DNA from: Thermoanaerobaculia bacterium
GTDB lineage: Bacteria > Acidobacteriota > Thermoanaerobaculia > Multivoradales > UBA5704
DNA: 64,000 nucleotides
Reading direction: 5' to 3'
Assembly: GCA_035995205.1 (NCBI GenBank)
Contig: DASYKS010000091.1
Span: forward strand, 2,085 to 66,084
Shown here: piece after piece, positions 1-64,000 of the stretch
How the letters are laid out: each line of letters opens with the position of its first letter
How positions within the stretch are numbered: the first letter of the stretch is position 1
Position numbers and translations under genes: made by a program
The notes under the pieces: model-generated
The model's database searches: none
What the model was told of the DNA's origin: nothing
Seen by the model: only the letters and a program-made list of their open reading frames with translations

Positions 1-227
1 GGTATACCGAGACCGACATGGTGCGCGGCAGTCTGCTGAAGACGGGAGCCAAGACCGGCCGGCCGTACGACGAGCTGCTCGGCGAGATCCTGGCGGAGAA
101 CCCGCTCGGGCGGTTGGTGAAGCCGGTGGAGGTAGCCGCCGCGGTGGTCTGGCTGTGTGGCGAGGCGGCGGCTTCGGTGACGGGGCAAGCCATCGCAATC
201 GACGGTGGGGAGACTGCCGGGCGATGA
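1..227 (+). CDS. Short-chain dehydrogenase/reductase (SDR) family protein, C-terminal fragment running off the window start
   Basis: C-terminal motif ...[17 protein letters not shown] is typical of SDR C-termini. The ORF is open to position 1. Confidence 0.55.
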
Positions 228-733
228 ATTCGATCTCGACTCCGGACGCCGAAACGCGGCTCGACCAGGCGCCGGCGGCGGATCATCCGGAGCTGCGGCT
301 GTGGCTTCGCCTGTTCACCTGCTCGACGCTGGTCGAGACCACGATCCGCCGCCGGCTGCGGGCCGAGTTCGGCGAAACGCTGCCGCGCTTCGATCTGCTC
401 GCGCAACTCGCGAAAGTGCCCGGCGGGCTTGCGCTCTCCGAGCTGTCGAAGCGGATGATGGTTTCGAACGGCAACTTGACCGCGCTGGTGGAACGGCTGG
501 TCGAGGCGGGCTGGATCGAGCGTCGGACCTCCGCCACCGACCGACGGGTGCAGGTCGCACGGCTGACGACTGCGGGGCGCGCCGCGTTTCGCAAGATGGC
601 CGCGGCGCACGAGCGGTGGATCGTCGAGATGACCGGCGGCCTCGCGCCGCACGAGACCGAGCAGTTGATGGAACTGCTCGCCAAATGGAAAGCCTCGGCG
701 CGCCGCGCCTTCGAAGGGGAGACCGCCGCATGA
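224..733 (+). CDS. MarR family transcriptional regulator
   Basis: Winged-helix region [55 protein letters not shown] at 224 overlaps the SDR stop. Its own stop overlaps the next gene's start (ATGA). Confidence 0.8.
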
Positions 734-1569
734 GCACACCCGCCAATCGCGTGACCTTGCCTCTGGGCGAATATCAGGCGGAGCACTTTCGGTTCGCGGT
801 CGTGGATCGCGTCGCCACGATCACGCTCGACCGGCCGGAGCGGAAGAACCCCCTCACGTTCGGCAGCTACGACGAGCTGGCCGAGCTGTTCCGGGCGGCG
901 GTAAAGGATGCAAACGGCGTACGGGCGTTCGTGCTCGCGGGGTCCGGCGGCAACTTCTGCTCGGGGGGCGACGTTCACGACATCATCGGCCCGCTGGTCG
1001 AGATGGACACGGCCGGCCTGCTCGAATTCACCAAAAAGACCGGCGAGCTGGTGAAGGCCATGCGCGCCTGCCCGCAGCCGATCGTCGCTGCTATCGACGG
1101 CATTTGCGCGGGGGCCGGGGCGATCCTCGCGATGGCGTCCGATCTGCGCTTCGGCACCGCGCGCGCCAAAGTCGCGTTCCTGTTCAACAAGGTGGGACTC
1201 GCCGGTTGCGACATGGGGGCTTGCGCGATGCTGCCGCGAATCATCGGCCAGGGGCGCGCTTCCGAGCTGCTCTACACCGGCCGGCCGCTCCCGGGAGAAG
1301 AAGGGGAGCGCTGGGGGTTCTTCAACCGGCTGGTCGAGCCGGACGATCTTCTCTCCGCGGCGCAAGCGCTTGCCCACGAGATCGCCCACGGGCCGAGTTT
1401 CGCCCATGCGATGACCAAGCGGATGCTCCAGGTCGAGTGGGCGATGTCGGTCGAGGACGCGATCGAATCCGAGGCGGTGGCGCAGGCGCTCTGCATGACG
1501 ACTGAAGATTTCGCCCGCGCGTTCCGGGCGTTTGCGGCGAAACAAAAGCCCGTGTTCGAGGGGAACTGA
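730..1569 (+). CDS. Enoyl-CoA hydratase/isomerase (crotonase) family protein
   Basis: [22 protein letters not shown]...[17 protein letters not shown] crotonase signature. The longer ORF in the track (205..) is an upstream read-through in the same frame. Confidence 0.85.
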
Positions 1570-1572
1570 CGC

Positions 1573-2736
1573 GTGCCCGTCGTCCCCGATCGCTCGTTTC
1601 TCGATTGGCCGTTCTTCGGGCCGGAGCACCGCGCCTGGGAGGAGGATCTTTCCCACTGGGCGGATCGAGAGCTGCCCGCGCTGGTCGATCATGAGAACGT
1701 CGATACCTCCTGCCGCCGGCTGGTGAGTGCCCTCGGCGACGCAGGCTGGCTCTCCGCCGCGGTTCCGGGCGACCAGGGGTACGACGTGCGCTCGCTCTGC
1801 CTGGCGCGCGAAACGCTCGCCTACCGCGACGGGCTCGCCGATTTCGCGTTCGCGATGCAGGGCCTGGGCAGCGGGCCGATCGCGATGTTCGGATCGGACG
1901 AGATCAAGCGCCGCTACCTGCCGCGGGTGGCGGCCGGCAAGGCGATCGCGGCGTTCGCGCTCTCCGAGCCGGACGCAGGGTCCGACGCCGCGGCGATCTC
2001 GACCAGCGCCACCCCCGCCGGCCCGGAGTACGTTCGGCTGGACGGCACGAAGACCTGGATTTCCAACGGCGGGATCGCCGACTTCTACGTCGTCTTCGCG
2101 CGCACCGGCGATGTCCCCGGGGCGAAAGGCGTCTCCGCGTTCCTGGTGGACGCCGACACCCCTGGATTGGAAATCACCGAGCGGATCGAGGTGATCGCGC
2201 CGCATCCGCTCGCGACTCTCAAGTTCGAGGGGTGCCGCATTCCCCTCTCGAACCGTCTAGGCAATCCGGGCGAAGGGTTCAAGGTCGCGATGGCCACCCT
2301 CGACGTGTTTCGCTCGACGGTCGGCGCCGCGGCGCTCGGCCTCGCGCGGCGCGCGTTGGACGAGGCACTCGACCGCTCTTCCACCCGGCAGCTGTTCGGC
2401 GCGCCGCTCGCCGATTTGCAGCTCACGCAAGCCGCGTTGGCCGACATGGCGACCGAAGTGGACGCCGCCGCGCTCCTGGTCTATCGCGCGGCGTGGACCA
2501 AGGATCAAGGGGCACCGCGCGTCACGCGTGAGGCGGCGATGGCGAAAATGTTTGCCACCGAAGCGGCGCAGCGCGTGATCGATCGCGCGGTCCAGATCTT
2601 CGGCGGTCTGGGGGTGAAGAAGGGAACGAAGGTCGAGCAGCTCTACCGCGAGATCCGCGCGCTGCGCATCTACGAGGGGGCGACCGAAGTGCAGAAAGTC
2701 GTGATCGCCCGGGAGACGCTGAGGAGTCGCACATGA
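1573..2736 (+). CDS. Acyl-CoA dehydrogenase
   Basis: 387 aa. ACAD motifs are present ([17 protein letters not shown]-terminal [21 protein letters not shown]). Confidence 0.9.
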
Positions 2737-4385
2737 TCTCCGCCTACACCGCGCATGCCGATCCGTTCGTTCGGGAGAACCTTCCCGCGGCCGAAGACCG
2801 GCCGGATTTTCTCTTCACGCTCCCCGACCTTCAGTATCCGGAGCGGCTGAACGCGACGACCGCGTTCATCGATTCTCACGTCGCGGCGGGGCACGGTGGC
2901 CGCCCTTGCCTGATCTCGCCGTTCGAGCGTTGGAGCTATCGCGATCTGCAATCCCGCGTCGATCGAATCGCTCGAGTTTTGGTCGAGCGGCTGGGGCTCG
3001 TTCCCGGCGGGCGCGTGCTGCTCCGCGCTCCCAATACTCCCATGCTCGCCGCGGCGCATCTCGCGGTTTGGAAGGCGGGAGGGGTCGTCGTCGCGACCAT
3101 GCCGCTGCTGCGCGCGAAGGAGCTTTCGATTCTGATCGGCAAGGCGCGGATCGCGCTCGCGCTGTGCGATGGCCGGCTGCTCGCCGAACTGGAGAAAGCT
3201 CGCGAGGTGGCTCCCCTCCTCGAACGAATCGTTTCGTTCGGTCATGGCCCGAGCGAATCGACCGGCGAGCTGGAAAGCCTGATGGCGGAGGTTGCGAGCA
3301 ATCCATTTCCCGCCTGCGATACCGCGGCGGACGATCCTTGCCTGGTGGGTTTTACCTCCGGCACCACGGGCGAGCCGAAAGGCACGATCCACAACCACCG
3401 TGACCTGCTCGCAACCTGCGACAGCTACGGCAAGCACGTCCTTCACGCCCAGGAGAACGACATCTTCATCGGCTCGCCGCCGCTCGCGTTCACGTTCGGA
3501 CTCGGCGGGCTCCTACTCTTCCCGCTCCGGGTGGGCGCCTCCACGGTGTTGCTCGAACGGGCGACCCCGGACGAGTTGCTCCCCGCGATCGCCCGGCATC
3601 GCGCGACGATCTGCTTTACCGCGCCGACCGCCTACCGGGTGATGTTGGGCAAGCTCGCCGAGCACGACATCTCATGCCTCCGCATAGGAGTCTCGGCGGG
3701 CGAGACGCTGCCCAAGGCGATCTGGGACGCGTGGTACTCGGCGACGGGCATCGAGCTGATGGACGGCATCGGCTCGACCGAGATGCTCCACATTTTCATC
3801 GGCTCGCCGCAAGGCGAAATCCGCCCCGGCGCCACGGGCCGCGCGGTCCCGGGATACGAGGCGAAGGTGGTGGACGAGGAGGGAAACGAGGTACCGCCCG
3901 GCACGGTCGGCCGCCTTGCGGTGCGCGGTCCGACCGGTTGTCGCTATCTGGCGGACGACCGTCAAAAAGCCTATGTCCACAACGGGTGGAATTTCACCGG
4001 TGATTCCTACTCGATGGATGAGGATGGGTATTTCTGGTACCAGGCGCGATCGGACGACATGATCGTTTCGTCGGGCTACAACATCGCGGGGCCAGAGGTC
4101 GAAGCCGCCCTCCTCTCTCATCCGGCGGTCGCCGAATGCGGCGTGGTCGGTGCGCCCGATCCGGAGCGCGGGCAGATCGTCAAGGCGTATGTTGTGCTGC
4201 GGCCAGATCAGGAAGGAGAACCCGGGCTGGTGCGCGCCCTTCAGGATCACGTGAAGGCGGAGATCGCCCCCTACAAATACCCGCGCGCCGTGGCGTTCGT
4301 CGAGAGCCTGCCGCGAACAGGGAGCGGGAAGCTCCAGCGCTTCCGCCTGCGCGAGATGGCGCGGGCCGAAGGGAAGAATTCGTGA
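2733..4385 (+). CDS. AMP-dependent aryl-CoA ligase (2-aminobenzoate/benzoate-CoA ligase-like)
   Basis: 550 aa. AMP-binding motif [10 protein letters not shown] and C-terminal [12 protein letters not shown]. Start overlaps the ACAD stop. Confidence 0.85.
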
Positions 4386-4834
4386 GCGATCCGCAGGCGC
4401 TGCTCCCGCCCGGCTGGCCTTCGCCTAAGGGTTACGCCAACGGCATGGCCGCGAGCGGCCGGATCGTGGTGACCGGAGGGCTGATCGGCTGGGACGAGAG
4501 GGAAGTGTTTGCCGAAGGCTTCCTCGCCCAGGCGCGCCAGGCGCTTTTGAACTTGTGTGCCGTGCTCGCCGCCGGAGGCGCCGAGCCGCGGCACTTGGTG
4601 CGGCTCAACTGGTACGTCGTGGACATGGACGAATACCTGGAGAGCCGTAAGGCGCTCGGCCCGATCTATCGCGAGATCCTCGGGCGGCATTTTCCCGCGA
4701 TGGCCGTGATGCAGATCGTCCGGCTGGTCGAGCCCGCGGCGCGGTTGGAGATCGAGGGGACGGCGGTGGTAGAGGAATCTAGAATCGAGGAATCAAGAAT
4801 CAGGAAATTGGGAGTCGCCGAGGAGCTACCGTGA
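4382..4834 (+). CDS. RidA/YjgF family protein
   Basis: GTG start overlapping the ligase stop. Sequence PKGYANGMAASGRIVVTGGLIGWDEREVFAEGFLAQARQALLNL resembles RidA. Confidence 0.65.
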   Translation: MSDPQALLPPGWPSPKGYANGMAASGRIVVTGGLIGWDEREVFAEGFLAQARQALLNLCAVLAAGGAEPRHLVRLNWYVVDMDEYLESRKALGPIYREILGRHFPAMAVMQIVRLVEPAARLEIEGTAVVEESRIEESRIRKLGVAEELP

Positions 4835-7182
4835 AAGTCACCGTCCTCGGCGGCGGCCCCGGCGGGCTGTACTTCGCGCTCCTCACCAAGAAATCCCGCC
4901 CCGATTGGTCGATTGAGGTGTTCGAGCAGAACCAGGCGGACGACACGTTCGGCTTCGGCGTCGTCTTCTCCGACGAGACGCTTGACGAGTTCCTGTCGCG
5001 TGATCCGGAATCGTTCGCCCGCATTCGCGACGCGTTCGCCTATTGGGACGACGTGGCGATCCACTACAAAGGCCACGAGATCCGCTGCGCCGGCAACGGC
5101 TTCGCCGGGATCTCGCGGATGCGCCTGCTCAACATTCTCCAAGAGCGCTGTCGCGAGGTGGGCGTTGCGCTCCACTTCAGCGAGCGGGTCGAACCTTCCG
5201 AGATCGACGAGCGCTTCGCGGATTCCGATCTGATCCTCGCGGCCGACGGGATCAACTCGCCCGTGCGGGAGCACTTCCGCGAGGCGTTCGAGCCGACGGT
5301 GGTTTGGAAAGCGAACCGTTTCTGCTGGATGGGCTCGACCCGGCCGATGGGGGAGTTCAACTACTTCTTCCGCGAGACAGAGCACGGAATCGTCTGCGCC
5401 CACACTTATCAATACGAGCGCTCCGAGACGAGCCGCTCCACCTGGATCTTCGAGATGGACGAAGCCTGCTGGCGCGGCCACGGCTTCGATGCCCTCGACG
5501 AGGAACAGAGCCGGATCGTCCTCGAACGGATGTACGCAGAAGAGCTGGCGGGGCATCCCCTTCTTCTCAATCGGTCGCAATGGCGCCGTTTTCCGCGCGT
5601 TTCGTGCAAGCGGTGGAGCCACGGCAAGATCGTCCTCTTGGGCGATGCCAAAGCCTCCGCGCACTATTCGGTCGGCTCGGGAACGAAGCTCGCGATGGAG
5701 TGCGCGATCGCGCTATCCGAGTCGGTCGTCGCCCACGGGGGAAAAGATGTGGCGCTTGCCTTCGCCGAGTACGAAGCCGCTCGGCGCGTGCCGTGCGAAG
5801 TGATCCAGCACAACGCGGACGTTTCGCTCGCCTGGTTCGAGCACATGGGACGCTCGTGGGACATGGAGCCGATGCAGTTCGCCTCGGTCGTCATGTGCCG
5901 CGCCAAATCGGTCACCTACGACAACCTGATCCTTCGCGATCCGGTGTTCGTCGCACAGGTCGATACCGAATGGTACGAGCGGGCGTATCGTGAAACCGGC
6001 TACGATGCGCGCAAGAACCGCCCGACGCCGATGTTCACGAAATTCCGCCTACGCGGGATGGAGCTGATGAACCGGGTCGTGATGTCGCCGATGGCGCAAT
6101 ACTCGGCGGTGGAGGGCGACCTCACCGACTGGCACTTCGTTCACTATTCTTCCCACGCGCTCGGGGGCATGGGTTTGATCTTCACCGAGATGACCTGCCC
6201 GTCGACCGAGGCGCGAATCAGCCTCGGCTGCACGGGCCTCTGGAGCGACGCCCAGGAATCGCAATGGCGGCGGATCGTCGAGTTCGTCCACGCCCATTCG
6301 CCCGCGAAGATCGCGCTCCAGCTCGGCCACTCCGGGAGGAAGGGATCGACCCAGCTCGGCTGGGAAGAAGCGGACGTGCCAATCGTGGAGCCCGAAGCGA
6401 ACTGGCCCGTGGTCTCGGCTTCGCCAATTCCCTACTATCCGCAAGTCTCGTCGATCCCGATCGAGCTCGACCGGGCGGGGATGGACGAGATCCGCGATCA
6501 GTTTGCCTCAGCGACCGAGCGCGGAGCCCGCGCTGGGTTCGATCACCTGGAGCTGCACTGCGCCCACGGGTATCTCTTCGCCTCGTTTCTCTCGCCGCTC
6601 ACCAACCGGCGCGGTGACGAGTACGGCGGATCGATTGAGAATCGCCTGCGCTTTCCGCTCGAAGTGTTCCGCGCCATGCGCGCCGCCTGGCCGGAGGAAC
6701 GGCCGATGTCCGTGCGCATTTCGGCCTCCGACTGGCTGGAAGGCGGGATCACCGAGGACGACACCTTCGCGATCGCCGAGGCGTTCCGCGCTGCGGGCTG
6801 CGATCTGATCGACGTCTCCGCGGGTCAGACCGTGCCGGATCAAAAACCGATCTACGGCCGGATGTTCCAAGCCCAATTCGCCGAGGCGATCCGCAATGTA
6901 TCGAAAATGGCGACCATGGCGGTCGGAGCGATCACTGAGCCCGCGCAGGTCAACACCCTCCTTCACACCCGCCGCGCCGACCTCGTGGCGCTCGCGCGCA
7001 CGCATCTCTGGAATCCCACTTTCGCCAACCAAGCCGCAGCCTGGTACGGCGCCCGCACGGGAACCTGGCCGCCGCAGTACCTGAGTGGAAGGGACCAGGC
7101 GTTCCGCGAGCTGGCCAAAGCGCGGATGGATCGGCTGGCACTCCAGCGAAAAGCTCGCCCGGCCCGGCATCGGGCGAGTTAG
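4831..7182 (+). CDS. 2-aminobenzoyl-CoA monooxygenase/reductase-like fusion protein (N-terminal FAD monooxygenase, C-terminal old-yellow-enzyme NADH:flavin oxidoreductase)
   Basis: 783 aa. N-terminus VTVLGGGPGGLYFAL is a Rossmann FAD monooxygenase fold. C-terminus MFTKFRLRGMELMNRVVMSPM...HCAHGYLFASFLSPLTNRRGDEYGGSIENRLRF has OYE motifs. This architecture matches Azoarcus AbmA and salicylyl-CoA hydroxylase. Confidence 0.8.
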   Translation: MKVTVLGGGPGGLYFALLTKKSRPDWSIEVFEQNQADDTFGFGVVFSDETLDEFLSRDPESFARIRDAFAYWDDVAIHYKGHEIRCAGNGFAGISRMRLLNILQERCREVGVALHFSERVEPSEIDERFADSDLILAADGINSPVREHFREAFEPTVVWKANRFCWMGSTRPMGEFNYFFRETEHGIVCAHTYQYERSETSRSTWIFEMDEACWRGHGFDALDEEQSRIVLERMYAEELAGHPLLLNRSQWRRFPRVSCKRWSHGKIVLLGDAKASAHYSVGSGTKLAMECAIALSESVVAHGGKDVALAFAEYEAARRVPCEVIQHNADVSLAWFEHMGRSWDMEPMQFASVVMCRAKSVTYDNLILRDPVFVAQVDTEWYERAYRETGYDARKNRPTPMFTKFRLRGMELMNRVVMSPMAQYSAVEGDLTDWHFVHYSSHALGGMGLIFTEMTCPSTEARISLGCTGLWSDAQESQWRRIVEFVHAHSPAKIALQLGHSGRKGSTQLGWEEADVPIVEPEANWPVVSASPIPYYPQVSSIPIELDRAGMDEIRDQFASATERGARAGFDHLELHCAHGYLFASFLSPLTNRRGDEYGGSIENRLRFPLEVFRAMRAAWPEERPMSVRISASDWLEGGITEDDTFAIAEAFRAAGCDLIDVSAGQTVPDQKPIYGRMFQAQFAEAIRNVSKMATMAVGAITEPAQVNTLLHTRRADLVALARTHLWNPTFANQAAAWYGARTGTWPPQYLSGRDQAFRELAKARMDRLALQRKARPARHRAS

Positions 7183-7248
7183 CCGGGGACGCGACGCGCT
7201 TGCCGACCCTGCCCGCCGCCACTACAATCGACCCCGCCGAGATTCGAG

Positions 7249-7785
7249 ATGGACGCGCTCAAGCTGAGGCAGATCTTTGAAAAACTCGACGAAGTCCTCG
7301 AGCACCCCACCGAGCTGTTGATCCGAGGAGGAGCCGCCGTGGTGGCTCATGGTTTGGAGCAACGGGTCACAATGGACATCGACGTGCTCCCGGCCTCTAG
7401 GTTCATCGAAGCGGATCTTCGCCGGGCTTGTAGTGCGGCGGGCATCGGCTTCAATCCGTCGGAAAAGGATTTCGCGGAGACGGACTATCTAGAGGTCGTT
7501 CCCGAGGAGACGTTGATCCTCCCGCGGCCTGATCCGGAGCGGGGCTATAACACGATCTTCCGCGGCCTCAATCTCACCGTCAAAGCGCCCCCCGCCGCGG
7601 ATCTCGTGATCAGCAAGCTGAAACGGCTCGATCCGGAGGATCTGGCCGATATCGACTTTCTCATTGAACACTTCCGGCTGACCGAAGTCGACCTCAGAGA
7701 ATCCTTCGGCCGATTGCCGCCACGGTTCAAAGCCGACTCGGTGGTACAGGACAACCTCCGCTTCATCGTAGAGGATCTCCAATGA
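7249..7785 (+). CDS. Hypothetical protein with nucleotidyltransferase-fold motif
   Basis: IRGGAAVVAHGLEQRVTMDIDVL fits the hG[GS]...DxD NTase signature. Lower GC. Stop overlaps the next start (ATGA). Confidence 0.45.
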   Translation: MDALKLRQIFEKLDEVLEHPTELLIRGGAAVVAHGLEQRVTMDIDVLPASRFIEADLRRACSAAGIGFNPSEKDFAETDYLEVVPEETLILPRPDPERGYNTIFRGLNLTVKAPPAADLVISKLKRLDPEDLADIDFLIEHFRLTEVDLRESFGRLPPRFKADSVVQDNLRFIVEDLQ

Positions 7786-8261
7786 ACGAGAAGCCGGGTA
7801 ATCCATCGCGCTGGCAGGCATTGCTCAATCGAATGTTTGAGGAGCTGCGTTCCGGAGAACCACGAGCGGAAACCTATTGGGCACAGCAGCTCGCGTTCGG
7901 CCCCGTGTTCTTCTATGCCGTTGTTCTCGCAGTTCGCGAAGGTTCCATCGCGCCAGGCGACCTGGATCTCCTTCGTCATGTGATTCCCTTGGCTCTCGCA
8001 TTGCTCGGGGCTTTACCCGATGGGGGCGGCGGTGATCCAACCCGACTGCTCTTGCTCGCGCGCCGACAGGCAGTGGCTCTGGCTTCGGGTCGTCGTCACC
8101 GTCTCACTCGACTCGCCGCCCGTCTCGGGTTGGAGGCCTCGAAGGTGCTTTATGACCCGGTGCCAAACCGGCTGCAACGGCCCTATGAAGTGATGGGGTG
8201 GTGTCCGCCCCCGGTACGCCTGGAGGCGGACGATCCGTCTTCGCCGAGTGCTTCGGCGTAG
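7782..8261 (+). CDS. Hypothetical protein, translationally coupled to the NTase-fold gene
   Basis: 159-aa ORF with a 4-bp start/stop overlap with the upstream gene. No recognisable family. Confidence 0.35.
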   Translation: MNEKPGNPSRWQALLNRMFEELRSGEPRAETYWAQQLAFGPVFFYAVVLAVREGSIAPGDLDLLRHVIPLALALLGALPDGGGGDPTRLLLLARRQAVALASGRRHRLTRLAARLGLEASKVLYDPVPNRLQRPYEVMGWCPPPVRLEADDPSSPSASA

Positions 8262-8273
8262 TCACTCTTTCCC

Positions 8274-10535
8274 CTACCGCCCCCCCAGCGCCGCCGTCGC
8301 CTTATCGATCTGCGCGGCGTAACCGCGCAGCGTTCCCGCTACGAGCTCGACTTCCTTGGCGGTTAAGTCCCAATTCCGGGCTTCGATCGCTTCGCGGATT
8401 CCGGGCAGGGTTTTGACGCCGTAGCCGGTGTAGAAGCCCGGGGCGTAGATCTGGTGGATGAACCAGGGGCGGCCGGGCAGGCCTTCCGGCCGGGTGAGGG
8501 CGCGCTCGCTGTCGATCAGCAGTTTGCCTAGGTTCTCAAGCTCCGCCGCCTCGTAGGGGCGGCCCGAGCGGGCGCGATCCGCGGCGGCGGCGGAGAAAGC
8601 CTTGGCGCTCTTCTGCACTGCGGCGACCGCGTTCTGGAGCGGGGCGAAGTTGAGGTAAGGCACGGGATCTTTCGGCTTGGGCGCGACGTAGGTTTTCTTG
8701 GGATCGAACACCTGGGCGTAGGCGCCGTCGGCGATCAGGCGGTTTTGGTCTTCCGCCTCGGTGCGCAGACCATCGGCCAGCTCACGGACCTGGTCGGCGT
8801 AGAGCGCGAGGTTGTCGGCAAAGCCGGTGAACTCGAAGGGTAGGACGTCGGCCTGGGCGAGGCGTAGGACCGTTCGGCTTCCCGTCTGGGCGAGCGCCAC
8901 GCCGTAGGTGAAGTCCGGATCGACGAAACGGACGAAGTGATCGAAGCTGTCGTACGCCGTGTGGTACTGACCGTACTCGTCTTCGCCGCCGTAGCCGACG
9001 TCGACCGACGCGATGCCCAGATGCTGCAGGAACGGCGTGTAATCCGAACCGGAGCCGAGCGCGTTGATCCGCAGGTTCGCCCGATCGCGCGCCTCGCGCT
9101 TCTCGTCCGGGGTGCCGTTCAAACGTTGATAGGAGCGAGCCCGCTCGAAGGCGCTCACCCCTTTTTCCGGATCGACCACGTCGCGCGCCACGTCATTCAA
9201 GAACGCTTCGAGCGAGTGCGAGCCTCCGAGACCGAGGAAGCCCCGCGCGTTGCTATCGCTGTTGATGTAGGCGACCACCTTGGCCTGAAGCTCCACGGCG
9301 TGAGTCTCCGCCCATTCGACCGAGCCGAGCAGCCCCGGCTCTTCGCCGTCCCACGAGGCATAAACGATCGTTCGCCGTGGTTTCCATCCGGACTTGGCGA
9401 GAGCGCCGATCGCTTTCGCCTCGGCGAGCATCGCGACCTGGCCCGAGAGCGGATCGGTGGCACCGTGAACCCAGGCGTCGTGATGGTTGCCGCGGATCAC
9501 CCACTGGTCGGGCAGCTCCGCGCCGGAGAGCGTCGCGATCACGTCGTAGACCGTGGCCATGTCCCAGTTGAAGGCGAGCGCGAGATGGACCTTCGCCGGC
9601 CCCGGGCCGAGGTGATAGGTCATGGGCAGACCCCCGCGGTACGACTCGGGCGCCACCGGGCCGCCGAGCGCGCGGAGGAAGGGGAGAGCGTCGGCATACG
9701 AGATCGGCAGGACGGGGATCTTGGTGAGCGTCGCCGCGTCTTTGCGGTCGATCCGCGGCGCGTCGGCCGTGGCGCCGATCCCGGGGGTGAGAGGGTCGCC
9801 CGAGCGCAACGGTCCGTCGGACACCGAGCCGCGCTGGACCGCCTGGTCGCTCCGCCAGCCCCCCTTGGGGTACACGTCGCCCTGGCCGTAGCCGTCGTCG
9901 GCCGGATCGGAGTAGAGGATGCAGGCGAGCGCGCCGTGCTCCGCCGCGACCTTCGGCTTGATTCCGCGCCAGGAGTGGCCGTAGCGGGCGATCACGATCT
10001 TGCCCTTGACGTCGATGCCGCGCCGGTCCAGCTCCTCGTAGTCCGAGGGGATGCCGTAATTGACGTAGACCAGCTCGGCCGTCGCGTCGCCGTCGATCGA
10101 GTAGACGTTGTACGGAGGGAGCATCTCGGCCGTCTGGCCGGAGGTCGAATCGCCCGGGATCGCCGGCTCGGCGAGCGAAGCGGTGAAAGAGGTGGGCGCC
10201 ACCAGCTCCAGCTTCCGCAGTTTCGGGGTGGGGAAGAGGACGCGGAACTCCTCGATTCGCGTGTCGAAACCGAACGAGCGGTAGAGCTCGGCGATGAATT
10301 CCGCGTTCTGCTTGCCGTACGGCGAGCCGAGGTGGTGCGGGTGCGCCGAGAGCCGCTTCATCCACTCGCGCTGGTCCGCGGCGCTCATGGAGCGGTCCAG
10401 CTGCTGCTCGATCGCGCGCTCGGCGGTCGAGCGCTCGGTGGAGAATCCGAGCAGAGTGGCGGGCTCAGGCGCATCGGCATGAGCAAGACGAACGGCGAAG
10501 AGCAGGGCCAAACCGAGCCGGAATGTTCGACGCAT
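8274..10535 (-). CDS. M28 family metallopeptidase with PA domain and transferrin-receptor-like dimerisation domain (secreted)
   Basis: Signal peptide MRRTFRLGLALLFAVRLAHA with GGAGG RBS. Glutamate-carboxypeptidase-II-like motifs (GNHHDAWVHGATDPLSG, WDGEEPGLLGS). The track ORF extends 19 codons upstream of the likely start. Confidence 0.85.
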   Translation of the reverse strand: MRRTFRLGLALLFAVRLAHADAPEPATLLGFSTERSTAERAIEQQLDRSMSAADQREWMKRLSAHPHHLGSPYGKQNAEFIAELYRSFGFDTRIEEFRVLFPTPKLRKLELVAPTSFTASLAEPAIPGDSTSGQTAEMLPPYNVYSIDGDATAELVYVNYGIPSDYEELDRRGIDVKGKIVIARYGHSWRGIKPKVAAEHGALACILYSDPADDGYGQGDVYPKGGWRSDQAVQRGSVSDGPLRSGDPLTPGIGATADAPRIDRKDAATLTKIPVLPISYADALPFLRALGGPVAPESYRGGLPMTYHLGPGPAKVHLALAFNWDMATVYDVIATLSGAELPDQWVIRGNHHDAWVHGATDPLSGQVAMLAEAKAIGALAKSGWKPRRTIVYASWDGEEPGLLGSVEWAETHAVELQAKVVAYINSDSNARGFLGLGGSHSLEAFLNDVARDVVDPEKGVSAFERARSYQRLNGTPDEKREARDRANLRINALGSGSDYTPFLQHLGIASVDVGYGGEDEYGQYHTAYDSFDHFVRFVDPDFTYGVALAQTGSRTVLRLAQADVLPFEFTGFADNLALYADQVRELADGLRTEAEDQNRLIADGAYAQVFDPKKTYVAPKPKDPVPYLNFAPLQNAVAAVQKSAKAFSAAAADRARSGRPYEAAELENLGKLLIDSERALTRPEGLPGRPWFIHQIYAPGFYTGYGVKTLPGIREAIEARNWDLTAKEVELVAGTLRGYAAQIDKATAALGGR

Positions 10536-10651
10536 GAAACCTCCGAGGCGAGCGGGTGAAAGGGCCGCGAAAAACCGCGGCGACCCTAGCACCGCAACTC
10601 CGGGGGTGTAAACGCTCCCGGTCCCCTTTCGCGCCCGCCGAAGAACATAAG

Positions 10652-11794
10652 ATGGAGAAAATCCAGGAGCCTCCGATGCGCATTGAGACCCTCGCCATTC
10701 ACGCCGGACGCCGGATCGAGCCCGCTTCCGGCGGAGTCGCCGCTTCGCTTCATCTCGCCACCACGTTCGAGCGGGCGGAGGACGGTTCCTACCCCAAAGG
10801 CCACATCTATTCGCGCGAGAGCCAGCCGAACCGCACCGACCTGGAGCATTGCCTCGCGGCGCTCGAAGGGGGAACCGAAGCCGCGGCGTTCGCCTCCGGC
10901 TCGGCGGCCACCGCGACGCTGCTTCAGGCGCTCGCCCCCGGCGACCATGTGATCGCCCCGGACGACGTGTTCTACGGCACGCGCACTCTGCTCACCGAGA
11001 CGTTCGGGGCCTGGGGCCTGGAGGCGAGCTTCGTCGACATGGCGAACCTGGATGCGATCGAACAGACGATCCGTCCGACGACGCGGCTGGTCTGGCTCGA
11101 AACCCCCTCGAACCCGCTGCTCGGCATCGCCGATGTCGGGTCGATCGCGGAACGGGCCAAGGCGCGCGGCGCGCTCACCCTGGTCGACAACACCTGGGCG
11201 ACCCCGGTGCTCCAACGACCGCTCGCCCTCGGCACGGATCTCGTCCTCCATTCGACCACCAAGTATCTCGGGGGTCACTGCGACGTCCTCGGCGGCGCGC
11301 TCGTCGCCCGCGAGGAGAATTCGCTGTTCGCGCGGGTCCGCCGGCTCCAGGCGAGCGCCGGGGCGGGCGCTTCGGCGTTCGACAGTTGGCTGGTGCTCCG
11401 TGGCATCCGCACCCTGCCGGCCCGAATGCGGGTCCAGGGCGAGAACGCGGCCCGGCTCGCCGCGTTCTTGGCCGCGCATGCGGGGGTCGAGAAAGTCTTC
11501 TTCCCCGGCCTTCCCGAGCATCCCGGTCATGAGATCGCGAAGCGCCAAATGTCCGGCTGGGGCGGCATGCTCTCGTTCGTCGTGCCTGGCGGGCGGGCGC
11601 GCGCTTTCGAGGTCGCGTCGAAGGTGCGGGTCTTCACCCGGGCGACCAGCCTGGGCGGAGTCGAGAGTCTGATCGAGCACCGCGCCTCGGTCGAGGGGGC
11701 CAACACCCGGGCGCCCGAAGGGCTGCTGCGCGTCTCGGTCGGCCTGGAGCATCCGGACGACCTGATCGAGGATCTCGCGCAGGCGCTCAAGTAG
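10652..11794 (+). CDS. PLP-dependent cystathionine gamma-synthase / Cys-Met metabolism family enzyme
   Basis: MRIETLAIHAG...HSTTKYLGGHCDVLGG contains the PLP-lysine motif STTKYL. Confidence 0.85.
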   Translation: MEKIQEPPMRIETLAIHAGRRIEPASGGVAASLHLATTFERAEDGSYPKGHIYSRESQPNRTDLEHCLAALEGGTEAAAFASGSAATATLLQALAPGDHVIAPDDVFYGTRTLLTETFGAWGLEASFVDMANLDAIEQTIRPTTRLVWLETPSNPLLGIADVGSIAERAKARGALTLVDNTWATPVLQRPLALGTDLVLHSTTKYLGGHCDVLGGALVAREENSLFARVRRLQASAGAGASAFDSWLVLRGIRTLPARMRVQGENAARLAAFLAAHAGVEKVFFPGLPEHPGHEIAKRQMSGWGGMLSFVVPGGRARAFEVASKVRVFTRATSLGGVESLIEHRASVEGANTRAPEGLLRVSVGLEHPDDLIEDLAQALK

Positions 11795-11940
11795 GGCGGT
11801 AGCGGTTTCGTTTGCCTCCTCGCTCCTTCGGGCGCCTTCGGCAGCAGCCAGTCGCTGCGGGGCAAACGAAACCACCACCTCTGGGACACGCCGGGCGAAA
11901 CAACTCCGCTTCGGGCTCGTAGGGGCTTCTCAGGAAGTCT

Positions 11941-14400
11941 TTGTTTGCTCCGGATTCCGAGGAGGATCGCCCCGTGAACAGCCTGTTGCGCGAAATCCGT
12001 TACGCCCTCGGGATGCTGGGCAAGAGTCCCGCCACGACGATCGCAGCCATCGCCTGCATCGGTCTCGGGATCGGCGCCACGACGACCATCTTCAGCGTGG
12101 TCAACGCGATCCTGCTCCGGCCGTTTCCGTTCGCCGATCCCGATCGCATCCTCGCCATCCATTCGAACCAGCCTCAGAACGACATCGAGCACGCCTCGCT
12201 CTCGTATCCCGCCTACCGCGAGCTGGTCGACCGGGCCGGCAAGACAGGCGCTTTTTCCGAGGTTGCCGCTTACACCATGCGGAGCTTGACCCTCACCGGC
12301 AAAGAAGAGCCGGAACGGGTCGTCGGTCTCGAAATGTCGGCCAACCTGTTTTCTCTGCTCGGCGTCGAACCGGTGCTCGGCCGGCTGTTCCGTCCGGACG
12401 AAGACCAGCCCGGAGCGCCGGGATCGATTCTGCTTTCGCACGACCTCTGGCTGCGCCGCTTCGGCGGCGATCCGAAGGTCGTCGGGACTTCGATCCTGGT
12501 CAACAATCGCGCTTCGACCATCGTGGGCGTGATGCCGCCCCGCTTCCTGTTTCCCGAACGCAACTTGGCCTGGGTGCCCTTGGCGCTCGACCATCACGAC
12601 GACCCGCGAACCGAGCGTACCCTCGGGATCCTCGCCCGCCTGAGCCCCAACGCTACCGAGGGACAGGCGCGCGCCGAGATCGAGAGTTTCGCCGCCAAGC
12701 TCGCCACCGATCATCCGGAGGAGAAGGGCTGGGGGGCCGAGGTTCGCACGCTCCGGCGCGACATGGTCGGCGAAGGCATGAACCGGATGGTGCTCACGCT
12801 GATGGGCATGGTCCTGTTCGTCCTGCTGATCGCCTGCGCCAACGTGGCGAACCTGTTCCTCTCCCGGGTGAGCGCCCGGGGCCGGGAGCTTGCGGTGCGC
12901 GCGGCGATCGGCGCGGGGCGCCATCGCTTGGTGCGCGGAGTGCTGATCGAGAGCGTGCTGGTGGGGTTGGGCGGCGGCCTGCTCGGGGTGGGGCTGGCGC
13001 AGTTCGGCGTCCGCTGGATGATGTCTTCGATTCCGGCGGACAACCAGCCGCCGTTCTGGATTCATGTCGTGATCGACGGCCCGGTCCTCGCGTTCACCGC
13101 CATCGCCGCAATCGGTACGGGCATCCTGTTCGGCCTCGCCCCGGCGTTCCAGGCGACCGGCAAGAATCTGCAAGGGGTGCTCAAGTCGGGCGGGCGCTCG
13201 GAGGCTGGCGGACGATCCTGGTTGCGCGGCGCCTTGGTGGTCTTCGAGCTTGCGCTTGCGCTCGTCCTCCTGGTCGGCGCGGCCCTGATGATGCGCAGCT
13301 TCTTCGCGGTTCAGCACGCGGACCCGGGTTTCGACCTGGAACGGGTGATGACGCTGCGCATCTACCTGCCCGGAGAAACCTACGCCGAGCCCGCCGCCAA
13401 AGGACGCCGCGTCGAGGAGATCGTGAGCCGGCTCGAATCCCTCCCGGGGGTCGAGGCGGTCGCGGCCTCGAACTTGATCCCGCTCGGCGGCGGGGGCGGC
13501 GGCGGCGCGATCGAGATCGCCGGCCATCCCGCGGAGCCGGGCCAGGAGCCCCGCACCTATTGGGCTGGCGTCACCGCCCATTTCTTCGACGCGGTGGGCG
13601 TCAAGCTGGAAGCGGGACGAACGTTCACCGACTCCGAGGGCGCGGCGAAGGCGCCGCTCGCGGTGATCAACCAGGCGTTCGCCAAGAAGCGCTGGCCGAA
13701 ACAGAACCCGATCGGGCAGCGCTTCCGGCTGCTGGAGGAAGAGGGCCAGCCATGGGTCACGGTGGTCGGCCTGGTCCCCGATTTTCACTACGACGGCTTC
13801 GACACCGAGCACGAAGGAGTCGAGACGGCCGCGTTCCTCCCCTATGTCTGGAACGCCACTCCGAACACCGGCTTCTCGATTCGGACCAGCGGCCCGCCCG
13901 AGATGGTGACGCTCGCCGCGCGCCGGGAAATTCGAGCGGCCGACCCGGGCCTGCCGGTGTTCGACGTCCAGAGCCTCCCCAATCTGTTCAACGCGCGAAT
14001 CTGGGATCAACGTTTCTTCGGCGGCATGTTCTCGGTCTTCGCGGGCATCGCGCTCGCCCTCGCCGCGATCGGCGTCTACGGCGTGCTCTCCTATCTGGTC
14101 GGCCAACGCCGGAGGGAGATCGGAGTCCGGGTGGCGCTCGGCGCGCGCCGCAATCAGGTGCTGAGGCTCGTCGTCGGCCAAGGGACCAAGCTCGCGCTGC
14201 TCGGCCTCGCGATCGGTATTCCCTTGGCCCTCGGCCTGTCGCGCGTCCTCTCGAAGATCCTCTACGGCGTCGAGCCGTACGATCCGGTCTCGTTCGCGAC
14301 GATCTCGATCCTCCTAGCGGGCGTTGCGATCCTGGCGAGCTACCTGCCCGCGACCCGCGCCACGCAGGTCGATCCGGTGGAGGCGCTACGGAGCGAGTAG
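11941..14400 (+). CDS. ADOP family ABC transporter permease (MacB-like, duplicated FtsX domains)
   Basis: 819 aa. N-terminus LREIRYALGMLGKSP. Two TM blocks each followed by a large periplasmic domain. C-terminus VDPVEALRSE is typical. The start may instead be the GTG at 11974. Confidence 0.85.
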   Translation: MFAPDSEEDRPVNSLLREIRYALGMLGKSPATTIAAIACIGLGIGATTTIFSVVNAILLRPFPFADPDRILAIHSNQPQNDIEHASLSYPAYRELVDRAGKTGAFSEVAAYTMRSLTLTGKEEPERVVGLEMSANLFSLLGVEPVLGRLFRPDEDQPGAPGSILLSHDLWLRRFGGDPKVVGTSILVNNRASTIVGVMPPRFLFPERNLAWVPLALDHHDDPRTERTLGILARLSPNATEGQARAEIESFAAKLATDHPEEKGWGAEVRTLRRDMVGEGMNRMVLTLMGMVLFVLLIACANVANLFLSRVSARGRELAVRAAIGAGRHRLVRGVLIESVLVGLGGGLLGVGLAQFGVRWMMSSIPADNQPPFWIHVVIDGPVLAFTAIAAIGTGILFGLAPAFQATGKNLQGVLKSGGRSEAGGRSWLRGALVVFELALALVLLVGAALMMRSFFAVQHADPGFDLERVMTLRIYLPGETYAEPAAKGRRVEEIVSRLESLPGVEAVAASNLIPLGGGGGGGAIEIAGHPAEPGQEPRTYWAGVTAHFFDAVGVKLEAGRTFTDSEGAAKAPLAVINQAFAKKRWPKQNPIGQRFRLLEEEGQPWVTVVGLVPDFHYDGFDTEHEGVETAAFLPYVWNATPNTGFSIRTSGPPEMVTLAARREIRAADPGLPVFDVQSLPNLFNARIWDQRFFGGMFSVFAGIALALAAIGVYGVLSYLVGQRRREIGVRVALGARRNQVLRLVVGQGTKLALLGLAIGIPLALGLSRVLSKILYGVEPYDPVSFATISILLAGVAILASYLPATRATQVDPVEALRSE

Positions 14401-14494
14401 GGAAGTCTCGTAGTTCGAGGAATAACCGCGTTGCAGAGCAGTAGTCGAGGTGGGGTGAGGAGCCCCGCCTCGGTTTCGAGTTGGCGCCGAAGCT

Positions 14495-14515
14495 ATACTT
14501 GACACGTCAACCATT
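14495..14515 (+). promoter_or_regulatory. Inverted repeat TTGAC-ac-GTCAA overlapping a TTGACA -35-like hexamer upstream of the MarR gene. Candidate autoregulatory operator.
   Basis: Sequence cttgacacgtcaaccattgatc read directly. A 5-2-5 palindrome. Confidence 0.3.
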
Positions 14516-14534
14516 GATCTGCAATGATCCGCCC

Positions 14535-15008
14535 GTGAACGAGAGTGTGCTCCAGCGGGAAATCCGCCAGAACCGGCCGTTTCGCTCGCTTGCCCAGGAA
14601 GCCATGCTCGGATTGATGCGAACGACCGACCTGGTTCGCCGCACGTTCGGCCGCGTGCTGGAGAGGCAGGGAATCACCCTGCAGCAGTACAACGTTCTCC
14701 GGATTCTGCGCGGAGCGGGCGATTCCGGCCTGCCGACCCTGGAGATCGGGTCGCGGATGATCGAGGAGTCGCCGGGCATCACGCGCCTGATCGACCGGTT
14801 GGAAGCGAAGGCTTGGGTGCGCCGCGAGCGCTGCCCGCACGACCGGCGGCAGGTTCTCTGCTGGATCACCGCCTCGGGGCTCGCACTGCTCGACTCGCTC
14901 GAAGAACCGATGGCCGAGGCGGACGATCGCGCTCTTTCCATGCTTTCCGCCGAAGACAAAAGCCACCTGATTCGGCTGCTCGACGCCATCCGTGCCGACA
15001 GCCGGTGA
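14535..15008 (+). CDS. MarR family transcriptional regulator
   Basis: LAQEAMLGLMRTTDL...LQQYNVLRILRGAGDSGLPTLEIGSRM...HDRRQVLCWITASG. Likely GTG start at 14535. The track ORF reads through the promoter region. Confidence 0.75.
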   Translation: MNESVLQREIRQNRPFRSLAQEAMLGLMRTTDLVRRTFGRVLERQGITLQQYNVLRILRGAGDSGLPTLEIGSRMIEESPGITRLIDRLEAKAWVRRERCPHDRRQVLCWITASGLALLDSLEEPMAEADDRALSMLSAEDKSHLIRLLDAIRADSR

Positions 15009-15047
15009 AATGACCGACCCCAAAGACGCAAACCTCTAGACCAGGAG

Positions 15048-15659
15048 ATGGACATGAAGAAGCTTCTCGCAGCCGTGGCACTTACCCTGCTCGCCGCCGG
15101 AATCCCGGCCTTGGCCGCCGATACCTACAGCGTGGACAAGAACCACTCGGAGGTCAGCTTCCGGATCAAGCACCTGCTCGGCAAAGTCCCGGGACGATTC
15201 GACGATTTCTCGGGCACGATCCAGTTCGACGCCGCGAAGCCGGCCAACTCGTCGGTCGAGTTCGCGATCAAGGCGACCAGCATCGACACCGGCAACGGCG
15301 ATCGGGACAACCACCTCCGCACTCCCGATTTCTTCGACGTCGCGAAGTTCCCCGAGATCACCTTCAAGAGCACGGCGGTCAAAGAGGTGGCCAAGAACCG
15401 CTACCAGGTCACCGGCGCCTTCACCCTGCACGGCGTGACCAAGACGATCACCCTGCCGATCGAGTACCTGGGAGAAGCGAAAATGGGCGAGAACGTCAAG
15501 GCCGGCTTTTCGACCGAGACGATCATCAACCGCAAGGACTACGGCATCGTCTGGAACAAGGATCTCGACAGCGGCGGCACGCTGCTCGGCGAGGAAGTCG
15601 AGATCTCGATCAACATCGAAGCCGGCAAGGCGAAGCCGGCCGAAGCGGCGAAGAAGTAA
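15048..15659 (+). CDS. YceI family periplasmic protein
   Basis: Signal peptide MKKLLAAVALTLLAAGIPALA. SVDKNHSEVSFRIKHLLGKVPGRFDDFSG is a YceI signature. AGGAG RBS. Confidence 0.85.
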   Translation: MDMKKLLAAVALTLLAAGIPALAADTYSVDKNHSEVSFRIKHLLGKVPGRFDDFSGTIQFDAAKPANSSVEFAIKATSIDTGNGDRDNHLRTPDFFDVAKFPEITFKSTAVKEVAKNRYQVTGAFTLHGVTKTITLPIEYLGEAKMGENVKAGFSTETIINRKDYGIVWNKDLDSGGTLLGEEVEISINIEAGKAKPAEAAKK

Positions 15660-15685
15660 GCTTCCCCAAAGTGCCGTAAACGACG

Positions 15686-15710
15686 AGAGGCGCCCGCGGG
15701 CGCCTCTTTT
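15686..15710 (+). terminator. Rho-independent terminator after the yceI-like gene
   Basis: Perfect GC hairpin GAGGCGCCCGCGGGCGCCTC followed by TTTT. Confidence 0.6.
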
Positions 15711-15745
15711 GCCTTCCGTCGAGATTGGGGAGTTACCCGTCCGAG

Positions 15746-17430
<1,685 letters not shown>

Positions 17431-17431
<1 letters not shown>

Positions 17432-17967
17432 CAGAGCTTGAGCACCATTTTGGTCATGTCGTGCTGATTGCCGTCCGGGTCGGTGCCGTAGCCGGGGACG
17501 ACAAAGCTCCGGAAGCCGAGGCCTTCGAGGGTCTGGACCGCGTCGGCTTCGAGATCGGAGATCAGCATGCAGGTAAGGTGGCGCAGGCCGTTGCCCCGGG
17601 CGATGCGAATGAAGTCGTTGACCAGGACGGTGCCGAGGCCATGGCCGCGGTGCTCGGGGTCGATCAACCACTTGATCCGGCCGACCAGGCGTAAGGGTCC
17701 GCCGTCGCGAAAATGGAGCGTCGCGTCGGCGACGATCTTCTGGCCGTCGAACGCGAGAATCGGTAAGACCTTCGAGTAGTCGAGCTCGGTCGCCCAACGC
17801 TCGACCAAAGCCCGGCTGTCGATCCGGTCCCAGGCAAAACGGCGGACGTCGACCGGAAGCCGCTGAAAGAATTGAAACAAGGCCTCCGCATCGCCCGCCT
17901 TGAACAGGCGTAAGAGCAGGCGTGTGCCGTTGCGCAGCACGACCTCCTGAGGAAACGTTTCCGACAT
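17431..17967 (-). CDS. GNAT family N-acetyltransferase
   Basis: [14 protein letters not shown]...[22 protein letters not shown] is an acetyl-CoA-binding motif. Its stop overlaps the ettA start by 1 nt. Confidence 0.75.
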
Positions 17968-18104
17968 GTCACCCCTCCTTGGGACAGACCCACAATGGCT
18001 TATTGCGAGCGTAACACAGGGATTGGGAGCCCGAGCCGAGGGGGGACCTCGCCCCTCCGGCCGCCCTTCGGCTAAACTCCGCTTGCGTTCATCGAGAAAC
18101 AACT

Positions 18105-20654
18105 ATGAGCCTGCCCCGAGCGCCCCGCGAGATCGCTGACCGCTACCGCCTGGAGAGAATCCTCAAGTCGGGTCCTCAAACGACCCTGCTCCGCGCCATC
18201 GACACCGAGGCCGGACGCCCGGTGGTGGTCAAGCTGCTCAATCCGGGCTCCGATCCGGCCGGTCTCGACCGCTTCGCGACGTTCGCCACGGCGGTCGAAT
18301 CGATCGAAACGCCGACGATTCCGCAAGTCGGGGACTGGGGATTCACCACCGACGGATTCGCGTTCCTGGCCCTCGAGCTGATCGACGGCCGCAGCTTCGC
18401 CGGGCTCGCCGGCACCTCGCACCGGCGGATCGTCTCGCTCGCGGCGCAGGCCCTCGGCGGCCTCGAAGCGCTCGCCGCATGCGGCGTGGCGCACGGCAAC
18501 CTGTCGCCGGAGAACCTGCTGGTCGAGATCCCGCCGGGCGCCTCCGGCCAGCGCCTGCGGCTCGCCGGTCTGGGCACCGCCTGTTTCCGGCGCGCCGGCG
18601 TAGTCGACACCTCGCCGGGCGCACGCTTTCGGGCTCCCGAGGAGGTCGCCGGGGGGCTGCCGTCCCTCCGCGGTGACCTGTTCGGCCTGGCGCGCTCGCT
18701 CGCCGAGGTGCTGGGCGCGGAGATCTCCGAGCCCGAAGGCCCGGCCCCCCGGGTGACGCTGCCGTTCAGCTTCGAGATCGAGCGGACCGACGTGCTGCAG
18801 AACATTCTCGCGACCTGTCTGCGGGCCAATCCCGCAGAGCGTCCCGGCTCGGCCGACGAGGTCCGCCGCGCGCTCCGGCTGGCGTTGGGCAAAGGCTTCG
18901 AGCCCGAGCCGGCCTGGACGCCGCGACCCCGGCCGCAACCCAAGCCGCAGGCGAACCCGCAAGCCGACCTCGCCGAGCCGATCGTGCCGCCCGAGCCTCT
19001 GTTGTCGGCATTCGAGGCCGAAACGGACACCGAGTCGCTGCTCGACAAGACCCAGCCGGTCGAAGCCCGGCCGCTGCCGGAGCCGCAGCCCGCGCTTCAG
19101 CCCTTGGCGGTTCCGAGCCCGATGCCCGCGCCGGCTTCGCCTCCGGCCGTTCGGCCCGCACCCCCCCCCCTACCGCCGCCCATGGCGAGCGAGCCGCTCT
19201 CCCTGACGCCTCAGGCGCCCGGTCCGGCGTCCGGCGACGGAGGCGAAGCCCCGGCGGGCAGCCTGCTTTCCGACATCGACTTCGAGAGTTTGGGTCCGCC
19301 GGCAGCGCTGGGCAACTACACCCCCGCTCCGGCCCCGATCCCGGCCGCGGTTGTGACGGCGGCCGCCACGGCGAGCCCCGCCGCCCCGCCGCAGACGGGG
19401 GGGCCGTTCCGTTCCGCCGCGGTTGCCGAGAAGGCGAAGCTCACGGTTCCGCGTTGGGCCTGGGCGGCGGGCGGCGCCGCGGTTCTGCTCGCGGGGGGCC
19501 TCTTCGCCTGGCGATCGCTGCCGAATTCCCAGCCCCCGCAACCGGCGACCTCCGCCGCTCCGATCACCCCTCAGGAACCGGCGAAGGAACCCGCCGCGGT
19601 CCGGCTGGAAGCGGCGATACGCGCATTCGTCGAACGCGACGACTACGGCCAAGCCAACGAGCTGGTGGCATCGCTCGACACGGCCGACCAGGCCTCGCTT
19701 GGTGCGGCAGGTTGTCGCGAGCTGCAAGTGCTGGCCGAGTCCATTCCATTGTTCGCAGCCAAACAGCTTCCGGACGATTTGAAGAGCGGTCTCGAAACCG
19801 GGAGCATCGAGCTGTTGCGGCGCATCCTCGCCGCCGTGCCCGACCCGGCCGCGCTTCCCGATGCCGGTCCGGCGTTCGCCGCCGACGTCGCCCGGGCGCG
19901 CGAGATCGTCCGCATGTTTTCCGAAGTGGAGGCGGCTTCGAAAGCGGGTCGATCCGCGGAGGTGCTCGAACGGTTTGCCCCGCTCGCCGTGCTGCTTCCG
20001 GCCGACAGCCCCGCGTTCGGCCTGCGCCAGCGGGCGGCGGAGGCGATCGAGCGGGAAGCCGAGAAACACGCCGAAAACGGCGAATACCCGCAAGCGCAGG
20101 CGGATCTATCCCCGCTGTTCAACCAGTGGCCGAACCGCGCGGGTTTGCGCGAGCGGGCGGCCGGCTATCAAAAGGCGCAGAGCCTGGAGGCGGGCCAGGC
20201 AGCTTTTCTCGCCAACGTGCCGCGCTACCTCGCGCGCCGCCGGCCGGATGAGGGACTGGTGGAGCTGCGCAAGTTTGCCCCCACACCCCACCTCGCGGCG
20301 CGCTTCGCCGAGTCCGAGAAAAAGCTGACCGACCTGCTCACCCGGCTCGATGCCAGCCCGCCGGTGGTCGAGCCCTCCGGCGGCTCCGACACCCGCTTCT
20401 TCCGCGGCACGGTGGCCAACGTCGGGTTTCACGTCACGGACGACTTCCGGATCGCCAACGTCGAGATCTTCGCCGGCAAGCGCCGTTTGAAGGCAGAAAA
20501 GATCGGCCTGCGCTACGAGGTCGAGATCCCGCCGAGCCTCCACCACAACGAGGCGATCGAGGTCGTCGCCGTGGCGACCGATTTCTCCGGCCACGAGGCG
20601 CGAGCTTCGGTTCGCCTTACACGCGTCGGCGCCACCGAGCGCCTGGTGCGTTAG
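18105..20654 (+). CDS. Membrane-anchored Ser/Thr-kinase-like protein, predicted pseudokinase, with Pro-rich linker and large C-terminal extracytoplasmic region
   Basis: The kinase fold is recognisable (VVVKLL lysine, APEEV), but the catalytic loop reads HGNLSPEN instead of HRDLKPEN and DFG is replaced by GLG. Then a ~250-aa Pro/Ala-rich segment, TM helix WAWAAGGAAVLLAGGLFAW, and a ~370-aa C-terminal domain. Confidence 0.7.
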   Translation: MSLPRAPREIADRYRLERILKSGPQTTLLRAIDTEAGRPVVVKLLNPGSDPAGLDRFATFATAVESIETPTIPQVGDWGFTTDGFAFLALELIDGRSFAGLAGTSHRRIVSLAAQALGGLEALAACGVAHGNLSPENLLVEIPPGASGQRLRLAGLGTACFRRAGVVDTSPGARFRAPEEVAGGLPSLRGDLFGLARSLAEVLGAEISEPEGPAPRVTLPFSFEIERTDVLQNILATCLRANPAERPGSADEVRRALRLALGKGFEPEPAWTPRPRPQPKPQANPQADLAEPIVPPEPLLSAFEAETDTESLLDKTQPVEARPLPEPQPALQPLAVPSPMPAPASPPAVRPAPPPLPPPMASEPLSLTPQAPGPASGDGGEAPAGSLLSDIDFESLGPPAALGNYTPAPAPIPAAVVTAAATASPAAPPQTGGPFRSAAVAEKAKLTVPRWAWAAGGAAVLLAGGLFAWRSLPNSQPPQPATSAAPITPQEPAKEPAAVRLEAAIRAFVERDDYGQANELVASLDTADQASLGAAGCRELQVLAESIPLFAAKQLPDDLKSGLETGSIELLRRILAAVPDPAALPDAGPAFAADVARAREIVRMFSEVEAASKAGRSAEVLERFAPLAVLLPADSPAFGLRQRAAEAIEREAEKHAENGEYPQAQADLSPLFNQWPNRAGLRERAAGYQKAQSLEAGQAAFLANVPRYLARRRPDEGLVELRKFAPTPHLAARFAESEKKLTDLLTRLDASPPVVEPSGGSDTRFFRGTVANVGFHVTDDFRIANVEIFAGKRRLKAEKIGLRYEVEIPPSLHHNEAIEVVAVATDFSGHEARASVRLTRVGATERLVR

Positions 20655-20666
20655 AAGCGTTCGCCG

Positions 20667-22958
20667 CTACACCCTGCGGAATTTCTTCGCCAGCTCATCC
20701 AGCGTCGGGACAGGCTTCGGTGGAGCCGACCGGCTCGGGCTTCCGGTCGCCATCCGAGCCTCGCGGACCGGCGGCGGCTGGAGCGCCTTGATCGACAGAC
20801 CGAACCGCCCGCGCGGCTTGTCGACCTCCATCACCTGGACCTTGACGACCTCGCCGACCTTGACCGCCTCGCGCGGATCGGCGACGAAGCGGTGGCATAG
20901 CTCGGAGACGTGCACCAGGCCGTCGCGCTTGATGCCGACGTCGACGAAGGCGCCGAAGTTGGTGACGTTGCTGACCCGCCCTTCGAGCACCATGCCGGCG
21001 ACCAGATCGTCGATCGACGTGACGTCGGAGCGCCATTCCGGGACTTGAAACTCCGGCCGCGGATCGCGGCCCGGGCGCGAGAGCTCGGACTGAATGTCGG
21101 CGAGGGTAAACGTGCCGAGGCCGCGCTCGGCATCGGCGAAATGAGCGAAGTCGACTTTCGCCACCAGCTGCGGGCTGCCGACCAGCTCGGCGAGCGGCAC
21201 GCCGAGCTCGGCCGCCATCTTGGCCACCGTCGCGTAACGCTCCGGATGAACGCCGGTTCGATCGAGCGGGTGGCTCCCCTCGCGCACCCGCAGGAAACCG
21301 GCGGCCAGCTCGAACGTCTTGGCGCCGAACCCGCCGACTTCGAGCAGCTGCCGGCGGGACGAAAACGCACCTTGCGCGTCGCGGTAGGCGACGATCGATC
21401 GCGCCAGGCGCTCCGACAGGCCCGAGACCCGGCGGAGCAGCGGCGCCGATGCGGTATTGAGCTCGACCCCCACGCGATGGACCGCCCCTTCGACCGCGGC
21501 GTCGAGCTCCGTATCGAGCGCCCGCTGGTCGACGTCGTGCTGGTATTGGCCTACCCCGAGCGACCGGGGCTCGATCTTGACCAGCTCGGCGAGCGGGTCC
21601 TGAAGGCGGCGGGCGATCGACACCGCGCCGCGGAGCGAGACGTCGAGGTCCGGCAGCTCCTCGCGCGCGACCCCCGAAGCCGAGTAGATCGAGGCGCCGG
21701 TCTCGGGGACGATCGCGACCGTCACGCCGGAGATCCCGGCCTCGGCGATCGCCGCGCGGGCGAACAGCTCGGTCTCCCGGCCCGCAGTGCCGTTGCCGAT
21801 CGCCACCGCCTTGACCCCGTGCTTCCTGACCAAGCCGACCAGCGTCCGCGCGGAGCCGGCAACGTCGGCCTGCGGCGCCAGCGGACGCAGGACGTCGGTC
21901 GCGACGACCCGCCCCGTGCGGTCGACCAGCGCGAGCTTGCAGCCGGTCCTTAAGCCGGGGTCGAGACCGAGCACCGGCACCTGGCCGAGCGGCGGCTGGA
22001 GCAGCAGGGATTCCAAGTTCGCGCGAAAGACCGCGATCGCCTCGGCTTCGGCTCGCTCGCGCAGCTCGGAGCGGACCTCGTTGGTGAGCGACGGACGCAG
22101 CAGGCGCTTATAGCCGTCCGCGGTGGCGGCGGCCACCTCGCGACCGCACGGCGTATCGAGCGCCACGTTCCAGGAGCGGCCGAGCTGTTGGATTTCCATG
22201 TCGTCGTCGATCGCCAGGTCCGAGATCAGGAAACCCTCCCGTTCGCCGCGCAGAATCGCCAAAAGGCGATGCGACTTGATGTCCTTGGCGGCCTCGGTAT
22301 GGGCGAAATAGTCGCGGTAGACCGCGGCTTCCTCGGTCTTCTCCTTGCCCGGCAGAACCTGGACGTGCAGCAGCCCGTCGCGGGCGAGCGTGCGCCGGAG
22401 CCCGGCGCGCAGCGCCGCCGTCTCGGCGAGCCGCTCGGCCAGGATGTCGCGTGCTCCGGCGAGCGCCGCCGCCGCGTCCGGCACCTCTTTTTCCGCGTCG
22501 ACGAAAGCCGCCGCCAGCTCGGCCGGCGGAATCGATCCGGACGCCGCGGCGAGGAGGGCGTCGGCGAGCGGCGCCAGCCCTCGTTCGCGGGCGATCTGAG
22601 CGCGGGTGCGCCGCTTCGGCCGGTACGGTAGATAGAGGTCTTCGAGCTCCTGTTTCGCCAGCGACGAGCGGATCGCGGCTTCGAGCTCCGGGGTCAGCTT
22701 GCCTTGCTCCGCGATGCTGCCGAGGATCGCGTCCCGCCGCGCGGCGAGATCGAGGAAATAGTCGCGCCGCTTGTGGAGATCCTCAAGTTGTTGGTCGTCC
22801 AGGCCGCCGGTCACCTCTTTCCGATAGCGGGCGACGAACGGCACCGTCGCCCCTTCGGCGAACAGCTCGGCGGCCGCCGTTACCTGCTGCGGTCGGCAGC
22901 CGATCTCCCGGGCGATCACCGCGACGAAACGATCCTCCAACCGGACCTCTGTGCTCAT
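20667..22958 (-). CDS. tex: Transcription accessory protein Tex (YqgF/RuvC-like, HhH, S1 domains)
   Basis: MSTEVRLEDRFVAVIAREIGCRPQQVTAAAELFAEGATVPFVARYRKE is the canonical Tex N-terminus. C-terminal S1 domain GMVLEGRVSNVTNFGAFVDVG. Confidence 0.9.
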   Translation of the reverse strand: MSTEVRLEDRFVAVIAREIGCRPQQVTAAAELFAEGATVPFVARYRKEVTGGLDDQQLEDLHKRRDYFLDLAARRDAILGSIAEQGKLTPELEAAIRSSLAKQELEDLYLPYRPKRRTRAQIARERGLAPLADALLAAASGSIPPAELAAAFVDAEKEVPDAAAALAGARDILAERLAETAALRAGLRRTLARDGLLHVQVLPGKEKTEEAAVYRDYFAHTEAAKDIKSHRLLAILRGEREGFLISDLAIDDDMEIQQLGRSWNVALDTPCGREVAAATADGYKRLLRPSLTNEVRSELRERAEAEAIAVFRANLESLLLQPPLGQVPVLGLDPGLRTGCKLALVDRTGRVVATDVLRPLAPQADVAGSARTLVGLVRKHGVKAVAIGNGTAGRETELFARAAIAEAGISGVTVAIVPETGASIYSASGVAREELPDLDVSLRGAVSIARRLQDPLAELVKIEPRSLGVGQYQHDVDQRALDTELDAAVEGAVHRVGVELNTASAPLLRRVSGLSERLARSIVAYRDAQGAFSSRRQLLEVGGFGAKTFELAAGFLRVREGSHPLDRTGVHPERYATVAKMAAELGVPLAELVGSPQLVAKVDFAHFADAERGLGTFTLADIQSELSRPGRDPRPEFQVPEWRSDVTSIDDLVAGMVLEGRVSNVTNFGAFVDVGIKRDGLVHVSELCHRFVADPREAVKVGEVVKVQVMEVDKPRGRFGLSIKALQPPPVREARMATGSPSRSAPPKPVPTLDELAKKFRRV

Positions 22959-23130
22959 CGACGCTCCTTCTAAGCGGTTACCGTGCGCCTCGCGCACCGG
23001 GCGCGGGGCGCTATCCTCTCAGGAAGCGAGGACGGCCGCGAGGCCTCCAGCGAAGGGTGAGACGGCCCTTGACTTACGCTTAATTAGCGCCTATTCTTCC
23101 AGCGATCGCCAACCTCCCGGAGAAACGCGC

Positions 23131-23637
23131 ATGAGCCGCCCAGTCCAACAGGCCCCGCACCCGGCCAACGCCTTCGACGAATCGTTCCTCACCGAGCTGG
23201 ACCGTTCCGATGAACCTCTAAGCGCCGCCGAAGCCGAGGCGGCCGGCCCTTGGCACGTCGAGGAGTTGAGTCTCCGAGGGGTCGAGAGCTGGGGAGTCTT
23301 CCACGCCGCCGCCGGACCCGAGCGGGGCGGCCATCCGGTCGCCCGGTTCGAGCGCCGAGAGCTCGCTCTGCTCGCCGCGGCGGTCATTCCGGCGACCGGC
23401 CGCGATCCGCTGCTCCGCCTCGAACCCGACGACTCGTCCGCGGGCTTCACCCTCCGCGGTCCGAGTGGCGAGGTCGAGGGGTACCTGCGGCATTTCGACC
23501 AGCCGCTCGAAGAGGCGCTGCACGTCGCGGCCTACCTCACCCGATCGCCCGCGAGCCTCGCGCTGCTTCTGGAAGCCGCGGGCAGTTGCGCGTTGCGCGA
23601 TGCCGGTCGCCTCCTGCGCCGCGCCACGGAGGCATAG
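23131..23637 (+). CDS. Hypothetical protein
   Basis: ORF starting MSRPVQQAPHPANAF. No recognised family. Confidence 0.4.
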   Translation: MSRPVQQAPHPANAFDESFLTELDRSDEPLSAAEAEAAGPWHVEELSLRGVESWGVFHAAAGPERGGHPVARFERRELALLAAAVIPATGRDPLLRLEPDDSSAGFTLRGPSGEVEGYLRHFDQPLEEALHVAAYLTRSPASLALLLEAAGSCALRDAGRLLRRATEA

Positions 23638-23736
23638 GGGGTCACGGCAGACCCGCGGCCGGCAGCGGGGAACAGAGGATCGAGATCGAGGGAACTCGCG
23701 GGCGCCAGCCGCGTTATGTTCGGTATTGGCGGGCGT

Positions 23737-24200
23737 ATGAACGAGACGAGCTTTCGACCTGAGCCTTTTCCGAGCGACGACGAGCTGATGGCCCGGTCCG
23801 TGGCCGGCGACCGGCACGCTTTCGCCGATCTGGTCGTGCGCCACGAAGATGCCGTCGTGGGCTACCTTTCGCGCCTCGCCGGATCGCGTGACCGCGCGGA
23901 GGATCTCGGTCAAGAGACCTTTCTGCCTCTGTACCGGGCTCGCGCACGCTATCGATGCGAGGGGCATCTGCTGGCCTACCTGTTCCGCATCGCGACCAAC
24001 CTTCTCCGGAGCGAAGAACGCCGCGAGCGCCAGCGGCGCCTGCTCTCGTTTCTCTTCGCGCCCGAGGAGCATGAAGAGCCGGCCGCCCCGCGCGGCTTGC
24101 TCCGCGACGAGGTGCAGGGCCAGGTCGCCGCGGCAGTCGCCGATCTGCCCCTGCGCCTGCGGGTGCCACTCGTCCTTCACGAGATCGAGGGCGGTCGATT
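23737..24200 (+). pseudogene. ECF (sigma-70 family) RNA polymerase sigma factor, truncated within region 4
   Basis: Region 2 (DLGQETFLPLYRARARYR...YLFRIATNLL) and the start of region 4 (LPLRLRVPLVLHEIEG) are present. The HTH (expected LSYEEIA...) is missing. The frame then continues as low-complexity Arg/Gly-rich sequence. Confidence 0.45.
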
Positions 24201-24544
24201 CCACTTGGGACGTGCAGCGGCAAGTGCGCGGCAAGGATGCGGGAGAGACGGCGCCGGTCGAATTCTGGCGCGACGGGAAGGTGCGGACCACGACCGTGAC
24301 GATCGCCGAGCGCGAGCGGGCCGAGCTCGATCTGGCGCCGCTGTTCATGAAGCGGCGCGACGGCAAGGACGTCCTGATCGAGATCGATCCCGAGCGTCGC
24401 GGTCGGCGGGAAGAAAGGATCGTCGCTCCGCTCGACCGCGGGCGCGGAATGTCGTGGCGCCCGCGCGAAGCCGAGCTCGAAACCCGCCTGAAGGAGCTTG
24501 AAAAGCGCATCGCCGAGCTGGAAAAGCAGTTGGAGAAAAGATAG
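24200..24544 (+). other. Out-of-frame downstream coding remnant: PDZ-like C-terminal segment plus coiled-coil tail
   Basis: Frame +1 relative to the sigma gene encodes VQRQVRGKDAGETAPVEFWRDGKVRTTTVTIAERER...ELETRLKELEKRIAELEKQLEKR*. Protein-like codon usage. Looks like the 3' end of a different gene joined to the sigma fragment. Confidence 0.3.
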
Positions 24545-24585
24545 GGTCTCCCCTTCCTCTATCTCTCTCCCGAAGGAGGCACGAC

Positions 24586-24987
24586 ATGAGCACAGTTCAA
24601 TTGGCAAGCAAGGGCATCGCTCCGGGGCTCACCGTGAATGACATGGCGGCGAGCTTGCGGTTCTACACCGAGGCGCTCGGCTTCGAGATCGTGAGCCGCG
24701 ACGAGGCGGACGGCGTCCTTCGCTTCGCGATGCTCAAGGCGGGTGACGGTTACCTGGGGTTGGGGCAGGACGATTTCGCCAAGGGGCGGGATCGCGCCAA
24801 GGGCGTGGGCTTACGCTTCTGGCTCGAGACCGAGCAGGATCTTCAGGCGCTCGCCGATCAGATCAAAGCGGCCGGCTACGCGCTCGACTCCGACGTCCAG
24901 AAGCTCCCCTGGGGGCCGCAGGGTTTCGCCGTGACCGATCCCGACGGGTTCAAGTTCACGATCTCCGAACCGCAGAACGTCGCGTAG
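24586..24987 (+). CDS. VOC (glyoxalase/bleomycin-resistance/dioxygenase) family protein
   Basis: 133 aa. LTVNDMAASLRFYTEALGFEIV. GAAGGAGG RBS. Confidence 0.8.
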   Translation: MSTVQLASKGIAPGLTVNDMAASLRFYTEALGFEIVSRDEADGVLRFAMLKAGDGYLGLGQDDFAKGRDRAKGVGLRFWLETEQDLQALADQIKAAGYALDSDVQKLPWGPQGFAVTDPDGFKFTISEPQNVA

Positions 24988-25004
24988 GGGCGGGTGTACC
25001 GCCC

Positions 25005-25244
25005 TTGAGTGCTCAGGACGTCGACCGCCTGCTCGCCGGGTTTTCTTTTCTCGTCGAGGACAGGCCGTGCGCCCTCCGCAAGATTCTGCTCGCGAGCGTG
25101 CGGCGGACACTCGAAGATCTCGACGCGCTGGATCGTGATCACCCTGTCTGGTCGCTGCTCGCGATTCAAACGGTCAATGCGTCGCGGCTGCGGTGCTTTA
25201 CCGGCTGGCAGCTTCGCAACGGTCTGGCGGGAGAGGCGACATGA
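25005..25244 (+). CDS. Small hypothetical ORF with stop overlapping the symporter start (ATGA)
   Basis: 79-aa ORF. Not hydrophobic. It is supported only by the ORF itself and its coupling geometry with the downstream gene. Confidence 0.2.
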   Translation: MSAQDVDRLLAGFSFLVEDRPCALRKILLASVRRTLEDLDALDRDHPVWSLLAIQTVNASRLRCFTGWQLRNGLAGEAT

Positions 25245-26782
25245 ACCTCTCTACAGGCCCCGCCCTGATCGGCTGGCAGGACTTCGGCGTCCTGATCGTG
25301 CTGCTGTTGACGATGGTCGCGGTCGGGGCATTCTTCGAGCGGCGGCAGACTTCGACCTCCGAATTCTTTCTCGGCAAACGGAGTATCCCAGCGTGGGCGG
25401 CGTGCCTGGCGTTCGTGGCGACCGAGGTGAGCGCGGTCACGATCATCGCGGTGCCGGCGACGGCGTTCCGTGAAAACTGGCAGTACCTGCAAATCTTCAT
25501 CGGCTCGATCGCCGCACGCCTTGCGATCGCGTTCCTGTTCATTCCGGCGTTCTACAAGTTCGATTGCACCTCGATCTACCAGTTTCTCGGTCGCCGCTTC
25601 GGCCGCCTCACCCAGAGCACCGCGGCGATCTTCTTCTTCGTCACCCGCCTGCTCGGTTCCGGCGTCCGCCTGATGGCGGCCTGCCTCGCGGTGTCCGTGC
25701 TGCTCGGTTGGCCGATCGCTCCGGTGATCGGGGTGTTCATCCTGGTGAGCATCCTCTACATGGGGCTCGGAGGCATGCGGGCGGTCATCTGGACCAATGT
25801 AATCCAGGCCCTGGTGATCGTGGTGGGCGGCCTCGCTACGCTCGCGTTTCTGCTGTCCCGGATCGACGGAGGCTTCTCCGGCGTGGTGGCGCTCGCCGGG
25901 CCGGCCGGCAAGCTGAGCCTCTGGAACTGGGGTCCCGCACTCTCGGACCCGGCCTGGGCGCGGAAGTTCTTCTCCGATCCGAATATCGTCTGGATCGCGC
26001 TCTTGAACGGTCTGTTCGGCTCGATGGCGGGATTCGGGACCGACCAGGATCTGATGCAGCGCTTGCTGACGGTCGAGACCCGGAGGTCGAGCCAGCGGAC
26101 GATGCTCTGGACGACCGTCGTGAGCCTCGGCGTGCTCGTGATCCACCTGTCGATCGGCACGGCCCTGTTCGCCTTCTATGGCCAGCATCCGGCCCAACCG
26201 TTGCCCGCGAACCTGGAAACCATCTTTCCCCATTTCATCGGCCACGTCATGCCGAGCTGGCTGCGCGGGCTGCTGCTGTCGTCGATCGTGCTCGCGAGCA
26301 TCGACTCTCCCCTCGCCGCGCTAGCCACCTCGTTCGTCACCGACATCTATCAGCCGCTGCGCGATTGGCTCGGCCGACCCGCAGGGGACAGTCACTATCT
26401 GCGGGCGTCGCGGGTGAGCATCGTCGGCTTCGGCTCCATCCTCGCCCTGCTCGCGTTCTGGTTCAGCTCGTTCGACAAGATCCTCTGGCTCGCCTTCAAG
26501 ATCGGCGGCGTCACCTTCGGCTCACTTCTCGGCGTCTTCCTGCTCGGCCTGACCACCAAGCGGCGGGCCAACCGCGCCAACCTGGTCGCGATGACCGCGA
26601 GTGCGGCGATCATGCTCGCCCTTCTAATCCTGTCGGAGAAGAAGATTATCCCCCTTGGCTGGACCTGGTTGGTCGTGCTCGGCACGGTCGTCGCCTACGG
26701 CGGCGCCTGGCTGCTCGCCCCTTGGCTCGACCGCCGTGAAGAGCGCCTCGACGGGACGATCGTCCCTGAGGCGAAGGGGTAG
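25241..26782 (+). CDS. Sodium:solute symporter (SSS) family transporter
   Basis: About 13 TM segments. N-terminus MNLSTGPALIGWQDFGVLIVLLLTMVAVGAFFERRQTSTSEFFLGKRSIPAWA is typical of SSS. GGAGAGG RBS. Confidence 0.85.
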   Translation: MNLSTGPALIGWQDFGVLIVLLLTMVAVGAFFERRQTSTSEFFLGKRSIPAWAACLAFVATEVSAVTIIAVPATAFRENWQYLQIFIGSIAARLAIAFLFIPAFYKFDCTSIYQFLGRRFGRLTQSTAAIFFFVTRLLGSGVRLMAACLAVSVLLGWPIAPVIGVFILVSILYMGLGGMRAVIWTNVIQALVIVVGGLATLAFLLSRIDGGFSGVVALAGPAGKLSLWNWGPALSDPAWARKFFSDPNIVWIALLNGLFGSMAGFGTDQDLMQRLLTVETRRSSQRTMLWTTVVSLGVLVIHLSIGTALFAFYGQHPAQPLPANLETIFPHFIGHVMPSWLRGLLLSSIVLASIDSPLAALATSFVTDIYQPLRDWLGRPAGDSHYLRASRVSIVGFGSILALLAFWFSSFDKILWLAFKIGGVTFGSLLGVFLLGLTTKRRANRANLVAMTASAAIMLALLILSEKKIIPLGWTWLVVLGTVVAYGGAWLLAPWLDRREERLDGTIVPEAKG

Positions 26783-26892
26783 GGTAGGGATCCAGCGAAG
26801 TTCTGCACAACTCCGTCCGAAAGTTTTTGGCCGAACTGCAAGGTCCATAGCCGTGTTTTCCGTCTTTGAAGCGGCAGGAGGTACGTGCCGCT

Positions 26893-27449
26893 ATGACCAG
26901 CCACGACCAGTTATGGAAGAACCTGTTTCGCGCCTTTTTCCCCGATTTGCTGTTTCTGCTCGACTCCGACCTCGCGGCTCGCTGGGTTGGGGGTCTCGGC
27001 CCGGATTGAAGTTGGAGCTGCTGCGGAAGATCGCCAGCGCTCGCGTGAGCGAGGTCGAGCGATTTTTGTTGGCCAACGGCGTGGAAACTTACCTACAATT
27101 GGCAGGGCGCGAGGCGGAAGCATACGCCGTCTTGCGCCTCGCCCAAGAGAACCCGGAGGTTGAAGCGATGGAAACGACATGGGCCGAGCGGATGGCCGCT
27201 GATTACCAGAAGAAGTTTCGGGAGGAGGGGATTGTCCTCGGCCTGGAGCAGGGTCTTGAGAAAGGCCTCGGCCAGGGTGCTGAGCGTCTTCGCAGCACTT
27301 TGCTGCGCCAGCTAGGGCAGCGATTCGGGAAGATCCCGCCCGCGGTTCGCGCCCGGGTCGAATCGATCGACTCGCTCGAAGAATTGGGCGGTCTCACCGA
27401 TCGGATCTTGGAAGTGAAGTCGCTCGACGAGTTGGGCCTCGGAAGCTAA
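26893..27449 (+). pseudogene. Decayed Rpn/YhgA-like (DUF4351, PD-(D/E)XK transposase-like nuclease) gene remnant
   Basis: N-terminus MTSHDQLWKNLFRAFFPDLLFL... runs into a stop. After a frameshift the C-terminal DUF4351-like part follows (YQKKFREEGIVLGLEQGLEKGLGQGAERLRSTLLRQLGQRFGKIPPAVRARVESIDSLEEL). The ~150-aa nuclease core is absent. Confidence 0.5.
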
Positions 27450-27453
27450 CCGA

Positions 27454-28317
27454 ATGCGCATCGCACTTCTCGGCACCGGGCTGATGGGCTATGCGATGGC
27501 CGAGCGCCTGCTCGAACAGGGGGCGGATCTGTCGGTCTGGAACCGCACCCGCGCGAAGGCCGAGCCGCTCGGCGAGCAAGGCGCTCGGGTCGAAGATTCG
27601 GCGATTGGAGCGATCGAATCGGCTGGCGTCGGCGGTCTCGTGCTCGCCATGCTGCGTGACGCCTCGGCGATTCGGAGCGCGCTGGACGGGGCGCTCCCGG
27701 CGCTTTCGGGCAAGACGTTCGTCCAGATGAGCACGATCGCGCCGGGTGAGAGCCGGGCGCTGGCGGCCGAGATCGAAGCGGCCGGCGGGGCCTATCTCGA
27801 AGCTCCCGTGCTCGGCAGCACGCCCCAGGCGCGGGGCGGCACCTTGCAGGTTCTGGTGGGAGGCGATCCGGAACTTTTCTCGCGGTTCAAAGAGACGCTC
27901 GCGCTGCTCGGCCCGCCGACGCTGGTCGGGCCGGTCGGTCAGGGGGCGGCGCTCAAGCTCGCTCTCAACCAGTTGATCCCCAATCTGATCGCGGCGTTCT
28001 CGCTGTCGCTTGGGCTGGTCCGGCGCTCCGGCGTCGATCTTGATCTGTTCCTCGGCATCTTGCGGAAGAGCGCGCTCTACGCGCCGAGCTTCGACGGCAA
28101 GCTGCCGAAGATCCGGATTCGAGATTTCAGCGAGCCGAGCTTCCCGGCCGAGCTGATGCTCAAGGATCTAGACCTGATCCGCGCCGAGTGCGAAACCCTC
28201 GGGCTCGATGCCACGGTCGCCGACGCCGTGCGCGACGTCCTGGTGCGGACGGTGGAAGGCGGCCAGGGCGGAGCTGATTACTCGGCGCTTTACGAGGTGA
28301 TCGACCCGCGGGATTGA
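27454..28317 (+). CDS. NAD(P)-dependent oxidoreductase, 3-hydroxyisobutyrate dehydrogenase (HIBADH) family
   Basis: MRIALLGTGLMGYAMAERLLEQGADLSVWNRT is the Rossmann N-terminus of the 6PGDH/HIBADH family. Confidence 0.85.
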   Translation: MRIALLGTGLMGYAMAERLLEQGADLSVWNRTRAKAEPLGEQGARVEDSAIGAIESAGVGGLVLAMLRDASAIRSALDGALPALSGKTFVQMSTIAPGESRALAAEIEAAGGAYLEAPVLGSTPQARGGTLQVLVGGDPELFSRFKETLALLGPPTLVGPVGQGAALKLALNQLIPNLIAAFSLSLGLVRRSGVDLDLFLGILRKSALYAPSFDGKLPKIRIRDFSEPSFPAELMLKDLDLIRAECETLGLDATVADAVRDVLVRTVEGGQGGADYSALYEVIDPRD

Positions 28318-28319
28318 GG

Positions 28320-29396
28320 CTACCGCAGCTCTTCGCGGATCACGTCGATCAGGTGGCGCAGGTCGACCGGCTTGGTCAGATGGCGGGCGAAACCGGCGGC
28401 GAGGGCGCGTTTGATGTCCTCGTCCATGCCGTAGCCGGAAAGCGCGATGCCTTTCAGGCCGTGGCGTTTGGACAAGACCCGCATCAGGTCGCAGCCGTCG
28501 CCGTCGGGCAGACCGAGGTCGCTCAAGACGAGATGGAAGTTTTCCTGATCGTCGGTATGCGCCTGGAACGCGGCGGCGAGAGCGTCGGCCACCGAAGAGG
28601 CCCGAGTGACGCGGAAGCCCGAGTCATGAAGCAGCACCGCGAGCGCTTCGGCCGTGTCGTCGTGATCCTCGACCAATAAGAGATGAGGCGTCGCGTCCGA
28701 CGGGCGGGCGCGGTCCGGGCGTTTGCCCGCGTCCACCGATTGGGCGACCGCCGAGCTGGTCCCCTTGGAGAGCAGGTCGTCGATCAGCCGCACTTCGAGC
28801 TCCAGATTGCGCCGGATGCGTTCGAGCATCGGGGCGAAGCGCTCGGGCAGATCGGACGCCCCCTGCATCGCCGAAAGGGTGAGCATCACCGGTGCGAGGG
28901 GAGTGCGCAGCTCGTGGGAAAGCGCGGCGAAAAATCGATCCTTGGCGTCGACCGCGTCGACCGCGAACAGGCGCGCCTGTTCGAGGTCGCGGCGCACGCG
29001 GTGGAGCTGCTTTTCCGGCCGGAGATCGCGGGCGAACGCGAGGTGGAGCCCCGGGGCGACCCGCGGCCGGAAGCGCCACTCGACCTCGACCAGTGAGCCG
29101 TCGGCTGCAAGAACGGGAAACTCGCCTTCGAAACCGTGTCGAGATTGCAAGCCCGCAAGCGCGGCATCGCCCAAAGTTTTGGCGCTGGGGAGCAAGAAAG
29201 AGGACAGCGTCTGGCCGATCAGCTCGGGTCGATCGAACTGCAGTAGGCGGCAGAAGGCGGCGTTTACCTCGCGCAAAACGGCATCGTCGTCGAGCAGGGC
29301 GACCGCACCGAACCCCTCTTGATAGAGGCACTTACCGAGCGAGCCGAGAAGCTCGGCGAGAGCGGGCAATGAGGTGTCTGAGGCGTCGCTGCTCAT
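28320..29396 (-). CDS. PAS-HisKA-REC signalling protein lacking an HATPase_c catalytic domain
   Basis: PAS-like N-terminus. H-box ALSHELRTPLAPV. About 45 aa later a receiver domain begins (LLLVEDHDD...LVLSDLGLPDGDG...LTKP). There is no room for the N/G1/F/G2 ATP-binding boxes. Confidence 0.75.
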   Translation of the reverse strand: MSSDASDTSLPALAELLGSLGKCLYQEGFGAVALLDDDAVLREVNAAFCRLLQFDRPELIGQTLSSFLLPSAKTLGDAALAGLQSRHGFEGEFPVLAADGSLVEVEWRFRPRVAPGLHLAFARDLRPEKQLHRVRRDLEQARLFAVDAVDAKDRFFAALSHELRTPLAPVMLTLSAMQGASDLPERFAPMLERIRRNLELEVRLIDDLLSKGTSSAVAQSVDAGKRPDRARPSDATPHLLLVEDHDDTAEALAVLLHDSGFRVTRASSVADALAAAFQAHTDDQENFHLVLSDLGLPDGDGCDLMRVLSKRHGLKGIALSGYGMDEDIKRALAAGFARHLTKPVDLRHLIDVIREELR

Positions 29397-29479
29397 GATG
29401 GCGTCCGAACGACGGAGAAATTCTCCGAGTTGGGATTACGAACAGAGAAAGCAAAACAAATGCCGCCGTGGACCTTTCT

Positions 29480-30271
29480 TTATGAGTCGTCGCCGCAGGG
29501 GATCAGCAGGCGCTCGATGCCGCGCGCCTTGCCGGTCGCCTCGTCGATGTCGACCACGGCTCCGGCGAGCCGGACGTCGCGCTTCGCGACTTCGAGCGGC
29601 ACGGAGGTCTGGAGCAGGAAGCGGCGCAACACTTTGTCCACCTTCATGCCGATAATTGACTCATACGGGCCGGTCATGCCGACGTCGGTGAGCAGGGCGG
29701 TTCCCCCCGAGAGCACGCGCTCGTCGGCGGTCGGCACGTGGGTGTGAGTACCGAGCACGGCGCTCACCTTGCCGTCCAGGTAGAAGGCGAGCGCCTGCTT
29801 CTCGCTCGTCGCGTCGGCGTGGAAATCGACCAGGATCACCTTGACCTTCGGGTCGAGCGACGCGATCAACCGGTCCGCCGCGTGGAACGGCGAGTCGAGG
29901 TGGCTCATGAAGACGCGCCCTTCCAGGTTGATCACCGCGACCGGAATGCCCGCCGCGGTTTCGCCGACGTAGAGCCCCTTGCCGGGGTTGCCTTCCGGGT
30001 AGTTCGCCGGACGTAACAGGCGCGGCTCGCGGCTGAGCAACTCCACCCCTTCTTTTTTGTCCCAAACGTGGTTGCCGGTCGTATAGCAGTCGATCCCCAA
30101 GCTCTCGAATTCGTTCAGCACGTCGGGGGTGACCCCGAAGCCGCCCGAGGAGTTTTCGACGTTCACCACCGTGTAGTCGATCCGGTGCTGATCGACCAGG
30201 CGAGGCACCAGGGTCTTCACGGCCCGCCGCCCGGGCTTGCCGATCACATCACCGACGAACAGCAGCTTCAT
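29480..30271 (-). CDS. ymdB: YmdB-like metallophosphoesterase (TIGR00282 family, 2',3'-cyclic-nucleotide phosphodiesterase)
   Basis: [18 protein letters not shown]...[13 protein letters not shown]...GNHVWDKKE. Conserved rny partner. Start overlaps the rny stop. Confidence 0.85.
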
Positions 30272-31836
30272 CTGGCGTACTCGATCGAGCGGGTCTCGCG
30301 GATGACGGTGATCTTGATCTGGCCGGGATAGGTGAGCTCGGCTTCGACCTTTCTCGCGATGTCCTTGGACAGCCAGAGCGCCTGATCGTCCGACAGCTTG
30401 CCGCTGTCGACGATGATTCGCACCTCGCGGCCGGCCTGGATCGCGAAGGTCTTCTGTACTCCCTTGAAGCTGGAGGCGATCTCTTCCAGTTTTTCCAACC
30501 GTTTGACGTAGGTTTCGAGCACCTCGCGCCGGGCGCCGGGGCGGGCGGCGGAGAGCGCGTCGGCCGCGGTGACCAGCACCGCCTCGACCGTCTGCGGGTC
30601 GTAGTCGCCGTGGTGGCAGGCCATGCCGTGGACGACCTCCTCGGTCTCGCCGTACTTCCGCAGCAGCTCGATGCCGAGCTGGAGGTGGGTGCCTTCCATC
30701 TCGCGGTCGATCGCCTTGCCGATGTCGTGCAGGATACCGGCGCGCCGCGCGACCTGGACGTTCGCCTTCAGCTCGGCGGCCATCGCTCCCGCCAGGAACG
30801 CGACCTCGCGGCTGTGGTGCAGGACGTTCTGGCCGTACGAGGTGCGATAGCGCAGGCGGCCGAGCAGCTTGATCAGCTCGGGATGGAGATCCGGAATGCC
30901 CAGCTCCAAGAGCGCCGCCTCCCCTTCGTTGAAGATCTTCTGCTCGAACTCGGCCTTGACCTTCTCGACCACCTCTTCGATCCGCGCCGGATGGATGCGG
31001 CCGTCGGTGATCAGCCGTTCGAGTGCCACGCGCGCGACCTCGCGGCGGAACGGATCGAAGCCGGAGAGGATCACCGCCTCGGGCGTGTCGTCGACGATCA
31101 GGTCGACCCCGGTCGCGGTTTCCAGAGCGCGGATGTTGCGCCCTTCGCGGCCGATGATCCGCCCCTTCATCTCATCGTTCGGCAGCATGACCACCGAGAC
31201 CGTCGCCTCCGACACGTAGTCGGAGGCGGCCCGCTGGACCGCCATGCCGATGATCCGTTGCGCCTGCTTGTGCGCCGTCTCGCGCGCCTCGTCCTCCAGG
31301 CGCTTGACGATGTTGGCGGCCTCCATGCGGGCGTCCTGCTCGAGCGAGCGGACCAGCTCCTCGCGCGCCTGCTGGGCGGTCAAGCCCGCGATGTGCTCCA
31401 GCTTCTCGCGCTCCTCGGCGAGCAGCCGCGCCACCTCGGCCTCCTTTTCCACCACCGTCTGCTCGCGGCCGCCGAGGGTGCGCTCCCGCGTCGCCACCTC
31501 GCGGTCGCGCTGCGAGAGGTCTTCGGTCCGCTTGTCGAGGGTGTCTTCCTTCTGGGTCAGGCGGCGCTCGACCTGTTCGAGCTCGGACCGGCGCTTGCGC
31601 GAGGCGCTCTCGAACTCGCCGCGCGCCTGGAGCAACTTTTCCTTGGCGGCCAGCTCGGCCTCGCGGACCTTGGTCTCGCCCGTACGCTCGGCGTCTTCGA
31701 GGATCTGTTTGGCGCGCTGCTCAGCTTCGAGACGAAGACGCGCCGCTTCCCGCTTGCCCCAGCGGAGCAGGAAAAAGGAGATGGCAATCGCGACCAGGAC
31801 CAGGGCCGCGATGAAAACCAACAGATTCGTGCTCAA
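30268..31836 (-). CDS. rny: Ribonuclease Y
   Basis: N-terminal TM helix, coiled-coil region, KH domain ([27 protein letters not shown]) and HD domain (LHDIGKA...HHGDYDP). Confidence 0.9.
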
Positions 31837-31894
31837 TTCGACCTCCCCGTCAAAGGGAGGGTCGGGGGCGATTCCTCGAGAGTGCGTGCGGCGG

Positions 31895-32105
31895 ATTAAA
31901 AATGCGCATCCCCCGCGGATACGAGTGGACTGTGCGTTTTAGAACCTGTAACGAAAACAGGTGGGTGCCCTCTCCTCGAGCCGTTAGCGTCCTCGTACGA
32001 GCGAGGCTGGCACGGGCCACGCGGAATCTGAGCTCCCGGGGGTATAACGTTGGTTCTACGATCGTTAAGCCCATCTCGCACCATCCAGGGGATGCGCACG
32101 CAAAA
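31895..32105 (-). ncRNA. ssrS: Candidate 6S RNA (SsrS) downstream of zapA
   Basis: Same zapA-ssrS order as E. coli. An 11-bp perfect long-range stem (31901-31911 tgcgcatcccc / 32088-32098 ggggatgcgca) plus a 4-bp extension encloses ~175 nt. The 5' end reads UCUGAGAU like E. coli 6S. CCCCUG motifs lie on both arms. Confidence 0.5.
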
Positions 32106-32112
32106 TCATATC

Positions 32113-32484
32113 TCAGAAGGACTCGGTCGCCGTCCCCGCCGGATCCTCGGCGAGGGCCTCGTCCAACTCCTTCACCAACTCGAACACTCTCTCTCGAACT
32201 TCGACCCGTTCCCCTTCTTGCCGTCTTTGCAGCTGCGAGAGCTCATCGGCCAGGTTGAGCGCGGCGAGAATTGCGATCCGCGCCGTATCCTGCGTCCGCA
32301 CCTGCCTTGCGATCTCGCGCATCTTGCCATCGACAAGATCCGCGAGCGCCTGGACATGGCCGCCCCCGTCGCTGCCGCGGATGTTGTACGCGGCGCCGAA
32401 GATCCGCACCTCGGTGGTGTCGATTCCCGTGCTCAAGCGTCGTCCTCCGCGCTGTCCATGGGCCGACAAGTGGTTTGAACCCAT
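32113..32484 (-). CDS. zapA: Cell division protein ZapA
   Basis: TTEVRIFGAAYNIRGSDGGGHVQALADLVDGKMREI matches the ZapA core (x-I-x-G-x-x-Y-x-I). C-terminal coiled coil. The start could be the internal TTG at 32438. Confidence 0.7.
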   Translation of the reverse strand: MGSNHLSAHGQRGGRRLSTGIDTTEVRIFGAAYNIRGSDGGGHVQALADLVDGKMREIARQVRTQDTARIAILAALNLADELSQLQRRQEGERVEVRERVFELVKELDEALAEDPAGTATESF

Positions 32485-32534
32485 AGACTTGGCCAGGACT
32501 ATAGCACAGGTCGCCCGCTCGGCTCGGACGCCCT

Positions 32535-32940
32535 ACGGGAGCCTGTCCGAGGCAGCCCGACCCGCGGGCGCCGCCTCCCGTTGGTAGGGCGAGGATTCCC
32601 GGCTTTCGCAATTCGGACGGGAACGTTTGCCGCCTCATCAGGAAGGATTCCCGTAGAAACGGTAAACAGTCCCGCATTCAGGGGTTTGATTGCCGTATCC
32701 ACTGGAAGGATTCCCGTCTACGCAGGCATACTACCCGCACAAAAGGGAAAGGCAGCCCAAAAAACAGTGATTTTCCCCTACTTCAAGGGCCTGGTTCCCG
32801 TCGCTACGGCTGTAAATGCCGTAAATCCGGTGAATAAAGCCGCCTGGATCGCGATACTATCCTGTTTCACGGGAGTCATTCTCCTCTGGACGGCAAAGAG
32901 TGCTTCCTCTACGGGAATCGCCCCCTCCTGCCAGGGAATC
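32535..32940. repeat. Array of about nine copies, in both orientations, of a GATTCCCGTAG-like motif (core TTCCCGT) in a ~470-bp lower-GC intergenic region
   Basis: Read directly: ggattcccggc (32593), rc acgggaacg (32617), ggaaggattcccgtag (32641), ggaaggattcccgtctacg (32704), ggttcccgtcgctacgg (32794), rc cacgggagtc (32868), rc ctacgggaatcg (32908), rc ccagggaatc (32931) and rc ctacgggagc (32536). Confidence 0.45.
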
Positions 32941-32956
32941 AGAAAGGAGCTGAATC

Positions 32957-33304
32957 ATGACCAAGAAAGCAGCCTTCGCAGACCTCCTCCTGGAGTGGGA
33001 CCAACTGCTCGACGCGGCGAACGACAACGGAGAGGCGATGGCTCTGGCCGCGTCCCTGCGGGCGGAATTCGCACAGACGGTGGAGCGGGCTCGGGAGCTC
33101 AAGGCCCGTCAGGACTCTCTTTCCGCGAGCCGCCAAGAGGCGACCCAGCGACTCGCCGAGACCGTGGAAACGGCGGTCGACCAAGCCCGCCGCCTGCAGC
33201 AGATGGCCAAAGCGCTGCTCGGCCCGTCCAACGAGCGGCTGGTGCAGTTCCTGGTCGCCCCCCTACGCGGTCGACGGCGCATTCCCGCACGGCCCGTCTC
33301 GTAA
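32957..33304 (+). CDS. Hypothetical coiled-coil protein
   Basis: 115-aa ORF preceded by AGGAG. Largely helical, Ala/Glu/Arg-rich. Confidence 0.45.
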   Translation: MTKKAAFADLLLEWDQLLDAANDNGEAMALAASLRAEFAQTVERARELKARQDSLSASRQEATQRLAETVETAVDQARRLQQMAKALLGPSNERLVQFLVAPLRGRRRIPARPVS

Positions 33305-33367
33305 GCGGGATCGAAGGGTGGGGGGGCGCCTGACAATCCGGGCGACCGATCGGTCGAACCTCGTAGA

Positions 33368-34405
33368 ATGCCGATCCTCGTGGGCCTCTACCCGCTGCTT
33401 CGTCCTCTTCTCTTCTGCCTCGATGCCGAAACCGGCCACGAGGTCGGCCTCGCTGCGCTCCGGGCGGCGCAAACGCTGCCGGGCTGGACGGCATTGGGCG
33501 TCCGCCGTAGCCGTGCGGCCGATTCGCGCCTTGCGCGGCCGCTGCTGGGAACGACTTTTCCGAACCCGATCGGCCTCGCGGCCGGATTCGACAAGGACGG
33601 CCGCGCCGTGCGGGGTCTCGCCGCGCTCGGATTCGGCTTCGTCGAGATCGGCACGGTAACGCCGCTGCCGCAATCGGGCAACCCGCGCCCCCGGATGTTT
33701 CGGCATCCGAAGCTTGGCACCCTGCAAAACGCGCTCGGCTTCAACAACCGGGGGATGGCCGCGATGGTGGCTGCGCTCGCCGCGCTCGAACGGCTCGGGC
33801 CGCCGCCGGTGCCGCTCGGCATCAACCTGGGAAAAAACAAGGCGACGCCGCCCGAGCGGGCGATCGACGACTACGAGATCCTCCTCCGCGGCCTAGAGCG
33901 CTTCGCCGACTACCTGGTGATCAATCTCTCCTCGCCGAACACGCCCGGCTTGCGCGACCTCCAGAACGAGAGCTTCCTGCGCGAGCTGTTCCGCCGTGCG
34001 GAAGCAATCACCGCCAAGCCGATCCTGGTGAAGATTTCCCCCGACCTCCTCCCCGCCGCCGCGGCCGAGCTCACCACCGCCGCGCTCGACCAAGGAGCTG
34101 CCGGCCTGATCGCCACGAATACGACGATCGACTACGACCTGGTGCCGGGCTGCGAGCCGCGCGGCGGTCTCTCCGGCCGGATTCTCCGCGCGCGAAGCTT
34201 CGCGATGCTCCAGGCAATCGCCCCCCGCATCCGTGATCGGGGAGTATTGATCGCCGTCGGCGGCATCGACTCGGGAGAAGAAGCCCTCCGCCGCCTGGAC
34301 GCGGGGGCTCACCTGGTCCAGCTCTATACCGGAATGGTCTTCGAAGGCCCCGGTTTGCCGCGGAGGATGGTGCGCGAGATGGCGGCAAGGACGGCCGAGA
34401 AGTAG
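33368..34405 (+). CDS. pyrD: Dihydroorotate dehydrogenase (quinone), class 2
   Basis: FPNPIGLAAGFDKDG...GFGFVEIGTVTP...INLGKNK...SSPNTPGLR are PyrD signatures. N-terminal membrane-association helix. Confidence 0.9.
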   Translation: MPILVGLYPLLRPLLFCLDAETGHEVGLAALRAAQTLPGWTALGVRRSRAADSRLARPLLGTTFPNPIGLAAGFDKDGRAVRGLAALGFGFVEIGTVTPLPQSGNPRPRMFRHPKLGTLQNALGFNNRGMAAMVAALAALERLGPPPVPLGINLGKNKATPPERAIDDYEILLRGLERFADYLVINLSSPNTPGLRDLQNESFLRELFRRAEAITAKPILVKISPDLLPAAAAELTTAALDQGAAGLIATNTTIDYDLVPGCEPRGGLSGRILRARSFAMLQAIAPRIRDRGVLIAVGGIDSGEEALRRLDAGAHLVQLYTGMVFEGPGLPRRMVREMAARTAEK

Positions 34406-34515
34406 GTCGAGTCCTGAGCGAACTCGAAGAACCACGACGCGAACATGAACGAAAAGCGAGGCCGAAGCCCGCTATCGCGCCGGGACTCGGTCGTGTTCGA
34501 CCAACCTTGCGGGAT

Positions 34516-34812
34516 TCAAGCCGTTCGAAGACGCCTACGAGTCCAGGAAGAGCTCCGCCTGCAATCCAACACGGAGCGGACGCGGACAGTGTCCGCCTCG
34601 ACCGTGTAGTAGATCGCGTAGGGGAAGCGCTTCGAAAGGGCGCGGTGCTTGTCGTAAACGACACGATGAATCCCCGCATACACGAGGAGGGAATCGATGT
34701 CCGAGTACAGGGAGTCGAGAAAGTAGTTGCCTAAGCCGGCAGCTTGCCGCTCGTAGAAGTGGTAGCCATCCACGAGATCCTCCGTAGCGGCCGAGAGGAT
34801 CTCGATCTTCAT
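34516..34812 (-). CDS. ParE/RelE family type II toxin
   Basis: MKIEILSAATEDLVDGYHFYERQAAGLG...AIYYTVEADTVRVRSVLDCRR. Start overlaps the upstream antitoxin stop (ATGA). Lower GC. Confidence 0.65.
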   Translation of the reverse strand: MKIEILSAATEDLVDGYHFYERQAAGLGNYFLDSLYSDIDSLLVYAGIHRVVYDKHRALSKRFPYAIYYTVEADTVRVRSVLDCRRSSSWTRRRLRTA

Positions 34813-35030
34813 GAAACGCGTTTGCGGATGTCCACTTTGGCCTGATCCCAATCCATGAAGCTGGCCTCGCCGGTTTCGAGCTGCCGCTCTCGCTCGATCA
34901 GAACCTCTTCATGCCAGGCGGGAGACTCTAGTTCGGCGTTGCGGCTCAAGTCTTCCCACAGCGCCTCCATGGCTTGAAGCTTCTCTTCGATGGACATCTC
35001 GCTCAGGGGGAGGACTTGAGCTAGGTTCAT
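34809..35030 (-). CDS. Putative addiction-module antitoxin (TIGR02574-like)
   Basis: MSIEEKLQAMEALWEDLSRNAELESPAWHEEVLIERERQLETGEASFMDWDQAKVDIRKR is the hallmark of this antidote family. Confidence 0.6.
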   Translation of the reverse strand: MNLAQVLPLSEMSIEEKLQAMEALWEDLSRNAELESPAWHEEVLIERERQLETGEASFMDWDQAKVDIRKRVS

Positions 35031-35063
35031 GACGGGATCGTAACCCACGGAGCCCAAGGTTGC

Positions 35064-37745
35064 TCAGCTCTGCCGAAGCGCCACCACCGGATCGAGATCC
35101 GCGGCCCGGCTGGCGGGGAGGTAGGCGGCGAGGAGTGCCGCGGCGGCCAGGAGGGCGGCGGAGAGCGCGAAGGTGGCCGGGTCGGTCGGGCTGACTTCGA
35201 AAAGGAGGGACGCCATCGAGCGGGTGAGCGCGTAGGAGGCCGCGGCGCCGAGGGCGATGCCGAGCAGGGTCGCGAGCGTGTTGTGGCCGACGACGAGGGC
35301 GAGAACGGAGCCGCGCCGCGCGCCGAGGGCCATGCGGATACCGATCTCCCTTCGACGCTGGACGACGAAGTAGTTGGTGGCGCCCCAGATCCCGACCCAC
35401 GCGAGGGTGAGCGCGAGGAGCGCGAAGGAGCCGAGAAGGAGGGTGCGGAACTGCGGCTGGGCGACCGCGTCTGCTACCAGGTCGGACATCGGTCGCGGGC
35501 GGATCACCGGCAGGGTCGGATCGACCCGGGCGAGCTCGCGACGCGCGAGGTCGGCGACCAGGGCGGGCTCGGCCGAGCTGCGGATCACCACCGAGATTCC
35601 GCGCGCCCAGTTGGAGGTAAATCCGGGGTCGAGTTGGACGTACGGAAGCAGAACCTCGGGCTTCGACGCCGCGTCGAGACCACGGTGGCGAACGTCGGCG
35701 ACGATGCCCACGACCGTTTGCCAGGGACCCTCCGGCCCGTCCACTGAGATCCGCCGGCCGATGGCGTCTCGGCCCGGCCAGTAGCGGCGCGCGAACGCCT
35801 GGTTGACCAGCGCCACGGGGAGCGCGCCGTCTCGGTCTCGGCCGTCGAAGCTCCGACCACGCAGGACCGGAATGCCCATCGCCTTGAGGTAGCCCGAACT
35901 GATGCCGTGCAGGCTGGCGGTGGGATCGCCGGCTTCGGCCGGCGGCGTGTACCCTTCGATCGAGAAGCTGTTTTCCAGATCCTGGCCGGAGAGCGGCAGA
36001 TGGGTCGTTGCGCCTACGCTCTCGAACAACGGCTGCGCCGCGAGCTGGTCGAGCAGCCGGCGCTCGAAGCTCCGCATCGCGATTGCGTCGGGAAATCGCG
36101 ACGAGGGCATCACCACGTCGAACGTCGAAGCGCCGTTTGGGTCGAATCCCAGCTCGACCCCGCGCAGGTTGGCGAAGCTCCGCACGGCAAGCCCCGCGCC
36201 GGTCAAGAGCACGAGCGAAACGGCCACCTGGGCGACGAGCGTGGCCGCGCGCAGCCGCTGATGACGCCGGCCCGTGGTAACCGAACGTCCTCGAAGCTCG
36301 GCAAGGCCTCCCGCGTCGTCCGCGGCGCGGCCGGCCGTGTCGAGCGCCGGAGCGAGACCGAAAACCAGTGCGGCGGTAAAGGAAACCAAGGTGGCGAACA
36401 GCAGCACGCGGCCGTCCAGGGCCGCCTGGTCGAGGCGCTGCAAGTCGCTCGGTCCGAACGCCTGGACCGCGCGCAGCACGCCTTGGGCGAAGACCAGCCC
36501 GGCGAGCGCGCCGAGCCCGTACAGCACCAGGGTTTCCGTCAGCAGCTGGCGGACCAGGCGGAGCTTGCCGCCGCCGAGCGCGGCGCGGGTCGCCATCTCG
36601 TTACGCCGCGCTCCGGCGCGCGCGAGTTGCAGGCTGGTGACGTTGGCGCAGGCGACAAGCAGCACGAAGCCCACCGCGCCGAGCAGGAGGTAGAGCGCGG
36701 GACGCGCGGCCCCGACGTATTCTTCGGTGAGCGAGGCCATGACGATCCCGGTATGACCGTCATTTTCCGGAAACCGCTCGGCAAGCCCACGGCCGACGGC
36801 CGAAAGGTCGGCCTGCGCCTGCTCGGGTGATACCCCCGGCTTCAACCGCCCGACCACCTGGAGGTAGCGCGACGAGCGATTGATCGGCAAACCTTCGCTC
36901 ACCCCGCGGAACGGGAATGGGGTCCACAGCTCGTAGTGCTTGTCCGGATAGGAGAAACCGGGCGGCAGCACCCCGATCACCACGAACGGTTTGTCATTGG
37001 CGATGACGGTCCGGCCGACGATCTTGGGATCGCTTCCGAAGCGGCGTTGCCAGAGCGAGTGGCCGAGCAACATCACCTGGTCGCGGCCGGTCTCGTTCTC
37101 CTCCCGGCGGAAGCGGCGGCCGAGGATCGGCTCGACGCCGAGCACGTCGAACAGCTCGGCCGAGACGACCTGGCCGAAAACCCGTTCCGGCTCCCCGCCG
37201 CCATCGCCCGCGCCCCCGGCGAGATTGAATCCGGTGCCGACGTGCGCCGCGAGCGCCGAAAACGTTCGGTTCTGGCTCTGCCAATCGAGAAAATCGAGCG
37301 GCGCCGCGCGCGTGCGCCCGACCTCCGCGGCCTCGTGATCCTGATAGAGGGCAAAGAGGCGATCGGGCTGCGGATAGGGAAGAGGGCGAAGAAGGACCGC
37401 CTCGACCACGCTCGATACGGCCGTGTTCGCCCCGATCCCGAGCGCCAAGGTGAGCATCGTGGCGAGCGCAAACCCGGGGTTCCGCCGCAAGGTTCGCAGG
37501 CCGAGCCGGGCGTCCTCGACCAGGGTCTCTAGGAACACGAAGGTGTCGGCGTCGCGCGTCCGCTCGCGCAAAACGAGCGCGTTACCCAACGCCCGCTCAG
37601 CCCGCCGGCTCGCCGCGTCGGAAGCGAGCCCTTCGGCCTCGTGCTCGCGGGCTCGCATCTCGACGTGGAACGCCAGCTCCTCATCGATCTCGCGCGCCAG
37701 GCGCCCGGGACGAATCAAATTGCCGAGCCGACCGAGAAAGGACAT
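35064..37745 (-). CDS. ADOP family ABC transporter permease (MacB-like, duplicated FtsX)
   Basis: 893 aa from MSFLGRLGNLIRPGRLAREIDEELAFHVEMRAREH. Two FtsX modules. C-terminus LDPVVALRQS. The track ORF has a 20-codon upstream extension. Confidence 0.85.
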   Translation of the reverse strand: MSFLGRLGNLIRPGRLAREIDEELAFHVEMRAREHEAEGLASDAASRRAERALGNALVLRERTRDADTFVFLETLVEDARLGLRTLRRNPGFALATMLTLALGIGANTAVSSVVEAVLLRPLPYPQPDRLFALYQDHEAAEVGRTRAAPLDFLDWQSQNRTFSALAAHVGTGFNLAGGAGDGGGEPERVFGQVVSAELFDVLGVEPILGRRFRREENETGRDQVMLLGHSLWQRRFGSDPKIVGRTVIANDKPFVVIGVLPPGFSYPDKHYELWTPFPFRGVSEGLPINRSSRYLQVVGRLKPGVSPEQAQADLSAVGRGLAERFPENDGHTGIVMASLTEEYVGAARPALYLLLGAVGFVLLVACANVTSLQLARAGARRNEMATRAALGGGKLRLVRQLLTETLVLYGLGALAGLVFAQGVLRAVQAFGPSDLQRLDQAALDGRVLLFATLVSFTAALVFGLAPALDTAGRAADDAGGLAELRGRSVTTGRRHQRLRAATLVAQVAVSLVLLTGAGLAVRSFANLRGVELGFDPNGASTFDVVMPSSRFPDAIAMRSFERRLLDQLAAQPLFESVGATTHLPLSGQDLENSFSIEGYTPPAEAGDPTASLHGISSGYLKAMGIPVLRGRSFDGRDRDGALPVALVNQAFARRYWPGRDAIGRRISVDGPEGPWQTVVGIVADVRHRGLDAASKPEVLLPYVQLDPGFTSNWARGISVVIRSSAEPALVADLARRELARVDPTLPVIRPRPMSDLVADAVAQPQFRTLLLGSFALLALTLAWVGIWGATNYFVVQRRREIGIRMALGARRGSVLALVVGHNTLATLLGIALGAAASYALTRSMASLLFEVSPTDPATFALSAALLAAAALLAAYLPASRAADLDPVVALRQS

Positions 37746-37756
37746 GGCGTCTCCCC

Positions 37757-38086
37757 TCAAGCGAATTCGAGCACCGCGGCCACACCGCGCGCGAGCCGTT
37801 GCCATTTCTCTTCTTCGACCGCGAGCTGCCTCTTGCCCTTAGCGGTCAAGCGGTAGACGCGCGCCCGGCGGCCCTTCTCCGACTCGCTCCATTCCCCTTT
37901 GAGCAGGCCCGCCTGCTCCAGCCGATGGAGCGCCGGATAGAGCGAGCCCTCTTCCACCCGCAGCAGATCCCCCGACGCCGCTTGAATATGCACCGCGATC
38001 CCGAAGCCATGAAGCGGCCCGCGTTCCAAAGTGCGCAGCACCAGTAGGTCGAGAGTTCCCTGGAGCACGTTGTCGCGCTTGCTCAT
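37757..38086 (-). CDS. PadR family transcriptional regulator
   Basis: LQGTLDLLVLRTLERGPLHGFGIAVHIQAASGDLLRVEEGSLYPALHRLEQAGLL. Classic PadR directly upstream of an ADOP permease. Confidence 0.85.
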   Translation of the reverse strand: MSKRDNVLQGTLDLLVLRTLERGPLHGFGIAVHIQAASGDLLRVEEGSLYPALHRLEQAGLLKGEWSESEKGRRARVYRLTAKGKRQLAVEEEKWQRLARGVAAVLEFA

Positions 38087-38103
38087 CGTTTCACCTAGAC
38101 GGC

Positions 38104-38133
38104 TAGGTTAGCGCGAAGGAGGCCTAGATGTCT
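38104..38133. promoter_or_regulatory. CTAG-rich inverted repeats upstream of padR. Candidate PadR operator.
   Basis: cctagacggctagg and cctagatgtctagg (6-2-6 palindrome). Four CTAG tetramers within 45 bp of a 70% GC genome. Confidence 0.3.
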
Positions 38134-38274
38134 AGGTCGTCCTTGGATCTCATCTCGAGCCGTCCTTCCTTTGGTCGTCGTTGACACCTAAACAGCCGTC
38201 AGCTAGCCTTCGAGAGTCCTGATTCCTCCGTATCGCTTGGGCCTGTTTCCGTTCTTTTCCTAAGGAAAATAGCA

Positions 38275-39261
38275 ATGAGATGGACGCCTTGGTTCCTCGT
38301 TATGGTTCTGGTCTCTTCTTCTGTATTCGCGCAAGTCGAAGTCGATCAGTGGAAAAATCTCGGTCGCGGCACGACGCTCTGGCCACAGGTCGGTCCAACC
38401 TGCTCTGGCGGGACGGCGCTAGATGGAAGCCTCGAAAACGGATATCGGGCTCTTTCTACAGCCGATGCGCGATTCGTTCAGCGCCTGACTCCGCCCACCT
38501 ATCCGTCCGGTCTAACCCGTGTCTGTGCATGTTGGATCGGCCGCGATCCTATAGATATGCCATTCAACTTTTTGATTTATGATGACGATGGACAAGGGGG
38601 AATCCCAGGCAAGTTGCTCGGCTCTGTTCCCTCAGTCGTCTCAATCCCAACGATATTCGGTCAGGAGTTCGTCGGCGAGAGTTGCGCTTTTCTCGACCTG
38701 CGTACCGAGTCAGGAGGTTTATACATCGGCGTCCAGTGGGACGCGGAAGCGTACATTGGTTTCTTCACCTGCAGCGACGAGAGCCTGACTACCCCACCGG
38801 CGAAAATGTATAGATCTAGCAATGGAGGACTGAACTGGCTTCCTGTGGCTGGTACCGTTTTCCCGAAAGCCAGAGCCCTCAGTTTTCGTGGTGAATTCGT
38901 CACTCTCGTCGATCCGGCCCCCCCTGCGGGACCGTGGTTGACCACCTCCGCGCTTCCGGGCTATCAGTTCAAATCGCAGATCGCCGGAAACCGCGCGGCG
39001 ACCCTGGTCGCGGATTGCGTGCCGGAGACGCTATGCCTCGCGGGGGCGATTCCCACCCGTGCGGAAGCCTTCGTGCGGATCATCGGCCCCCGCGGAAACG
39101 GTTTCCTGTGGCCGGAAGTGATTCGCTTCACCGTGGCCCAAGTCGAGCTCTGGATTCAGAAGACGCCGGCAGGCCCGATCAACTACTACAAACTGGCTGG
39201 AGTTTCCCAGGACAGCGACGTCCTGAACGGCCTGGTCGATCGCGAAGGTTTCTTGCCTTAG
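38275..39261 (+). CDS. Secreted hypothetical protein
   Basis: Signal peptide MRWTPWFLVMVLVSSSVFA. Lower GC. No recognised family. Its last 81 bp are duplicated at 40136-40216. Confidence 0.6.
   Translation: MRWTPWFLVMVLVSSSVFAQVEVDQWKNLGRGTTLWPQVGPTCSGGTALDGSLENGYRALSTADARFVQRLTPPTYPSGLTRVCACWIGRDPIDMPFNFLIYDDDGQGGIPGKLLGSVPSVVSIPTIFGQEFVGESCAFLDLRTESGGLYIGVQWDAEAYIGFFTCSDESLTTPPAKMYRSSNGGLNWLPVAGTVFPKARALSFRGEFVTLVDPAPPAGPWLTTSALPGYQFKSQIAGNRAATLVADCVPETLCLAGAIPTRAEAFVRIIGPRGNGFLWPEVIRFTVAQVELWIQKTPAGPINYYKLAGVSQDSDVLNGLVDREGFLP
39181..39261 (+). repeat. Direct repeat copy 1 (3' end of the secreted-protein gene)
   Basis: 81 bp, ~90% identical to 40136-40216. Both copies encode NYYKL(A/P)GVSQDSDVLNGLVDREGFLP*. 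Confidence 0.8.
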
Positions 39262-39477
39262 GCGCGGGACGACTCGCCCGGCGAGCCACCTGCGCCAGGT
39301 GACTCGCCCCTCAATCTCTATACCTACTGGTCGTAAGTATTCAGAAAGGCGAGCGCGTCGGCGTCGTCTAGACACTCGGCGCGGGCGTCGGGGGGGTGAC
39401 CGGCCAAGTCAAGCACGGCGCGCGCCGCATCCGAGCCGCCGGCACGGCTCTGGGGCCGGCGACAGGCGGTAGCATCC

Positions 39478-39813
39478 TCAGTGAAGGCAGGCGTCAACCA
39501 AGTCGAGGACGTCCTGAAGAAACTCGGCCGGCGCCCGCTCGACGAAACGGGCGCGGCGGCTGAGGTGATCGACGGACTTGACCTGCTCGACCATGACAAA
39601 ACCGGTCAGCGATGAAGAGTCCGGGAGGGGGAGGTGAAAGGGAAATCCGCGGTTTGTGTTGGTGATCGGGCAGACGATCGCCAGCCCCGTGTGCTGGTTG
39701 AAGAGATCTTTGCTGACGACCAGAGCAGGTCGGCGCCCTTTCTGTTCATGACCCGTTTGGGGGTCGAAGGAGAGGGTTACGAAATCGCCTTGCCTCGGCG
39801 TGTAGCGGGGCAC
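39478..39813 (-). CDS. MazF/PemK family type II toxin (endoribonuclease)
   Basis: MPRYTPRQGDFVTLSFDPQTGHEQKGRRPALVVSKDLFNQHTGLAIVCPITN is the PemK/MazF fold signature. Confidence 0.8.
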   Translation of the reverse strand: MPRYTPRQGDFVTLSFDPQTGHEQKGRRPALVVSKDLFNQHTGLAIVCPITNTNRGFPFHLPLPDSSSLTGFVMVEQVKSVDHLSRRARFVERAPAEFLQDVLDLVDACLH

Positions 39814-40056
39814 TTACCACTCCTCCCGCCCTACCGGAGGGCCGAATGAGATCTCCTGTGGCTGATAGTCCTTCGGGATTCGCGCGACCAAATCGGCGAG
39901 GTCGAACTTGGGTCTCGCAATCTTTCGGACGACGATCTCCCCCGCGCTCACGGTGATCTCCACGTCGTCTCCTACCGCGAGCGTGGCCAGCTGGAGCACC
40001 TGCTTTGAGATCCGCAACCCCTGGCTGTTTCCCCACTTCTGGACCTTCGCGACCAT
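39814..40056 (-). CDS. MazE/PemI-like antitoxin (AbrB/SpoVT swapped-hairpin domain)
   Basis: MVAKVQKWGNSQGLRISKQVLQLATLAVGDDVEITVSAGEIVVRKI. Directly abuts the toxin start. Confidence 0.75.
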   Translation of the reverse strand: MVAKVQKWGNSQGLRISKQVLQLATLAVGDDVEITVSAGEIVVRKIARPKFDLADLVARIPKDYQPQEISFGPPVGREEW

Positions 40057-40088
40057 TGGCGATTTCTCCCATAATCTTGTATAGCCGA

Positions 40089-40117
40089 TGTATACACGTC
40101 CGAGCCGACGGTGTCAA
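40089..40117 (-). promoter_or_regulatory. Sigma-70-like promoter for the mazEF cassette (TTGACA-N17-TATACA), with a TGTATA direct repeat at the -10
   Basis: Read on the minus strand: TTGACAccgtcggctcggacgtgTATACA. It lies ~30 nt upstream of the mazE ATG. Confidence 0.45.
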
Positions 40118-40135
40118 CGTTGTACTGCCGCTTCC

Positions 40136-40216
40136 AACTATTACAAGCTGCCCGGAGTCTCCCAGGACAGCGACGTCCTCAACGGCCTGGTCGATCGCGA
40201 AGGTTTCTTGCCGTAA
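40136..40216 (+). repeat. Direct repeat copy 2 (orphan duplicate of the secreted-protein gene 3' end), followed by a hairpin at 40227-40256
   Basis: 81 bp, ~90% identical to 39181-39261 and ending in TAA. Downstream hairpin GGCGAGTCG-N12-CGACTCGCC. The motif gacgactcgcc also follows copy 1. Confidence 0.8.
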
Positions 40217-40407
40217 AAGTTCGCGCGGCGAGTCGCTTGAGCTGAGACGACTCGCCACGTCGATCCGCCTCCGGGGGCGTTTGAGACCAGGTCCCCAGCC
40301 TTTCGTCCCTGCGCGTGCTCTCATTTTCGCCGAGCGTGGAATCATGCCCTCGTCGCACCATCCTCGACATTTCGTCAGTTTCGAGAGAGCACTAGCGGAG
40401 GTTCGTC

Positions 40408-43158
40408 ATGCCCCGGCATTTATCGCGGCGTTGGATTGCATACGTGGGTCTTCTCGCTCTTCTTGGGGCATCGACCGCCGTGGCGCAGCCGCATTTGGTG
40501 ACCGATCTCAATCAGGGGCGGGTGCCGGCCAATTTGCAACCCTTGCCGTCCGCGGGGATCGAGCAGGACGGAGTGCTCTATTTTCCTGGGCAAGATCCGC
40601 AGCACGGCTACGAGCTCTGGCGGACTGACGGCACGCCGGAAGGCACGTACCGCCTGGTCGATCTCTGCCCGGGAAGCTGTTGGGGCGGGGGCAACGGTCT
40701 AGGTTTCTTCCACGGTTTTCTCTACTTTCTGGGCAACGACCGGGAGCACGGTGTCGAGATCTGGCGCACGGACGGCACGGTAGGCGGGGAGGAATTGCTC
40801 GGGGATCTCTGCCCGGGCGTTTGCGGGACGACGCCGGGCGGGTGGGTCGAGCGGGACGGCGCTCTCTGGTTTCTCACCCAAGAGTTCGGCAAGACCCCGA
40901 TCCTTTGGACCAGCGACGGCACCCCGGCGGGGACGAGGCCGGTCGCGAACCTCTGCACCGATCTCGGCATCTGCGGCTTCGTCGATTATTCATACGCGTT
41001 CTTGGCCGGCCCGGACCCCTCCGGGCAGGGCTTCGCCCTCTGGACGTCGACCGACACCTCCGCCCTGTACCGCACCGACGGCACCGCGGCGGGTACCGTC
41101 CTCCTGCATCGCTTCACGAACGCGTTTCTCGCCTCCAAGGCGGGCGCGGACAAGCGGCTCGAAAGCTTGAAAACCTCCGTCGGACCGATCGCGCGGACGG
41201 CGGCCGAGGCCGCCGAGTCGCTCTTCTTTCTCGACGGGTTCGATCTCTGGACGAGCGACGGAACGCCCGCCGGCACCCACTTCGTGCGCAACGTCGAAGG
41301 GCTGATCGGCCTCAGCCGCTACATCCAATCGGTGCGTGTGATCGACGGGATCTGGTACGCGATCTTCGACTACGGCGATTGGCTGCGTTCGGACGGGACC
41401 GCGGAGGGGACGTTCCTCCTGGCGAAGGTGGATTCCCAATTTCGTCCGACGCTCGCGCGGATCGGCAACGCGGTATTCGCGATCACCGTGCACGGCATCT
41501 GGCGCGCGGGCGCCACCCCGGAGACCACCGTGCGCTTCGACGGGCCGGTCGGCGACGTCCTGACCGTCGTCGAGCGGCCGGGGCGGCTGTACGTCATGGG
41601 CTGGGACCGGGCCGGTTTCGTCTGGAGCACCGACGGCACCCCGGCCGGCACGCGGCGCCACCATCTGGACGGCCCGCCGAATCCGGATCAGTACGAGATG
41701 GGCGGATTCGGCGACGGCGTCTTGATCTCGGTCGGTTACCGCGAGCTTTGGCGGATCGATCTGTCCGGCGCGGAGCGGCTGCATGATTTCCAGCCGGCCA
41801 ACGGCGGTTCCGGCCCGGTCGACCAGATCGTCCTCGACGATCGCCTGCTGTTCATTTCGCTCCCCGACGCGCAAAGGGCGAAACTGTTCTCCTCCGACGG
41901 CACGACGGCCGGCACGGCGGCGATCAGTCCCTATGTGGACGGGAACTTCGGTTTCGAATTCCAGCCGGATGTCTATCGGCTCACGCGGGCCGGTCACCGC
42001 GCGTTCTTCACCACGTTCGGTCGGGTCTGGACGAGCGACGGCACGGCCGCGGGAACCCGGTCCTTCCGCCCCTCGTACAGCTCTTCGACCCACGTGATGA
42101 CCGCGCCGATCGGCGTCGTGGGCGACCGCTTCGTGTTCGGCGCGAACTTCAAGCTCTACCCGTTGCGCTGCGAACCGGGGGACACCGAGCCCTGGGTGAG
42201 CGACGGCACGCAACGCGGCACGAAACAGATCCTGGACTTGAATCCGTTCTTCCGACCGACCAACAGCTCCCAGTGCGAGACCGTGGCGGTCTCGTCGTCG
42301 CCGGGTCCCGGCGTCTCGCTCGGCTCGTTCGCCCTGTTTGCCGCCAACGATCTTGTGCACGGCCGCGAGCTGTTCGCGACCGACGGCACGAAAGAGGGCA
42401 CCCGCCTGGTCGCGGATCTGAACCCGAAGTTGATGCCGAATGCGATCACCGATCCGCCCTTGCCGGCGCTGATCGGCGTCGGCTCCGATCCGAGCGACCT
42501 GGTCCGGGCTGGGAGCCGCGCCTTCTTCGTCGCCGACGACGGGACGACCGGCCACGAGCTCTGGGTGACGAACGGCACGCGCCGCGGCACCCGGCGGGTG
42601 GTAGACCTGGTGCCTGGACCGGCAAGCTCCACGCCGCGCGACCTCGTGGCGGTCGGCGACGCGGTCTACTTCTTCGCCGCGCACGGCACGGGCGAAGGGC
42701 TTTTTCGCAGCGACGGCACGCGCGCCGGTACGGTCCTCGTGAGCGACCTGGCCGGCGCTTCTCAGGCTCGCGACCTTACCGTCGCCCGCGGCAACCTGTT
42801 CTTCGTCGCGTTCCTCCCGGAATCGGGCACGGAGCTGTGGACCTCCCGGGGCACGGCTGCCACCACCCGCGAGGTGGCCGACCTGCGCCCAGGGCCGCTC
42901 GGCTCGCAGCCGCAAAATCTGAAGGCGATCGGCGATCGGGTGGTGTTTGCGGCCGAGGACGGCACCTCCGGCCTCGAACCGTGGAGCAGCGACGGCACCG
43001 CGCAAGGCACGCTCCGCTGGGGGGATCTCGCCCCGGGCTCTGCCGCGAGCAGCCCGGGACCGTTCAGCGTCGCCCGGGGGCAGATCCTGTTCGGCGCCGA
43101 CGACGGCGAGCACGGCCGCGAGCTGTGGGCGATCCCGGTCGCCGACCTGCCGAAATGA
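40408..43158 (+). CDS. Secreted ELWxxDGT-repeat protein, paralog 1 (type B N-terminus)
   Basis: 916 aa. Signal peptide ...STAVAQPHLVTDLNQ. Three Cys pairs (DLCPGSCWGGG, DLCPGVCG, NLCTDLGICGF). About 19 units with ELWxTDGTxxGT core. C-terminus GADDGEHGRELWAIPVADLPK. GGAGG RBS. Confidence 0.85.
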   Translation: MPRHLSRRWIAYVGLLALLGASTAVAQPHLVTDLNQGRVPANLQPLPSAGIEQDGVLYFPGQDPQHGYELWRTDGTPEGTYRLVDLCPGSCWGGGNGLGFFHGFLYFLGNDREHGVEIWRTDGTVGGEELLGDLCPGVCGTTPGGWVERDGALWFLTQEFGKTPILWTSDGTPAGTRPVANLCTDLGICGFVDYSYAFLAGPDPSGQGFALWTSTDTSALYRTDGTAAGTVLLHRFTNAFLASKAGADKRLESLKTSVGPIARTAAEAAESLFFLDGFDLWTSDGTPAGTHFVRNVEGLIGLSRYIQSVRVIDGIWYAIFDYGDWLRSDGTAEGTFLLAKVDSQFRPTLARIGNAVFAITVHGIWRAGATPETTVRFDGPVGDVLTVVERPGRLYVMGWDRAGFVWSTDGTPAGTRRHHLDGPPNPDQYEMGGFGDGVLISVGYRELWRIDLSGAERLHDFQPANGGSGPVDQIVLDDRLLFISLPDAQRAKLFSSDGTTAGTAAISPYVDGNFGFEFQPDVYRLTRAGHRAFFTTFGRVWTSDGTAAGTRSFRPSYSSSTHVMTAPIGVVGDRFVFGANFKLYPLRCEPGDTEPWVSDGTQRGTKQILDLNPFFRPTNSSQCETVAVSSSPGPGVSLGSFALFAANDLVHGRELFATDGTKEGTRLVADLNPKLMPNAITDPPLPALIGVGSDPSDLVRAGSRAFFVADDGTTGHELWVTNGTRRGTRRVVDLVPGPASSTPRDLVAVGDAVYFFAAHGTGEGLFRSDGTRAGTVLVSDLAGASQARDLTVARGNLFFVAFLPESGTELWTSRGTAATTREVADLRPGPLGSQPQNLKAIGDRVVFAAEDGTSGLEPWSSDGTAQGTLRWGDLAPGSAASSPGPFSVARGQILFGADDGEHGRELWAIPVADLPK

Positions 43159-43183
43159 GATCGAGAACCCAACGGAGGGCGTG

Positions 43184-44608
43184 ATGCGAATTCAATCCTG
43201 GCGCGCGGCTTGGAGCTTCGTCTTTCTCGCTTTCGCGGGAACTTTGGCCGTCGAGGCCCAGCCGCACCTGGTCGCCGATCTCAATCAGGAAAGGGTGAAT
43301 ACCGCCTTGTCCTCCGCTTTGTCTGGAGGAGTCGAGCACGACGGCGTGGTCTATTTTGCGGGTCACGATCCGCAGCACGGCTCCGAGCTCTGGCGGACGG
43401 ACGGTACCTCGGAGGGCACCTATCGCCTGACCGATCTCTGTCCGGGGAGCAGCGGGGGCTTGGGCGAGCCCCTGGGGTTTTTTGCCGGGTACCTCTATTT
43501 CCGCGGCGACGACTGCGAGCACGGATTCGAGATCTGGCGCACGGACGGGACGGTGGGCGGAGAGGAAATGCTCGCGGAGCTCTGCACGGGAGACTGCGTG
43601 ATCGAACCCAGGAGCTGGCTCGAATGGCGAGGGGCGCTCTGGTTCCTGCTTCGGGATGCCGCCGGAACGGCGCAGGTTCTGTGGACCAGTGACGGAACCG
43701 CGGAGAACACGAGGCCTGCCGCCGACCTCTGCGCCGATCTCGGAATCTGCGACTTTGTCCCGGACTCCATTTTCCTGGTCGGGCCGAACGCGACGGGGGA
43801 GGGTCTGTTCCTCTGGGTCTATTCGACGGACAACCCCATGGGCGCGCTTTTCCGTACCGACGGCACCGCTTCCTCATCTCCCGGCCCCGGTGTCGTGGTC
43901 GGCCGGATCGCCCTGTTCCCCGCCAACGATCTGATTCATGGCCGCGAGCTGTTCGCGACCGACGGCACGAAAGAAGGCACCCGCCTCGTCGCCGACCTCA
44001 ACCGGAACCTCGAACCCAATCCGAAGTTTTATCCTCACCATCCGGAGTTCGGACCGGAGCAGGCCGGCGTCGGTTCGGATCCGAGCGATCTGGTGCGCGC
44101 GGGAAGCAATGTCTTCTTCGTTGCCGACGACGGCAGGACCGGGCGCGAGCTGTGGGTGACGAACGGCACGCGCCGGGGCACGGGTCTCGTGAGCGACCTC
44201 TCGGGCGGCTCCCAAGCGCGGGAGCTGACCCTCGTCCGCGGCAAACTGTTCTTCGCGGCGTTCCTCCGGGAGACGGGCGCCGAGCTGTGGACCTCGAAAG
44301 GCACGGCGGAGACCACCCATAGGGTGGCCGACCTGCACCCCGGACCGTTCGGCTCGCAGCCGCAGAACCTCAAGGCGGTGGGCGATCGGGTGGTGTTCGC
44401 GGCCGAGGACGGCATCTCCGGGCTCGAACCCTGGACCAGCGACGGCACCGCGGAGGGCACGCTCCGCTGGGGCGACATCGCGCCGGGCAGCGCGTCGAGC
44501 AACCCGGGGCCGTTCAGCCTGGCGAACGGCCAGATCCTGTTCGGCGCGGACGACGGCGAGCACGGGCGCGAGCTGTGGGCGATGCCGGTCGCCGAGCTGC
44601 CGCAATAG
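43184..44608 (+). CDS. Secreted ELWxxDGT-repeat protein, paralog 2 (type A, shortened by two in-frame internal deletions)
   Basis: 474 aa. Same N- and C-termini as paralog 4, but it jumps from ...ALFRTDGTA directly to SSSPGPGVVVGRIALF, and from TRRGT to GLVSDLSGGSQ. Confidence 0.75.
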   Translation: MRIQSWRAAWSFVFLAFAGTLAVEAQPHLVADLNQERVNTALSSALSGGVEHDGVVYFAGHDPQHGSELWRTDGTSEGTYRLTDLCPGSSGGLGEPLGFFAGYLYFRGDDCEHGFEIWRTDGTVGGEEMLAELCTGDCVIEPRSWLEWRGALWFLLRDAAGTAQVLWTSDGTAENTRPAADLCADLGICDFVPDSIFLVGPNATGEGLFLWVYSTDNPMGALFRTDGTASSSPGPGVVVGRIALFPANDLIHGRELFATDGTKEGTRLVADLNRNLEPNPKFYPHHPEFGPEQAGVGSDPSDLVRAGSNVFFVADDGRTGRELWVTNGTRRGTGLVSDLSGGSQARELTLVRGKLFFAAFLRETGAELWTSKGTAETTHRVADLHPGPFGSQPQNLKAVGDRVVFAAEDGISGLEPWTSDGTAEGTLRWGDIAPGSASSNPGPFSLANGQILFGADDGEHGRELWAMPVAELPQ

Positions 44609-44639
44609 AAGCCCTACCGAGAAGACGAACGGAGACGCG

Positions 44640-47387
44640 ATGAGAATCCTGCAATCCTGGCGCGCGGTGTGGTCCGTCGTCCTTCTCGCCTTCGCGGGCG
44701 CCTTGTCCGGGCTGGCCCAGCCCCGCCTCGTCCTCGATCTCAACCGAGAGAGGGGGCGATCCGTTTCGCAGCCTCGGCTGGGCTTCGAGCAGGACGGCGT
44801 CGTCTATTTTTCGGGCAACGACCCGCAGCACGGCTACGAGCTGTGGCGGACCGACGGCACGGTGGGCGGCACCTATCGTCTGACCGATCTCTGCCCGGGA
44901 CGCTGCGACGGCGGAGGACAGGCCCTCGGCTTTTTCCAGGGGTCGCTCTATTTCCTGGGCAACGATTCCGAGCACGGCACCGAGATCTGGCGTACGGACG
45001 GAACCGTCGGCGGGGAGGAGCTGCTCGCCGACGTCTGTCCGGGAATCTGTGATCTCCAGGTGAACGGCTGGGTCGAATGGCACGGGCGGTTTTGGTTCCT
45101 CGCCCAAAGAGTCTTCGGCACAGTCCTCGTCCTCTGGTCGAGCGACGGGACGCAAGAAGGAACCCGACCGGTGGCGAGTCTCTGTCGCGACCTTTCGATC
45201 TGCGAGGGCCAGGACCGCTACACGTATTTGACCGGCTCCGACCCGTCCGGACAGGGCCTCGTCCTGCGGGTGTGCGACGGCTGCGACGCGAGCTCGCTTT
45301 ATCGCACCGACGGCACCGTGGGCGGCACCGTGCTCCTGCATCGCTATGCGGCAAGAGGGTCCGACTTTGGGGAGAAGGCCACCGTTCCGCTCTATTTTCT
45401 CGACGGCTCGGACCTCTGGACCAGCGACGGAACGCCCTCCGGCACTCGCTTCGTCCGCAACCTGGACGCCCTGGTGGATTACGTCCCGTTGCGCTCTTCC
45501 GCCCAGGTGATCGACGGCACCCTGTACCTCGCGTTCGACGGCGGCGAATGGCTGCGCTCCGACGGCACGGCGGAAGGCACCGTCGTGCTGGCCGATGTCG
45601 GCCCCGGCACCGACCCGAAAATCGAGCCGATCGGCGACGCCGTCTTCGCCGTCACGTCGGAAGGAGTCTGGCGCACGGGAGGCACCCCGGAGACCACCGC
45701 CCGGCTCGATTTTCCGTTCGGCTTGATCCAGACCGTGGTCGCGCGGCCGGGCCGCCTGTTCGGCTTGAGCTACGAGGGGCAAGGGGCCTTCGTCTGGACC
45801 ACCGACGGCACGGCGGCCGGCACGCGACGGGTCCATCTTCCCCGCGGACCCAAACCGGATTTGTACGGTTTGGTGGGGTTTCTCGACGGGGTGTTGTTCT
45901 CCCGCGGCGCGCGCGAGCTGTGGCAACTGGAACCGATCGCCTCCGGCCAGGGCGGCACGGGATTCGTCGCCGAGCGGCTGCACGAGTTCCAGCCCGAAAA
46001 CGGCGGCTCCGGCCCGAGCGATCAGATCGTCTTCTCCGGCCGGCTGCTGTTCGCGTCGCTGGCCAACCCGGAAAGCCGGTGGCTGTACTCCTCCGACGGT
46101 ACCGCCGCCGGCACGACCGCGCTCCGCGCGATCGAGAACAGCCCGTATCTCGCCCCCGGCGGCGCCTACGAACCGGGGACCCCCTTGATCGCCCGCGCCG
46201 GCGCGCGGGTGTTTTTCAACACCGCGGGAGCGCTCTGGTCGAGCGACGGAACCCGCAAAGGCACCAAGGCCTGGCGCGGTTCTTCCTTCCCGAGCTTCCG
46301 GATGAACGCGCCGATCGGTTTCCTCGGCGGCCAGCTCGTTTTCTCCGCGACGGTCGACTTGGACCTCTACCCGCAGCGCTGCCCCCCCGGAGAGGCCGAG
46401 CCGTGGGTGAGCGACGGCGTTCGAAGGATGGAACGGCTGGTGAATCTCAATCCCTTCTACTACGAACCCGACGGGTTCTGCCTGAACACGGCGTATTCTT
46501 CGTCGCCCGGGCGAGGAGCCCGGATCGGCCCGATCGCGCTCTTCGCCGCGGACGATCTGGTGCACGGGCGCGAGCTGTTCGCGACCGACGGCACGAAGGA
46601 CGGAACCCGGCTGGTCGCCGACATCGACCCGCGGGTGACGCCGGTCGACGGTTCGGAGCTCTTGCCGCGCCCCCTCCACTTCTTCGGGATCGGCTCGGAC
46701 CCGAGCGACCCGGTGCGGGCGGGGAGCCTCGCCTTCTTCGCCGCGGACGACGGGACGACCGGCCGCGAGCTTTGGGTGAGCGACGGTACGAGCCGCGGCA
46801 CCCGTCAGGTGGCGGACCTGATGCCCGGCGCCGGCAGCTCTTCCCCGCGCGACCTCGTGGCGACCGGCGACGCGGTCTACTTCTTCGCCGCCAACCCCCC
46901 CGGGAGCGCCGGCACCGCGGGCGAGGGGCTCTACCGGAGCGACGGCACCCGGAGAGGCACGGTCCGGGTCGGCGACCTCGCGGGCGTTTCCGAAGCGCGG
47001 GGGCTCCAGGTCGCCGACGGCAAGCTTTTCTTCGTCGCCTACCGCCGGGAGACGGGCACCGAGCTGTGGGTCTCGGAAGGCACGGCGGAGACCACCCACG
47101 AGGTGACCGACCTGCGCCCCGGCCCGCGCGGCTCGGCCCCTCAGAACCTGAAAACGGTGGGCGGAACGGTGATTTTCGCCGCGGACGACGGCGTCTCCGG
47201 GCTCGAACCGTGGAGTAGCGACGGCACCGCGGCGGGCACGCTCCGATGGGGCGATATCGCGCCAGGGCGCGACGCGAGCGTCCCCGGTCCGTTCAGCGTC
47301 CTCGGCGGCCAGCTTCTCTTCGGTGCCGACGACGGCGAGCATGGGCGCGAGCTGTGGGCAATTTCGCTTGCTGAGCTGTCGCAATAG
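44640..47387 (+). CDS. Secreted ELWxxDGT-repeat protein, paralog 3 (type B)
   Basis: 915 aa. Signal peptide, Cys-pair region, repeat units. C-terminus GADDGEHGRELWAISLAELSQ. Confidence 0.85.
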   Translation: MRILQSWRAVWSVVLLAFAGALSGLAQPRLVLDLNRERGRSVSQPRLGFEQDGVVYFSGNDPQHGYELWRTDGTVGGTYRLTDLCPGRCDGGGQALGFFQGSLYFLGNDSEHGTEIWRTDGTVGGEELLADVCPGICDLQVNGWVEWHGRFWFLAQRVFGTVLVLWSSDGTQEGTRPVASLCRDLSICEGQDRYTYLTGSDPSGQGLVLRVCDGCDASSLYRTDGTVGGTVLLHRYAARGSDFGEKATVPLYFLDGSDLWTSDGTPSGTRFVRNLDALVDYVPLRSSAQVIDGTLYLAFDGGEWLRSDGTAEGTVVLADVGPGTDPKIEPIGDAVFAVTSEGVWRTGGTPETTARLDFPFGLIQTVVARPGRLFGLSYEGQGAFVWTTDGTAAGTRRVHLPRGPKPDLYGLVGFLDGVLFSRGARELWQLEPIASGQGGTGFVAERLHEFQPENGGSGPSDQIVFSGRLLFASLANPESRWLYSSDGTAAGTTALRAIENSPYLAPGGAYEPGTPLIARAGARVFFNTAGALWSSDGTRKGTKAWRGSSFPSFRMNAPIGFLGGQLVFSATVDLDLYPQRCPPGEAEPWVSDGVRRMERLVNLNPFYYEPDGFCLNTAYSSSPGRGARIGPIALFAADDLVHGRELFATDGTKDGTRLVADIDPRVTPVDGSELLPRPLHFFGIGSDPSDPVRAGSLAFFAADDGTTGRELWVSDGTSRGTRQVADLMPGAGSSSPRDLVATGDAVYFFAANPPGSAGTAGEGLYRSDGTRRGTVRVGDLAGVSEARGLQVADGKLFFVAYRRETGTELWVSEGTAETTHEVTDLRPGPRGSAPQNLKTVGGTVIFAADDGVSGLEPWSSDGTAAGTLRWGDIAPGRDASVPGPFSVLGGQLLFGADDGEHGRELWAISLAELSQ

Positions 47388-47412
47388 AGCCAGGAACGAG
47401 GAGGAGGACGTG

Positions 47413-50130
47413 ATGCGAATTCAATCCCGGCGCGCGGTGTGGATCGTCGTCCTTCTCGGTTTCGCGGGGGCCTTGGCACTCTCGGCCCAGCCGCACCTGG
47501 TCGCCGATCTCCATTGGGAACGGGTGCCGGCCGACTTGCAGCCTCGCCTGTCGGGGGGTGTCGAGCACGAAGGCGTGCTTTATTTTTCGGGTCACGACCC
47601 GCAGCACGGCGCCGAGCTTTGGCGGACCGACGGCACTCCGGAGGGTACCTACGCCCTGGCCGATCTCTGTCCGGGAAGCTGCGGCGGCTTGGTCGAGCCC
47701 TTGGGGTTTTTTGCCGGGCACCTCTATTTTCGCGGCGACGACCGCGAGCACGGAATCGAGATCTGGCGCACGGATGGGACGGTGGGCGGCGAGGAGCTGC
47801 TCGCCGATCTCTGCCCGGGGGCCTGCGGGACCGAACCGAGGAACTGGCTCGAATGGCGAGGGGCGCTCTGGTTCGTGATCGGCCAGGCTCTCTGGACGAG
47901 CGACGGAACCGCCGAGAACACGAAGCCGGCCGCCGACCTCTGCGGCGATCTTAAGATCTGCGGCGTTTCGCCGGAGTCCATCGTCCTGCCCGGACCGAAC
48001 GCGACGGACGAGGGCCTGTTTTTGTTGCTCTATTCGACGGACAACCCTCACGGCGCGCTCTTCCGCACCGACGGCACCGTCGCGGGCACCGTCCTTCTGC
48101 ATCGCTTCGCGAACCCGATTCTGACGGCGGCGGAGGCTTCCGGCCGATATTACTTCGTGGACGGATCGGCGCTCTGGACGAGCGACGGAACGCCTGCCGG
48201 CACGCGGTTCGTTCGAAACTTGAGTGAGCTGGTGCCCGGATTTGTCTTCGGCGTCCTGTCCAGGGTTGTCGATGGGATCTTCTACATGCTTTACGACATG
48301 GGCGACTGGTTGCGCTCGGATGGGACGGCGGCGGGCACGATCAAATTGGCGCGGTTGGATTTCTCGTACCCCGGTCGGTTCCTCATCGCGCAAATCGGCG
48401 GCGTCGTCTTCGCGGTCACCGAAGACGGGATCTGGCGCACGGAGGGCACACCCGAGACCACCGTCCGGTTCGATGCTCCCCGCAGCCAGTTCGGTCTCGT
48501 CGTCGAACGGCCGAACCGTCTCTTCGTCCAGGCCTACGACGGCAATGACTTCATCTGGAGCACCGACGGCAGCGCCAACGGCTACCGGCGGCTCCACCTG
48601 AACGGTCCTCCGGTCCCGGATCCGGAGATGGCCGGGTTCGGGGAGGGGGTGCTGATCTCGCGCGGCTATCGCGACCTGTGGCGGGTTGACGGCGCGGGGG
48701 CGGGCGCCGAGCCGGTGCACGACTTTCAGCCGGCAAACGAGGGGTCGGGACCGAGCGCGCAGGTGGTGCACGAAGACCGGCTGCTGTTCTTTTCGCTCGT
48801 CGGCCACGAGCGGTCGCAGCTCTTTTCCTCCGACGGCACCGCGGCCGGCACAGCCGCGATCGGTCCGCCGGGCTACGAATCGCCTTTCGATACCGAGAGT
48901 CCCTTCTTTCGGCCGCAGTTCCACCGGCTGACTCGCGTAGGGAGCGAAGCCTTCTTCAATGCCTTCTACGCGTCCCGGTTCTGGGCGACCGATGGAACCC
49001 GCGAGGGAACCCGGACCGTCAAGCCTGGAGCTTCGTCCTATGTGAGCTTCGGCATGACCGCGCCGATCGGCCTCGTCGGCGGTGGCTTTGTGTTCGGCGC
49101 GAACCTACGGTTCAATCCCCATGCTTGCGATTACGGGGACGCCGAGCCTTGGATTCGCGACGGCCGCGGCACGAGACAACTGGTGAATCTCAATCCTTTC
49201 AAGTACGAGAGCAGCCAGCCGCAGTGCGACAAATTGGACGCTTCCTCCTCTCCCGGCCCCGGCGTAGGGGTCGGCCGAATCGCCCTGTTCCCGGCCGACG
49301 ATCTCGTGCATGGCCGCGAGCTGTTCGCGACCGACGGCACGAAATCCGGCACCCATCTGGTCGCCGACATCAACCGGAACCTCGAACCCAATCCGGAGTT
49401 CTTTCCTCCCCATCCGGAGTACGGACCGGAGCTGGCCGGCGTCGGTTCCGACCCGACCGATCTGGTGCGCGCGGGAAGCAACGTCTTCTTCGTCGCCGAC
49501 GACGGCAGGACCGGGCGCGAGCTGTGGGTGACGAACGGCACGCGCCGGGGCACCCGGCGGCTCACGGATCTGGTGCGCGGACGGGCAAGCTCCTCGCCGC
49601 ATGACCTGGTGGCGGTCGGCGACGCTCTCTACTTCTTCGCGCCCAACCCCGGGGGCGCCGCGAGGGATGGCCTGTACAAGAGCGACGGCACGGAGGCCGG
49701 CACGATCCTGGTGAGCGACCTTTCGGGCGGCTCCCAGGCGCGGGATCTGACCCTCGTCCGAGGGAAGCTGTTCTTCGCCGCGTTCCTGCCGGAGACGGGC
49801 ACCGAGTTGTGGACTTCCGAAGGCACGGCGGCGACCACCCGCAGCGTGACCGACCTACGCCCCGGGCCGCGCGGCTCGCAGCCTCAGAACCTCAAGGCGG
49901 TGGGTGCGCGGGTGGTGTTCGCGGCCGAGGACGGCACCTCGGGTCTCGAACCCTGGAGCAGCGACGGCACCAGGGAGGGCACGGTCCGGCTGGGCGACAT
50001 CGCTCCCGGCGTCGCCGCGAGCAGCCCGGGGCCGTTCAGCGTCGCGAACGGCCAGATTCTGTTCGGCGCCGACGACGGCGAGCATGGGCGCGAGCTGTGG
50101 GCGGTGCCGGTCGCCGAGGTGGACCCTTGA
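47413..50130 (+). CDS. Secreted ELWxxDGT-repeat protein, paralog 4 (type A)
   Basis: 905 aa from MRIQSRRAVWIVVLLGFAGALALSAQPHLVADLHWERV. The type-A N-terminus has GHDPQHGAELWRTDGTPEGTYALADLCPGSCGGLVEPLGFFAGHLYFRGDD. The track ORF has a 30-codon upstream extension. Confidence 0.85.
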   Translation: MRIQSRRAVWIVVLLGFAGALALSAQPHLVADLHWERVPADLQPRLSGGVEHEGVLYFSGHDPQHGAELWRTDGTPEGTYALADLCPGSCGGLVEPLGFFAGHLYFRGDDREHGIEIWRTDGTVGGEELLADLCPGACGTEPRNWLEWRGALWFVIGQALWTSDGTAENTKPAADLCGDLKICGVSPESIVLPGPNATDEGLFLLLYSTDNPHGALFRTDGTVAGTVLLHRFANPILTAAEASGRYYFVDGSALWTSDGTPAGTRFVRNLSELVPGFVFGVLSRVVDGIFYMLYDMGDWLRSDGTAAGTIKLARLDFSYPGRFLIAQIGGVVFAVTEDGIWRTEGTPETTVRFDAPRSQFGLVVERPNRLFVQAYDGNDFIWSTDGSANGYRRLHLNGPPVPDPEMAGFGEGVLISRGYRDLWRVDGAGAGAEPVHDFQPANEGSGPSAQVVHEDRLLFFSLVGHERSQLFSSDGTAAGTAAIGPPGYESPFDTESPFFRPQFHRLTRVGSEAFFNAFYASRFWATDGTREGTRTVKPGASSYVSFGMTAPIGLVGGGFVFGANLRFNPHACDYGDAEPWIRDGRGTRQLVNLNPFKYESSQPQCDKLDASSSPGPGVGVGRIALFPADDLVHGRELFATDGTKSGTHLVADINRNLEPNPEFFPPHPEYGPELAGVGSDPTDLVRAGSNVFFVADDGRTGRELWVTNGTRRGTRRLTDLVRGRASSSPHDLVAVGDALYFFAPNPGGAARDGLYKSDGTEAGTILVSDLSGGSQARDLTLVRGKLFFAAFLPETGTELWTSEGTAATTRSVTDLRPGPRGSQPQNLKAVGARVVFAAEDGTSGLEPWSSDGTREGTVRLGDIAPGVAASSPGPFSVANGQILFGADDGEHGRELWAVPVAEVDP

Positions 50131-50157
50131 AACCCGGTACATAGGTAGGAGGACGCG

Positions 50158-52884
50158 ATGCGGAACTTTCGGTCCTGGCGCTTTTTGTGGGTCGTCGTCC
50201 TTCTCGTCTTCGCGGGAGCTTTGGCCGGGCGGGCTCAACCCCACCGGATCACCGATTTCAATCGAGGACGGACGCGATCGTTTTCGACGCCCTTCCCGGA
50301 GGCGGGCACCGAGCGCGATGGCGTTTTGTACTTTCCGGCTCGCGATCTGCAGCATGGCTACGAGCTGTGGCGAACCGACGGCACGCCCGCGGGCACCGGC
50401 CGTCTGACCGATCTCTGCCCGGGCCTCTGCGACGGCACGAGCGGGACTCTCGGCATTTTCCAGGGTTGGCTCTATTTCCTGGGCAACGATTCCGAGCACG
50501 GCACCGAGATCTGGCGCACGGACGGCACCGCCGACGGAGAGGAGCGGGTCACCGACGTCTGTCCGGGATCCTGCAGCCCCCTGCTGGACGGCTGGACCGT
50601 GTGGCGCGGGCAGATCTGGTTCCTGGCCCAGAAGACCTATGACGCGATCCCCGTCCTCTGGACGAGCGACGGAACCCGGGCGGGAACCCGGCCGGTGGCG
50701 AGCCTGTGCCGCAAACTTTCGATCTGCGACTTCGGCCCCTACACCTCCGCCTTCCTGGCCGGGCCGGACCCGTCCGGACAGGGCCTCGTCGTTGGGGTCT
50801 TCGAGAGCTACGATGCGAAGAGCCTCTATCGGACCGATGGCACCGCGGGCGGCACCGTGCTCCTGCACCGCTTCGCGGACCAAGGGTCGGGCTACGGGGA
50901 GGCCGCCACCGTGCCGCTCTATTTTCTCGACGGCTCGGATCTCTGGACGAGCGACGGGACCCCCTCCGGCACGCATCTCGTCCGCAACTTGAGCGGTCTC
51001 GTGGATTTCGTCCCTTTGCGGTCTTCGACCCGGGTGATCGACGGCATCCTGTACATCGCGTTCGACGGCGGCGAATGGCTGCGCTCGGACGGCACGGCGG
51101 AGGGCACCGTCGTGCTGGCCAACGTCGGCATAGGCTCGAACCCGACGGTCGAGCGGATCGGCGGCTCGGTCTTCGCCGTCGCGGAGGAAGGAATCTGGCG
51201 CACGGGCGGAAGCCCGGAAACCACCTCCCAGATCGCCTGGCCGTTCGGGTTGATCGAGACCGCGGTCGAGAGCGCGGGCCGGCTGTTCGGGCTGAGCTAC
51301 GGGCCAGGAGGCTCGGGCGCCGCCGTCTGGACCACCGACGGCACGCTGGCCGGCACACGGAAGATCCATTTCGACGGCGGACCCCAACCCGATTCGTACG
51401 TCCTCGCGGCCTTCGGCAACGGCGCCTTGATCTCCCGCGGAGCGCGCGAGCTCTGGCGGATCGACGGCACGAGCCCGGGCGGAGAGCGGCTGCACGCATT
51501 CGAGCCCGAAAACGGCGGCTCCGGCCCGACCGACCAGATCGTCGTGGGCGGGCGGCTGCTGTTCCTGGCGCTGGCCAGCCCGACGAGCCGCAAGCTCTTC
51601 TCGTCCGACGGCACAGCAGCCGGCACGACCGAGATTCTCGCGACCGCGCGGAACCCTTATGCCGAGCAGGGCGCCACCTACGATCCGGCGTACAGCTCGC
51701 TCACGCGCGCGGGAACGCGCGCGTTCTTCAATGCCCGGGGGCGGGTCTGGTCGAGCGACGGGACCCGCGAGGGAACCAGGATCTGGCAGCCCAACCCCTC
51801 GTATGCGGGGTTCGGGATGGCCGCTCCGATCGGTTTGTTCGGGGATCAGTTCGTCTTCTCGGGGATCCGCGACCTCGACTCGAACCCGCATCGCTGCCCT
51901 TCCGGCGAGAGCGAGCCGTGGGTGAGCGACGGGGCTCACGTCATGAAACGGCTGCTGAATCTCAATCCCTTCCACTATGAGTCCTACGGGATCTGCGAGA
52001 ACGTCGGCCTTTCCTCGGCGCCCGGGCGCGGCGTCCCGCTCGGCCGGATCGCGCTCTTCGCCGCGGACGACCACGTCCATGGGCGCGAGCTGTTCGCGAC
52101 CGACGGCACCGCGGCAGGCACCCGGCTCGTCGCCGACATCAACCGCAAGCAGAGACCGATCGACGATCCGGAGCTCATACCGCGCCCGCCGAGACTCATC
52201 GGCCTCGGCTCGGACCCCGAGAATCTGGTGCGCGCGGGAAGCCGCATCTTCTTCACCGCGGACGACGGCGACCTTGGGCGCGAGTTGTGGGTGACGGACG
52301 GCACGTACCGCGGCACCCGGCAGGTCGTGGACTTGACGCCCGGCCCCGGCAGCTCCTCGCTGCACGACCTGGTCGAGGTCGACGGCGCGGTCTACTTCTT
52401 CGCGTCCTTCGGCAGCGGCGAAGGCCTCTATCGGAGCGATGGAACGCGCAGCGGCACGGTCCTCGTGAGCGATCTTTCGGGCGCTTCCCAACCGGCGGGG
52501 CTCGCGCTCGCTTCCGACCGGCTGTTCTTCACGGCGGCCCGCCCGGAGACGGGCACCGAGCTTTGGATCTCTCACGGTACGCCGGAAACCACCCACCTCG
52601 TGACGGATCTGCGCCCCGGCCTGCGCGGCTCCTCGCCGCAGAATCTCAAAGCGGTGGCGGACAAGCTGGTCTTCGCGGCGGACGACGGGACCTCGGGGCT
52701 CGAACCCTGGATCAGCGACGGCACCGCGGAGGGAACGGTCCGCTGGGGCGACCTCGCGCCGGGGCGCGACGCGAGCACGCCGGGGCCGTTCAGCGTCGCG
52801 AACGGCCAGATCCTCTTCGGCGCCGACGACGGCGAGCACGGGCGGGAGCTGTGGGCGATGCCGGTCGGCGAGCTGCTGAAATAG
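50158..52884 (+). CDS. Secreted ELWxxDGT-repeat protein, paralog 5 (type B)
   Basis: 908 aa. C-terminus GADDGEHGRELWAMPVGELLK. Confidence 0.85.
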   Translation: MRNFRSWRFLWVVVLLVFAGALAGRAQPHRITDFNRGRTRSFSTPFPEAGTERDGVLYFPARDLQHGYELWRTDGTPAGTGRLTDLCPGLCDGTSGTLGIFQGWLYFLGNDSEHGTEIWRTDGTADGEERVTDVCPGSCSPLLDGWTVWRGQIWFLAQKTYDAIPVLWTSDGTRAGTRPVASLCRKLSICDFGPYTSAFLAGPDPSGQGLVVGVFESYDAKSLYRTDGTAGGTVLLHRFADQGSGYGEAATVPLYFLDGSDLWTSDGTPSGTHLVRNLSGLVDFVPLRSSTRVIDGILYIAFDGGEWLRSDGTAEGTVVLANVGIGSNPTVERIGGSVFAVAEEGIWRTGGSPETTSQIAWPFGLIETAVESAGRLFGLSYGPGGSGAAVWTTDGTLAGTRKIHFDGGPQPDSYVLAAFGNGALISRGARELWRIDGTSPGGERLHAFEPENGGSGPTDQIVVGGRLLFLALASPTSRKLFSSDGTAAGTTEILATARNPYAEQGATYDPAYSSLTRAGTRAFFNARGRVWSSDGTREGTRIWQPNPSYAGFGMAAPIGLFGDQFVFSGIRDLDSNPHRCPSGESEPWVSDGAHVMKRLLNLNPFHYESYGICENVGLSSAPGRGVPLGRIALFAADDHVHGRELFATDGTAAGTRLVADINRKQRPIDDPELIPRPPRLIGLGSDPENLVRAGSRIFFTADDGDLGRELWVTDGTYRGTRQVVDLTPGPGSSSLHDLVEVDGAVYFFASFGSGEGLYRSDGTRSGTVLVSDLSGASQPAGLALASDRLFFTAARPETGTELWISHGTPETTHLVTDLRPGLRGSSPQNLKAVADKLVFAADDGTSGLEPWISDGTAEGTVRWGDLAPGRDASTPGPFSVANGQILFGADDGEHGRELWAMPVGELLK

Positions 52885-52908
52885 GAACGAAGGGGAACGG
52901 AGGAACCG

Positions 52909-55626
52909 ATGCGATTCCAGCAATTCTGTCGTGTGAACGGGGCAGTGGCCCTGTTCATTTTCGCCGGGGCCTGGGCTGGAGAGGCCCAGCCGCACCTGGT
53001 CGTCGACCTCAATCAGCAGAGGGTGCCGGCCTTGCTCCCTTCCCAACTGTCGCGAGGTGTCGAGCATGGCGGCGTGCTCTACTTCTCCGGGCAAGATCCG
53101 CAGCACGGCCGCGAGCTCTGGCGGACGGACGGCACCGCCGAGGGCACCTATCCCCTGGTCGATCTCTGTCCGGGCAGCTGCGGGGGCTTGGGCGAGCCGT
53201 TGGGTTTCTTTGACGGACACCTCTATTTTCGCGGCGACGATCGCGAGCATGGTGTCGAGATCTGGCGCACGGACGGGACGGTGGGTGGGGAGGAGCTCCT
53301 CGCGGATCTCTGTCCAGGGGCCTGCCCGACCGAACCGGCCGACTGGCTCGAATGGCGTGGAGCGATCTGGTTCCTGACCAAGGATCAACCCGGTTCGACC
53401 TACCTCCTCTGGCGCAGCGACGGCACCGCGGAGAGCACGAGGCCGGTCGTCAACCTCTGCACCGATCTTTCGATCTGCGGTCTGAGCCCGCTTGACTACC
53501 CCTTTTCCCGGCTCAGGCCCGACCCGTCAGGCGAGGGTTTTCTTCTGCAAGGCTCATCGCCCGATAGCGCTTTCACCTCTCTCTTCCGCACCGACGGCAC
53601 CGCCGCGGGCACCGTCCTCCTGCATCGCTTCGCGCACGAAGTTCAGACGGCCGCCGAGCCTTTCGGGCCGCTCTATTTTCTCGACGGGCTCGATCTGTGG
53701 ACGAACGACGGGACTCCCGCCGGCACCCGGTTGGTGCGCAGCTTGGACGGGCTGGCGGAAGGCGTCGCTCTCTCGGTCAGGGTCGTCGACGGGATCTTCT
53801 ATGCGATCTTCAGCAGCGGCGACTGGCTGCGGTCGGACGGGACGGCCGAGGGCACGATCCAGCTTGCGCGATTGGATCTCTCCTTCTCCTACCCGCGGAT
53901 TGCGCGCATCGGCGGCACCGTCTTCGCGGTGACCGGGACCGGGGTCTGGCGCACGGGCGGAACGCCCGAGACCACCCTCCGGTTCGAGGGGCCGCGAGGC
54001 GAAGTCGAGAGCGTGATCGAACAGCCGGGCCGGCTGTTCGTCATGGCCCGCGACGGAAGGTATTTCGTTTGGACCTTCGACGGCACCGGCGGAGTCCGGC
54101 GAATCCACCTGGCCGGCCCGCCGCCCCCCGATGGGGAGATCGCCGGGTTCCGGGATGGTGTATTGATCTCCCGCGGCATCCGCGAGCTGTGGCGGATCGA
54201 CGGGGCGGGGGCGCGCGGCGAGCGGGTGCATGACTTCCAGCCCGAAAACGGCGGGTCCGGTCCGGTCGACCAGCTCGTCTTGGGAGGCCGGCTGCTGTTC
54301 ATGTCGCTCGACGGGAGGAGTCCCAAGCTCTTCTCGTCCGACGGCACCGCGTCCGGCACGACCGCGCTCAGCGCCGAACCGCTCTACGACTTCGGCTTCG
54401 AATACTTGGCGGACTTCTATTCGCTCACTCGCGCGGGGAAGCGCGCTTTCTTCTGGTCCGCGAGCACCCTCTGGACGACCGACGGTTCCCGCGCGGGAAC
54501 CGGTCCGATCTACCCGAGCCTTGGCCGCCCGGGCCTCTACAGGACGGCACCGATCGGGTTCGTCGGCGGCCGGTTCCTATTCGGCGGCAGTCGCTCGGGG
54601 TCCTATCCTTGCGACCCGGGTGACGCCGAGCCGTGGGTCAGCGACGGAACGCCGGACGGCACGAAGCGGGTGATCGATCTCAATCCCTTCTTCCGGTTCG
54701 GCCGCACCTCGCTGTGCGAAATCGTGAAGGTCTCGTCGTCGCCGGGCCAAGGCGCCGTGCTCGGCCGGATCGCTCTGTTCGCTGCCGACGACCTCCTGCA
54801 CGGGCGCGAGCTGTTCGCGACCGACGGCACGAAAGCCGGCACCCGCCTGCTCGCCGACCTCAATCCGAGCCGCCAATCCAACCCCGAGTTCTATACGGAT
54901 TTCCCGGAATTCGGACCTGAGCAGGTCGGCGTCGGCTCGGACCCGAGCGATCTGGTGCGCGTGGGGGGCACCGTCTTCTTCGTCGCCGACGACGGCAGGA
55001 CCGGGCGCGAGCTGTGGGTCACGAACGGCACGCGCCGGGGCACCCGGCTCGTGGTCGATCTGGTGCCCGGACCGTCAAGGGCAAGCTCCTCGCCGCATGA
55101 TCTTGTGGTGGTCGGCGACGGCATCTACTTCTTCGCGTCGAACCCTGGGGGCGCCGCGGGCGAGGGGTTGTACAAGAGCGACGGCACTTCGGCCGGCACG
55201 GTTCGGGTGAGCGACCTGGCCGGCGCGACCCAAGCCCGGGACCTCACCGTCGCCGCCGGCAGGCTGTTCTTCGTGGCGTTCCGCCCGGAATCGGGCACGG
55301 AGCTGTGGACCTCTCGGGGCACGGCAGAGACCACGCGCGAAGTGACCGACCTGCGCCCAGGGCCGCGCGGTTCGCTGCCGGAGTATCTCAAGGCGACGGC
55401 CGGTCGGGTGGTGTTCGCCGCGGACGACGGCGTCTCCGGTCTCGAACCGTGGAGCAGCGACGGCACCGCGGCCGGCACGGTCCGGCTGGTCGACGTCGCG
55501 CCCGGCCTCGCGGCGAGCACGCCCGGGCCGTTCAGCATCGCGAACGGCCAGGTTCTGTTCGGCGCCGACGACGGCGAGCACGGGCGGGAGCTGTGGGCGA
55601 TCCCGATGGCGGAGCTACCGCAATGA
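52909..55626 (+). CDS. Secreted ELWxxDGT-repeat protein, paralog 6 (type A)
   Basis: 905 aa. N-terminus matches paralogs 2 and 4. Confidence 0.85.
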   Translation: MRFQQFCRVNGAVALFIFAGAWAGEAQPHLVVDLNQQRVPALLPSQLSRGVEHGGVLYFSGQDPQHGRELWRTDGTAEGTYPLVDLCPGSCGGLGEPLGFFDGHLYFRGDDREHGVEIWRTDGTVGGEELLADLCPGACPTEPADWLEWRGAIWFLTKDQPGSTYLLWRSDGTAESTRPVVNLCTDLSICGLSPLDYPFSRLRPDPSGEGFLLQGSSPDSAFTSLFRTDGTAAGTVLLHRFAHEVQTAAEPFGPLYFLDGLDLWTNDGTPAGTRLVRSLDGLAEGVALSVRVVDGIFYAIFSSGDWLRSDGTAEGTIQLARLDLSFSYPRIARIGGTVFAVTGTGVWRTGGTPETTLRFEGPRGEVESVIEQPGRLFVMARDGRYFVWTFDGTGGVRRIHLAGPPPPDGEIAGFRDGVLISRGIRELWRIDGAGARGERVHDFQPENGGSGPVDQLVLGGRLLFMSLDGRSPKLFSSDGTASGTTALSAEPLYDFGFEYLADFYSLTRAGKRAFFWSASTLWTTDGSRAGTGPIYPSLGRPGLYRTAPIGFVGGRFLFGGSRSGSYPCDPGDAEPWVSDGTPDGTKRVIDLNPFFRFGRTSLCEIVKVSSSPGQGAVLGRIALFAADDLLHGRELFATDGTKAGTRLLADLNPSRQSNPEFYTDFPEFGPEQVGVGSDPSDLVRVGGTVFFVADDGRTGRELWVTNGTRRGTRLVVDLVPGPSRASSSPHDLVVVGDGIYFFASNPGGAAGEGLYKSDGTSAGTVRVSDLAGATQARDLTVAAGRLFFVAFRPESGTELWTSRGTAETTREVTDLRPGPRGSLPEYLKATAGRVVFAADDGVSGLEPWSSDGTAAGTVRLVDVAPGLAASTPGPFSIANGQVLFGADDGEHGRELWAIPMAELPQ

Positions 55627-55652
55627 GGACGGCGAAAGAAACGGAGGACGTC

Positions 55653-58337
55653 ATGCGAATTCAATCCCGGCGGGCGGTGTGGGTCGGCGTACTCCTCGTC
55701 TTCGCGGGAGCCTTGGCCGGAAAGGCCCAGCCGCATCTGGTCGCCGATCTCAACCAGGAAAGCGTAGATTCCCCTACGCCCCCTTCTTGGTTCGGGAGTG
55801 TCGAGCACGACGGCGTGCTCTATTTTTCGGCCAGCGATCCATCGCATGGTTACGAGGTCTGGCGTACGGACGGCACGTTCCGCCTCATGGATCTCTGCCC
55901 CGGGCGCTGTTCGGGAGGCGTCCGGACCCTCGGGTTTTTCCGCGGCTTTCTCTATTTCCTGGGCGACGACCGGGAACACGGCCTCGAAATCTGGCGTACA
56001 GACGGAACCGTGGGCGGAGAGGAGTTGCTCGCCGACGTCTGTCCGGGGACCTGCGGGACCGTGCCGAGCGGTTGGGTCGAATGGCGCGACGGCCTTTGGT
56101 TCCTCGCCCAAGAGTCTTTCGATGCGGACGCCGTCCTGTGGACCAGCGACGGAACCGCGGCAGGAACCCGACCGGTCGCGAACCTCTGTACCGATCTTTC
56201 GATCTGCCGCTCGGACCCGGACGATTCCCAGGCAGTTCTGGCCGGGCCGGATCCGTCCGGTCAGGGTCTGCTCCTGTGGACCTTCAAGATCGACGAACCG
56301 AGATCTCTCTTCCGCACCGACGGCACCGTGGGGGGCACGGTGCTTCTGCATCATTTCGTGGCCGGATTTCAATTCGAAGGTCAGATCGGGCGAGCCCCCG
56401 CCGGACCGCTCTATTTCCTCGACGGGTTGAATCTCTGGACGAGCGACGGAACGCCCGCCGGCACTCTTCTCGTCCGCAACCTGGACGGGCTGATCGAAGT
56501 CGGTTTTCTGCTGTCCACCGAAGTCGTCGATGGGATCTTCCACGCCACCTTCAGCGACAACAACTGGTTGCGCTCCGACGGGACGGCCGAGGGCACTTTC
56601 GTGTTGGCCCAAGTGGCTCCGGGCACCGACCCCACGATCGCCCGGATCGGCGGCTCGGTCTTCGTGCTCACCACGGACGGAATCTGGCGGACGGCAGGGA
56701 CCCCCGAGACCACCTCTTCGTTCGCCGGTCCGCGCGGTGAGATTCTTTCGGTGGTCGAGCGACCGGGCCGGCTGTTCGTCATGAGTTACGACCCGGATCA
56801 AAACCGCCCGTTCCTATGGACCACCGACGGCACCCCGGCCGGGACCCGCCGGCTCCCTCTCGGTCCCGGGCCGAGGCTCGATGCGGACGGGATGGCAGCC
56901 TTTCGAGACGGCGTGTTGGTTTCCCGGGGTTCCCGCGAGCTGTTGCGGGTCGACGGCACGGGTGCGGAGAGGCTGCACGATCTCCAGCCCGGAAACGGCA
57001 GCGCCGGCCCGAACGAGCAGATCGTTTTGGGACACCGGCTGGTGTTCTTCTCCCTGGCCGGCGAGCACAACTCGCAGCTCTTCTCCTCGGATGGCACCGC
57101 CGCCGGCACGACCGCGATCGGCGCGGCTTTCGGAGGACAGACGCAGTTCAAGCTCACTCGCGCGGGCGGGCGAGGATTTTTCAATTCGCGTGGGCTGCTC
57201 TGGGCGACGGACGGCACCCGCGAGGGAACCCGGTCCTGGCGGCCTCAATCCTCCTTCTACGAGAGTTTCGGCATGAACGCCCCGATCGGTTTCGTCGGCG
57301 GACGGTTCGTCTTCTCCGCGACCCTGGACATCAACGAGGTGCCGCATTGCGCCGAAGGAGACAGCGAGCCCTGGGTGAGCGATGGAATCCATGGCCCGAA
57401 TCAGCTGCTCAATCTGAACCCCTTCTTCTTTGAGCCCCACGGGCTCTGCTCGGCCAACGACGTCTCTTCATCCCCCGGCCCCGGGGTCGTGGTCGGTCCC
57501 CTCGCCCTATTCGCCGCGGACGATCTCGTGCATGGGCGCGAGCTGTTCGCGACCGACGGCACAAAAGAGGGGACGCGGTTGGTCGCCGACATCAACCCGA
57601 AGCGGCAACCGTTCGACCATCCCGACCTTCTGCCGCATCCGCTTCATTTCGTCGGCGAGGACTCCGACCCGACCGACCTGGTGCGCGCGGGAAGCCGCGC
57701 CTTCTTCGTCGCCGACGACGGGACGACCGGGCGCGAGCTGTGGGTGACGAACGGCACCCGCCGCGGCACGCGGAGGGTCGCGGATTTCGTGCCCGGACCG
57801 GGCAGCTCCTCGCCGCACAACCTGGTGGCGGTCGGGAAGGGGATCTACTTTTTCGCCGCTCACGGCGAGGGCGAGGGACTGTTCAAGAGCGACGGCACGC
57901 GGAGCGGCACGGTGTTGGTGAGCGATCTTGCCGGCGTCTCCCAAGCGCGAGACCTCACCGTCGTCCGCGACAAGTTGTTCTTCGTCGCGTTCCGCCCGGA
58001 GACGGGCACTGAGCTGTGGACCTCCCAAGGCACGGCCGCGACCACCCGCCAGGTCGCGGATCTGCGCCCCGGCCCGCGCGGCTCGGCGCCCCAGAGCCTC
58101 AAAGGCTTGGACGACGGGGTGATCTTCGCGGCCGATGACGGGATCGCGGGCCTCGAACCCTGGACGAGCGACGGCACTCCCGAGGGAACGATCCGCCGGG
58201 GCGACCTCGCGCCGGGACGAGACGCGAGCAGCCCGGGGCCGTTCAGCATCGCCAACGGCCAGATCCTGTTCGGCGCGGACGATGGCGAGCACGGCCGCGA
58301 GCTCTGGGCGATTCCGGTGGCGGAGCTGGTGAATTGA
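55653..58337 (+). CDS. Secreted ELWxxDGT-repeat protein, paralog 7 (type B)
   Basis: 894 aa from MRIQSRRAVWVGVLLVFAGALAGKAQPHLVADLNQESV. The track ORF has an upstream read-through. First 30 nt are near-identical to the 5' ends of paralogs 2 and 4. Confidence 0.85.
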   Translation: MRIQSRRAVWVGVLLVFAGALAGKAQPHLVADLNQESVDSPTPPSWFGSVEHDGVLYFSASDPSHGYEVWRTDGTFRLMDLCPGRCSGGVRTLGFFRGFLYFLGDDREHGLEIWRTDGTVGGEELLADVCPGTCGTVPSGWVEWRDGLWFLAQESFDADAVLWTSDGTAAGTRPVANLCTDLSICRSDPDDSQAVLAGPDPSGQGLLLWTFKIDEPRSLFRTDGTVGGTVLLHHFVAGFQFEGQIGRAPAGPLYFLDGLNLWTSDGTPAGTLLVRNLDGLIEVGFLLSTEVVDGIFHATFSDNNWLRSDGTAEGTFVLAQVAPGTDPTIARIGGSVFVLTTDGIWRTAGTPETTSSFAGPRGEILSVVERPGRLFVMSYDPDQNRPFLWTTDGTPAGTRRLPLGPGPRLDADGMAAFRDGVLVSRGSRELLRVDGTGAERLHDLQPGNGSAGPNEQIVLGHRLVFFSLAGEHNSQLFSSDGTAAGTTAIGAAFGGQTQFKLTRAGGRGFFNSRGLLWATDGTREGTRSWRPQSSFYESFGMNAPIGFVGGRFVFSATLDINEVPHCAEGDSEPWVSDGIHGPNQLLNLNPFFFEPHGLCSANDVSSSPGPGVVVGPLALFAADDLVHGRELFATDGTKEGTRLVADINPKRQPFDHPDLLPHPLHFVGEDSDPTDLVRAGSRAFFVADDGTTGRELWVTNGTRRGTRRVADFVPGPGSSSPHNLVAVGKGIYFFAAHGEGEGLFKSDGTRSGTVLVSDLAGVSQARDLTVVRDKLFFVAFRPETGTELWTSQGTAATTRQVADLRPGPRGSAPQSLKGLDDGVIFAADDGIAGLEPWTSDGTPEGTIRRGDLAPGRDASSPGPFSIANGQILFGADDGEHGRELWAIPVAELVN

Positions 58338-58362
58338 GGACCGAAGGGCGAACGGGGGAGCG

Positions 58363-61137
58363 ATGAAAATCCGGAAATCCTGGCGCGCGGTGTCGTGGGT
58401 CGCCCTTCTCCTCTTCGCGGGGGCCTTGGCCGGGCAGGCCCAGCCCCACCTCGTCGCCGATCTCAATCGGCAGCGGGTGGACGGCCGCTCGCAGCCTTTC
58501 CCGTCCGAGGGTGTCGAGCACGAGGGAGTGCTCTATTTTCCGGCCCACGATCCGCAACACGGCTATGAGCTCTGGCGGAGCGACGGCACGCCGGAGGGCA
58601 CTTACCGCCTGGTCGATCTCTGCCCCGGAAGCTGCTCGGGCGGGGGCCGGTCTTTGGGGTCTTTCCACGGCCACCTCTATTTCGTGGGCGACGATTCCGA
58701 GCACGGCGCCGAGATTTGGCGCACGGACGGAACCGTCGGCGGCGAGGAGCTGCTCGCGGACGTCTGTCCGGGAAGCTGCTGGAGCTTGGCGAACGGTTGG
58801 GTCGAATGGCGCGGGGCGCTCTGGTTCCTCGTCCAAGCGACGTACGATGCGAGCACCGTCCTGTGGACCAGCGACGGGACCCGGGAGGGAACCCGGCCGG
58901 TCGCGAGCCTCTGCACCGACCTGGCGATCTGCGACTCCGTTTCGTATCAGTTCGGCATCTTTCTGGGCGGTCCGGATCCGTCCGGGCAGGGGCTGCTCGT
59001 TTGGACTTCCGAATCCCACCTGGAATCTCTCGTTCGCACCGACGGCACCGCGGGCGGCACGGTGCTCCTGCATCGCTTCGTGGAAGACACTCAATACGTC
59101 GACCAGATCCAGCGCAAGGTGACGGGCGAGCCGCTCTTTTTCATCGACAATGCGGAGCTGTGGACGAGCGACGGGACGCCCGCCGGCACGCGCCTCGTCC
59201 GTAGCCTGGTTGGACTGGTAGATGACTACGACATGCAATCGTTCGAGGTCGTCGACGGGATCTTCTACGCCACTTTCTTCGCCTTCAACCAGTGGCTGCG
59301 GTCCGACGGCACGGCGGCAGGCACTTTCCTGTTGGGGCAGGCGGGCTCGGCCTCGGATCTCACGGTCGCACACATCGGCAGTGGGGTCTTCGTCGTGTCC
59401 TCGGACGGCATCTTTCGCACGGGAGGCACCCCCGAAACGATCTCCTCGTGGGCAGGACCCGCCGGGCCGATTCACGACGTCGTCGAGCGGCCGGACCGGC
59501 TGTTCGTCCTCGCCTACAATCAGGAACAATCCCGAGATTTCCTTTGGACCACCGACGGCACTCCGGCCGGGACGCGAAAGATCCACTTCGACGGCGGGCC
59601 GAGCCCCGACGAGTACGGAATGAAGGCCTTCGGGGGCGGGGTGTTGCTCTCTCGGGGTCGCCACGAGCTCTGGCGGGTCGACGGCGCGGGCGCCGAGGTC
59701 GAACGGCTCCACAATTTCCAGCCCGCCAACGGCGGCTCCGGCCCGCTCGACCAAGTCGTCTCGGGCGGACGGTTGGTGTTCTTTGCGCGGGCCGACGAGT
59801 GGAGATCCAGGCTCTTCTCTTCGGATGGAACCTCGGCCGGTACGTCGGCCATCACCACCGCGGCGGACGTGGGAACCTTCGACCTCGGCCTCGATTTCGA
59901 TTACCGGGCACTCTTCAAGCTCACCCGCGCGGGGGGGAAGGTGCTGTTCAATTCGTGGTCCCGGCTTTGGGAGACCGACGGGTCCCGCGAGGGTACGCGA
60001 ACGTACCGGCCTCGGTCCTCCTATCAGAGCTTCACGTTGAACGCCCCGATCGGCTTCGTCGGCGGCCGGTTCGTCTACTCCGCGACCCTCCTCGGCATCG
60101 ACGACGATCCTGAGCGTTGCGACGGGGACAGCGAGCCCTGGGTGAGCGAGGGGCATGGCACGAGCCAGCTGCTCGATCTCAACCCCTACTTCTATGAGGT
60201 CCCGAACGGTTTCTGCACGGCGAGATACGTTCCCTCGTCGCCCGGTCGCGGAGTCGTGGTCGGATCCATCGCCCTATTTGCCGCCGACGACCTCGTCCAT
60301 GGACGTGAGCTGTTCGCGACCGACGGCACGAAAGAGGGCACCCGGCTCGTGGCCGACGTCAACAGGAAGCGGCGGCCGTTCGACGATCCGTATCTCAAGC
60401 CCCAGCCGCCTCGTTTCGTCGGCGACAGCTCCGACCCCACCGATCTGGTGCGCGCGGGAAGCCGCGTCTTCTTCGTCGCGAACGATGGCATCAGCGGCCG
60501 CGAGCTCTGGGTCACGAACGGCACTTTCCAAGGGACGCGGAGGATTGCGGATCTGGTGCCCGGCCCGGCCGGCTCGACACCGCGCAACCTCGTGGCGGTC
60601 GGCGACGCGATCTACTTTTTCGCCGCGAACGCCGCGAACGCCGCGAACGGCGCGGGAGAGGGCCTTTACCGGAGCGACGGCATGCCGGGCGGCACGGTCC
60701 GGGTGAGCGATCTGACGGGCGTTTCCCAAGCGCGGGACCTCCTCGCCGCCAAGAACGGCCGGTTGTTCTTCGTGGCGTTCACGGAGGAGGCGGGTACCGA
60801 GCTGTGGACCTCCCAAGGCACGGCCGCGACCACCCGCCGTGTCGCGGACCTGCGCCCCGGCCCGCGCGGCTCGGCGCCCCAGAACTTGAAGATCGTAGGC
60901 GACCGAGCCATCTTCGCGGCCGATGACGGGATCGCGGGCCTCGAACCCTGGACGAGCGACGGCACCTCCGAGGGAACGGTCCGGCTTGGCGACCTCTCCC
61001 CGGGGCGCGACGCGAGCACCCCCGGGCCGTTCAGCGTCGCGAATCATCAGGTTCTCTTCGGCGCCGACGACGGCGAGCACGGGCGCGAGCTGTGGGCGAT
61101 GCCGGTGGCGGACGTGGCCGGTTCGGCGCAGCCGTAG
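58363..61137 (+). CDS. Secreted ELWxxDGT-repeat protein, paralog 8 (type B)
   Basis: 924 aa. Contains a short AANAANAANGAGEG insertion near the C-terminal third. Confidence 0.85.
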   Translation: MKIRKSWRAVSWVALLLFAGALAGQAQPHLVADLNRQRVDGRSQPFPSEGVEHEGVLYFPAHDPQHGYELWRSDGTPEGTYRLVDLCPGSCSGGGRSLGSFHGHLYFVGDDSEHGAEIWRTDGTVGGEELLADVCPGSCWSLANGWVEWRGALWFLVQATYDASTVLWTSDGTREGTRPVASLCTDLAICDSVSYQFGIFLGGPDPSGQGLLVWTSESHLESLVRTDGTAGGTVLLHRFVEDTQYVDQIQRKVTGEPLFFIDNAELWTSDGTPAGTRLVRSLVGLVDDYDMQSFEVVDGIFYATFFAFNQWLRSDGTAAGTFLLGQAGSASDLTVAHIGSGVFVVSSDGIFRTGGTPETISSWAGPAGPIHDVVERPDRLFVLAYNQEQSRDFLWTTDGTPAGTRKIHFDGGPSPDEYGMKAFGGGVLLSRGRHELWRVDGAGAEVERLHNFQPANGGSGPLDQVVSGGRLVFFARADEWRSRLFSSDGTSAGTSAITTAADVGTFDLGLDFDYRALFKLTRAGGKVLFNSWSRLWETDGSREGTRTYRPRSSYQSFTLNAPIGFVGGRFVYSATLLGIDDDPERCDGDSEPWVSEGHGTSQLLDLNPYFYEVPNGFCTARYVPSSPGRGVVVGSIALFAADDLVHGRELFATDGTKEGTRLVADVNRKRRPFDDPYLKPQPPRFVGDSSDPTDLVRAGSRVFFVANDGISGRELWVTNGTFQGTRRIADLVPGPAGSTPRNLVAVGDAIYFFAANAANAANGAGEGLYRSDGMPGGTVRVSDLTGVSQARDLLAAKNGRLFFVAFTEEAGTELWTSQGTAATTRRVADLRPGPRGSAPQNLKIVGDRAIFAADDGIAGLEPWTSDGTSEGTVRLGDLSPGRDASTPGPFSVANHQVLFGADDGEHGRELWAMPVADVAGSAQP

Positions 61138-61161
61138 GCGGAGCGATCGAAAGGATCGATC

Positions 61162-63425
61162 ATGAATAGGTTTCCCAGGCAACGAGGGTTCACGTGGCGC
61201 GCAATCTTCGGCGCCGGTCTCTTCGCCTTCGTGGGTCAAGCCGCGGTTGCGGCACCGCATCTGGTGACCGATCTCATTCGGTCGCGGGTGGGGGGCTCCT
61301 TCTACGCGGCACCGTCTCAAGGCATCGAGCAGGAGGGGGTGCTCTACTTTCCCGGGCAAGACCCCCAGCACGGCGCCGAGCTTTGGCGCTCGGACGGTAC
61401 GCCGGAGGGCACGTACCGCCTGACCGACATCTGCCCGGGGAGCTGTAGCGGCGGCGGGCGGCTGCTGGGTTTCTTCCAGGGCTCCATGCCGCCGAACTCG
61501 CCGAGCCGCTCTACTTCCTCGACGGGTTCGAGCTGTGGACGAGCGATGGAACGCCGGTCGGCACCCGCCTGGTGCGCAACCTGGAGGGGATGGTCGTCAG
61601 TCGATCTCTGAAGTCGGTTCGAGTCATCGACGGAATCTGGTACGCCACGTTCGATTACGGCGAATGGCTGCGCTCGGATGGAACCGCGGAGGGGACCCTG
61701 AAACTGGCGGATGTCGGCGATGGCTACCACCCTACGATCGCGCGAATCGGCGCTATGGTCTTCGTGGTGACCTCGGGCGGCGTCTGGCGCACCGGAGGAG
61801 CTCCGGAGACCACCGTGCGTTTCGATGCGCCGCTCGGCGCCGTCCTGACCGTCGTCGAACGGCCCCGGCGGTTGTTCGTCGCCGGTTACGTTTCGGCCGG
61901 CACGGTGTGGAGCACCGACGGTACCGCCGCCGGAACCCACCGCCATAATTTGCACGGTCGGCCGAAACCGGACCAATACGAAATGGGGGGACTGCGGAAC
62001 GGTGTGGTGATTACCCGCGGCGCCCACCGCGAGCTCTGGCGGGTCGACGAGGCGGGCGCGGAGCGCTTGTACGACTTCCAGCCGGCCAACGGCGGATCCG
62101 GCCCGTTCGACCAGATCGTCTTTGGCAAGAAACTCCTGTTCTCGTCAATGGCCGGCGCGCGAGGGTCGAAGTTGTTTACTTCCGACGGCACGGCGCCGGG
62201 CACGAGTGCGGTCAGCCCGTTCGTGGGCTATGGAGCCCGCTTGCTGACTCAAGGAGGCGGATTGGTCTTCTTCACCGCCGGAAACCGGGTTTGGAAGACC
62301 GACGGCACCCTCACGGGGACCCGCTACTTCCGGCCCGAATACGATTACTCCACGCACGAGATGACCGCTCCGATCGGCGTTCTCGGCGGCCGGTTCGTAT
62401 TCGGGGCGAATTTCAAGTTCTACCCCTTCAGCTGCGAACCGGGGGATACCGAGCCGTGGGTGAGCGACGGGACGGGCCGGGGAACAAAACAGATCCTCAA
62501 CCTCAATCCCTACGAGCAATACGGGGGCGGCAGCTCCCAGTGCTACACCGTAGACATCTCGTCGGATCCAAGCCCCGGCGTGGTGCTCGGCTCGGTCGCC
62601 CTGTTCGCGGCCGACGATCTCGTGCATGGGCGCGAGCTGTTCGCGACCGACGGCACCAAAGAGGGCACCCGCCTGGTGGCCGACTTGAACCCGAAGCTGA
62701 TGCCGAACACGATCTCCGAGCCGCCCGTTCCGGCGTTGATCGGCGTCAGCTCGAACCCGAGCGATCTGGTGCGCGTGGGGAGCCGGGCGTTCTTCTCCGC
62801 CGACGACGGCGAAACCGGGCGGGAGCTGTGGGCGACGGACGGCACGCCGCACGGCACCCGGCGGGTGGCGGACCTGATGCCCGGGCCGGAAGGATCCGCG
62901 CCGCATGGTCTATTGGCGGTGGGCGACTCGGTCTATTTTTTTGCCGCTTACGGCACAGGCGAGGGGCTCTTCAAGAGCGATGGCACTCGGGCCGGCACGG
63001 CCCTGGTGAGCGACCTGGCCGGCGCGTCGCAGACCCGAGAGCTGACCTCCGCCCAGGGCAGGCTGTTTTTCGTCGCGTACCGCCCGGCTTCGGGTACCGA
63101 GCTTTGGACCTCTGGCGGTAGCCCTGGGACCACCCACATGGTGGCCGACCTGCGCCCCGGACTGCGTGGCTCGCTGCCGCAATATCTCAAGGCGGTGGGC
63201 GAGCGGGTGATCTTCGCGGCCGATGACGGCACCACAGGGCTCGAACCGTGGAGCAGCGACGGCACCGCGGAGGGCACGCTCCGCTGGGGCGACCTCGTTC
63301 AGGGGAGAGACGCGAGCAGCCCGGGACCGTTCAGCATCGCGAACGGCCAGCTTCTCTTCGGCGCCGACGATGGCGAGCACGGCCGCGAGCTGTGGGCGAT
63401 GCCGGTGGCGGAGCTGCCGGAATAG
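61162..63425 (+). pseudogene. ELWxxDGT-repeat protein, paralog 9, disrupted by an out-of-frame internal deletion
   Basis: The N-terminal 110 aa (signal peptide, first Cys pairs) run to ...LLGFFQGS. The frame then shifts at ~61480. The homologous sequence resumes in the +1 frame at AAELAEPLYFLDGFELWTSDGTPVGT, which corresponds to residue ~270 of full-length paralogs, and runs to the normal C-terminus (ORF 61572-63425). Confidence 0.55.
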
Positions 63426-63462
63426 GAATCGCGGTACCGAAGTGAAGAGAACGGAGGATGTG

Positions 63463-64000
63463 ATGCGACTTCTGCCATTCCGGCGCGCGTTTTGGATCGT
63501 TTTCCTCGTCGCCTTCGCGGGAGCCTTGGCCGGGCAGGCACAGCCGCACCTCGTTGCCGATCTCAATCCGGGGCCGAGCGCCCTGCGTCTGCCCTCCTTT
63601 CCGTCCTTTGGAATCGAGCGCGAAGGCGTGCGCTTTTTCGCGGCGACAGACCCTCAGCACGGCTACGAGCTTTGGCGCACCGACGGCTCTCCGGCCGGAA
63701 CTTATCGTCTGGCCGACGTCTGCCCCGGGCGGTGCTCGGCCTGGGCGAACCCTCTTGGTTTCTTCGGCGGGTTTCTCTACTTCAGCGCCGACGACGGGGA
63801 GCACGGCGCGGAGCTTTGGCGCACCGACGGGACGGTGGGAGGGGAGGAGCTATTCGCGGACCTCTGCCCCGGGGTCTGCGGCAGCGACCTCTACCCCTGG
63901 ATCGAGTGGCAGGGGGCGCTCTGGTTCCTGACCCGTAGCCCGGGCGCCGCCGCACTCACCTTCTGGACCAGCGACGGCACCCGCCCCGGGACGCGGCCGC
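63463..64000 (+). CDS. Secreted ELWxxDGT-repeat protein, paralog 10 (N-terminal 179 codons, continues beyond the window)
   Basis: My translation from ATG 63463: MRLLPFRRAFWIVFLVAFAGALAGQAQPHLVADLNPG...DPQHGYELWRTDGSPAGTYRLADVCPGRCSAW...AELWRTDGTVGGEELFADLCPGVCG. GGAGG RBS. Confidence 0.75.
   Translation, partial: MRLLPFRRAFWIVFLVAFAGALAGQAQPHLVADLNPGPSALRLPSFPSFGIEREGVRFFAATDPQHGYELWRTDGSPAGTYRLADVCPGRCSAWANPLGFFGGFLYFSADDGEHGAELWRTDGTVGGEELFADLCPGVCGSDLYPWIEWQGALWFLTRSPGAAALTFWTSDGTRPGTRP

Follow-up and report, generated by a model that had tools for sequence, protein, structure and literature searches.

Restriction-modification gene complexes are known to be inserted with a long target duplication (ILTD; Nobusato et al. 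2000; Furuta, Abe & Kobayashi 2010, PMC2853133), and this is the closest precedent for the locus described here, a mazEF toxin-antitoxin cassette that lies between two copies of a gene end in a 64 kb stretch of Thermoanaerobaculia DNA (the whole stretch analysed, hereafter the window). In both cases a small module without mobility genes is flanked by repeats on the order of 100 bp that match one copy at the empty site and span a stop codon. However, restriction-modification systems make DNA breaks, whereas the cargo here is a type II mazEF pair, which makes none of its own that could drive the event.

A second point of comparison is homology-facilitated illegitimate recombination (de Vries & Wackernagel 2002; Prudhomme et al. 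2002; defined in PMC3240628). The window resembles its products in that the gene runs in register into copy 1 of the repeat, the joint at 40134/40135 is abrupt, and the resident gene body is lost 5' of copy 2. The copies behave as two alleles, and the gene is a mosaic. The process has been shown only in a few competent bacteria and in E. coli conjugation, whereas here we infer it from the end product.

Displaced 3' ends have also been described at T6SS and Rhs loci, as has C-terminal displacement at effector-immunity loci, including in CDI systems (Jackson et al. 2009; Kirchberger et al. 2017, PMC5361080). The likeness is that a new 3' part arrives together with a small module, protective or toxic, and shifts the old 3' end downstream, leaving it as an orphan. 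However, those loci carry distinct toxin domains with cognate immunity, whereas the two ends in the window encode the same conserved peptide (25/26 aa), it is the N-terminal part of the protein that varies, and what has been inserted is a cytoplasmic mazEF pair encoded on the opposite strand; neither a variable C-terminal toxin nor a differing orphan toxin is present. The cassette itself resembles chromosomal mazEF/pemIK of the chpA type, with an AbrB/SpoVT-type MazE upstream of a PemK-fold MazF, a palindrome over the -10 box, and a strain-variable insertion between conserved genes.

We propose, at roughly even confidence, that the locus is a recombination scar around mazEF, left by an event that was homologous on one side and illegitimate on the other.

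A mazEF cassette between two copies of a gene end

The features of the locus, in order along the window, are:

38275-39261, plus strand: secreted-protein gene, 328 aa, signal-peptide-like N-terminus, without a Pfam match; ends in repeat copy 1
39180-39316, plus strand: direct repeat copy 1; last 26 codons and stop of the intact gene, with 55 nt downstream including a hairpin
39280-39308, plus strand: copy-1 hairpin, GC-rich, homologous to the copy-2 hairpin; GGCGAG-N17-CTCGCC with an inner CACCTG/CAGGTG stem
39317-39475, no strand: spacer from copy 1 to the mazF stop, 159 nt, GC ~0.68
39478-39813, minus strand: mazF/pemK toxin gene, 111 aa, GTG start, full length; PF02452, E = 1.4e-26
39814-40056, minus strand: mazE antitoxin gene, 80 aa, directly abutting mazF; PF04014, E = 1.7e-6
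40079-40120, minus strand: cassette promoter region; -35 TTGACA at 40117-40112, 17-nt spacer, -10 TATACA at 40094-40089
40121-40134, no strand: junction between cassette promoter and orphan gene end, 14 nt; a sharp non-homologous joint
40135-40265, plus strand: direct repeat copy 2; orphan 3' end of 26 codons and stop, frame intact, without the gene body, with the native hairpin
40227-40256, plus strand: copy-2 hairpin GGCGAGTCG-N12-CGACTCGCC
40266-40407, plus strand: native intergenic region 5' of the first ELW-repeat gene; the matching spacers of L003 and L210 are homologous to it
40408-43158, plus strand: first ELW-repeat gene

The first-pass annotation described an 81-bp direct repeat of about 90% identity that encodes the same peptide twice, and both the repeat search and translation confirm it. 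The longest direct repeat in 37.5-41.5 kb is 39180-39260 / 40135-40215 (81 nt, 91% identical); in codon register (39181-39261 / 40136-40216) 8/81 positions differ and 73/81 are identical, and both copies encode NYYKL(A/P)GVSQDSDVLNGLVDREGFLP*, with 25 of 26 amino acids shared. A 59-nt degenerate core of the repeat has two matches in the 64 kb window, namely the two copies, where shuffles lead one to expect 0. The length of 81 bp has to be revised, as homology continues past the stop codon and the unit is really ~131-137 nt (39180-39316 / 40135-40265), consisting of the gene end and a GC-rich hairpin. This non-coding part aligns over 47 columns at 74.5% identity, with 10 further bases unaligned, and its local alignment score of 38 (shuffles, 19.3 +/- 3.8) was reached in 0/500 shuffles. 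On the other side the homology of the copies ends sharply at 39180/40135, and the sequence 5' of copy 2 is unrelated to that 5' of copy 1.

A motif had been reported to follow both copies, and GACGACTCGCC does have exactly two occurrences in the window (39268 and 40246), but the two sites are not homologous: 40246-40256 forms the right arm of the copy-2 hairpin, the copy-1 counterpart of which is GGTGACTCGCC at 39298-39308, and 39268-39278 is an extra arm within an indel. The copy-2 hairpin, initially taken as probably the original terminator, is indeed the native hairpin of the gene end; however, a T-run is absent from both hairpins and the terminator scan calls neither.

Between the copies an opposite-strand mazE-mazF pair had been recognised, and Pfam matches to both genes show that it is there and intact. 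The toxin covers positions 1-105 of 109 in PF02452, and the antitoxin scores 28.3 bits against PF04014, for which the cut-off is 24.7; the pair thus combines a PemK/MazF toxin domain with an AbrB/SpoVT-type MazE immediately upstream in the operon, both genes being intact, as in MazEF/PemIK systems generally. Its proposed own promoter stands as sequence but not as a call. TTGACA-N17-TATACA and the palindrome GTATAGCCGATGTATAC, which at 40079-40095 overlaps the -10 box and is a putative operator, are common to three cassettes (those of the window, L084 and L086), whereas a generic promoter scan misses it, the -10 box ending in A. The mazEF pair is an intact chromosomal addiction module that is probably active. 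The module itself is ordinary, and only its flanks are notable.

The minimal cassette (promoter, mazE and mazF) measures ~645 bp and the whole insert ~0.82 kb (39317-40134), with mazEF as its sole genes. The 159-nt spacer has no homologue in any fetched locus or in the rest of the window, and blastn and tblastx of the 216 nt between the stop codons of copy 1 and mazF (39262-39477) against all loci and the window returned low-complexity GC-rich noise only. No integrase, intI or transposase is found among the called genes within +/-10 kb, and there are no terminal inverted repeats, the only inverted matches near the borders being hairpin arms within the direct repeats. Att-like or integron attC features, which had been suggested for the repeats, did not turn up: on reading, the junction sequences do not appear to fit attC core sites, and Rfam at E <= 1 has no match on 38.0-40.6 kb, nor was there one on the downstream element shared by L089 and L001. 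The insert has the makings neither of an integrase-borne element nor of an integron cassette, an insertion sequence or a transposon.

Related loci and base composition

The comparison with related genomes that the first reading called for brings out empty sites in the Thermoanaerobaculia contigs L003-L006 and L210, which bear out an insertion of mazEF at the 3' end of the secreted-protein gene accompanied by a second gene-end copy. In these contigs the gene is followed by a hairpin, a spacer of 228-286 bp and the ELW gene, with one gene end and without a toxin-antitoxin pair. The window is collinear with them from 40135 onward, repeat copy 2 being collinear with the gene end in L003 and L210. 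Copy 2 and its hairpin are indeed the native gene end and downstream region, and the placement of the insertion directly upstream of the ELW array stands, as the ELW-repeat gene begins at 40408. The downstream part of copy 1 is also homologous to native downstream sequence, that of L089 and L210. Among 84 sequences (83 related loci and the window) the orphan gene end is present in the window only.

Conservation in the secreted-protein family is highest at the C-terminus, and the C-terminal domain is widespread (76 confirmed loci, often several in one genome). Derivation of the orphan end from a paralogue with this domain was considered and ruled out, as the orthologous end and spacer of L003 and L210 line up collinearly with copy 2, which differs from the L210 end at only 4/81 positions (hand count).

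The same cassette occurs in L084/L085 and L086/L087, in the same DHO_dh...ELW neighbourhood and the same orientation, at 86-88% nucleotide and 92% amino acid identity; in L084 and L086 the proteins are of equal length to those of the window (mazF 92% identical, mazE 92.5%). Homology to these cassettes begins 2 nt outside the mazF stop and stops at or just past the -35 box; their flanks are unrelated to those in the window, and the repeat and the gene-end arm are both absent. The identity of DHO_dh is 82-86%, similar to the 86-88% of the cassette, and from this likeness mazEF may be ancestral to the lineages of the window, La6 and L084.

When metagenomes were scanned with the secreted protein as the only query, 51 pattern matches came up, 0 of them confirmed, and no same-species relative was among them. 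A scan with the cassette operator GTATAGCCGATGTATA returned almost entirely chance matches and no further insertion contexts; mazEF was present among its matches only in L091, L127 and L196, at 55-67% amino acid identity and on contigs of <2 kb. Neither a donor genome nor a near-identical relative emerged from the searches.

The secreted-protein gene is a mosaic: its 5' ~620 nt are 66-67% identical to orthologues and its 3' ~350 nt 88%, and the 5' two-thirds are unusually divergent with low GC3. The gene is demonstrably recombinant, with a breakpoint near 38.9 kb. The 38.1-40.4 kb segment had been singled out for its low GC, and it is lower than its surroundings (0.52-0.66 over 37.95-40.65 kb vs ~0.67-0.73 around); what does not hold is its unity as a single island, as it is made up of the secreted-gene family, the mosaic 5' part and mazEF. 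Genes of the family have a GC of 0.60-0.63 against 0.69 in flanking genes, empty-site genomes included, and mazEF, at 0.61, is the sole added low-GC block. We dropped low GC as evidence of an island because the orthologues in empty-site genomes are equally low; by this comparison it is mostly a trait of the secreted-gene family.

Divergence of the two gene ends

The ~10% divergence of the copies was at first read as a sign that the insertion is not recent, a reading that the pattern of substitutions does not support. Six of the seven sense-codon differences are synonymous (dN/dS = 0.017/0.42, or 0.04), an excess with P = 0.001 under random placement and P = 0.015 for a relic free of constraint since an in-situ duplication. 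When changes are polarised with L089, L001, L003 and L007, ~6 are assigned to the functional copy against ~2 for the orphan (P = 0.001, or P = 0.05 with conservative polarisation), the basis being 8 differences in all, three of them ambiguous. The coding part is 90% identical, against 74.5% plus indels in the non-coding part (Fisher P = 0.024). Copy 2 differs from the L210 orthologue at 4/81 positions (hand count), from L089 at 7/81 and from copy 1 at 8/81. Because of the synonymous bias, the little-changed orphan and the more diverged non-coding sequence, both copies appear to have been working gene ends until recently. The ~10% divergence, as judged from these substitutions, is one that accumulated in two functional gene ends and predates their juxtaposition.

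This is a further difference from ILTD as described, since repeats that are 90% (coding) and 74.5% (non-coding) identical with a synonymous bias point to two pre-diverged alleles. The possibility of a true ILTD, in which a ~130 bp target was duplicated in situ at insertion or repair and the copies then diverged, nevertheless has to be weighed, since the locus shows every feature by which Furuta et al. 2010 (PMC2853133) recognise such events operationally: an insert <20 kb that holds a complete addiction module without mobility genes, and a repeat >30 bp that is single copy at the empty site. Moreover, the repeat spans the stop codon and the gene stays intact, and copies 1 and 2 share their states at positions 30 and 66 against L089 and L210, which also fits a common origin within the lineage and counts against the recombination scar. 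However, a free orphan would be expected to carry ~80% of the changes, at all codon positions, and it carries ~2/8; six of the seven sense differences are synonymous, the orphan has kept its frame and its stop, and non-coding sequence is far more diverged than coding. We therefore regard a true ILTD as unlikely. A target duplication of the kind made by transposons is not supported: transposase, integrase, attC and terminal inverted repeats are absent, and the substitution pattern speaks against an in-situ duplication.

A tandem duplication of the gene would explain the coding-type divergence equally well as a recombination scar. Hypothetically, the gene was duplicated with its hairpin and spacer, the duplicates diverged under purifying selection, and a later deletion or insertion bearing mazEF left the last 81 nt downstream. 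Tandem paralogues of the secreted-gene family do exist in L007 (4825-5904, 6001-6990), but they belong to two old paralogue groups and are not recent duplicates, and a tandem copy is found in 0 of the orthologous loci L001, L003-L006, L089 and L210. Two events would be required, and copy 2 is nearer to the L210 orthologue than to copy 1, so that we consider this history rather improbable.

Recombination as the proposed origin of the arrangement

The recombination scar that we favour would have arisen as follows. The ancestral order, kept in the relatives, would be secreted-protein gene, hairpin, spacer and ELW gene; in the window the ~645 bp cassette and the 159-nt spacer lie between the functional end (copy 1) and a displaced orphan end with its hairpin (copy 2). 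The copies would be diverged alleles set side by side in a single recombination event that resembled homology-facilitated illegitimate recombination, with a crossover in homologous sequence on one side and an illegitimate joint (40134/40135) on the other. The data are compatible with two directions. In one, DNA of a related lineage comprising the gene 3' part, hairpin, spacer and mazFE would have entered with its anchor in the gene. In the other, the mirror image, DNA comprising a gene end, spacer and ELW would have entered beside a resident mazEF, anchored in the ELW region. If mazEF is ancestral to the lineages of the window, La6 and L084, no import of the toxin-antitoxin pair is needed and only the mirror-image version applies. 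Sliding identity of the spacer and the ELW 5' region against L003 and L086 gave no signal as to the side of import; in coding sequence the window, L003 and L086 lie at much the same distance from one another, and the spacer of L086 is just divergent. A point against the recombination scar is that, where measured, homology-facilitated illegitimate recombination occurs rarely.

In type II toxin-antitoxin pairs the toxin MazF outlives the antitoxin MazE, so that loss of the pair is counter-selected. By analogy, loss of mazEF from the window lineage would have been counter-selected after the event, and such selection would explain why the cassette persists, why its borders are tightly trimmed and why its neighbours are reshuffled in every relative.

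A more mobile history is conceivable, in which the minimal mazEF cassette spreads with a host gene end and hairpin as homology arm. A ~0.95 kb circle of gene-end arm, spacer and mazEF would be excised from a donor via the repeats and re-enter by a single Campbell-type crossover in stretches of 20-32 identical nt. This would give the order repeat, insert, repeat, with pre-diverged donor/recipient hybrid repeats, and both repeat boundaries are sharp. Restriction-modification modules with long flanking repeats have been hypothesised to go through a life cycle of this kind (PMC2853133). However, two other genomes carry the cassette without repeats and without a gene-end arm, the orphan gene end is at no other locus among the 84 sequences, a RecA crossover is inefficient on 81-137 nt at ~90% identity, and a circular form was not observed. 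We consider both the circle and the spread of such a unit improbable. If the unit were real, it would be a type II toxin-antitoxin counterpart of the restriction-modification 'virus-like life cycle', and addiction modules generally could move without a recombinase of their own.

The window is a metagenome contig (JGI 3300035667) and its two gene ends resemble two alleles, so that an assembly chimera of two strains, with and without mazEF after the gene, might be suspected. However, a graph chimera would switch inside the shared repeat instead of setting the copies in series across a unique 14-nt joint. The identical protein is also encoded on another contig, at least 200 kb long, and this speaks against a one-off artefact; that contig was collapsed with the window locus since most neighbour genes encode the same proteins. 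An assembly chimera is thus very improbable. Site-specific integration, with the repeats as attL/attR, integron attC or a transposon target duplication, is least credible of all: integrative elements do typically rebuild the target 3' end and leave direct repeats, and each repeat holds an imperfect palindrome, but integrase, intI and transposase are absent within +/-10 kb, the insert consists of mazEF plus a 159-nt spacer, the junction sequences as read do not match attC core sites, no RNA family or structure matches, 130 nt is far outside transposase target-duplication lengths, and cassette borders elsewhere differ from the repeat borders. The locus is neither a self-transposing element nor a new kind of mobile element, and none of its features suggests a new type of system.

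As a natural example with a filled site, empty sites and alternative contexts, in which a bare toxin-antitoxin operon is flanked by a long repeat and the gene is left intact, the recombination scar proposed here would mean that a long flanking repeat can be two alleles joined by recombination, not a duplication made by insertion. The divergence of flanking repeats would then be unusable for dating such insertions, and displacement scars of this kind may account for some 'long target duplications' described at addiction modules.

Different toxin-antitoxin pairs (mazEF, phd/PIN and an Unstab_antitox pair) occur around one secreted-protein gene in uncultured Thermoanaerobaculia, which makes the site a hotspot.

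Two gene ends in series

No direct repeat in 37.5-41.5 kb is longer than the 81-nt one described in the first-pass annotation (39180-39260 and 40135-40215, 91% identity). Chance is ruled out, as the 59-nt repeat core has only two matches in the 64 kb window and none expected in shuffles. In codon register (39181-39261 and 40136-40216) 8 of 81 nucleotides differ, and both copies translate to the shared peptide NYYKL(A/P)GVSQDSDVLNGLVDREGFLP*. Copy 1 is the genuine end of the gene for a 328-aa secreted-type protein (38275-39261). Copy 2 lacks a gene body, and its upstream sequence is unrelated to that of copy 1. Gapped alignment carries the repeat beyond its earlier-reported length, to 39316 and 40265, adding 47 non-coding columns (74.5% identity) and 10 unaligned bases, with an alignment score above all 500 shuffles. 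The features of the locus, with the mazEF pair lying between the two copies, are:

39280-39308, GC-rich hairpin, copy 1
39478-39813, minus strand, mazF (PF02452, 1.4e-26), intact
39814-40056, minus strand, mazE (PF04014), intact, abutting mazF
40227-40256, GC-rich hairpin, copy 2

The motif GACGACTCGCC, reported to follow both copies, does occur exactly twice, but by alignment the occurrence at 39268 is not the homologue of that at 40246. In copy 1, 39268-39278 is an additional hairpin right arm lying 5' of the left arm, within a 7-8-nt indel immediately past the stop codon, and it yields a second small palindrome.

The copies differ by six synonymous changes and one non-synonymous change (dS 0.42, dN 0.017, Nei-Gojobori), and one stop codon is TAG, the other TAA. 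At least six of seven changes being synonymous has P = 0.001 under random placement, and P = 0.015 for an orphan left unconstrained ever since duplication in situ (its expected share being ~81% of changes). Polarisation against related loci (L089, L001, L003 and two L007 paralogues) assigns ~6 changes to copy 1, the functional one, and ~2 to copy 2, the orphan, a split with P = 0.001 against the in-situ expectation, or 0.05 with every ambiguous site assigned to copy 2. Copy 2 has 4/81 mismatches to the orthologue in the related locus L210 (manual count), 7/81 to L089 and 8/81 to copy 1. Within the repeat, identity is 90% in coding sequence, versus 74.5% plus indels in non-coding sequence (Fisher P = 0.024), and the reading frame and stop codon of the orphan are intact. 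This substitution pattern and the intact frame and stop therefore indicate that, before a recent event set the copies in series, each of them functioned as a gene end. We conclude that the copies resemble two orthologous or allelic gene ends rather than a gene end and its decaying duplicate. The earlier argument that ~10% divergence makes the insertion old is not supported, because the divergence predates the event. A 42-aa ORF (40088-40216), whose ATG lies within the mazE operator/-10 region, stays in frame across the orphan end. It has probably arisen by chance; were it translated, the case for a neutral relic would be undermined.

Empty sites and related cassettes

The proposed comparison with related genomes was run, and both L003-L006 and L210 have a single gene end and no toxin-antitoxin pair. 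L003-L006 share the gene order of the window (NAD-binding, PAS-HisKA, YmdB, RNase Y, ZapA, DHO_dh, secreted gene, ELW-repeat gene), with flanking genes at 82-88% nucleotide identity, and their one gene end is followed by a 286 bp spacer and the ELW gene. A second empty site, independent of the first, is found in L210, where 873-1583 aligns uninterrupted with window 40135-40809 through gene end, hairpin, 228-bp spacer and ELW start; copy 2 and its hairpin are therefore the native gene end, still in its native position. Queried with the 27-aa C-terminus, an orphan gene end is found in the window only (1 of 84 sequences, 83 related loci and the window).

The pair itself is an ordinary MazEF/PemIK module. 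Its previously noted promoter, TTGACA-N17-TATACA, is found in the sequence at 40117-40089, and a generic promoter scan makes no call. The closest mazF homologues (92% amino acid identity) come from two further relatives, where they share the window's neighbourhood and its orientation with respect to DHO_dh and ELW. In L084/L085 mazEF immediately follows DHO_dh and there is no secreted gene; in L086/L087 (MAG GCA_038250865.1) it is immediately upstream of the ELW genes, and then comes a second pair:

L086 5465-6087, phd/PIN pair adjoining mazEF

DNA homology to the window is confined to 39476-40120 in L084 and 39476-40097 in L086 (86-88%), spanning 2 nt past the mazF stop to the -35 box. The sequence outside the cassette differs in all three genomes, and the L084 and L086 cassettes have neither repeat nor gene-end relic. 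Across these genomes the mazEF unit is conserved, its borders closely trimmed, and the sequences next to it turn over. The same gene-ELW spacer houses a phd/PIN_3 pair in L007 (7349-8043), with no repeats. Both mazEF and phd/PIN are thus housed recurrently in this gap, which looks like a toxin-antitoxin hotspot.

A recombination model for the locus

Among known systems, the setting comes closest to insertion with long target duplication, which is on record for restriction-modification units (PMC2853133). In a 2013 review (PMC3874152) these units are the only ones for which such insertion is described, and a literature search of limited reach found no toxin-antitoxin example. Insertion beside the gene end, as first suggested, agrees with the empty sites; the accompanying target duplication does not agree with the substitution pattern. 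The locus belongs to an already known kind of rearrangement, and its apparent duplication is best read as two alleles.

The simplest single event would be a recombination that was homologous on one side and illegitimate on the other, with the illegitimate joint at 40134/40135. These two elements define homology-facilitated illegitimate recombination (PMC3240628), a process to which displaced 3' ends at T6SS and Rhs loci have been attributed (PMC5361080). Either of two directions would fit. Incoming DNA of a related lineage (gene 3' part, hairpin, spacer, mazFE) may have been anchored in the gene, or a resident gene and mazFE may have received gene end, spacer and ELW, anchored on the ELW side.

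A true long-target-duplication insertion would leave everything that the operational criteria of PMC2853133 call for, all of which is seen here, but it is at odds with the substitution pattern. Tandem duplication of the gene, with the downstream copy later replaced, accounts for that pattern, but it requires two events, and no orthologous locus examined has a tandem copy. Campbell-type integration of a circular excision product is compatible with what is seen, but the repeat-free cassettes in L084 and L086 speak against it. For site-specific or transposase-mediated insertion every defining component is absent: no integrase or transposase is among the genes called within +/-10 kb, the only border inverted matches are hairpin arms inside the direct repeats, and an Rfam search has no match at the locus. 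The 159-nt spacer (39317-39475) has no homologue in the compared loci or the window. An assembly chimera would not line up the two alleles one after the other across a unique joint, and the identical protein is also encoded on a second long contig (collapsed with the window's place, as most neighbouring genes encode the same proteins). The window sequence corresponds to JGI metagenome 3300035667, contig Ga0372941_0000013, which is 297 kb long.

Mosaicism, composition and nearby rearrangements

Homologues of the secreted protein all come from Thermoanaerobaculia or other Acidobacteriota MAGs. Its C-terminal ~115 aa (window 38930-39261; loci L008-L083) form a widespread domain without a Pfam model (…GPRxNGFLWP…ELWxQ…NYYxL…GLxDRxGFxP*). 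It recurs in numerous paralogues per genome throughout Thermoanaerobaculia, always at the protein's very end and sometimes fused to trypsin-like peptidases. Over its 5' ~620 nt the gene shows 66-67% identity to four orthologues, which reach 78-94% among themselves, and GC3 there is 0.56 versus 0.71-0.75 in the orthologues; over the 3' ~350 nt its identity to L089 and L210 is 88%. The breakpoint, near 38,900-38,950, coincides with a GC step. This mosaic suggests that the N-terminal domain was replaced by a distant allele, or evolved very fast. Because of the identity and GC3 pattern, which is evidence independent of the repeat, the secreted gene appears to recombine with foreign alleles.

The reported low-GC segment is real but composite, combining a gene-family trait, the divergent 5' part and mazEF. 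The secreted-gene family is low in GC in every relative, empty-site genomes included (0.60-0.63, against 0.69 in the neighbouring DHO_dh and ELW genes), and the divergent 5' part (0.55) is below the family. GC is 0.61 in mazEF, likewise in L084 and L086, and 0.70 in 39262-39477.

Relative to L003/L004, L001 and L089, the window has ~3.9 kb extra between DHO_dh and the secreted gene (34516-38086), with a small pair (a 98-aa ORF with no Pfam match and a 62-aa Unstab_antitox protein, PF09720), a 913-aa permease-like gene and a PadR regulator; L003 keeps 157 nt (5621-5777) homologous to the Unstab_antitox gene. In L089 (2356-2874) the secreted-gene hairpin region leads directly into an ELW gene 3'-end relic (encoding DGEHGRELWAIPLAE), a junction that is a deletion, possibly via a shared CGGCGAG motif. 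L089 and L001 (7000-7460) continue into a common ~350-nt non-coding element, which has no Rfam match and ends the L001 contig. From 40408 to 46000 and beyond, the window has at least four consecutive ELW-repeat genes (892-915 aa, and one of 474 aa that looks like an internally deleted copy). There is one such gene in L003 and two in L086; the array has expanded in the window lineage.

Follow-up and report, generated by a model that had tools for sequence, protein, structure and literature searches.

An array of ten ELWxxDGT-repeat genes in a soil-type Thermoanaerobaculia MAG and the predicted propeller fold of its products

Organization of the locus

The window, a 64,000-nucleotide stretch from an uncultured, soil-type Thermoanaerobaculia (Acidobacteriota) MAG, carries ten co-directional ELWxxDGT genes in the region 40408-64000 (Table 1). 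That these form ten consecutive same-strand paralogs, as originally predicted, agrees both with the ORF map and with a six-frame HMM search, which found no additional copies in positions 1-40400; a 913-aa minus-strand ORF at 35064-37805, considered as an extra copy, was rejected as a MacB/FtsX permease. The length of about 900 aa ascribed to every product applies to eight of the ten, which are full-length (894-924 aa, counting G10 once it is completed beyond the window end), but not to G2, which has internal deletions, nor to G9, which is frameshifted. The paralog alignment reveals an insertion of about 22 aa specific to G1 (roughly residues 243-264), and an exact-product look-up for this gene returned no record, probably because its start has been called differently. 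G10 is the most divergent paralog and is basal in the tree; the array stops after it, and neither a downstream 450-aa ORF nor the small flanking ORFs have NCBIfam or Pfam matches.

Table 1. Positions and products of the array genes and of their upstream neighbour
Feature	Position	Strand	Description
Up328	38275-39261	+	Secreted 328-aa protein without known family, upstream of the array
G1	40408-43158	+	916 aa, first gene of the array, full-length; TIGR04534 446 bits
G2	43184-44608	+	474 aa, short variant, nine blades
G3	44640-47387	+	915 aa, full-length paralog
G4	47413-50130	+	905 aa, full-length; modelled protein; NCBI locus VGS22_22500, 100% match to P0001
G5	50158-52884	+	908 aa, full-length paralog
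G6	52909-55626	+	905 aa, full-length paralog
G7	55653-58337	+	894 aa, full-length; ATG at 55653; TIGR04534 435 bits
G8	58363-61137	+	924 aa, full-length paralog
G9	61162-63425	+	Disrupted paralog; G9a (61162-61611) and G9b, an ORF ending at 63425
G10	63463 to past window end (64000)	+	903 aa on the full contig; P0024, VGS22_22535

The intergenic spacers are 24-37 bp long, as had been noted, and contain GGAGG-like Shine-Dalgarno sites, with the exception that the site preceding G9 is a weaker AAAGGA. Scans of all array spacers found no promoter-like or terminator-like sites, in keeping with the operon-like organization proposed at the outset, and the ten genes are probably co-transcribed. Numerous terminator-like matches were discounted, since all are intra-coding and derive from YFF/LFF codons that follow GC-rich stems.

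Up328 has no match in NCBIfam or Pfam. In a related MAG (L085) the product encoded immediately upstream of the single ELWxxDGT gene has 73% identity to it, and two paralogs of Up328 precede a solitary ELWxxDGT gene at another locus in the same MAG. The linkage is found at three loci of this lineage. Up328 is a conserved upstream neighbour of the G1-type gene and may be an ancestral operon partner. The idea of an obligate partner was dropped: homologues at L087-L089 have no ELWxxDGT neighbour, and Up328 is therefore not counted in any system.

Family assignment, export and predicted fold

All ten products match NCBIfam TIGR04534 (126-451 bits against a curated cutoff of 65 bits; E values from 3e-37 to 1.5e-138), with 2-11 repeat stretches reported per product, confirming that the TIGRFAMs ELWxxDGT repeat, named in the original prediction, is the correct family. 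Annotation by NCBI and JGI already names these proteins 'ELWxxDGT repeat protein', correctly, and our analysis points to no new mechanism. The repeat is about 47 aa long, with the core E-L-W-x-x-D-G-T-x-x-G-T common to the array proteins, and both the consensus and DSSP assignment of a structural model give 18 units for each full-length protein, the last of them truncated, which settles the earlier estimate of 18-20 at its lower end. Pfam gave no meaningful match for any of the ten proteins at E<=0.01, nor for three of them at E<=10. The array proteins match neither DUF5980 (PF19410), which distant relatives match inside the repeat region, nor the PQQ-like/BamB-like PF13360, for which one relative, P0047, has only a sub-threshold match (24 bits, with the cutoff at 27.6). 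Searching PDB sequences with a profile yielded no matches at E<=1, and a literature search found no paper on the ELWxxDGT, TIGR04534 or DUF5980 family, in line with its initial description as a family without assigned function.

By inspection, the signal peptides have two to four K/R residues, a hydrophobic core and Ala at -1, and each full-length product would thus open with a Sec type-I signal peptide. There is no lipobox: the signal peptides end in A-x-A or G-x-A, the next residues are Q-P-H, and the cleavage site lacks a Cys. Tat export was rejected, since the twin arginine of the 'SRRAVW' motif seen in G4 and G7 is not conserved across the paralogs. No PEP-CTERM or sortase-type signal is present at the C-termini, which are hydrophilic repeat sequence without a transmembrane segment, and the T9SS tail (Por_Secre_tail, PF18962) is not matched, the proteins terminating in the repeat-derived ...GRELWAIPVAELPQ. 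The destination may be periplasmic or extracellular, as a Sec signal in a diderm fits either. Several elements of the original prediction stand at this point: the alignment bears out the signal peptides and the near-invariant C-terminal tail, and Pfam together with inspection of signal peptides and C-termini agrees with the reported lack of a catalytic domain, lipobox or PEP-CTERM signal. The number of conserved Cys pairs does not stand, in that the paralog alignment contains four rather than three (two C-P-G-x-C, one C-x-D-L-x-I-C and one near residues 588/623). These pairs may staple loops, as would suit proteins that fold in the periplasm or extracellularly.

The mature protein (about 880 aa, pI near 4.9) is made up entirely of 18 four-stranded blades, each about 45 aa long. 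An AF2 model of G4 (pLDDT 87.4, pTM 0.84) is all-beta with 18 such blades, the last of which is three-stranded, and its residues 28-31 form a separate strand near the N-terminus; a model of G2 (pLDDT 86.1, pTM 0.78) has nine blades. Foldseek with G4 returned solely multi-propeller proteins, among them LRP4, LRP2, LRP6, Sevenless, PorZ and GH74, and the suggestion that the repeats fold as beta-propellers is thus borne out by model and fold searches alike. The G4 ring superposes best on nine-bladed propellers, and the longest fold matches of the G2 model are nine- and ten-bladed rings. Most likely, the 18 repeats build a pair of large rings that act as binding domains, with a putative partition into rings and a putative contact between N- and C-termini. 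The mature N-terminus, 'QPHLVxDLN', may contribute the outer strand that the last blade lacks, and the near-invariant tail 'FGADDGEHGRELWAIP' may form the inner strands of that blade; the two, first described as separate motifs, are best read as halves of one closing blade and would jointly provide a 'velcro' closure. The predicted fold, in which rings of nine blades, a rare type, are closed by the N-terminal strand, offers a concrete structural hypothesis and would account for the two most conserved motifs.

Orthologues, selection and loss of blades

Syntenic loci in related MAGs contain one, two or at least four ELWxxDGT copies, compared with ten here, so that array size varies among relatives. 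Orthologues are 75-88% identical in amino acids, as against 55-69% among paralogs, for which dS is about 0.74. G1 is 81% identical to L82_a and 75% identical to the single copy in L085, its orthologue, and orthologues were likewise found for G3 (L83_b, 85% identity), G5 (L83_a, 88%) and G6 (L83_d, 75%). Paralogs with one-to-one orthologues must be old and retained, which argues against both recent amplification and mis-assembly. It is extremely improbable that the array is an artefact in which fewer genes have been expanded or collapsed, even though this is a repetitive region in a short-read metagenome assembly: the paralogs are only 65-76% identical in nucleotides, the longest exact repeat within the array is 59 nt, and tandem orthologues of individual paralogs occur in independent MAGs. 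The array probably arose at this site by expansion of a single ancestral gene that followed Up328. The paralogs have been kept as distinct orthologous lineages, and their central blades diverge fastest.

The distribution of divergence differs from that first described. Rather than a conserved C-terminal third and diversified N-terminal two-thirds, we find that blades 1-2 and 15-18, at the two ends, are highly conserved and that the centre is variable. In 50-column windows paralog dN/dS is 0.24-0.62, with an average of 0.4, while orthologue dN/dS is 0.22-0.51 and highest in the centre, the central blades of one orthologue pair reaching at most 0.80-0.94. No window has dN/dS >1, and the idea of positive selection was dropped; the massive tandem amplification under diversifying selection that had been envisaged finds no support in these windowed ratios, and the paralogs are old, each with an orthologue. 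Paralog dS is lower in the C-terminal third, and N- and C-terminal windows of G6 resemble G4 or G1 of the same genome more closely than they do L83_d. Such mosaic identity patterns suggest that gene conversion partly homogenizes the gene ends.

Both G2 and G9 have undergone deletions in repeat register. Comparison of G2 with its full-length orthologue P0003 identifies two in-frame deletions that remove blades 5-12 and blade 15, leaving HMM segments 1-231, 616-719 and 764-908; Cys90 is lost and Cys111 gained, and dN/dS against P0003 is 0.33. The deletion in G9, of about three blades, is not a multiple of 3 nt and shifts the frame, with a breakpoint near 61481-61488. G9a (149 aa) comprises blades 1-2 behind a signal peptide of its own, and G9b matches G1 residues 265-916 in tblastn and blastn searches; the JGI gene calls likewise split the gene, into 149 and 611 aa, and G9 is likely to be a pseudogene. 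Recombination between repeats may thus occasionally drop blades, yielding a single nine-bladed ring in G2 and an inactivated gene in G9.

The frameshift in G9 and the truncation of G2, with its loss of a conserved Cys, could also be taken to mean that the locus holds one functional G1-type gene together with neutral duplicates that are becoming pseudogenes, as could the fairly high paralog dN/dS and the retention of the G1-type copy only in a related MAG. We consider such decay very improbable, given that eight of the ten ORFs are intact at about 2.7 kb each in a genome of about 68% GC, that each paralog tested has a 75-88% identical orthologue with dN/dS of 0.22-0.51, that dN/dS is 0.33 even for G2, and that ribosome-binding sites have been kept.

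Possible functions of the array proteins

Among 61 homologues every invariant column corresponds to a repeat-motif position, and neither these columns nor Pfam searches point to a catalytic constellation outside the repeat motif. Fusion partners in relatives include SLH, dockerin, RTX, HYR, Calx-beta, cadherin-like and PPC domains and, in some Bacteroidota, the T9SS C-terminal domain. Because a catalytic constellation is lacking and surface-anchor and adhesin fusions occur in other phyla, the module most likely serves as a binding scaffold without enzymatic activity, either extracellularly or in the periplasm. The array subfamily differs from other TIGR04534 proteins in being repeat-only, with no SLH, T9SS, RTX, HYR or cadherin appendage, and in having fixed N- and C-terminal closure motifs, four Cys pairs and a ten-gene array. 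We lean towards regarding its members as non-catalytic modules for binding that are exported through Sec, stapled by disulfides and diversified in their central blades, and the array as a repertoire of related binders that would differ in ligand specificity.

The YWTD propellers (LRP4, LRP2, LRP6, Sevenless and ROS1) are the top Foldseek matches, with E values from 1e-19 to 1e-12, and resemble what is predicted here in being extracellular, disulfide-containing, non-catalytic ligand binders with blades of about 45 aa and multiple propellers per chain. The array proteins nevertheless do not belong to the YWTD (LDL-receptor class B) family, since they have neither a match to its profile nor EGF spacers, their global TM-scores are only 0.16-0.18, and their ring fits nine-bladed propellers best whereas YWTD rings are six-bladed. 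The nine-bladed eIF3b and eIF2A resemble them in ring size and fold only, being cytosolic eukaryotic WD40-type translation factors with about 6% identity. PorZ and GH74-type proteins, which are bacterial, exported and have two propellers per chain, are among the Foldseek matches with the best TM-scores (0.28-0.29), but neither the T9SS C-terminal domain of PorZ nor the Asp-containing catalytic cleft of GH74 is found in the array proteins.

Some propellers without a recognizable motif are enzymes, and Acidobacteriota are known as polymer degraders. The products could accordingly be secreted enzymes, such as polysaccharide-active or lyase-type propellers with an active site in the central channel or between the two rings, and the array a set of isozymes for different substrates. 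The fold searches match GH74 xyloglucanases, tricorn protease, virginiamycin B lyase and PQQ dehydrogenases, and a fusion to a GDSL lipase occurs in one distant relative; we count the presence of the enzymes GH74 and virginiamycin B lyase among the fold matches against the binding interpretation. Overall, an enzymatic role seems quite unlikely.

A structural role in the envelope or matrix, as a surface layer or scaffold whose copies serve dosage or antigenic variety, would suit proteins that are predicted to be exported, acidic, repeat-only and disulfide-stabilized, that have relatives with SLH and other wall-anchoring domains, and that belong to a highly abundant family. It is unlikely, however, as the array proteins have no anchoring or self-assembly domain and a relative with the same synteny has just one copy; in addition, the maintenance of distinct orthologous lineages, not homogenized, speaks against pure dosage.

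The preferred interpretation, of related binders, can be carried further, to a form that we regard as doubtful when taken as a whole. Here the N- and C-terminal blades would constitute a conserved base ring, closed by the N-terminal strand, into which the central blades are inserted as a variable nine-bladed ring, and the array would hold at least eight old specificities. The ends would be reshuffled via gene conversion and the blade number edited via repeat recombination, with G2, cut to exactly nine blades by its two deletions, as a working product of such editing. The ELWxxDGT family comprises about 37,900 clusters at 50% identity, with members of up to 7,600 aa in many phyla and cultured carriers such as Tundrisphaera and a myxobacterium, and if true, the double nine-bladed propeller would represent a new and very widespread prokaryotic recognition scaffold. 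The locus itself provides a compact natural series of repeat-only paralogs, with one, two, at least four or ten copies at one syntenic site, and G2 provides a natural single-ring variant with which the family can be studied.

Gene content and export of the array

Stop-to-stop and start-codon analysis places ten consecutive + strand genes in the array (G1-G10, numbered 5' to 3'; see table), and all ten products match NCBIfam TIGR04534, 'ELWxxDGT repeat protein' (ELW), with scores of 126-451 bits where the cutoff is 65 bits, bearing out both the tandem arrangement and the family named in the original prediction. No Pfam match was obtained for the array proteins, and when all six-frame ORFs were searched with an HMM of the seven paralogs that are full length within the window, no further ELW copy emerged at window positions 1-40400. 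The predicted length of about 900 aa holds for eight of the ten, the exceptions being G2 (internal deletions) and G9 (frameshift). The parent contig (297 kb, from a Thermoanaerobaculia MAG; NCBI locus tags VGS22_22500 to VGS22_22535, also JGI 3300035667) carries G10 complete; the array stops there and is followed by a 450-aa ORF without a family, enoyl-CoA hydratase (ECH), aldehyde dehydrogenase and several toxin-antitoxin pairs. The spacers are indeed short (24-37 bp) with GGAGG-like ribosome-binding sites, that ahead of G9 being weaker, and, as proposed, the genes show no promoter-like or terminator-like site between them: terminator-like matches in the array all fall within coding sequence and promoter-like matches are absent. 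An assembly artefact, through collapse or expansion of fewer genes, is very unlikely, because no exact repeat within the array exceeds 59 nt and DNA identity between paralogs is 65-76%.

Features of the array and its surroundings (window positions unless marked L001, the parent-contig locus)
Feature	Position	Strand	Product or remark
MacB/FtsX-type ABC permease gene	35064-37805	-	913-aa ORF
Up328	38275-39261	+	328 aa, secreted
MazEF segment	39180-40215		
Direct repeat, first copy	39180-39260		81 nt
MazF-like gene	39478-39813	-	
MazE/AbrB-like gene	39814-40056	-	
Direct repeat, second copy	40135-40215		81 nt
G1	40408-43158	+	916 aa
G2	43184-44608	+	474 aa, internal deletions
G3	44640-47387	+	915 aa
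G4	47413-50130	+	905 aa
G5	50158-52884	+	908 aa
G6	52909-55626	+	905 aa
G7	55653-58337	+	894 aa
G8	58363-61137	+	924 aa
G9	61162-63425	+	frameshifted, spread over two frames
G10	63463 to window end	+	cut by window; 903 aa on full contig
450-aa ORF	L001 12854-14206		between G10 and ECH gene, just past window end
Toxin-antitoxin genes	L001 16733-21825		downstream of array

The product of every intact gene begins with a peptide bearing two to four basic residues and a hydrophobic core and ending in Ala (position -1), sequence features that agree with the signal peptide expected on each protein. The N-termini contain no lipobox, and a twin-arginine (Tat) signal was rejected because the twin arginine is not conserved across paralogs. 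The mature proteins have a pI of 4.6-5.0. There are four conserved Cys pairs, not the three originally counted, and they fit an oxidising compartment; the location may be periplasmic or extracellular.

Predicted structure and function

The AlphaFold2 model of G4, computed from a 61-sequence alignment, is all-beta and confident (pLDDT 87.4, pTM 0.84). It has 18 four-stranded blades (the final one with three strands only), where some 18-20 repeat units had been estimated; residues 28-31 (H-L-V-A) form a lone strand at the N-terminus. Foldseek searches of the PDB returned multi-propeller proteins only, with good local E-values and low global TM-scores (YWTD propellers of LRP4, LRP2, LRP6, Sevenless and ROS1, then PorZ, tricorn and GH74), so the suggestion of a repeat-built beta-propeller is upheld. 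G2 is modelled with confidence as one domain of nine blades plus the N-terminal strand (pLDDT 86.1, pTM 0.78), and its longest structural matches are again 9- and 10-bladed rings.

The mature N-terminus, 'QPHLVADLN', is close to the fourth strand of a canonical blade (e.g. 'GTRLVADINP'), and the invariant tail 'LFGADDGEHGRELWAIP' corresponds to the first half of such a blade (e.g. 'FFVADDGRTGRELWVT'). From this likeness we infer that the two are halves of a closing blade (velcro closure); a role as sorting signals was set aside on the same resemblance. The 18 blades are probably arranged 2 x 9, with the N-terminal strand closing. If blade 18 leads directly to blade 1 via a 13-residue linker, the terminal blades probably share one ring and the central blades form an inserted ring, which would fit the conserved regions at both ends and the set of blades kept in G2; a plain arrangement of blades 1-9 and 10-18 may apply instead.

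A His directly precedes G-x-E-L-W in blades 1, 2, 13 and 18 only (QHG, EHG, VHG and EHG; G1 residues 66, 114, 651 and 902, window approx. 40603, 40747, 42358 and 43111). It is invariant in the seven in-window full-length paralogs, at least 90% conserved in blades 1 and 18 across the 61-sequence alignment, and all four blades are kept in G2. These residues could be a candidate metal or ligand site.

The family is large (37,923 clusters at 50% identity, E<=1e-3), occurring in Acidobacteriota, Planctomycetota, Chloroflexota, Myxococcota, Bacteroidota, Verrucomicrobiota, Cyanobacteria and others. Fusion partners in relatives (SLH, T9SS C-terminal, dockerin, RTX, HYR, Calx-beta, cadherin-like and PPC domains, and once a GDSL lipase) are mostly anchors and adhesin-type domains; the invariant columns among 61 homologues are without exception repeat-motif positions, the array proteins match no enzyme family by sequence, and the neighbouring genes give no pathway clue. 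We therefore favour, with moderate confidence, a non-catalytic exported binding scaffold whose paralogs would differ chiefly in their central blades, over the rival readings of the products as enzymes or as a structural matrix, or of the array as decaying duplicates or an assembly artefact. The proteins belong to TIGR04534, the name already used in public annotation, and do not classify as YWTD or PQQ/BamB propellers, T9SS cargo, lipoproteins or PEP-CTERM proteins, the last two in keeping with the lipobox and PEP-CTERM signals originally reported missing. The array is a well-resolved example of a known, uncharacterised family and no new kind of system; what is added is a structural interpretation (18 blades, probably 2 x 9, closed by the N-terminal strand), a natural series of copy numbers at one syntenic site, the blade-editing deletions and the mosaic ends.

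Copy number, editing and divergence

In related MAGs the site has DHODH and Up328 (a secreted-protein gene) on its upstream side and ECH and aldehyde dehydrogenase on its downstream side, and copy number varies, as the proposed survey anticipated, from one (L085/L086) through two (L082) to at least four running into a contig end (L083). Trees and identities pair G1 with L82_a (81%) and the single L085 copy (75%), G3 with L83_b (85%), G5 with L83_a (88%), G6 with L83_d (75%), and both G2 and G4 with L83_c (86% and 76%); gene order is not collinear. One-to-one orthologues indicate that the duplications are older than the split of these organisms, and copy number shifts by both gain and loss, with single paralog lineages maintained. 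Tandem sets of 2-5 ELW genes occur in 18 of 81 related loci from other genomes (82 when L001 is counted). Independent sets of 3-5 genes lie in distant phyla, in L060 (Brocadiaceae MAG), L034 (Holophagales), and L041 and L011 (Acidobacteriota), so that arraying is a recurrent habit of the family, not peculiar to this MAG.

Two genes of the array have lost blades. G2 is 86% identical to its full-length orthologue P0003 but has two in-frame deletions with junctions in repeat register ('...FRTDGT / ASSSPGPG...' and '...NGTRRGT / LVSDL...', the stroke marking the junction), by which blades 5-12 and 15 are missing and 1-4, 13, 14, 16, 17 and 18 kept; its dN/dS of 0.33 against the orthologue argues against a long period of free drift. 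In G9, a deletion whose length is not a multiple of three (breakpoint near 61481-61488) has removed about three blades, leaving a 149-aa N-terminal ORF and the remainder in a different frame; the JGI annotation likewise splits it into two genes. The first C-P-G-x-C pair of G2 is without its second Cys (residue 90; CPGSS) and a new Cys stands at residue 111 (DDCEHG), potentially leaving unpaired cysteines in a gene still under purifying selection.

Paralogs share 55-69% protein identity (mean pairwise dS 0.74, dN 0.31, dN/dS 0.42). In 50-column windows their dN/dS rises from 0.24-0.30 at the ends (blades 1-2 and the C-terminal blades) to 0.5-0.6 in the centre, and exceeds 1 in no window, so the diversifying selection proposed earlier is not borne out; of the proposed contrast between a conserved C-terminal third and diverse N-terminal two-thirds the former stands, but blades 1-2 are conserved too and variability is central. 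Orthologue pairs give 0.22-0.51, and G6 against L83_d reaches 0.80-0.94 in the central part. In end windows (for example the final ~200 codons of the G1 alignment, and in G6 both columns 76-250 and the C-terminus) an in-genome paralog is nearer in DNA than the orthologue, and between-paralog dS is lower across the C-terminal third, a pattern expected of gene conversion at the conserved ends.

Neighbouring genes

Between Up328 and G1 sits a MazEF-type toxin-antitoxin pair, bracketed by a direct repeat (91% identical) that copies the Up328 3' end; the segment has the look of an insertion whose target was duplicated, and coincides with a fall in GC to 0.60 at 38-40 kb. In L082 and L084, other toxin-antitoxin pairs are found at the corresponding place. 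Downstream of the array are two HepT/nucleotidyltransferase pairs and one Unstab_antitox (PF09720) antitoxin/ParE-toxin pair, and in L082 the flank includes PIN/PhdYeFM and PemK/MazE as well as an IS21-like helper gene; this toxin-antitoxin density and flank content place the locus in a plastic part of the chromosome. The permease gene, between DHODH and Up328, is missing from the otherwise collinear single-copy locus L085, so either this lineage gained it by insertion or the other lost it. The 450-aa ORF matches no Pfam or NCBIfam family and is missing from syntenic L082, L083 and L085; ahead of it is a 141-bp gap, richer in AT, that contains one promoter-like site and one weak terminator-like site.

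Up328 belongs to a small family restricted to Thermoanaerobaculia (49 matches), found upstream of ELW genes at three loci (here; L084 6525-7604 and 7695-8690; L085 8716-9714). Its C-terminal ~115 aa recurs, at 58-77% identity, in proteins that have trypsin-like peptidase or laminin-G-like (PF13385) domains as well, pointing to a putative shared C-terminal module, and in L089 an Up328 homologue adjoins a sortase gene.

Follow-up and report, generated by a model that had tools for sequence, protein, structure and literature searches.

Gene content of the array and its flanks

The window, the whole analysed 64-kb stretch of DNA from an acidobacterium of the Thermoanaerobaculia, carries ten paralogs in tandem, all on the plus strand and separated by intergenic gaps of 24-37 bp (Table 1). 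A GGAGG-like ribosome-binding motif is present in most gaps between the array genes, and all ten copies have an ATG start and a signal-peptide-like N-terminus. The array is probably co-transcribed as a putative operon, and the predicted signal peptides suggest that its products are exported by the Sec route. A terminator scan gave 28 matches, and several of these fall on motifs that recur in the genes, for instance the stretch encoding EHDGVLYF; since all of the matches lie inside coding sequence, they provide no evidence for transcription units. No promoter consensus emerged, a negative that is uninformative for Acidobacteriota. The site of the array in the chromosome is conserved, with a DHO_dh-family (dihydroorotate-dehydrogenase) gene on one side and paired genes for an enoyl-CoA hydratase and an aldehyde dehydrogenase on the other. 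The upstream neighbour listed in Table 1 shares 73% identity with the gene that precedes a related single-copy locus (L007).

Table 1. Positions of the array genes, their A-type core patches and the upstream neighbour in the window.
Feature	Position	Strand	Description and basis
Upstream neighbour	38275..39261	+	secreted protein, 328 aa; conserved upstream of the array
P1	40408-43158	+	'B', orthogroup OG1; TIGR04534 445.9 bits, 11 stretches; orthologues 83-87% identical
P2	43184..44608	+	A-type, 475 codons; alignment, N-terminal tree, dS
P3	44640..47387	+	915 aa, 'B', orthogroup OG3; trees, dS P3-P5
P4	47413..50130	+	905 aa, A-type, orthogroup OG4; orthologue P0006 (Y4) 87% identical
P5	50158..52884	+	908 aa, 'B', orthogroup OG5; Y5 95-96% identical, dS 0.05
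P6	52909..55626	+	905 aa, A-type mosaic; structure-modelled protein
P7	55653..58337	+	894 aa, 'B', sister of P8; trees, dS P7-P8 0.57
P8	58363..61137	+	924 aa, 'B', orthogroup OG8; trees
P9	61162..63425	+	OG1-like; two called ORFs, 149 + 611 aa; three-frame translation
P10	63463..64000, runs past window end	+	903 aa in L001
A-type core patch in P6	53167..53241	+	CPGSCGGLGEPLGFFDGHLYFRGDD; diagnostic columns 92, 94, 96, 108
Equivalent A core patch in P2	43439-43513	+	diagnostic columns
Equivalent A core patch in P4	47668-47742	+	diagnostic columns

Two members of the array are damaged. P2 has lost about 430 residues in one internal deletion and about 55 in another, both in frame. The orthologue X2 (L2g3), with which P2 pairs at 99% in the N-terminal tree and at a dS of 0.24, is full length. 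P9 is probably a pseudogene, since ~170 residues are deleted and the reading frame shifts near 61470-61600, and it joins OG1 at 100%. Because the contig is a metagenome assembly, errors of assembly might in principle account for both lesions; assembly collapse is considered unlikely, the array copies being only ~70% identical in DNA. P10 is an outgroup-like member that clusters in the trees with a paralog encoded elsewhere in this genome.

Family and predicted fold

The array proteins belong to the ELWxxDGT repeat family (NCBIfam TIGR04534, repeats of ~47 residues), with P6 scoring 447.1 bits over 11 stretches, close to P1, against a curated cutoff of 65 bits. Several of these very proteins have already been named 'ELWxxDGT repeat protein' by JGI and NCBI. 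The family has more than 6,000 strong matches and spans Acidobacteriota, Planctomycetota and Myxococcota, and literature searches on ELWxxDGT and TIGR04534 found no paper in the library searched. A Pfam-A search of P1 and P6 returned 0 families, neither Ldl_recept_b nor any other propeller family, and a PDB profile search by sequence returned 0 matches. The AlphaFold2 model of P6 (pLDDT 89.3, pTM 0.87) is all-beta, with about 18 groups of 3-4 strands. In Foldseek it matches LRP4/LRP2/LRP6 propeller tandems, tricorn, PorZ and BT4663 with probability 1.0 despite low TM-scores of 0.16-0.26. By structure the model qualifies as a beta-propeller, while by sequence it has no place in a Pfam propeller family. 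The array proteins are predicted to be chains of ~900 residues made almost wholly of ELWxxDGT blades, about 18 of them and four-stranded, arranged in two or three propellers.

The best structural matches of the model are the tandem YWTD (LDL-receptor class B) propellers of LRP4, LRP5/6 and LRP2 (Foldseek E 1e-18 to 1e-12). Both have several propellers in a row, an extracellular location (a probable one for the array proteins) and a short aromatic-x-x-D motif per blade. Unlike the LRP propellers, the array proteins are bacterial and have no Pfam match and no EGF spacers, and identity between the two is 8-12%. The domain arrangement also differs, because the TM-scores to LRP are low (0.16-0.19). 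As far as the model goes, the similarity is a resemblance of fold and not membership of a family. Within the ELWxxDGT family, the array members lack accessory domains, whereas distant relatives are fused to Calx-beta, HYR, cadherin-like, SLH or RTX modules; the ten-gene tandem array likewise sets them apart from the family members compared. The predicted fold, together with the adhesin-type domains that relatives carry, leads to a best guess for the function: the array proteins would form a diversified set of propellers that bind ligands or mediate adhesion outside the cell.

Extent of the A-type N-terminus

A sequence-only reading of the window had sorted the paralogs into two N-terminal types, A (P2, P4 and P6) and B (the others). 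The alignment confirms that P1 to P6 alternate between two N-terminal flavours in the order B-A-B-A-B-A. It also bears out a distinct N-terminal region common to P2, P4 and P6, whose signature (SGGVEH / CPGS(C/S)GGL(G/V)EPLGFFxGxLYFRGDD / xEPxxWLEWRGA) is absent from the other paralogs. In a comparison of the nine paralogs other than P9, this triple has 9 private N-terminal columns, the most of all 84 triples, and the runner-up has 4. In neighbour-joining trees (p-distances with Kimura correction, as opposed to maximum likelihood), the A genes and their orthologues form a clade with bootstrap support of 98% in residues 28-232 and 90% in residues 240-440. The former value is still 98% after removal of the core patch (residues 88-125). 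The clade is lost from residue ~440 onward, where its support is 0-1%, and in residues 440-640 P6 pairs with P1 and not with P4 (94%). The segment trees of the array paralogs are mosaic; P6 itself is A-type in residues ~28-440 and ~634-781 and OG1-like in 440-640. As judged from these trees, the A N-terminus marks one sub-lineage, comprising the P2/P4 and P6 orthogroups, over about the first 440 residues and is older than the species split.

Two clades had been expected from separate phylogenies of the protein segments. These recovered the A clade in the N-terminal half and no counterpart: support for an all-B clade stays at 0-24% in all segments, and B is a paraphyletic remainder, not a type. 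P1 joins the A genes (A+OG1, 96% in residues 240-440), and P3, P5, P7 and P8 form a separate group. The consensus put forward as the mark of B equals the plain subfamily consensus. Nor is the cysteine pattern type-specific, as CPGxC occurs in both types and the second Cys has been lost in P2 only.

History of the array

An alignment-based search of the genome contigs showed the family to be widespread and added one further informative locus (L013), whereas a search of the contigs with the P4 N-terminus gave no matches. Each paralog has its own orthologue in other genomes, 71-96% identical, so the duplications are old and did not happen in a recent burst at this locus; the orthogroups have 100% bootstrap support. 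The syntenic locus holds 1 copy in L007 (a non-A, OG1-like gene), 2 in L003 (B-A, OG1-OG6), 5 in L005+L002, at least 6 in L006+L009, at least 6 in L011+L013 and 10 in this genome. The gene orders in relatives (1-5-3-2-6; 8-3-5-3-4; 1-8-3...5-6-7; 1-6) indicate that the B-A alternation is not conserved. Since 1-5-3-2-6 and 8-3-5-3-4 cannot be derived from the window order by deletion alone, the history of the array is reticulate.

Exact-offset autocorrelation of the DNA peaks at 5496-5499 bp and is blurred by indels; self-blastn and a gene-order permutation test were used in its place. Genes two apart are more alike than adjacent ones (P = 0.003 for the N-terminus and 0.019 for the full length of P1 to P6, a post hoc choice of genes; P = 0.005 for the N-terminus of nine genes; only 0.07-0.08 for the full length of the whole array). 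Self-blastn gives a diagonal at a two-gene shift of 5522 bp with 72.9% identity over 11.7 kb, compared with 69.6% at one gene (2779 bp), 70.0% at three and 70.3% at four. The periodicity of ~5.5 kb predicted from the sequence is thus present as a weak signal at two genes and is not repeated at four.

The ages of the duplications point to a single block. Compared on the same 458 codons, dS is 0.47 for P3-P5 (bootstrap 95% interval 0.38-0.58), 0.49 for P4-P6 (0.40-0.59) and 0.30 for P2-P4 (0.24-0.37; 0.30-0.32 across calculations). For both P1-P3 and P1-P5 it is 0.77. Values near 0.5-0.8 in a 68% GC genome are close to saturation. Among the unit pairs only (3,4)/(5,6) match in age, which fits one duplication of a B-A block. 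In the preferred account, the array evolves by birth-and-death: blocks of one or two genes are duplicated, copies are lost, shortened by internal deletion or turned into pseudogenes, and sequence passes between copies by gene conversion. One two-gene B-A block would have given rise to P3-P4 and P5-P6, and P2 would be an additional, later copy from the P4 lineage that was placed beside an unrelated first gene, P1. This account of a co-transcribed, Sec-exported propeller array is considered likely, with the single B-A duplication as one reconstruction among several. The grouping of P6 with P1 in residues 440-640 demands an extra recombination event under it.

An unlikely alternative shifts the phase of the block, so that [P2-P3], [P4-P5] and [P6-P7] arose by two nested rounds of A-B duplication with P1 and P8 to P10 outside. 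The topologies are congruent, being ((P2,P4),P6) for A and ((P3,P5),(P7,P8)) for B, P3 and P5 are preceded by similar junction sequences, and the order 5-6-7 is kept in relative V. However, dS is lower for P2-P4 than for P3-P5 (bootstrap P = 0.001) and lower for P4-P6 than for P5-P7 (0.63; P = 0.03), so the members of a shifted pair differ in age unless conversion has homogenised the A copies. It is rather improbable that the alternation is a coincidence in a shuffled array that saw no block duplication. By simple counting, 6 of the 120 ways to place three A genes in 10 slots put them at i, i+2 and i+4, the whole-array permutation result is marginal, and the gene order differs in every relative examined; against this, dS of P3-P5 equals that of P4-P6, the two-gene diagonal is continuous over its length, and the B3-A4 and B5-A6 adjacencies recur in relatives Y and V.

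Those adjacencies would also suit an obligate heteromeric A + B pair whose interleaving is kept by selection. In the genomes examined, A genes were found only in arrays that also hold B genes, and in the P6 model the A-specific residues cluster in loops (A-diagnostic at residues ~92-108 and 142-147) beside the CxxxC motifs. The balanced co-occurrence expected of such a pair is nevertheless missing: L007 has only its one non-A gene, the order in relative X is B-B-B-A-A, with three B genes against two A and the A genes adjacent, and this genome has three A and seven non-A genes, one of the three (P2) truncated. Together with the overwriting of the A core patch by B sequence in two relatives (below), this makes the pair very unlikely. 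Least probable is a triplication of the B-A unit (P1-P2, P3-P4, P5-P6) followed by more B duplications, as the sequence-only reading had proposed: strict alternation, two-apart similarity, the 5.5-kb diagonal and the two-gene B-A locus of L003 would suit it, but the B tree ((P3,P5),P1) is incongruent with the A tree ((P2,P4),P6), P1-P2 fails as a third copy of the unit (dS 0.77 for P1-P3 and P1-P5 vs 0.30 for P2-P4), P1 clusters with the A genes and not with P3/P5, and all six genes have separate orthologues elsewhere. Of that reading, the alternation and the A clade stand and one B-A duplication fits; the triplication and the B type fall away, and the heteromeric pair is unsupported.

Exchange between copies can be seen in the relatives. 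Codons 81-130 of X6 are 91-93% identical in nucleotides to P3 and 69-81% to P6, and in X6 and V6, both of them P6 orthologues, OG3 ('B') sequence stands in place of the A core patch. Judged by these two relatives (X and V), the A core patch is swappable by gene conversion. Recent conversion was also considered for the 81-91% identity of P4 and P6 in residues 50-170 and was rejected, as pS in this stretch (0.42) is no lower than in the rest; with pS high and pN low (0.10), the identity is attributed to purifying selection.

Birth-and-death families of surface or secreted proteins in which segments are exchanged by gene conversion include Anaplasma msp2/p44, Treponema tpr and Helicobacter hop. 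The array resembles them in its copy number of 1 to 10 at one locus, its truncated member and probable pseudogene, its mosaic paralogs, its conversion tract of ~40-50 codons and its relaxed constraint. The exchanges here are ancient, unlike the rapid switching of those systems. Of the features of cassette variation, segmental conversion is present, and one expressed copy with silent start-less or promoterless cassettes is absent: each copy begins with a start codon and a predicted signal peptide of its own, most of them behind a ribosome-binding motif, which leaves no room for one expression site supplied from silent cassettes. A reading of the locus as a diversity-generating hotspot for secreted multi-propeller binding proteins, whose repertoire of binding surfaces would be continually remodelled by block duplication, inter-lineage cassette exchange (of which the low dS of P5-Y5 would be a sign) and patch-wise conversion, is quite improbable. 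If it held, the interleaved A and B genes might be kept by cooperation of the pair or by stabilisation of the array against deletion. The alternation most likely goes back to block duplication long ago, with reshuffling of genes and gene conversion since, in a family that changes fast; it reflects neither a tidy triplication nor an established pairing of proteins, and is a modest evolutionary footprint rather than a new mechanism. Copy numbers at this one syntenic site run in a natural series from 1 to 10, the duplications are dated, mosaics are present and the conversion tract is clear, which makes the locus a usable system for studying how a secreted propeller repertoire expands. In the array orthologues dN/dS is 0.2-0.5, compared with 0.05-0.12 in the flanking DHO_dh and aldehyde dehydrogenase genes, and dS between P5 and Y5 is as low as 0.05 against ~0.2 for the neighbouring genes.

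The array and its proteins

The locus holds an array, variable in copy number, of genes from a family of secreted propeller proteins that is known but uncharacterised, and it is subject to birth-and-death evolution. The window (G+C 64-72%) matches a 297-kb Thermoanaerobaculia metagenome contig (JGI 3300035667; NCBI locus tags VGS22_225xx; full contig here L001). Ten tandem paralogs, P1 to P10, extend to the window end with gaps of only 24-37 bp, most of which contain a GGAGG-like motif. Many "terminator-like" matches in 40408-64000 are artefacts of a recurring coding motif for EHDGVLYF. Over the same interval, autocorrelation peaks strongly at 144 nt (48 codons), which corresponds to the internal blade repeat.

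Coordinates of the array genes and associated features (window positions unless L001 or L006 is given)
Feature	Position	Strand	Remark
MacB-like duplicated permease + PadR regulator	35064-38086	-	between DHO_dh and array
81-nt repeat, copy 1	39180-39260
MazF-type toxin gene	39478-39813	-
81-nt repeat, copy 2	40135-40215
P1	40408-43158	+
P2	43184-44608	+	475 codons
P3	44640-47387	+
P4	47413-50130	+
P5	50158-52884	+
P6	52909-55626	+
P7	55653-58337	+
P8	58363-61137	+
P9	61162-63425	+
P10	from 63463 onward	+	903 aa on full contig
450-aa ORF	L001 17954-19306		outside window, between P10 and ECH gene
P5 orthologue in relative Y (Y5)	L006 8475-11174

By alignment, P2 carries two in-frame internal deletions of about 430 and about 55 residues. 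These join DGT-type repeat motifs (FRTDGTA to SSSPGPG and NGTRRGTG to LVSDL), and a full-length P2 orthologue is present in a relative. P9, which resembles P1, has lost ~170 residues, contains a frameshift and was called as two ORFs (149 and 611 aa). This copy is likely to be a pseudogene, although its lesions may instead be metagenome assembly errors.

Against NCBIfam TIGR04534 ("ELWxxDGT repeat protein", cutoff 65), P1 and P6 reach 446-447 bits. A Pfam search of both gave no match, no PDB chain matched the array proteins in sequence, and a literature search found no paper mentioning the TIGR04534/ELWxxDGT family. Each paralog begins with a basic-hydrophobic-AxA stretch, read from the sequence as a putative Sec signal peptide. 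From an alignment of 80 sequences, AlphaFold2 modelled P6 with good confidence (pLDDT 89.3, pTM 0.87) as all-beta, with about 18 predicted four-stranded blades. Foldseek against the PDB gave probability 1.0 to the tandem-propeller proteins LRP4, LRP2, LRP6, tricorn, PorZ, BT4663 and DDB1 but low TM-scores (0.16-0.26); the modelled P6 thus appears to have blade and propeller architecture in common with these proteins, whereas its overall arrangement differs. Distant TIGR04534 relatives carry Calx-beta, HYR, cadherin-like, SLH or RTX modules, and from such adhesin-type modules an extracellular binding role might be inferred for the array proteins.

The A lineage and the remaining paralogs

Alignment confirmed the N-terminal signature common to P2, P4 and P6 (A-type). 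These have nine private N-terminal columns against four for the next best triple, comparing all triples of nine paralogs (P9 left out). Among the 120 best database matches, only six genes contain the A motif, namely these three and three orthologues. The cysteine pattern previously offered as a type marker is not type-specific. Alternation of B and A along P1-P6 is real but modest: similarity is higher between paralogs two positions apart than between adjacent ones at the N-terminus of P1-P6 (P = 0.003) and over their full length (P = 0.019), with P = 0.07-0.08 for full-length proteins across the whole array.

In neighbour-joining trees with bootstrap, including orthologues from five related genomes, every window paralog sits in its own orthogroup (OG, numbered by paralog) with 100% support. 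The A clade receives 98% over residues 28-232, with or without the core patch 88-125, and 90% over 240-440 (A plus OG1, 96%). It falls to 0% over 440-640, where the P6 orthogroup joins the P1 group (94%), and to ~0% over the C-terminus (645-916). A second group unites P3/P5 with P7/P8, P10 is outgroup-like, and an all-B clade reaches at most 24% in any segment. Separate segment phylogenies therefore recover the proposed A clade in the two N-terminal segments only, while "B" is not a type but a remainder. P6 is mosaic, a pattern that recurs in synonymous differences. The supposition that the two types form a heteromeric pair is unsupported.

In X6 and V6, the P6 orthologues of relatives X and V, the A core patch is replaced by a P3-type tract (X6 codons 81-130 are 91-93% identical to P3 in nucleotides and 69-81% to P6), and the A signature is thus an exchangeable patch. 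High P4-P6 identity over residues 50-170 reflects purifying selection; low pN (0.10) with ordinary pS (0.42) rules out recent conversion.

Duplication history

Synonymous divergence (dS) is 0.30 for P2-P4 (95% interval 0.24-0.37), 0.47 for P3-P5 (0.38-0.58), 0.49 for P4-P6 (0.40-0.59), 0.63 for P5-P7, and 0.77 for P1-P3 and P1-P5. Adjacent pairs lie at 0.69-0.79, with P7-P8 (0.57) the one exception. Orthologues in relatives X and Y show 0.18-0.31, which places all the duplications before these species diverged. The sequence-only reading had a two-gene B-A unit triplicated; from it survive the duplication of one two-gene block and the A lineage, which is genuine, but not triplication or B as a type, and the duplications are not recent. 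A single B-A block duplication would have produced P3-P4 and P5-P6 (both dS ~0.48), with P2 a later extra copy from the P4 lineage. Self-blastn of the array agrees weakly: a 5522-bp shift gives 72.9% identity across 11.7 kb, compared with 69.6% for a 2779-bp shift and 70.0-70.3% for shifts of three and four genes. Duplication of a phase-shifted A-B unit fits the topology but fails on age, since dS is lower for P2-P4 than for P3-P5 (P = 0.001). Triplication fails because P1 is not close to P3 or P5, the A genes and the B genes give incongruent trees, and the unit copies differ in age.

Variation among relatives and at the flanks

The same chromosomal site in related genomes holds differing arrays: one gene (L007), two genes (L003, OG1-OG6), five genes in X (L004/L005/L002, 1-5-3-2-6), 8-3-5-3-4-(P1/P9-like) in Y (L006 and L009, assuming that contigs of one metagenome join at a split OG3 gene), and 1-8-3 ... 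5-6-7 in V (L011 and L013). Adjacencies 3-4 and 5-6-7 recur; the whole alternation is not kept. Array orthologues have dN/dS of 0.2-0.5, whereas the flanking DHO_dh and aldehyde dehydrogenase genes have 0.05-0.12.

P5 and Y5 differ by dS 0.05, against ~0.2 for neighbouring array orthologues and 0.51 for the DHO_dh flank in the same genome pair, which suggests that one cassette was recently exchanged between lineages. Against X (window 33368-34405 and L001 19449-21732 compared with L004/L002), dS is 0.45-0.47 for the upstream flank and P1 and 0.18-0.31 for the array interior and downstream enoyl-CoA hydratase (ECH) and aldehyde dehydrogenase (ALDH) genes. The ECH proteins of this genome and V are 100% identical. 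Such stepwise divergence suggests that lineages have recombined at some point inside the array.

P10 is followed by a unique 450-aa ORF, then ECH and ALDH. The ORF has no homologue at the loci compared, L001-L012 and L013, and no domain listed by Pfam. Upstream lie genes for a DHO_dh-family (dihydroorotate dehydrogenase) protein, a MacB-like permease with PadR regulator, a 328-aa secreted protein and a MazF toxin. The upstream flank varies too, because the MacB-like/PadR genes occupy that position here and in V (L011) and are absent there in X, Y and a further relative, W. Direct 81-nt repeats (91% identical), duplicating the 3' end of the 328-aa gene, bracket a 955-bp segment containing the MazF-type gene, which looks like a toxin-antitoxin cassette insertion with target duplication. 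Another contig of the same genome encodes a full-length paralog (P0028, VGS22_01645), 52% identical to P6 and grouping with P10 in trees.

Follow-up and report, generated by a model that had tools for sequence, protein, structure and literature searches.

A short, putatively secreted ELWxxDGT propeller gene in a Thermoanaerobaculia tandem array, probably functional and derived by two in-frame deletions

The paralog array and its short member

The window analyzed here is a 64-kb stretch of DNA (64,000 nucleotides; G+C 64–72%) from a Thermoanaerobaculia bacterium. A tandem head-to-tail array of at least 10 paralogous genes, all on the + strand, extends from position 40408 to the right edge of the window; eight members are intact and the typical size is around 905–925 aa. 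The second gene, p2, encodes only 474 aa. The members of the array, together with the features at the start of p2, are as follows.

40408–43158, + strand: p1, array member
43174–43178, + strand: Shine–Dalgarno sequence GGAGG, 5 nt 5' of the p2 ATG
43184–44608, + strand: p2, 474 aa, in frame and uninterrupted on translation
43184–43258, + strand: predicted Sec signal peptide of p2, MRIQSWRAAWSFVFLAFAGTLAVEA followed by QPHLV, read from the sequence
44640–47387, + strand: p3, array member
47413–50130, + strand: p4, full length, 905 aa, 18 blades, closest in-window relative of p2
50158–52884, + strand: p5, array member
52909–55626, + strand: p6, array member
55653–58337, + strand: p7, array member
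58363–61137, + strand: p8, array member
61162–63425, + strand: p9, disrupted
From 63463 past the right edge of the window, + strand: p10, array member

The genes are separated by gaps of 23–35 nt, nearly every one is preceded by acGGAGG, and p2 starts 25 nt past the stop codon of p1; p2 is probably co-transcribed with its neighbours. A promoter scan of positions 39800–48000 returned no promoter-like site. Terminator-like hairpins in the same interval numbered 12, against 6.0 ± 2.5 expected, but all lie within coding sequence and we gave them no weight.

As read from its sequence, the N-terminus of p2 has basic residues ahead of a hydrophobic helix 16 residues long, then AVEA with QP after it; the AlphaFold2 (AF2) model places a helix at residues 4–21, and the same signal-like pattern is common to all the paralogs. 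The C-terminal end, ...HGRELWAMP, is also retained. Between these ends we counted eight DGT cores plus the terminal ELWAMP, having discarded a spurious match (FFVADDG) and added a core that the search pattern had missed (ELWTSKGT), compared with 17 cores plus a terminal ELW in a manual count of p4. Both proteins belong to the ELWxxDGT repeat family TIGR04534 (NCBIfam; cutoff 65 bits), p2 scoring 310.5 bits over seven stretches and p4 450.7 bits over 11. Their units of around 47–55 aa follow the family pattern ...G.ELW.SDGT..GT..V.DI.PG...S.P..., whereas the DLCPGxC motif found here in the four N-terminal blades is missing from the family consensus. No Pfam family was matched by p2 or p4, and a PDB sequence search with p4 gave no match and no family member with a solved structure. 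Literature searches yielded no paper using the name 'ELWxxDGT' and nothing relevant for Thermoanaerobaculia combined with propeller. An identical 474-aa protein is present in two contig records, of 297,117 nt (JGI metagenome 3300035667) and 297,193 nt (presumably the NCBI TPA assembly), where it is labelled 'ELWxxDGT repeat protein' by JGI and 'hypothetical protein' of a Thermoanaerobaculia MAG by NCBI.

Segments absent from p2 and their junctions

When the eight intact paralogs are aligned as proteins, p2 is collinear with the rest apart from two clean gaps. Its nucleotide identity to p4 is 86.5%, against 78–81% to the other in-window paralogs (protein identities of p2 to the paralogs in the window, 61–80%), in agreement with the original prediction that p4 is its nearest relative in the window. 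A scan of metagenome contigs for related arrays further retrieved a full-length ortholog of p2, encoding 909 aa, at 4921–7650 of contig L002 (Ga0268264_10000928). All 1425 nt of p2 align to this gene in three gapless blocks (683 + 310 + 432 nt) at 89.2% identity and with no further indel. Across all of its 474 residues p2 is 86% identical to the L002 protein, which in turn is 76% identical to p4; other ortholog pairs between the window and its relatives share 83–95% of their amino acids, a range that includes the p2/L002 value. The blocks, the segments of p4 without a counterpart in p2 and the two junctions are listed below.

43184–43866, + strand: block N, corresponding to L002:4921–5603, 683 nt, 89.0% identity, blades 1–4, the fourth strand of blade 4 being absent
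43867–44176, + strand: block M, corresponding to L002:6759–7068, 310 nt, 93.5% identity, parental blades 13–14
44177–44608, + strand: block C, corresponding to L002:7219–7650, 432 nt, 86.3% identity, parental blades 16–18 and the stop codon
48078–49238, + strand: deletion 1 segment of p4, 1161 nt, 387 aa, absent between 43866 and 43867 of p2
49549–49698, + strand: deletion 2 segment of p4, 150 nt, 50 aa, absent between 44176 and 44177 of p2
43867–43869, + strand: junction 1, 3-nt overlap CGC, the last base of the T228 codon and the first two of A229
44177–44185, + strand: junction 2, with the direct repeat GGCAC (44177–44181) belonging to the xxGT codons of a pair of neighbouring cores

Judged by the DNA alignment to p4 and by the three blocks of the L002 gene, the missing segments are thus absent rather than divergent, as had been predicted. 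The predicted pair of in-frame deletions and both junction peptides were recovered as well, although the sizes had been put at about 380 and 55 aa, compared with the 387 and 50 aa measured against p4. Against the L002 gene, deletion 1 amounts to 1155 nt (385 codons) and deletion 2 to 150 nt (50 codons). In terms of p4, deletion 1 comprises the fourth strand of blade 4, blades 5–12 and the Cys-containing linker ahead of SSSPGPG, while deletion 2 comprises exactly one repeat unit, blade 15.

To place p2 among its relatives, we built a neighbour-joining tree from 17 genes (453 shared columns, 200 bootstraps). The L002 gene and p2 form a clade in 200 of 200 bootstraps, this pair joins p4 in 200 of 200 and then the p6 group, and every leaf other than p2 is full length. 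Because p2 groups with the full-length L002 gene among leaves that are otherwise all full length, its short form is derived, and both deletions arose in the lineage of the window after its split from the L002 organism. The converse, in which p2 would have kept an ancestral short form and the long paralogs would owe their extra blades to insertion, would sit well with the single-ring proteins of 9–10 blades that are common in the wider family. It is scarcely credible here, given that p2 is nested with full support inside the full-length clade, and that the supposed insert is homologous and collinear in p4 and the L002 gene; the same pair of insertions would have had to originate repeatedly.

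A search for a short-form ortholog among metagenome contigs and GTDB genome contigs found none. Four apparent cases were rejected on inspection: L005 and L007 are joined pieces of full-length genes, L080 is a contig-end fragment and L085 is a decayed pseudogene. A protein-database search with p2 listed at least 120 matches; the in-window paralogs were not among them and the search was not used for orthology. Among the matches listed, the only one of high identity to p2 was p2 itself. Gene order in these arrays is scrambled between relatives, and further deletions occur in p9 and L085.

The two junctions differ in kind. At junction 1 the left flank reads ...GACGGCAC-CGC-CGCGGG, inside DGT|AAGT, and the right flank ...TTGGA-CGC-TTCCTC, at LDA|SSSPG; p2 reads GGCAC-CGC-TTCCTC. 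The flanks overlap by 3 nt in the L002 gene and by 2 nt in p4 and are otherwise unrelated. The right breakpoint lies just 5' of SSSPGPG, and from there it is 31 codons to the next DGT. Deletion 1 is consequently out of repeat register: the fused unit is some 18 residues short, and the fourth strand of blade 4 is gone. At junction 2, both breakpoints fall inside xxGT codons, the core-to-core spacing is 150 nt in the L002 gene and in p4 alike, and exactly one unit is lost with codon phase kept and about 5 nt of microhomology. One codon, GGT (Gly334, 44183–44185), matches neither parental flank, the right one having ATC (Ile) and the left one Arg codons, which may reflect an imprecise join or a substitution that came later. 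The sequences of p2 that span the junctions are ...FRTDGTASSSPGPG... and ...NGTRRGTGLVSDL....

The original prediction had set both junctions at the recurring DGTxxGT core and had proposed unequal recombination between repeat units. Three of the four breakpoints do fall in a core, the exception being the right breakpoint of deletion 1, and the proposed mechanism could apply to deletion 2 at most. Breakpoints at equivalent positions of two units were found for deletion 2 and not for deletion 1, and a shared near-identical tract of tens of nucleotides was found at neither. Repeat cores are only around 60–80% identical over 33–64 nt and no long identical tract exists in the gene; the longest exact run common to the flanks of deletion 2 is 7–8 nt (ACGGCAC in the L002 gene, ACGGCACG in p4). 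A run of this length is too short for classical homologous recombination, which is therefore unlikely even for deletion 2, and slippage on short direct repeats better describes it; replication slippage or a short-homology exchange is the likely route. Deletion 1 joins a core to a non-core site across a 3-nt CGC overlap with no flank homology, and for these reasons we infer an illegitimate, microhomology-type deletion rather than unequal recombination between units. RecA-independent deletion between short direct repeats, by replication slippage or illegitimate recombination, is textbook knowledge. The p2 junctions resemble such events in their overlaps of 3 and about 5 nt and in the lack of long identical tracts, whereas a span of 1155 nt on a 3-nt overlap lies at the rare end of slippage and the Gly334 codon is also atypical. 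The locus does not qualify as a contingency or phase-variable repeat locus, its repeats being diverged and the deletions irreversible.

Two further origins of the short gene bear on these junctions. In the first, p2 would be a chimera formed by unequal crossing-over between neighbouring paralogs rather than by deletion within one gene. That array gene order differs between relatives indicates that recombination between genes occurs, and block C is equidistant from the two candidate parents (86.0% to the L002 gene, 85.8% to p4). In the same comparison, however, blocks N and M are 89.5% and 93.9% identical to the L002 gene, against 82.6% and 90.9% to p4, block C has no closer paralog or relative than these two genes, and the flanks of junction 1 lack homology. 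Since one and the same L002 gene is the nearest relative of both block N and block M, deletion 1 was intragenic, with no crossover between neighbouring paralogs, and we regard a chimera as highly improbable. In the second, the short gene would result from misassembly, through collapse or chimera formation among tandem paralogs or repeats that resemble one another, as might be feared in a metagenome assembly of a repetitive array. Yet overlaps of only 3 and about 5 nt offer no shared k-mer on which an assembler could jump, and paralogs 14–22% apart in DNA are easily resolved. Moreover, both sides of each junction come from one ancestral gene, with blocks N and M closest to the L002 gene, and the identical protein recurs in two contig records. 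An artefact is accordingly very improbable, and intragenic deletion is the reading that we retain below.

Constraint on p2 and the predicted fold of its product

The dN/dS between p2 and the L002 gene is 0.33. When p4 serves as the outgroup, dN on the p2 branch is 0.039 and dS 0.098, a ratio of around 0.40 that compares with about 0.28 for the L002 gene, about 0.35 for p4 and 0.23–0.51 for pairs across the family. The p2 branch has thus been under purifying selection, although the deletions cannot be dated within it and, if they are very recent, the low ratio reflects the full-length ancestor and not the short form.

An AF2 model of p2, built on a 127-sequence alignment, is compact and all-beta (pLDDT 85.8, pTM 0.80), with the lowest core confidence, 71–75, around junction 1. 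It contains 36 strands in the DSSP assignment, enough for nine four-stranded blades, and the p4 model (pLDDT 87, pTM 0.74) contains about 72 strands in 18 groups of four. Foldseek retrieved only propellers for both proteins, with a probability of 1.0. In the p2 model the N-terminal strand lies at residues 28–31 and the last blade is three-stranded (pTM 0.80), as read from strand counts rather than from the coordinates. Together, strand counts, pTM and homology suggest that p2 may form a single closed nine-blade ring. The best structural fits of p2 were the 10-blade Vps10p rings of sortilin and SorLA (TMq 0.42–0.48), and those of p4 were double propellers (TMq up to 0.34, GH74 4lgn), with LRP6 among the multi-propeller matches; at such low TM scores and with 8–14% identity, these PDB matches speak for fold class only and not for homology or shared function.

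Rings of the size predicted for p2 occur naturally in the family. Single-ring ELWxxDGT proteins of Archangium comprise P0100 (490 aa, nine cores) and P0079 and P0120 (around 546–547 aa, 10 cores). They resemble p2 in size class, in an N-terminal '..L[VL].D[IL]' strand and in a C-terminal 'HGxELWALP' end. They differ from it in being only around 35% identical and in having no recent deletion origin, whereas p2 reached the nine-blade size secondarily from an 18-blade parent; they also appear to be lipoproteins, with a Cys after the signal sequence as read from the sequence. Propellers of 4–12 blades arise and change through amplification of blade units (Kopec and Lupas, 2013, PMC3797127; Afanasieva et al., 2019, PMC6805158; Pereira and Lupas, 2022, PMC9218822). 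These papers stress amplification, whereas p2 represents blade loss, with one of its two events out of blade register.

The most serious challenge to a working p2 accepts the deletions but sees in the gene a dead remnant in decay, its frame open only because stop codons are rare at high G+C; an open frame at 68% GC is indeed weak evidence of function. Decay is known in the immediate surroundings and among relatives: p9 (61162–63425) carries a frameshifting deletion of around 478 nt, and the solitary relative L085, from another Acidobacteriota MAG, is full of deletions and frameshifts. By comparison, p2 shows no other indel against the L002 gene over 1425 nt, its branch dN/dS is near 0.40 rather than 1, and two independent, unselected deletions would both be in frame with a chance of 1/9. 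Blade 4 of p2 has lost its outer strand and model confidence dips at that point, but a compact fold is still confidently predicted as a whole, and the Shine–Dalgarno sequence and signal peptide are intact. Similarly, the conserved CPGxC motif in blade 1 has lost one of its Cys residues in p2, but a new Cys in DDCEHG leaves the number of Cys even. The short form is kept in no other genome searched, so that its long-term retention is unproven. Taken together, we consider a dead remnant unlikely, though with a real chance of being right.

We therefore favour a functional gene. The original prediction had the reading frame, signal peptide and C-terminal tail kept, and all three were found in place (the signal peptide as predicted), along with the GGAGG site. 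Its suggestion that a shortened product is plausible gains from the purifying selection and the confidently predicted fold. The product is probably functional because the Shine–Dalgarno sequence, signal peptide and frame are kept, dN/dS is around 0.4, the model is confident and natural relatives with nine or 10 blades exist; p2 probably makes a functional secreted or periplasmic binding scaffold, as predicted from these features. The deletions with their direction, coordinates and junction sequences, and the purifying selection on the branch, are direct results; how the deletions came about at the molecular level, that the ring closes and that the product is secreted and functional are what we infer.

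Origin of the short propeller and its meaning for the family

In the explanation that we consider likely, p2 is a real, derived, short secreted ELWxxDGT propeller that arose by two intragenic deletions from one 18-blade ancestor, with a product that is probably functional. That ancestor would have been an 18-blade gene of around 909 aa resembling the L002 ortholog. After the lineages split, two separate intragenic deletions removed 385 and 50 codons. In deletion 2, misalignment of short direct repeats (ACGGCAC...GGCAC) in adjacent DGTxxGT cores probably cost the gene one unit, and in deletion 1 eight blades and one strand were lost as a core was joined to a non-core site via the 3-nt overlap. 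Both events kept the reading frame, and the remaining four and five blades would pack into one compact nine-blade domain.

The span of deletion 1 also points to a possible architecture of the full-length proteins. Its left end sits immediately upstream of the variable linker behind blade 4, the site of a 22-aa insertion in p1 and its orthologs, and its right end coincides with the end of the variable Cys-linker that leads into blade 13; the N-terminal PHLVADL of p2 is a 'fourth-strand' motif. Since an N-terminal strand must meet the three-stranded C-terminal blade to close a ring, the parents would probably have an outer ring made of their N- and C-terminal parts, with a middle ring inserted. 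We tentatively propose a nested double-propeller arrangement for the 18-blade parents, a reading that is possible but that we hold with more doubt than belief. Under such a model, an outer ring of ten blades (1–4 plus 13–18), closed by the N-terminal strand, would be split by a second ring inserted into it, made of the eight blades 5–12. Deletion 1 would remove the inserted ring almost exactly, deletion 2 would leave the ten-blade outer ring with nine blades, and the ancestral single-ring architecture would be restored.

Viewed broadly, p2 is an ordinary size change in a repeat protein; the family, changes in blade number and deletion at short repeats were all known already. What is specific to p2 is a well-resolved case with a full-length ortholog, in which an event that ignored the repeat register still left a product that is confidently foldable according to its model. 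For annotation, the 474-aa gene is neither a fragment nor a miscall. More generally, p2 makes a base-by-base case, against a full-length ortholog, of a large repeat protein that halves in two steps and apparently stays viable, and it indicates that blades can be lost in frame at sites other than repeat boundaries. If the nested-ring idea is true, p2 and its ortholog would form a natural experiment on propeller modularity, with p2 as a natural domain excision that restored the ancestral single-ring architecture of the family, and the array would be a site of continual diversification of secreted binding proteins.

Array extent and upstream neighbourhood

The array of tandem ELWxxDGT-repeat genes (p1 to p10, numbered along the plus strand) reaches the right-hand end of the window, where the start of a further paralog brings it to at least 10 members.
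63463-64000, continuing past the window end, plus strand: p10, the tenth paralog, which begins MRLLPFRRAFWIVFLVAFAGALAGQAQPHLVADLN...

Upstream of the array, four loci were annotated between 35064 and 40056, the first of which we read from sequence as a putative duplicated FtsX-type ABC permease.
35064-37805, minus strand: 913-aa open reading frame, putative permease, with no recorded Pfam match
37757-38086, minus strand: PadR-type regulator
38275-39261, plus strand: secreted protein of 328 aa that matches no family
39478-39813 and 39814-40056, minus strand: PemK/MazE toxin-antitoxin pair

A frameshifting deletion in p9

The array that holds p2, the short paralog with two in-frame deletions, carries a second deletion, which is frameshifting.
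61162-63425, plus strand: p9, array paralog with an internal deletion and a change of frame

The 5' part of p9 is normal, with an MNRFPRQRGF... start, a signal peptide and blade 1, and near 61481-61486 blade 2 (GFFQGS) passes into blade 5 (AEPLYFLDGFELW) in a shifted reading frame. Compared with p1, its closest paralog (79% nucleotide identity), p9 lacks around 478 nt, a length that is not divisible by 3. With such a frameshift, p9 is likely to be a pseudogene or a split gene.

A lone, heavily decayed relative of the p6 group was found in the Acidobacteriota MAG cluster4_bin.160.
L085:7900-9341: decayed ELWxxDGT gene flanked by unrelated metabolic genes

Multiple frameshifts interrupt this gene, and large stretches have been deleted from its interior, GSDPSDPVLAG|VSQARDL being one example. 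Its deletion junctions are not those of p2.

Local sequence changes in p2, p4 and p1

In blades 1-2 of p2 (43430-43520), the motif DLCPGSS is unique to this paralog, as all other paralogs and the L002 ortholog (the full-length p2 counterpart on metagenome contig L002) have DLCPGxC, and p2 reads DDCEHG where the others read DD[RS]EHG. One cysteine has been lost and one gained around 20 residues apart, leaving an even count, and the two changes may represent a re-paired disulfide. Directly 3' of the junction of the 150-nt deletion in p2, the GGT (Gly) codon at 44183-44185 matches the right-flank ATC (Ile) of the L002 ortholog and p4 at none of its three positions, and is also unlike the left-flank Arg codons. 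Either the new blade boundary has undergone a multi-step substitution or the join was imprecise.

Smaller length variants were also observed. Blade 3 of p4 (47876-47884) is shorter than its counterparts in p2 and the L002 ortholog through the in-frame loss of 18 nt (6 aa), and reads WFVIGQALW in place of WFLLRDAAGTAQVLW. The linker after blade 4 of p1 (41090-41200) has an extra segment of around 22 aa (SKAGADKRLESLKTSVGPIARTAAEA...), common to p1 and its orthologs on L004, L005 and L081. The large deletion in p2 starts at this same variable site.

Gene order among relatives

We compared the array with metagenome contigs L002, L003, L004, L005 and L007 and with Thermoanaerobaculia MAGs L078-L084. 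Clear orthologs of p1, p3, p5, p6 and p8 were present in these relatives (73-95% amino-acid identity), and no p4 ortholog was seen among them. In the window the genes run p1-p2-p3-p4-p5-p6-p7-p8; L005/L002 carry p1-p5-p3-(p2 ortholog)-p6, L004 carries p1-p8 and L007 carries p8-p3-p5. The order of the array is rearranged among close relatives.
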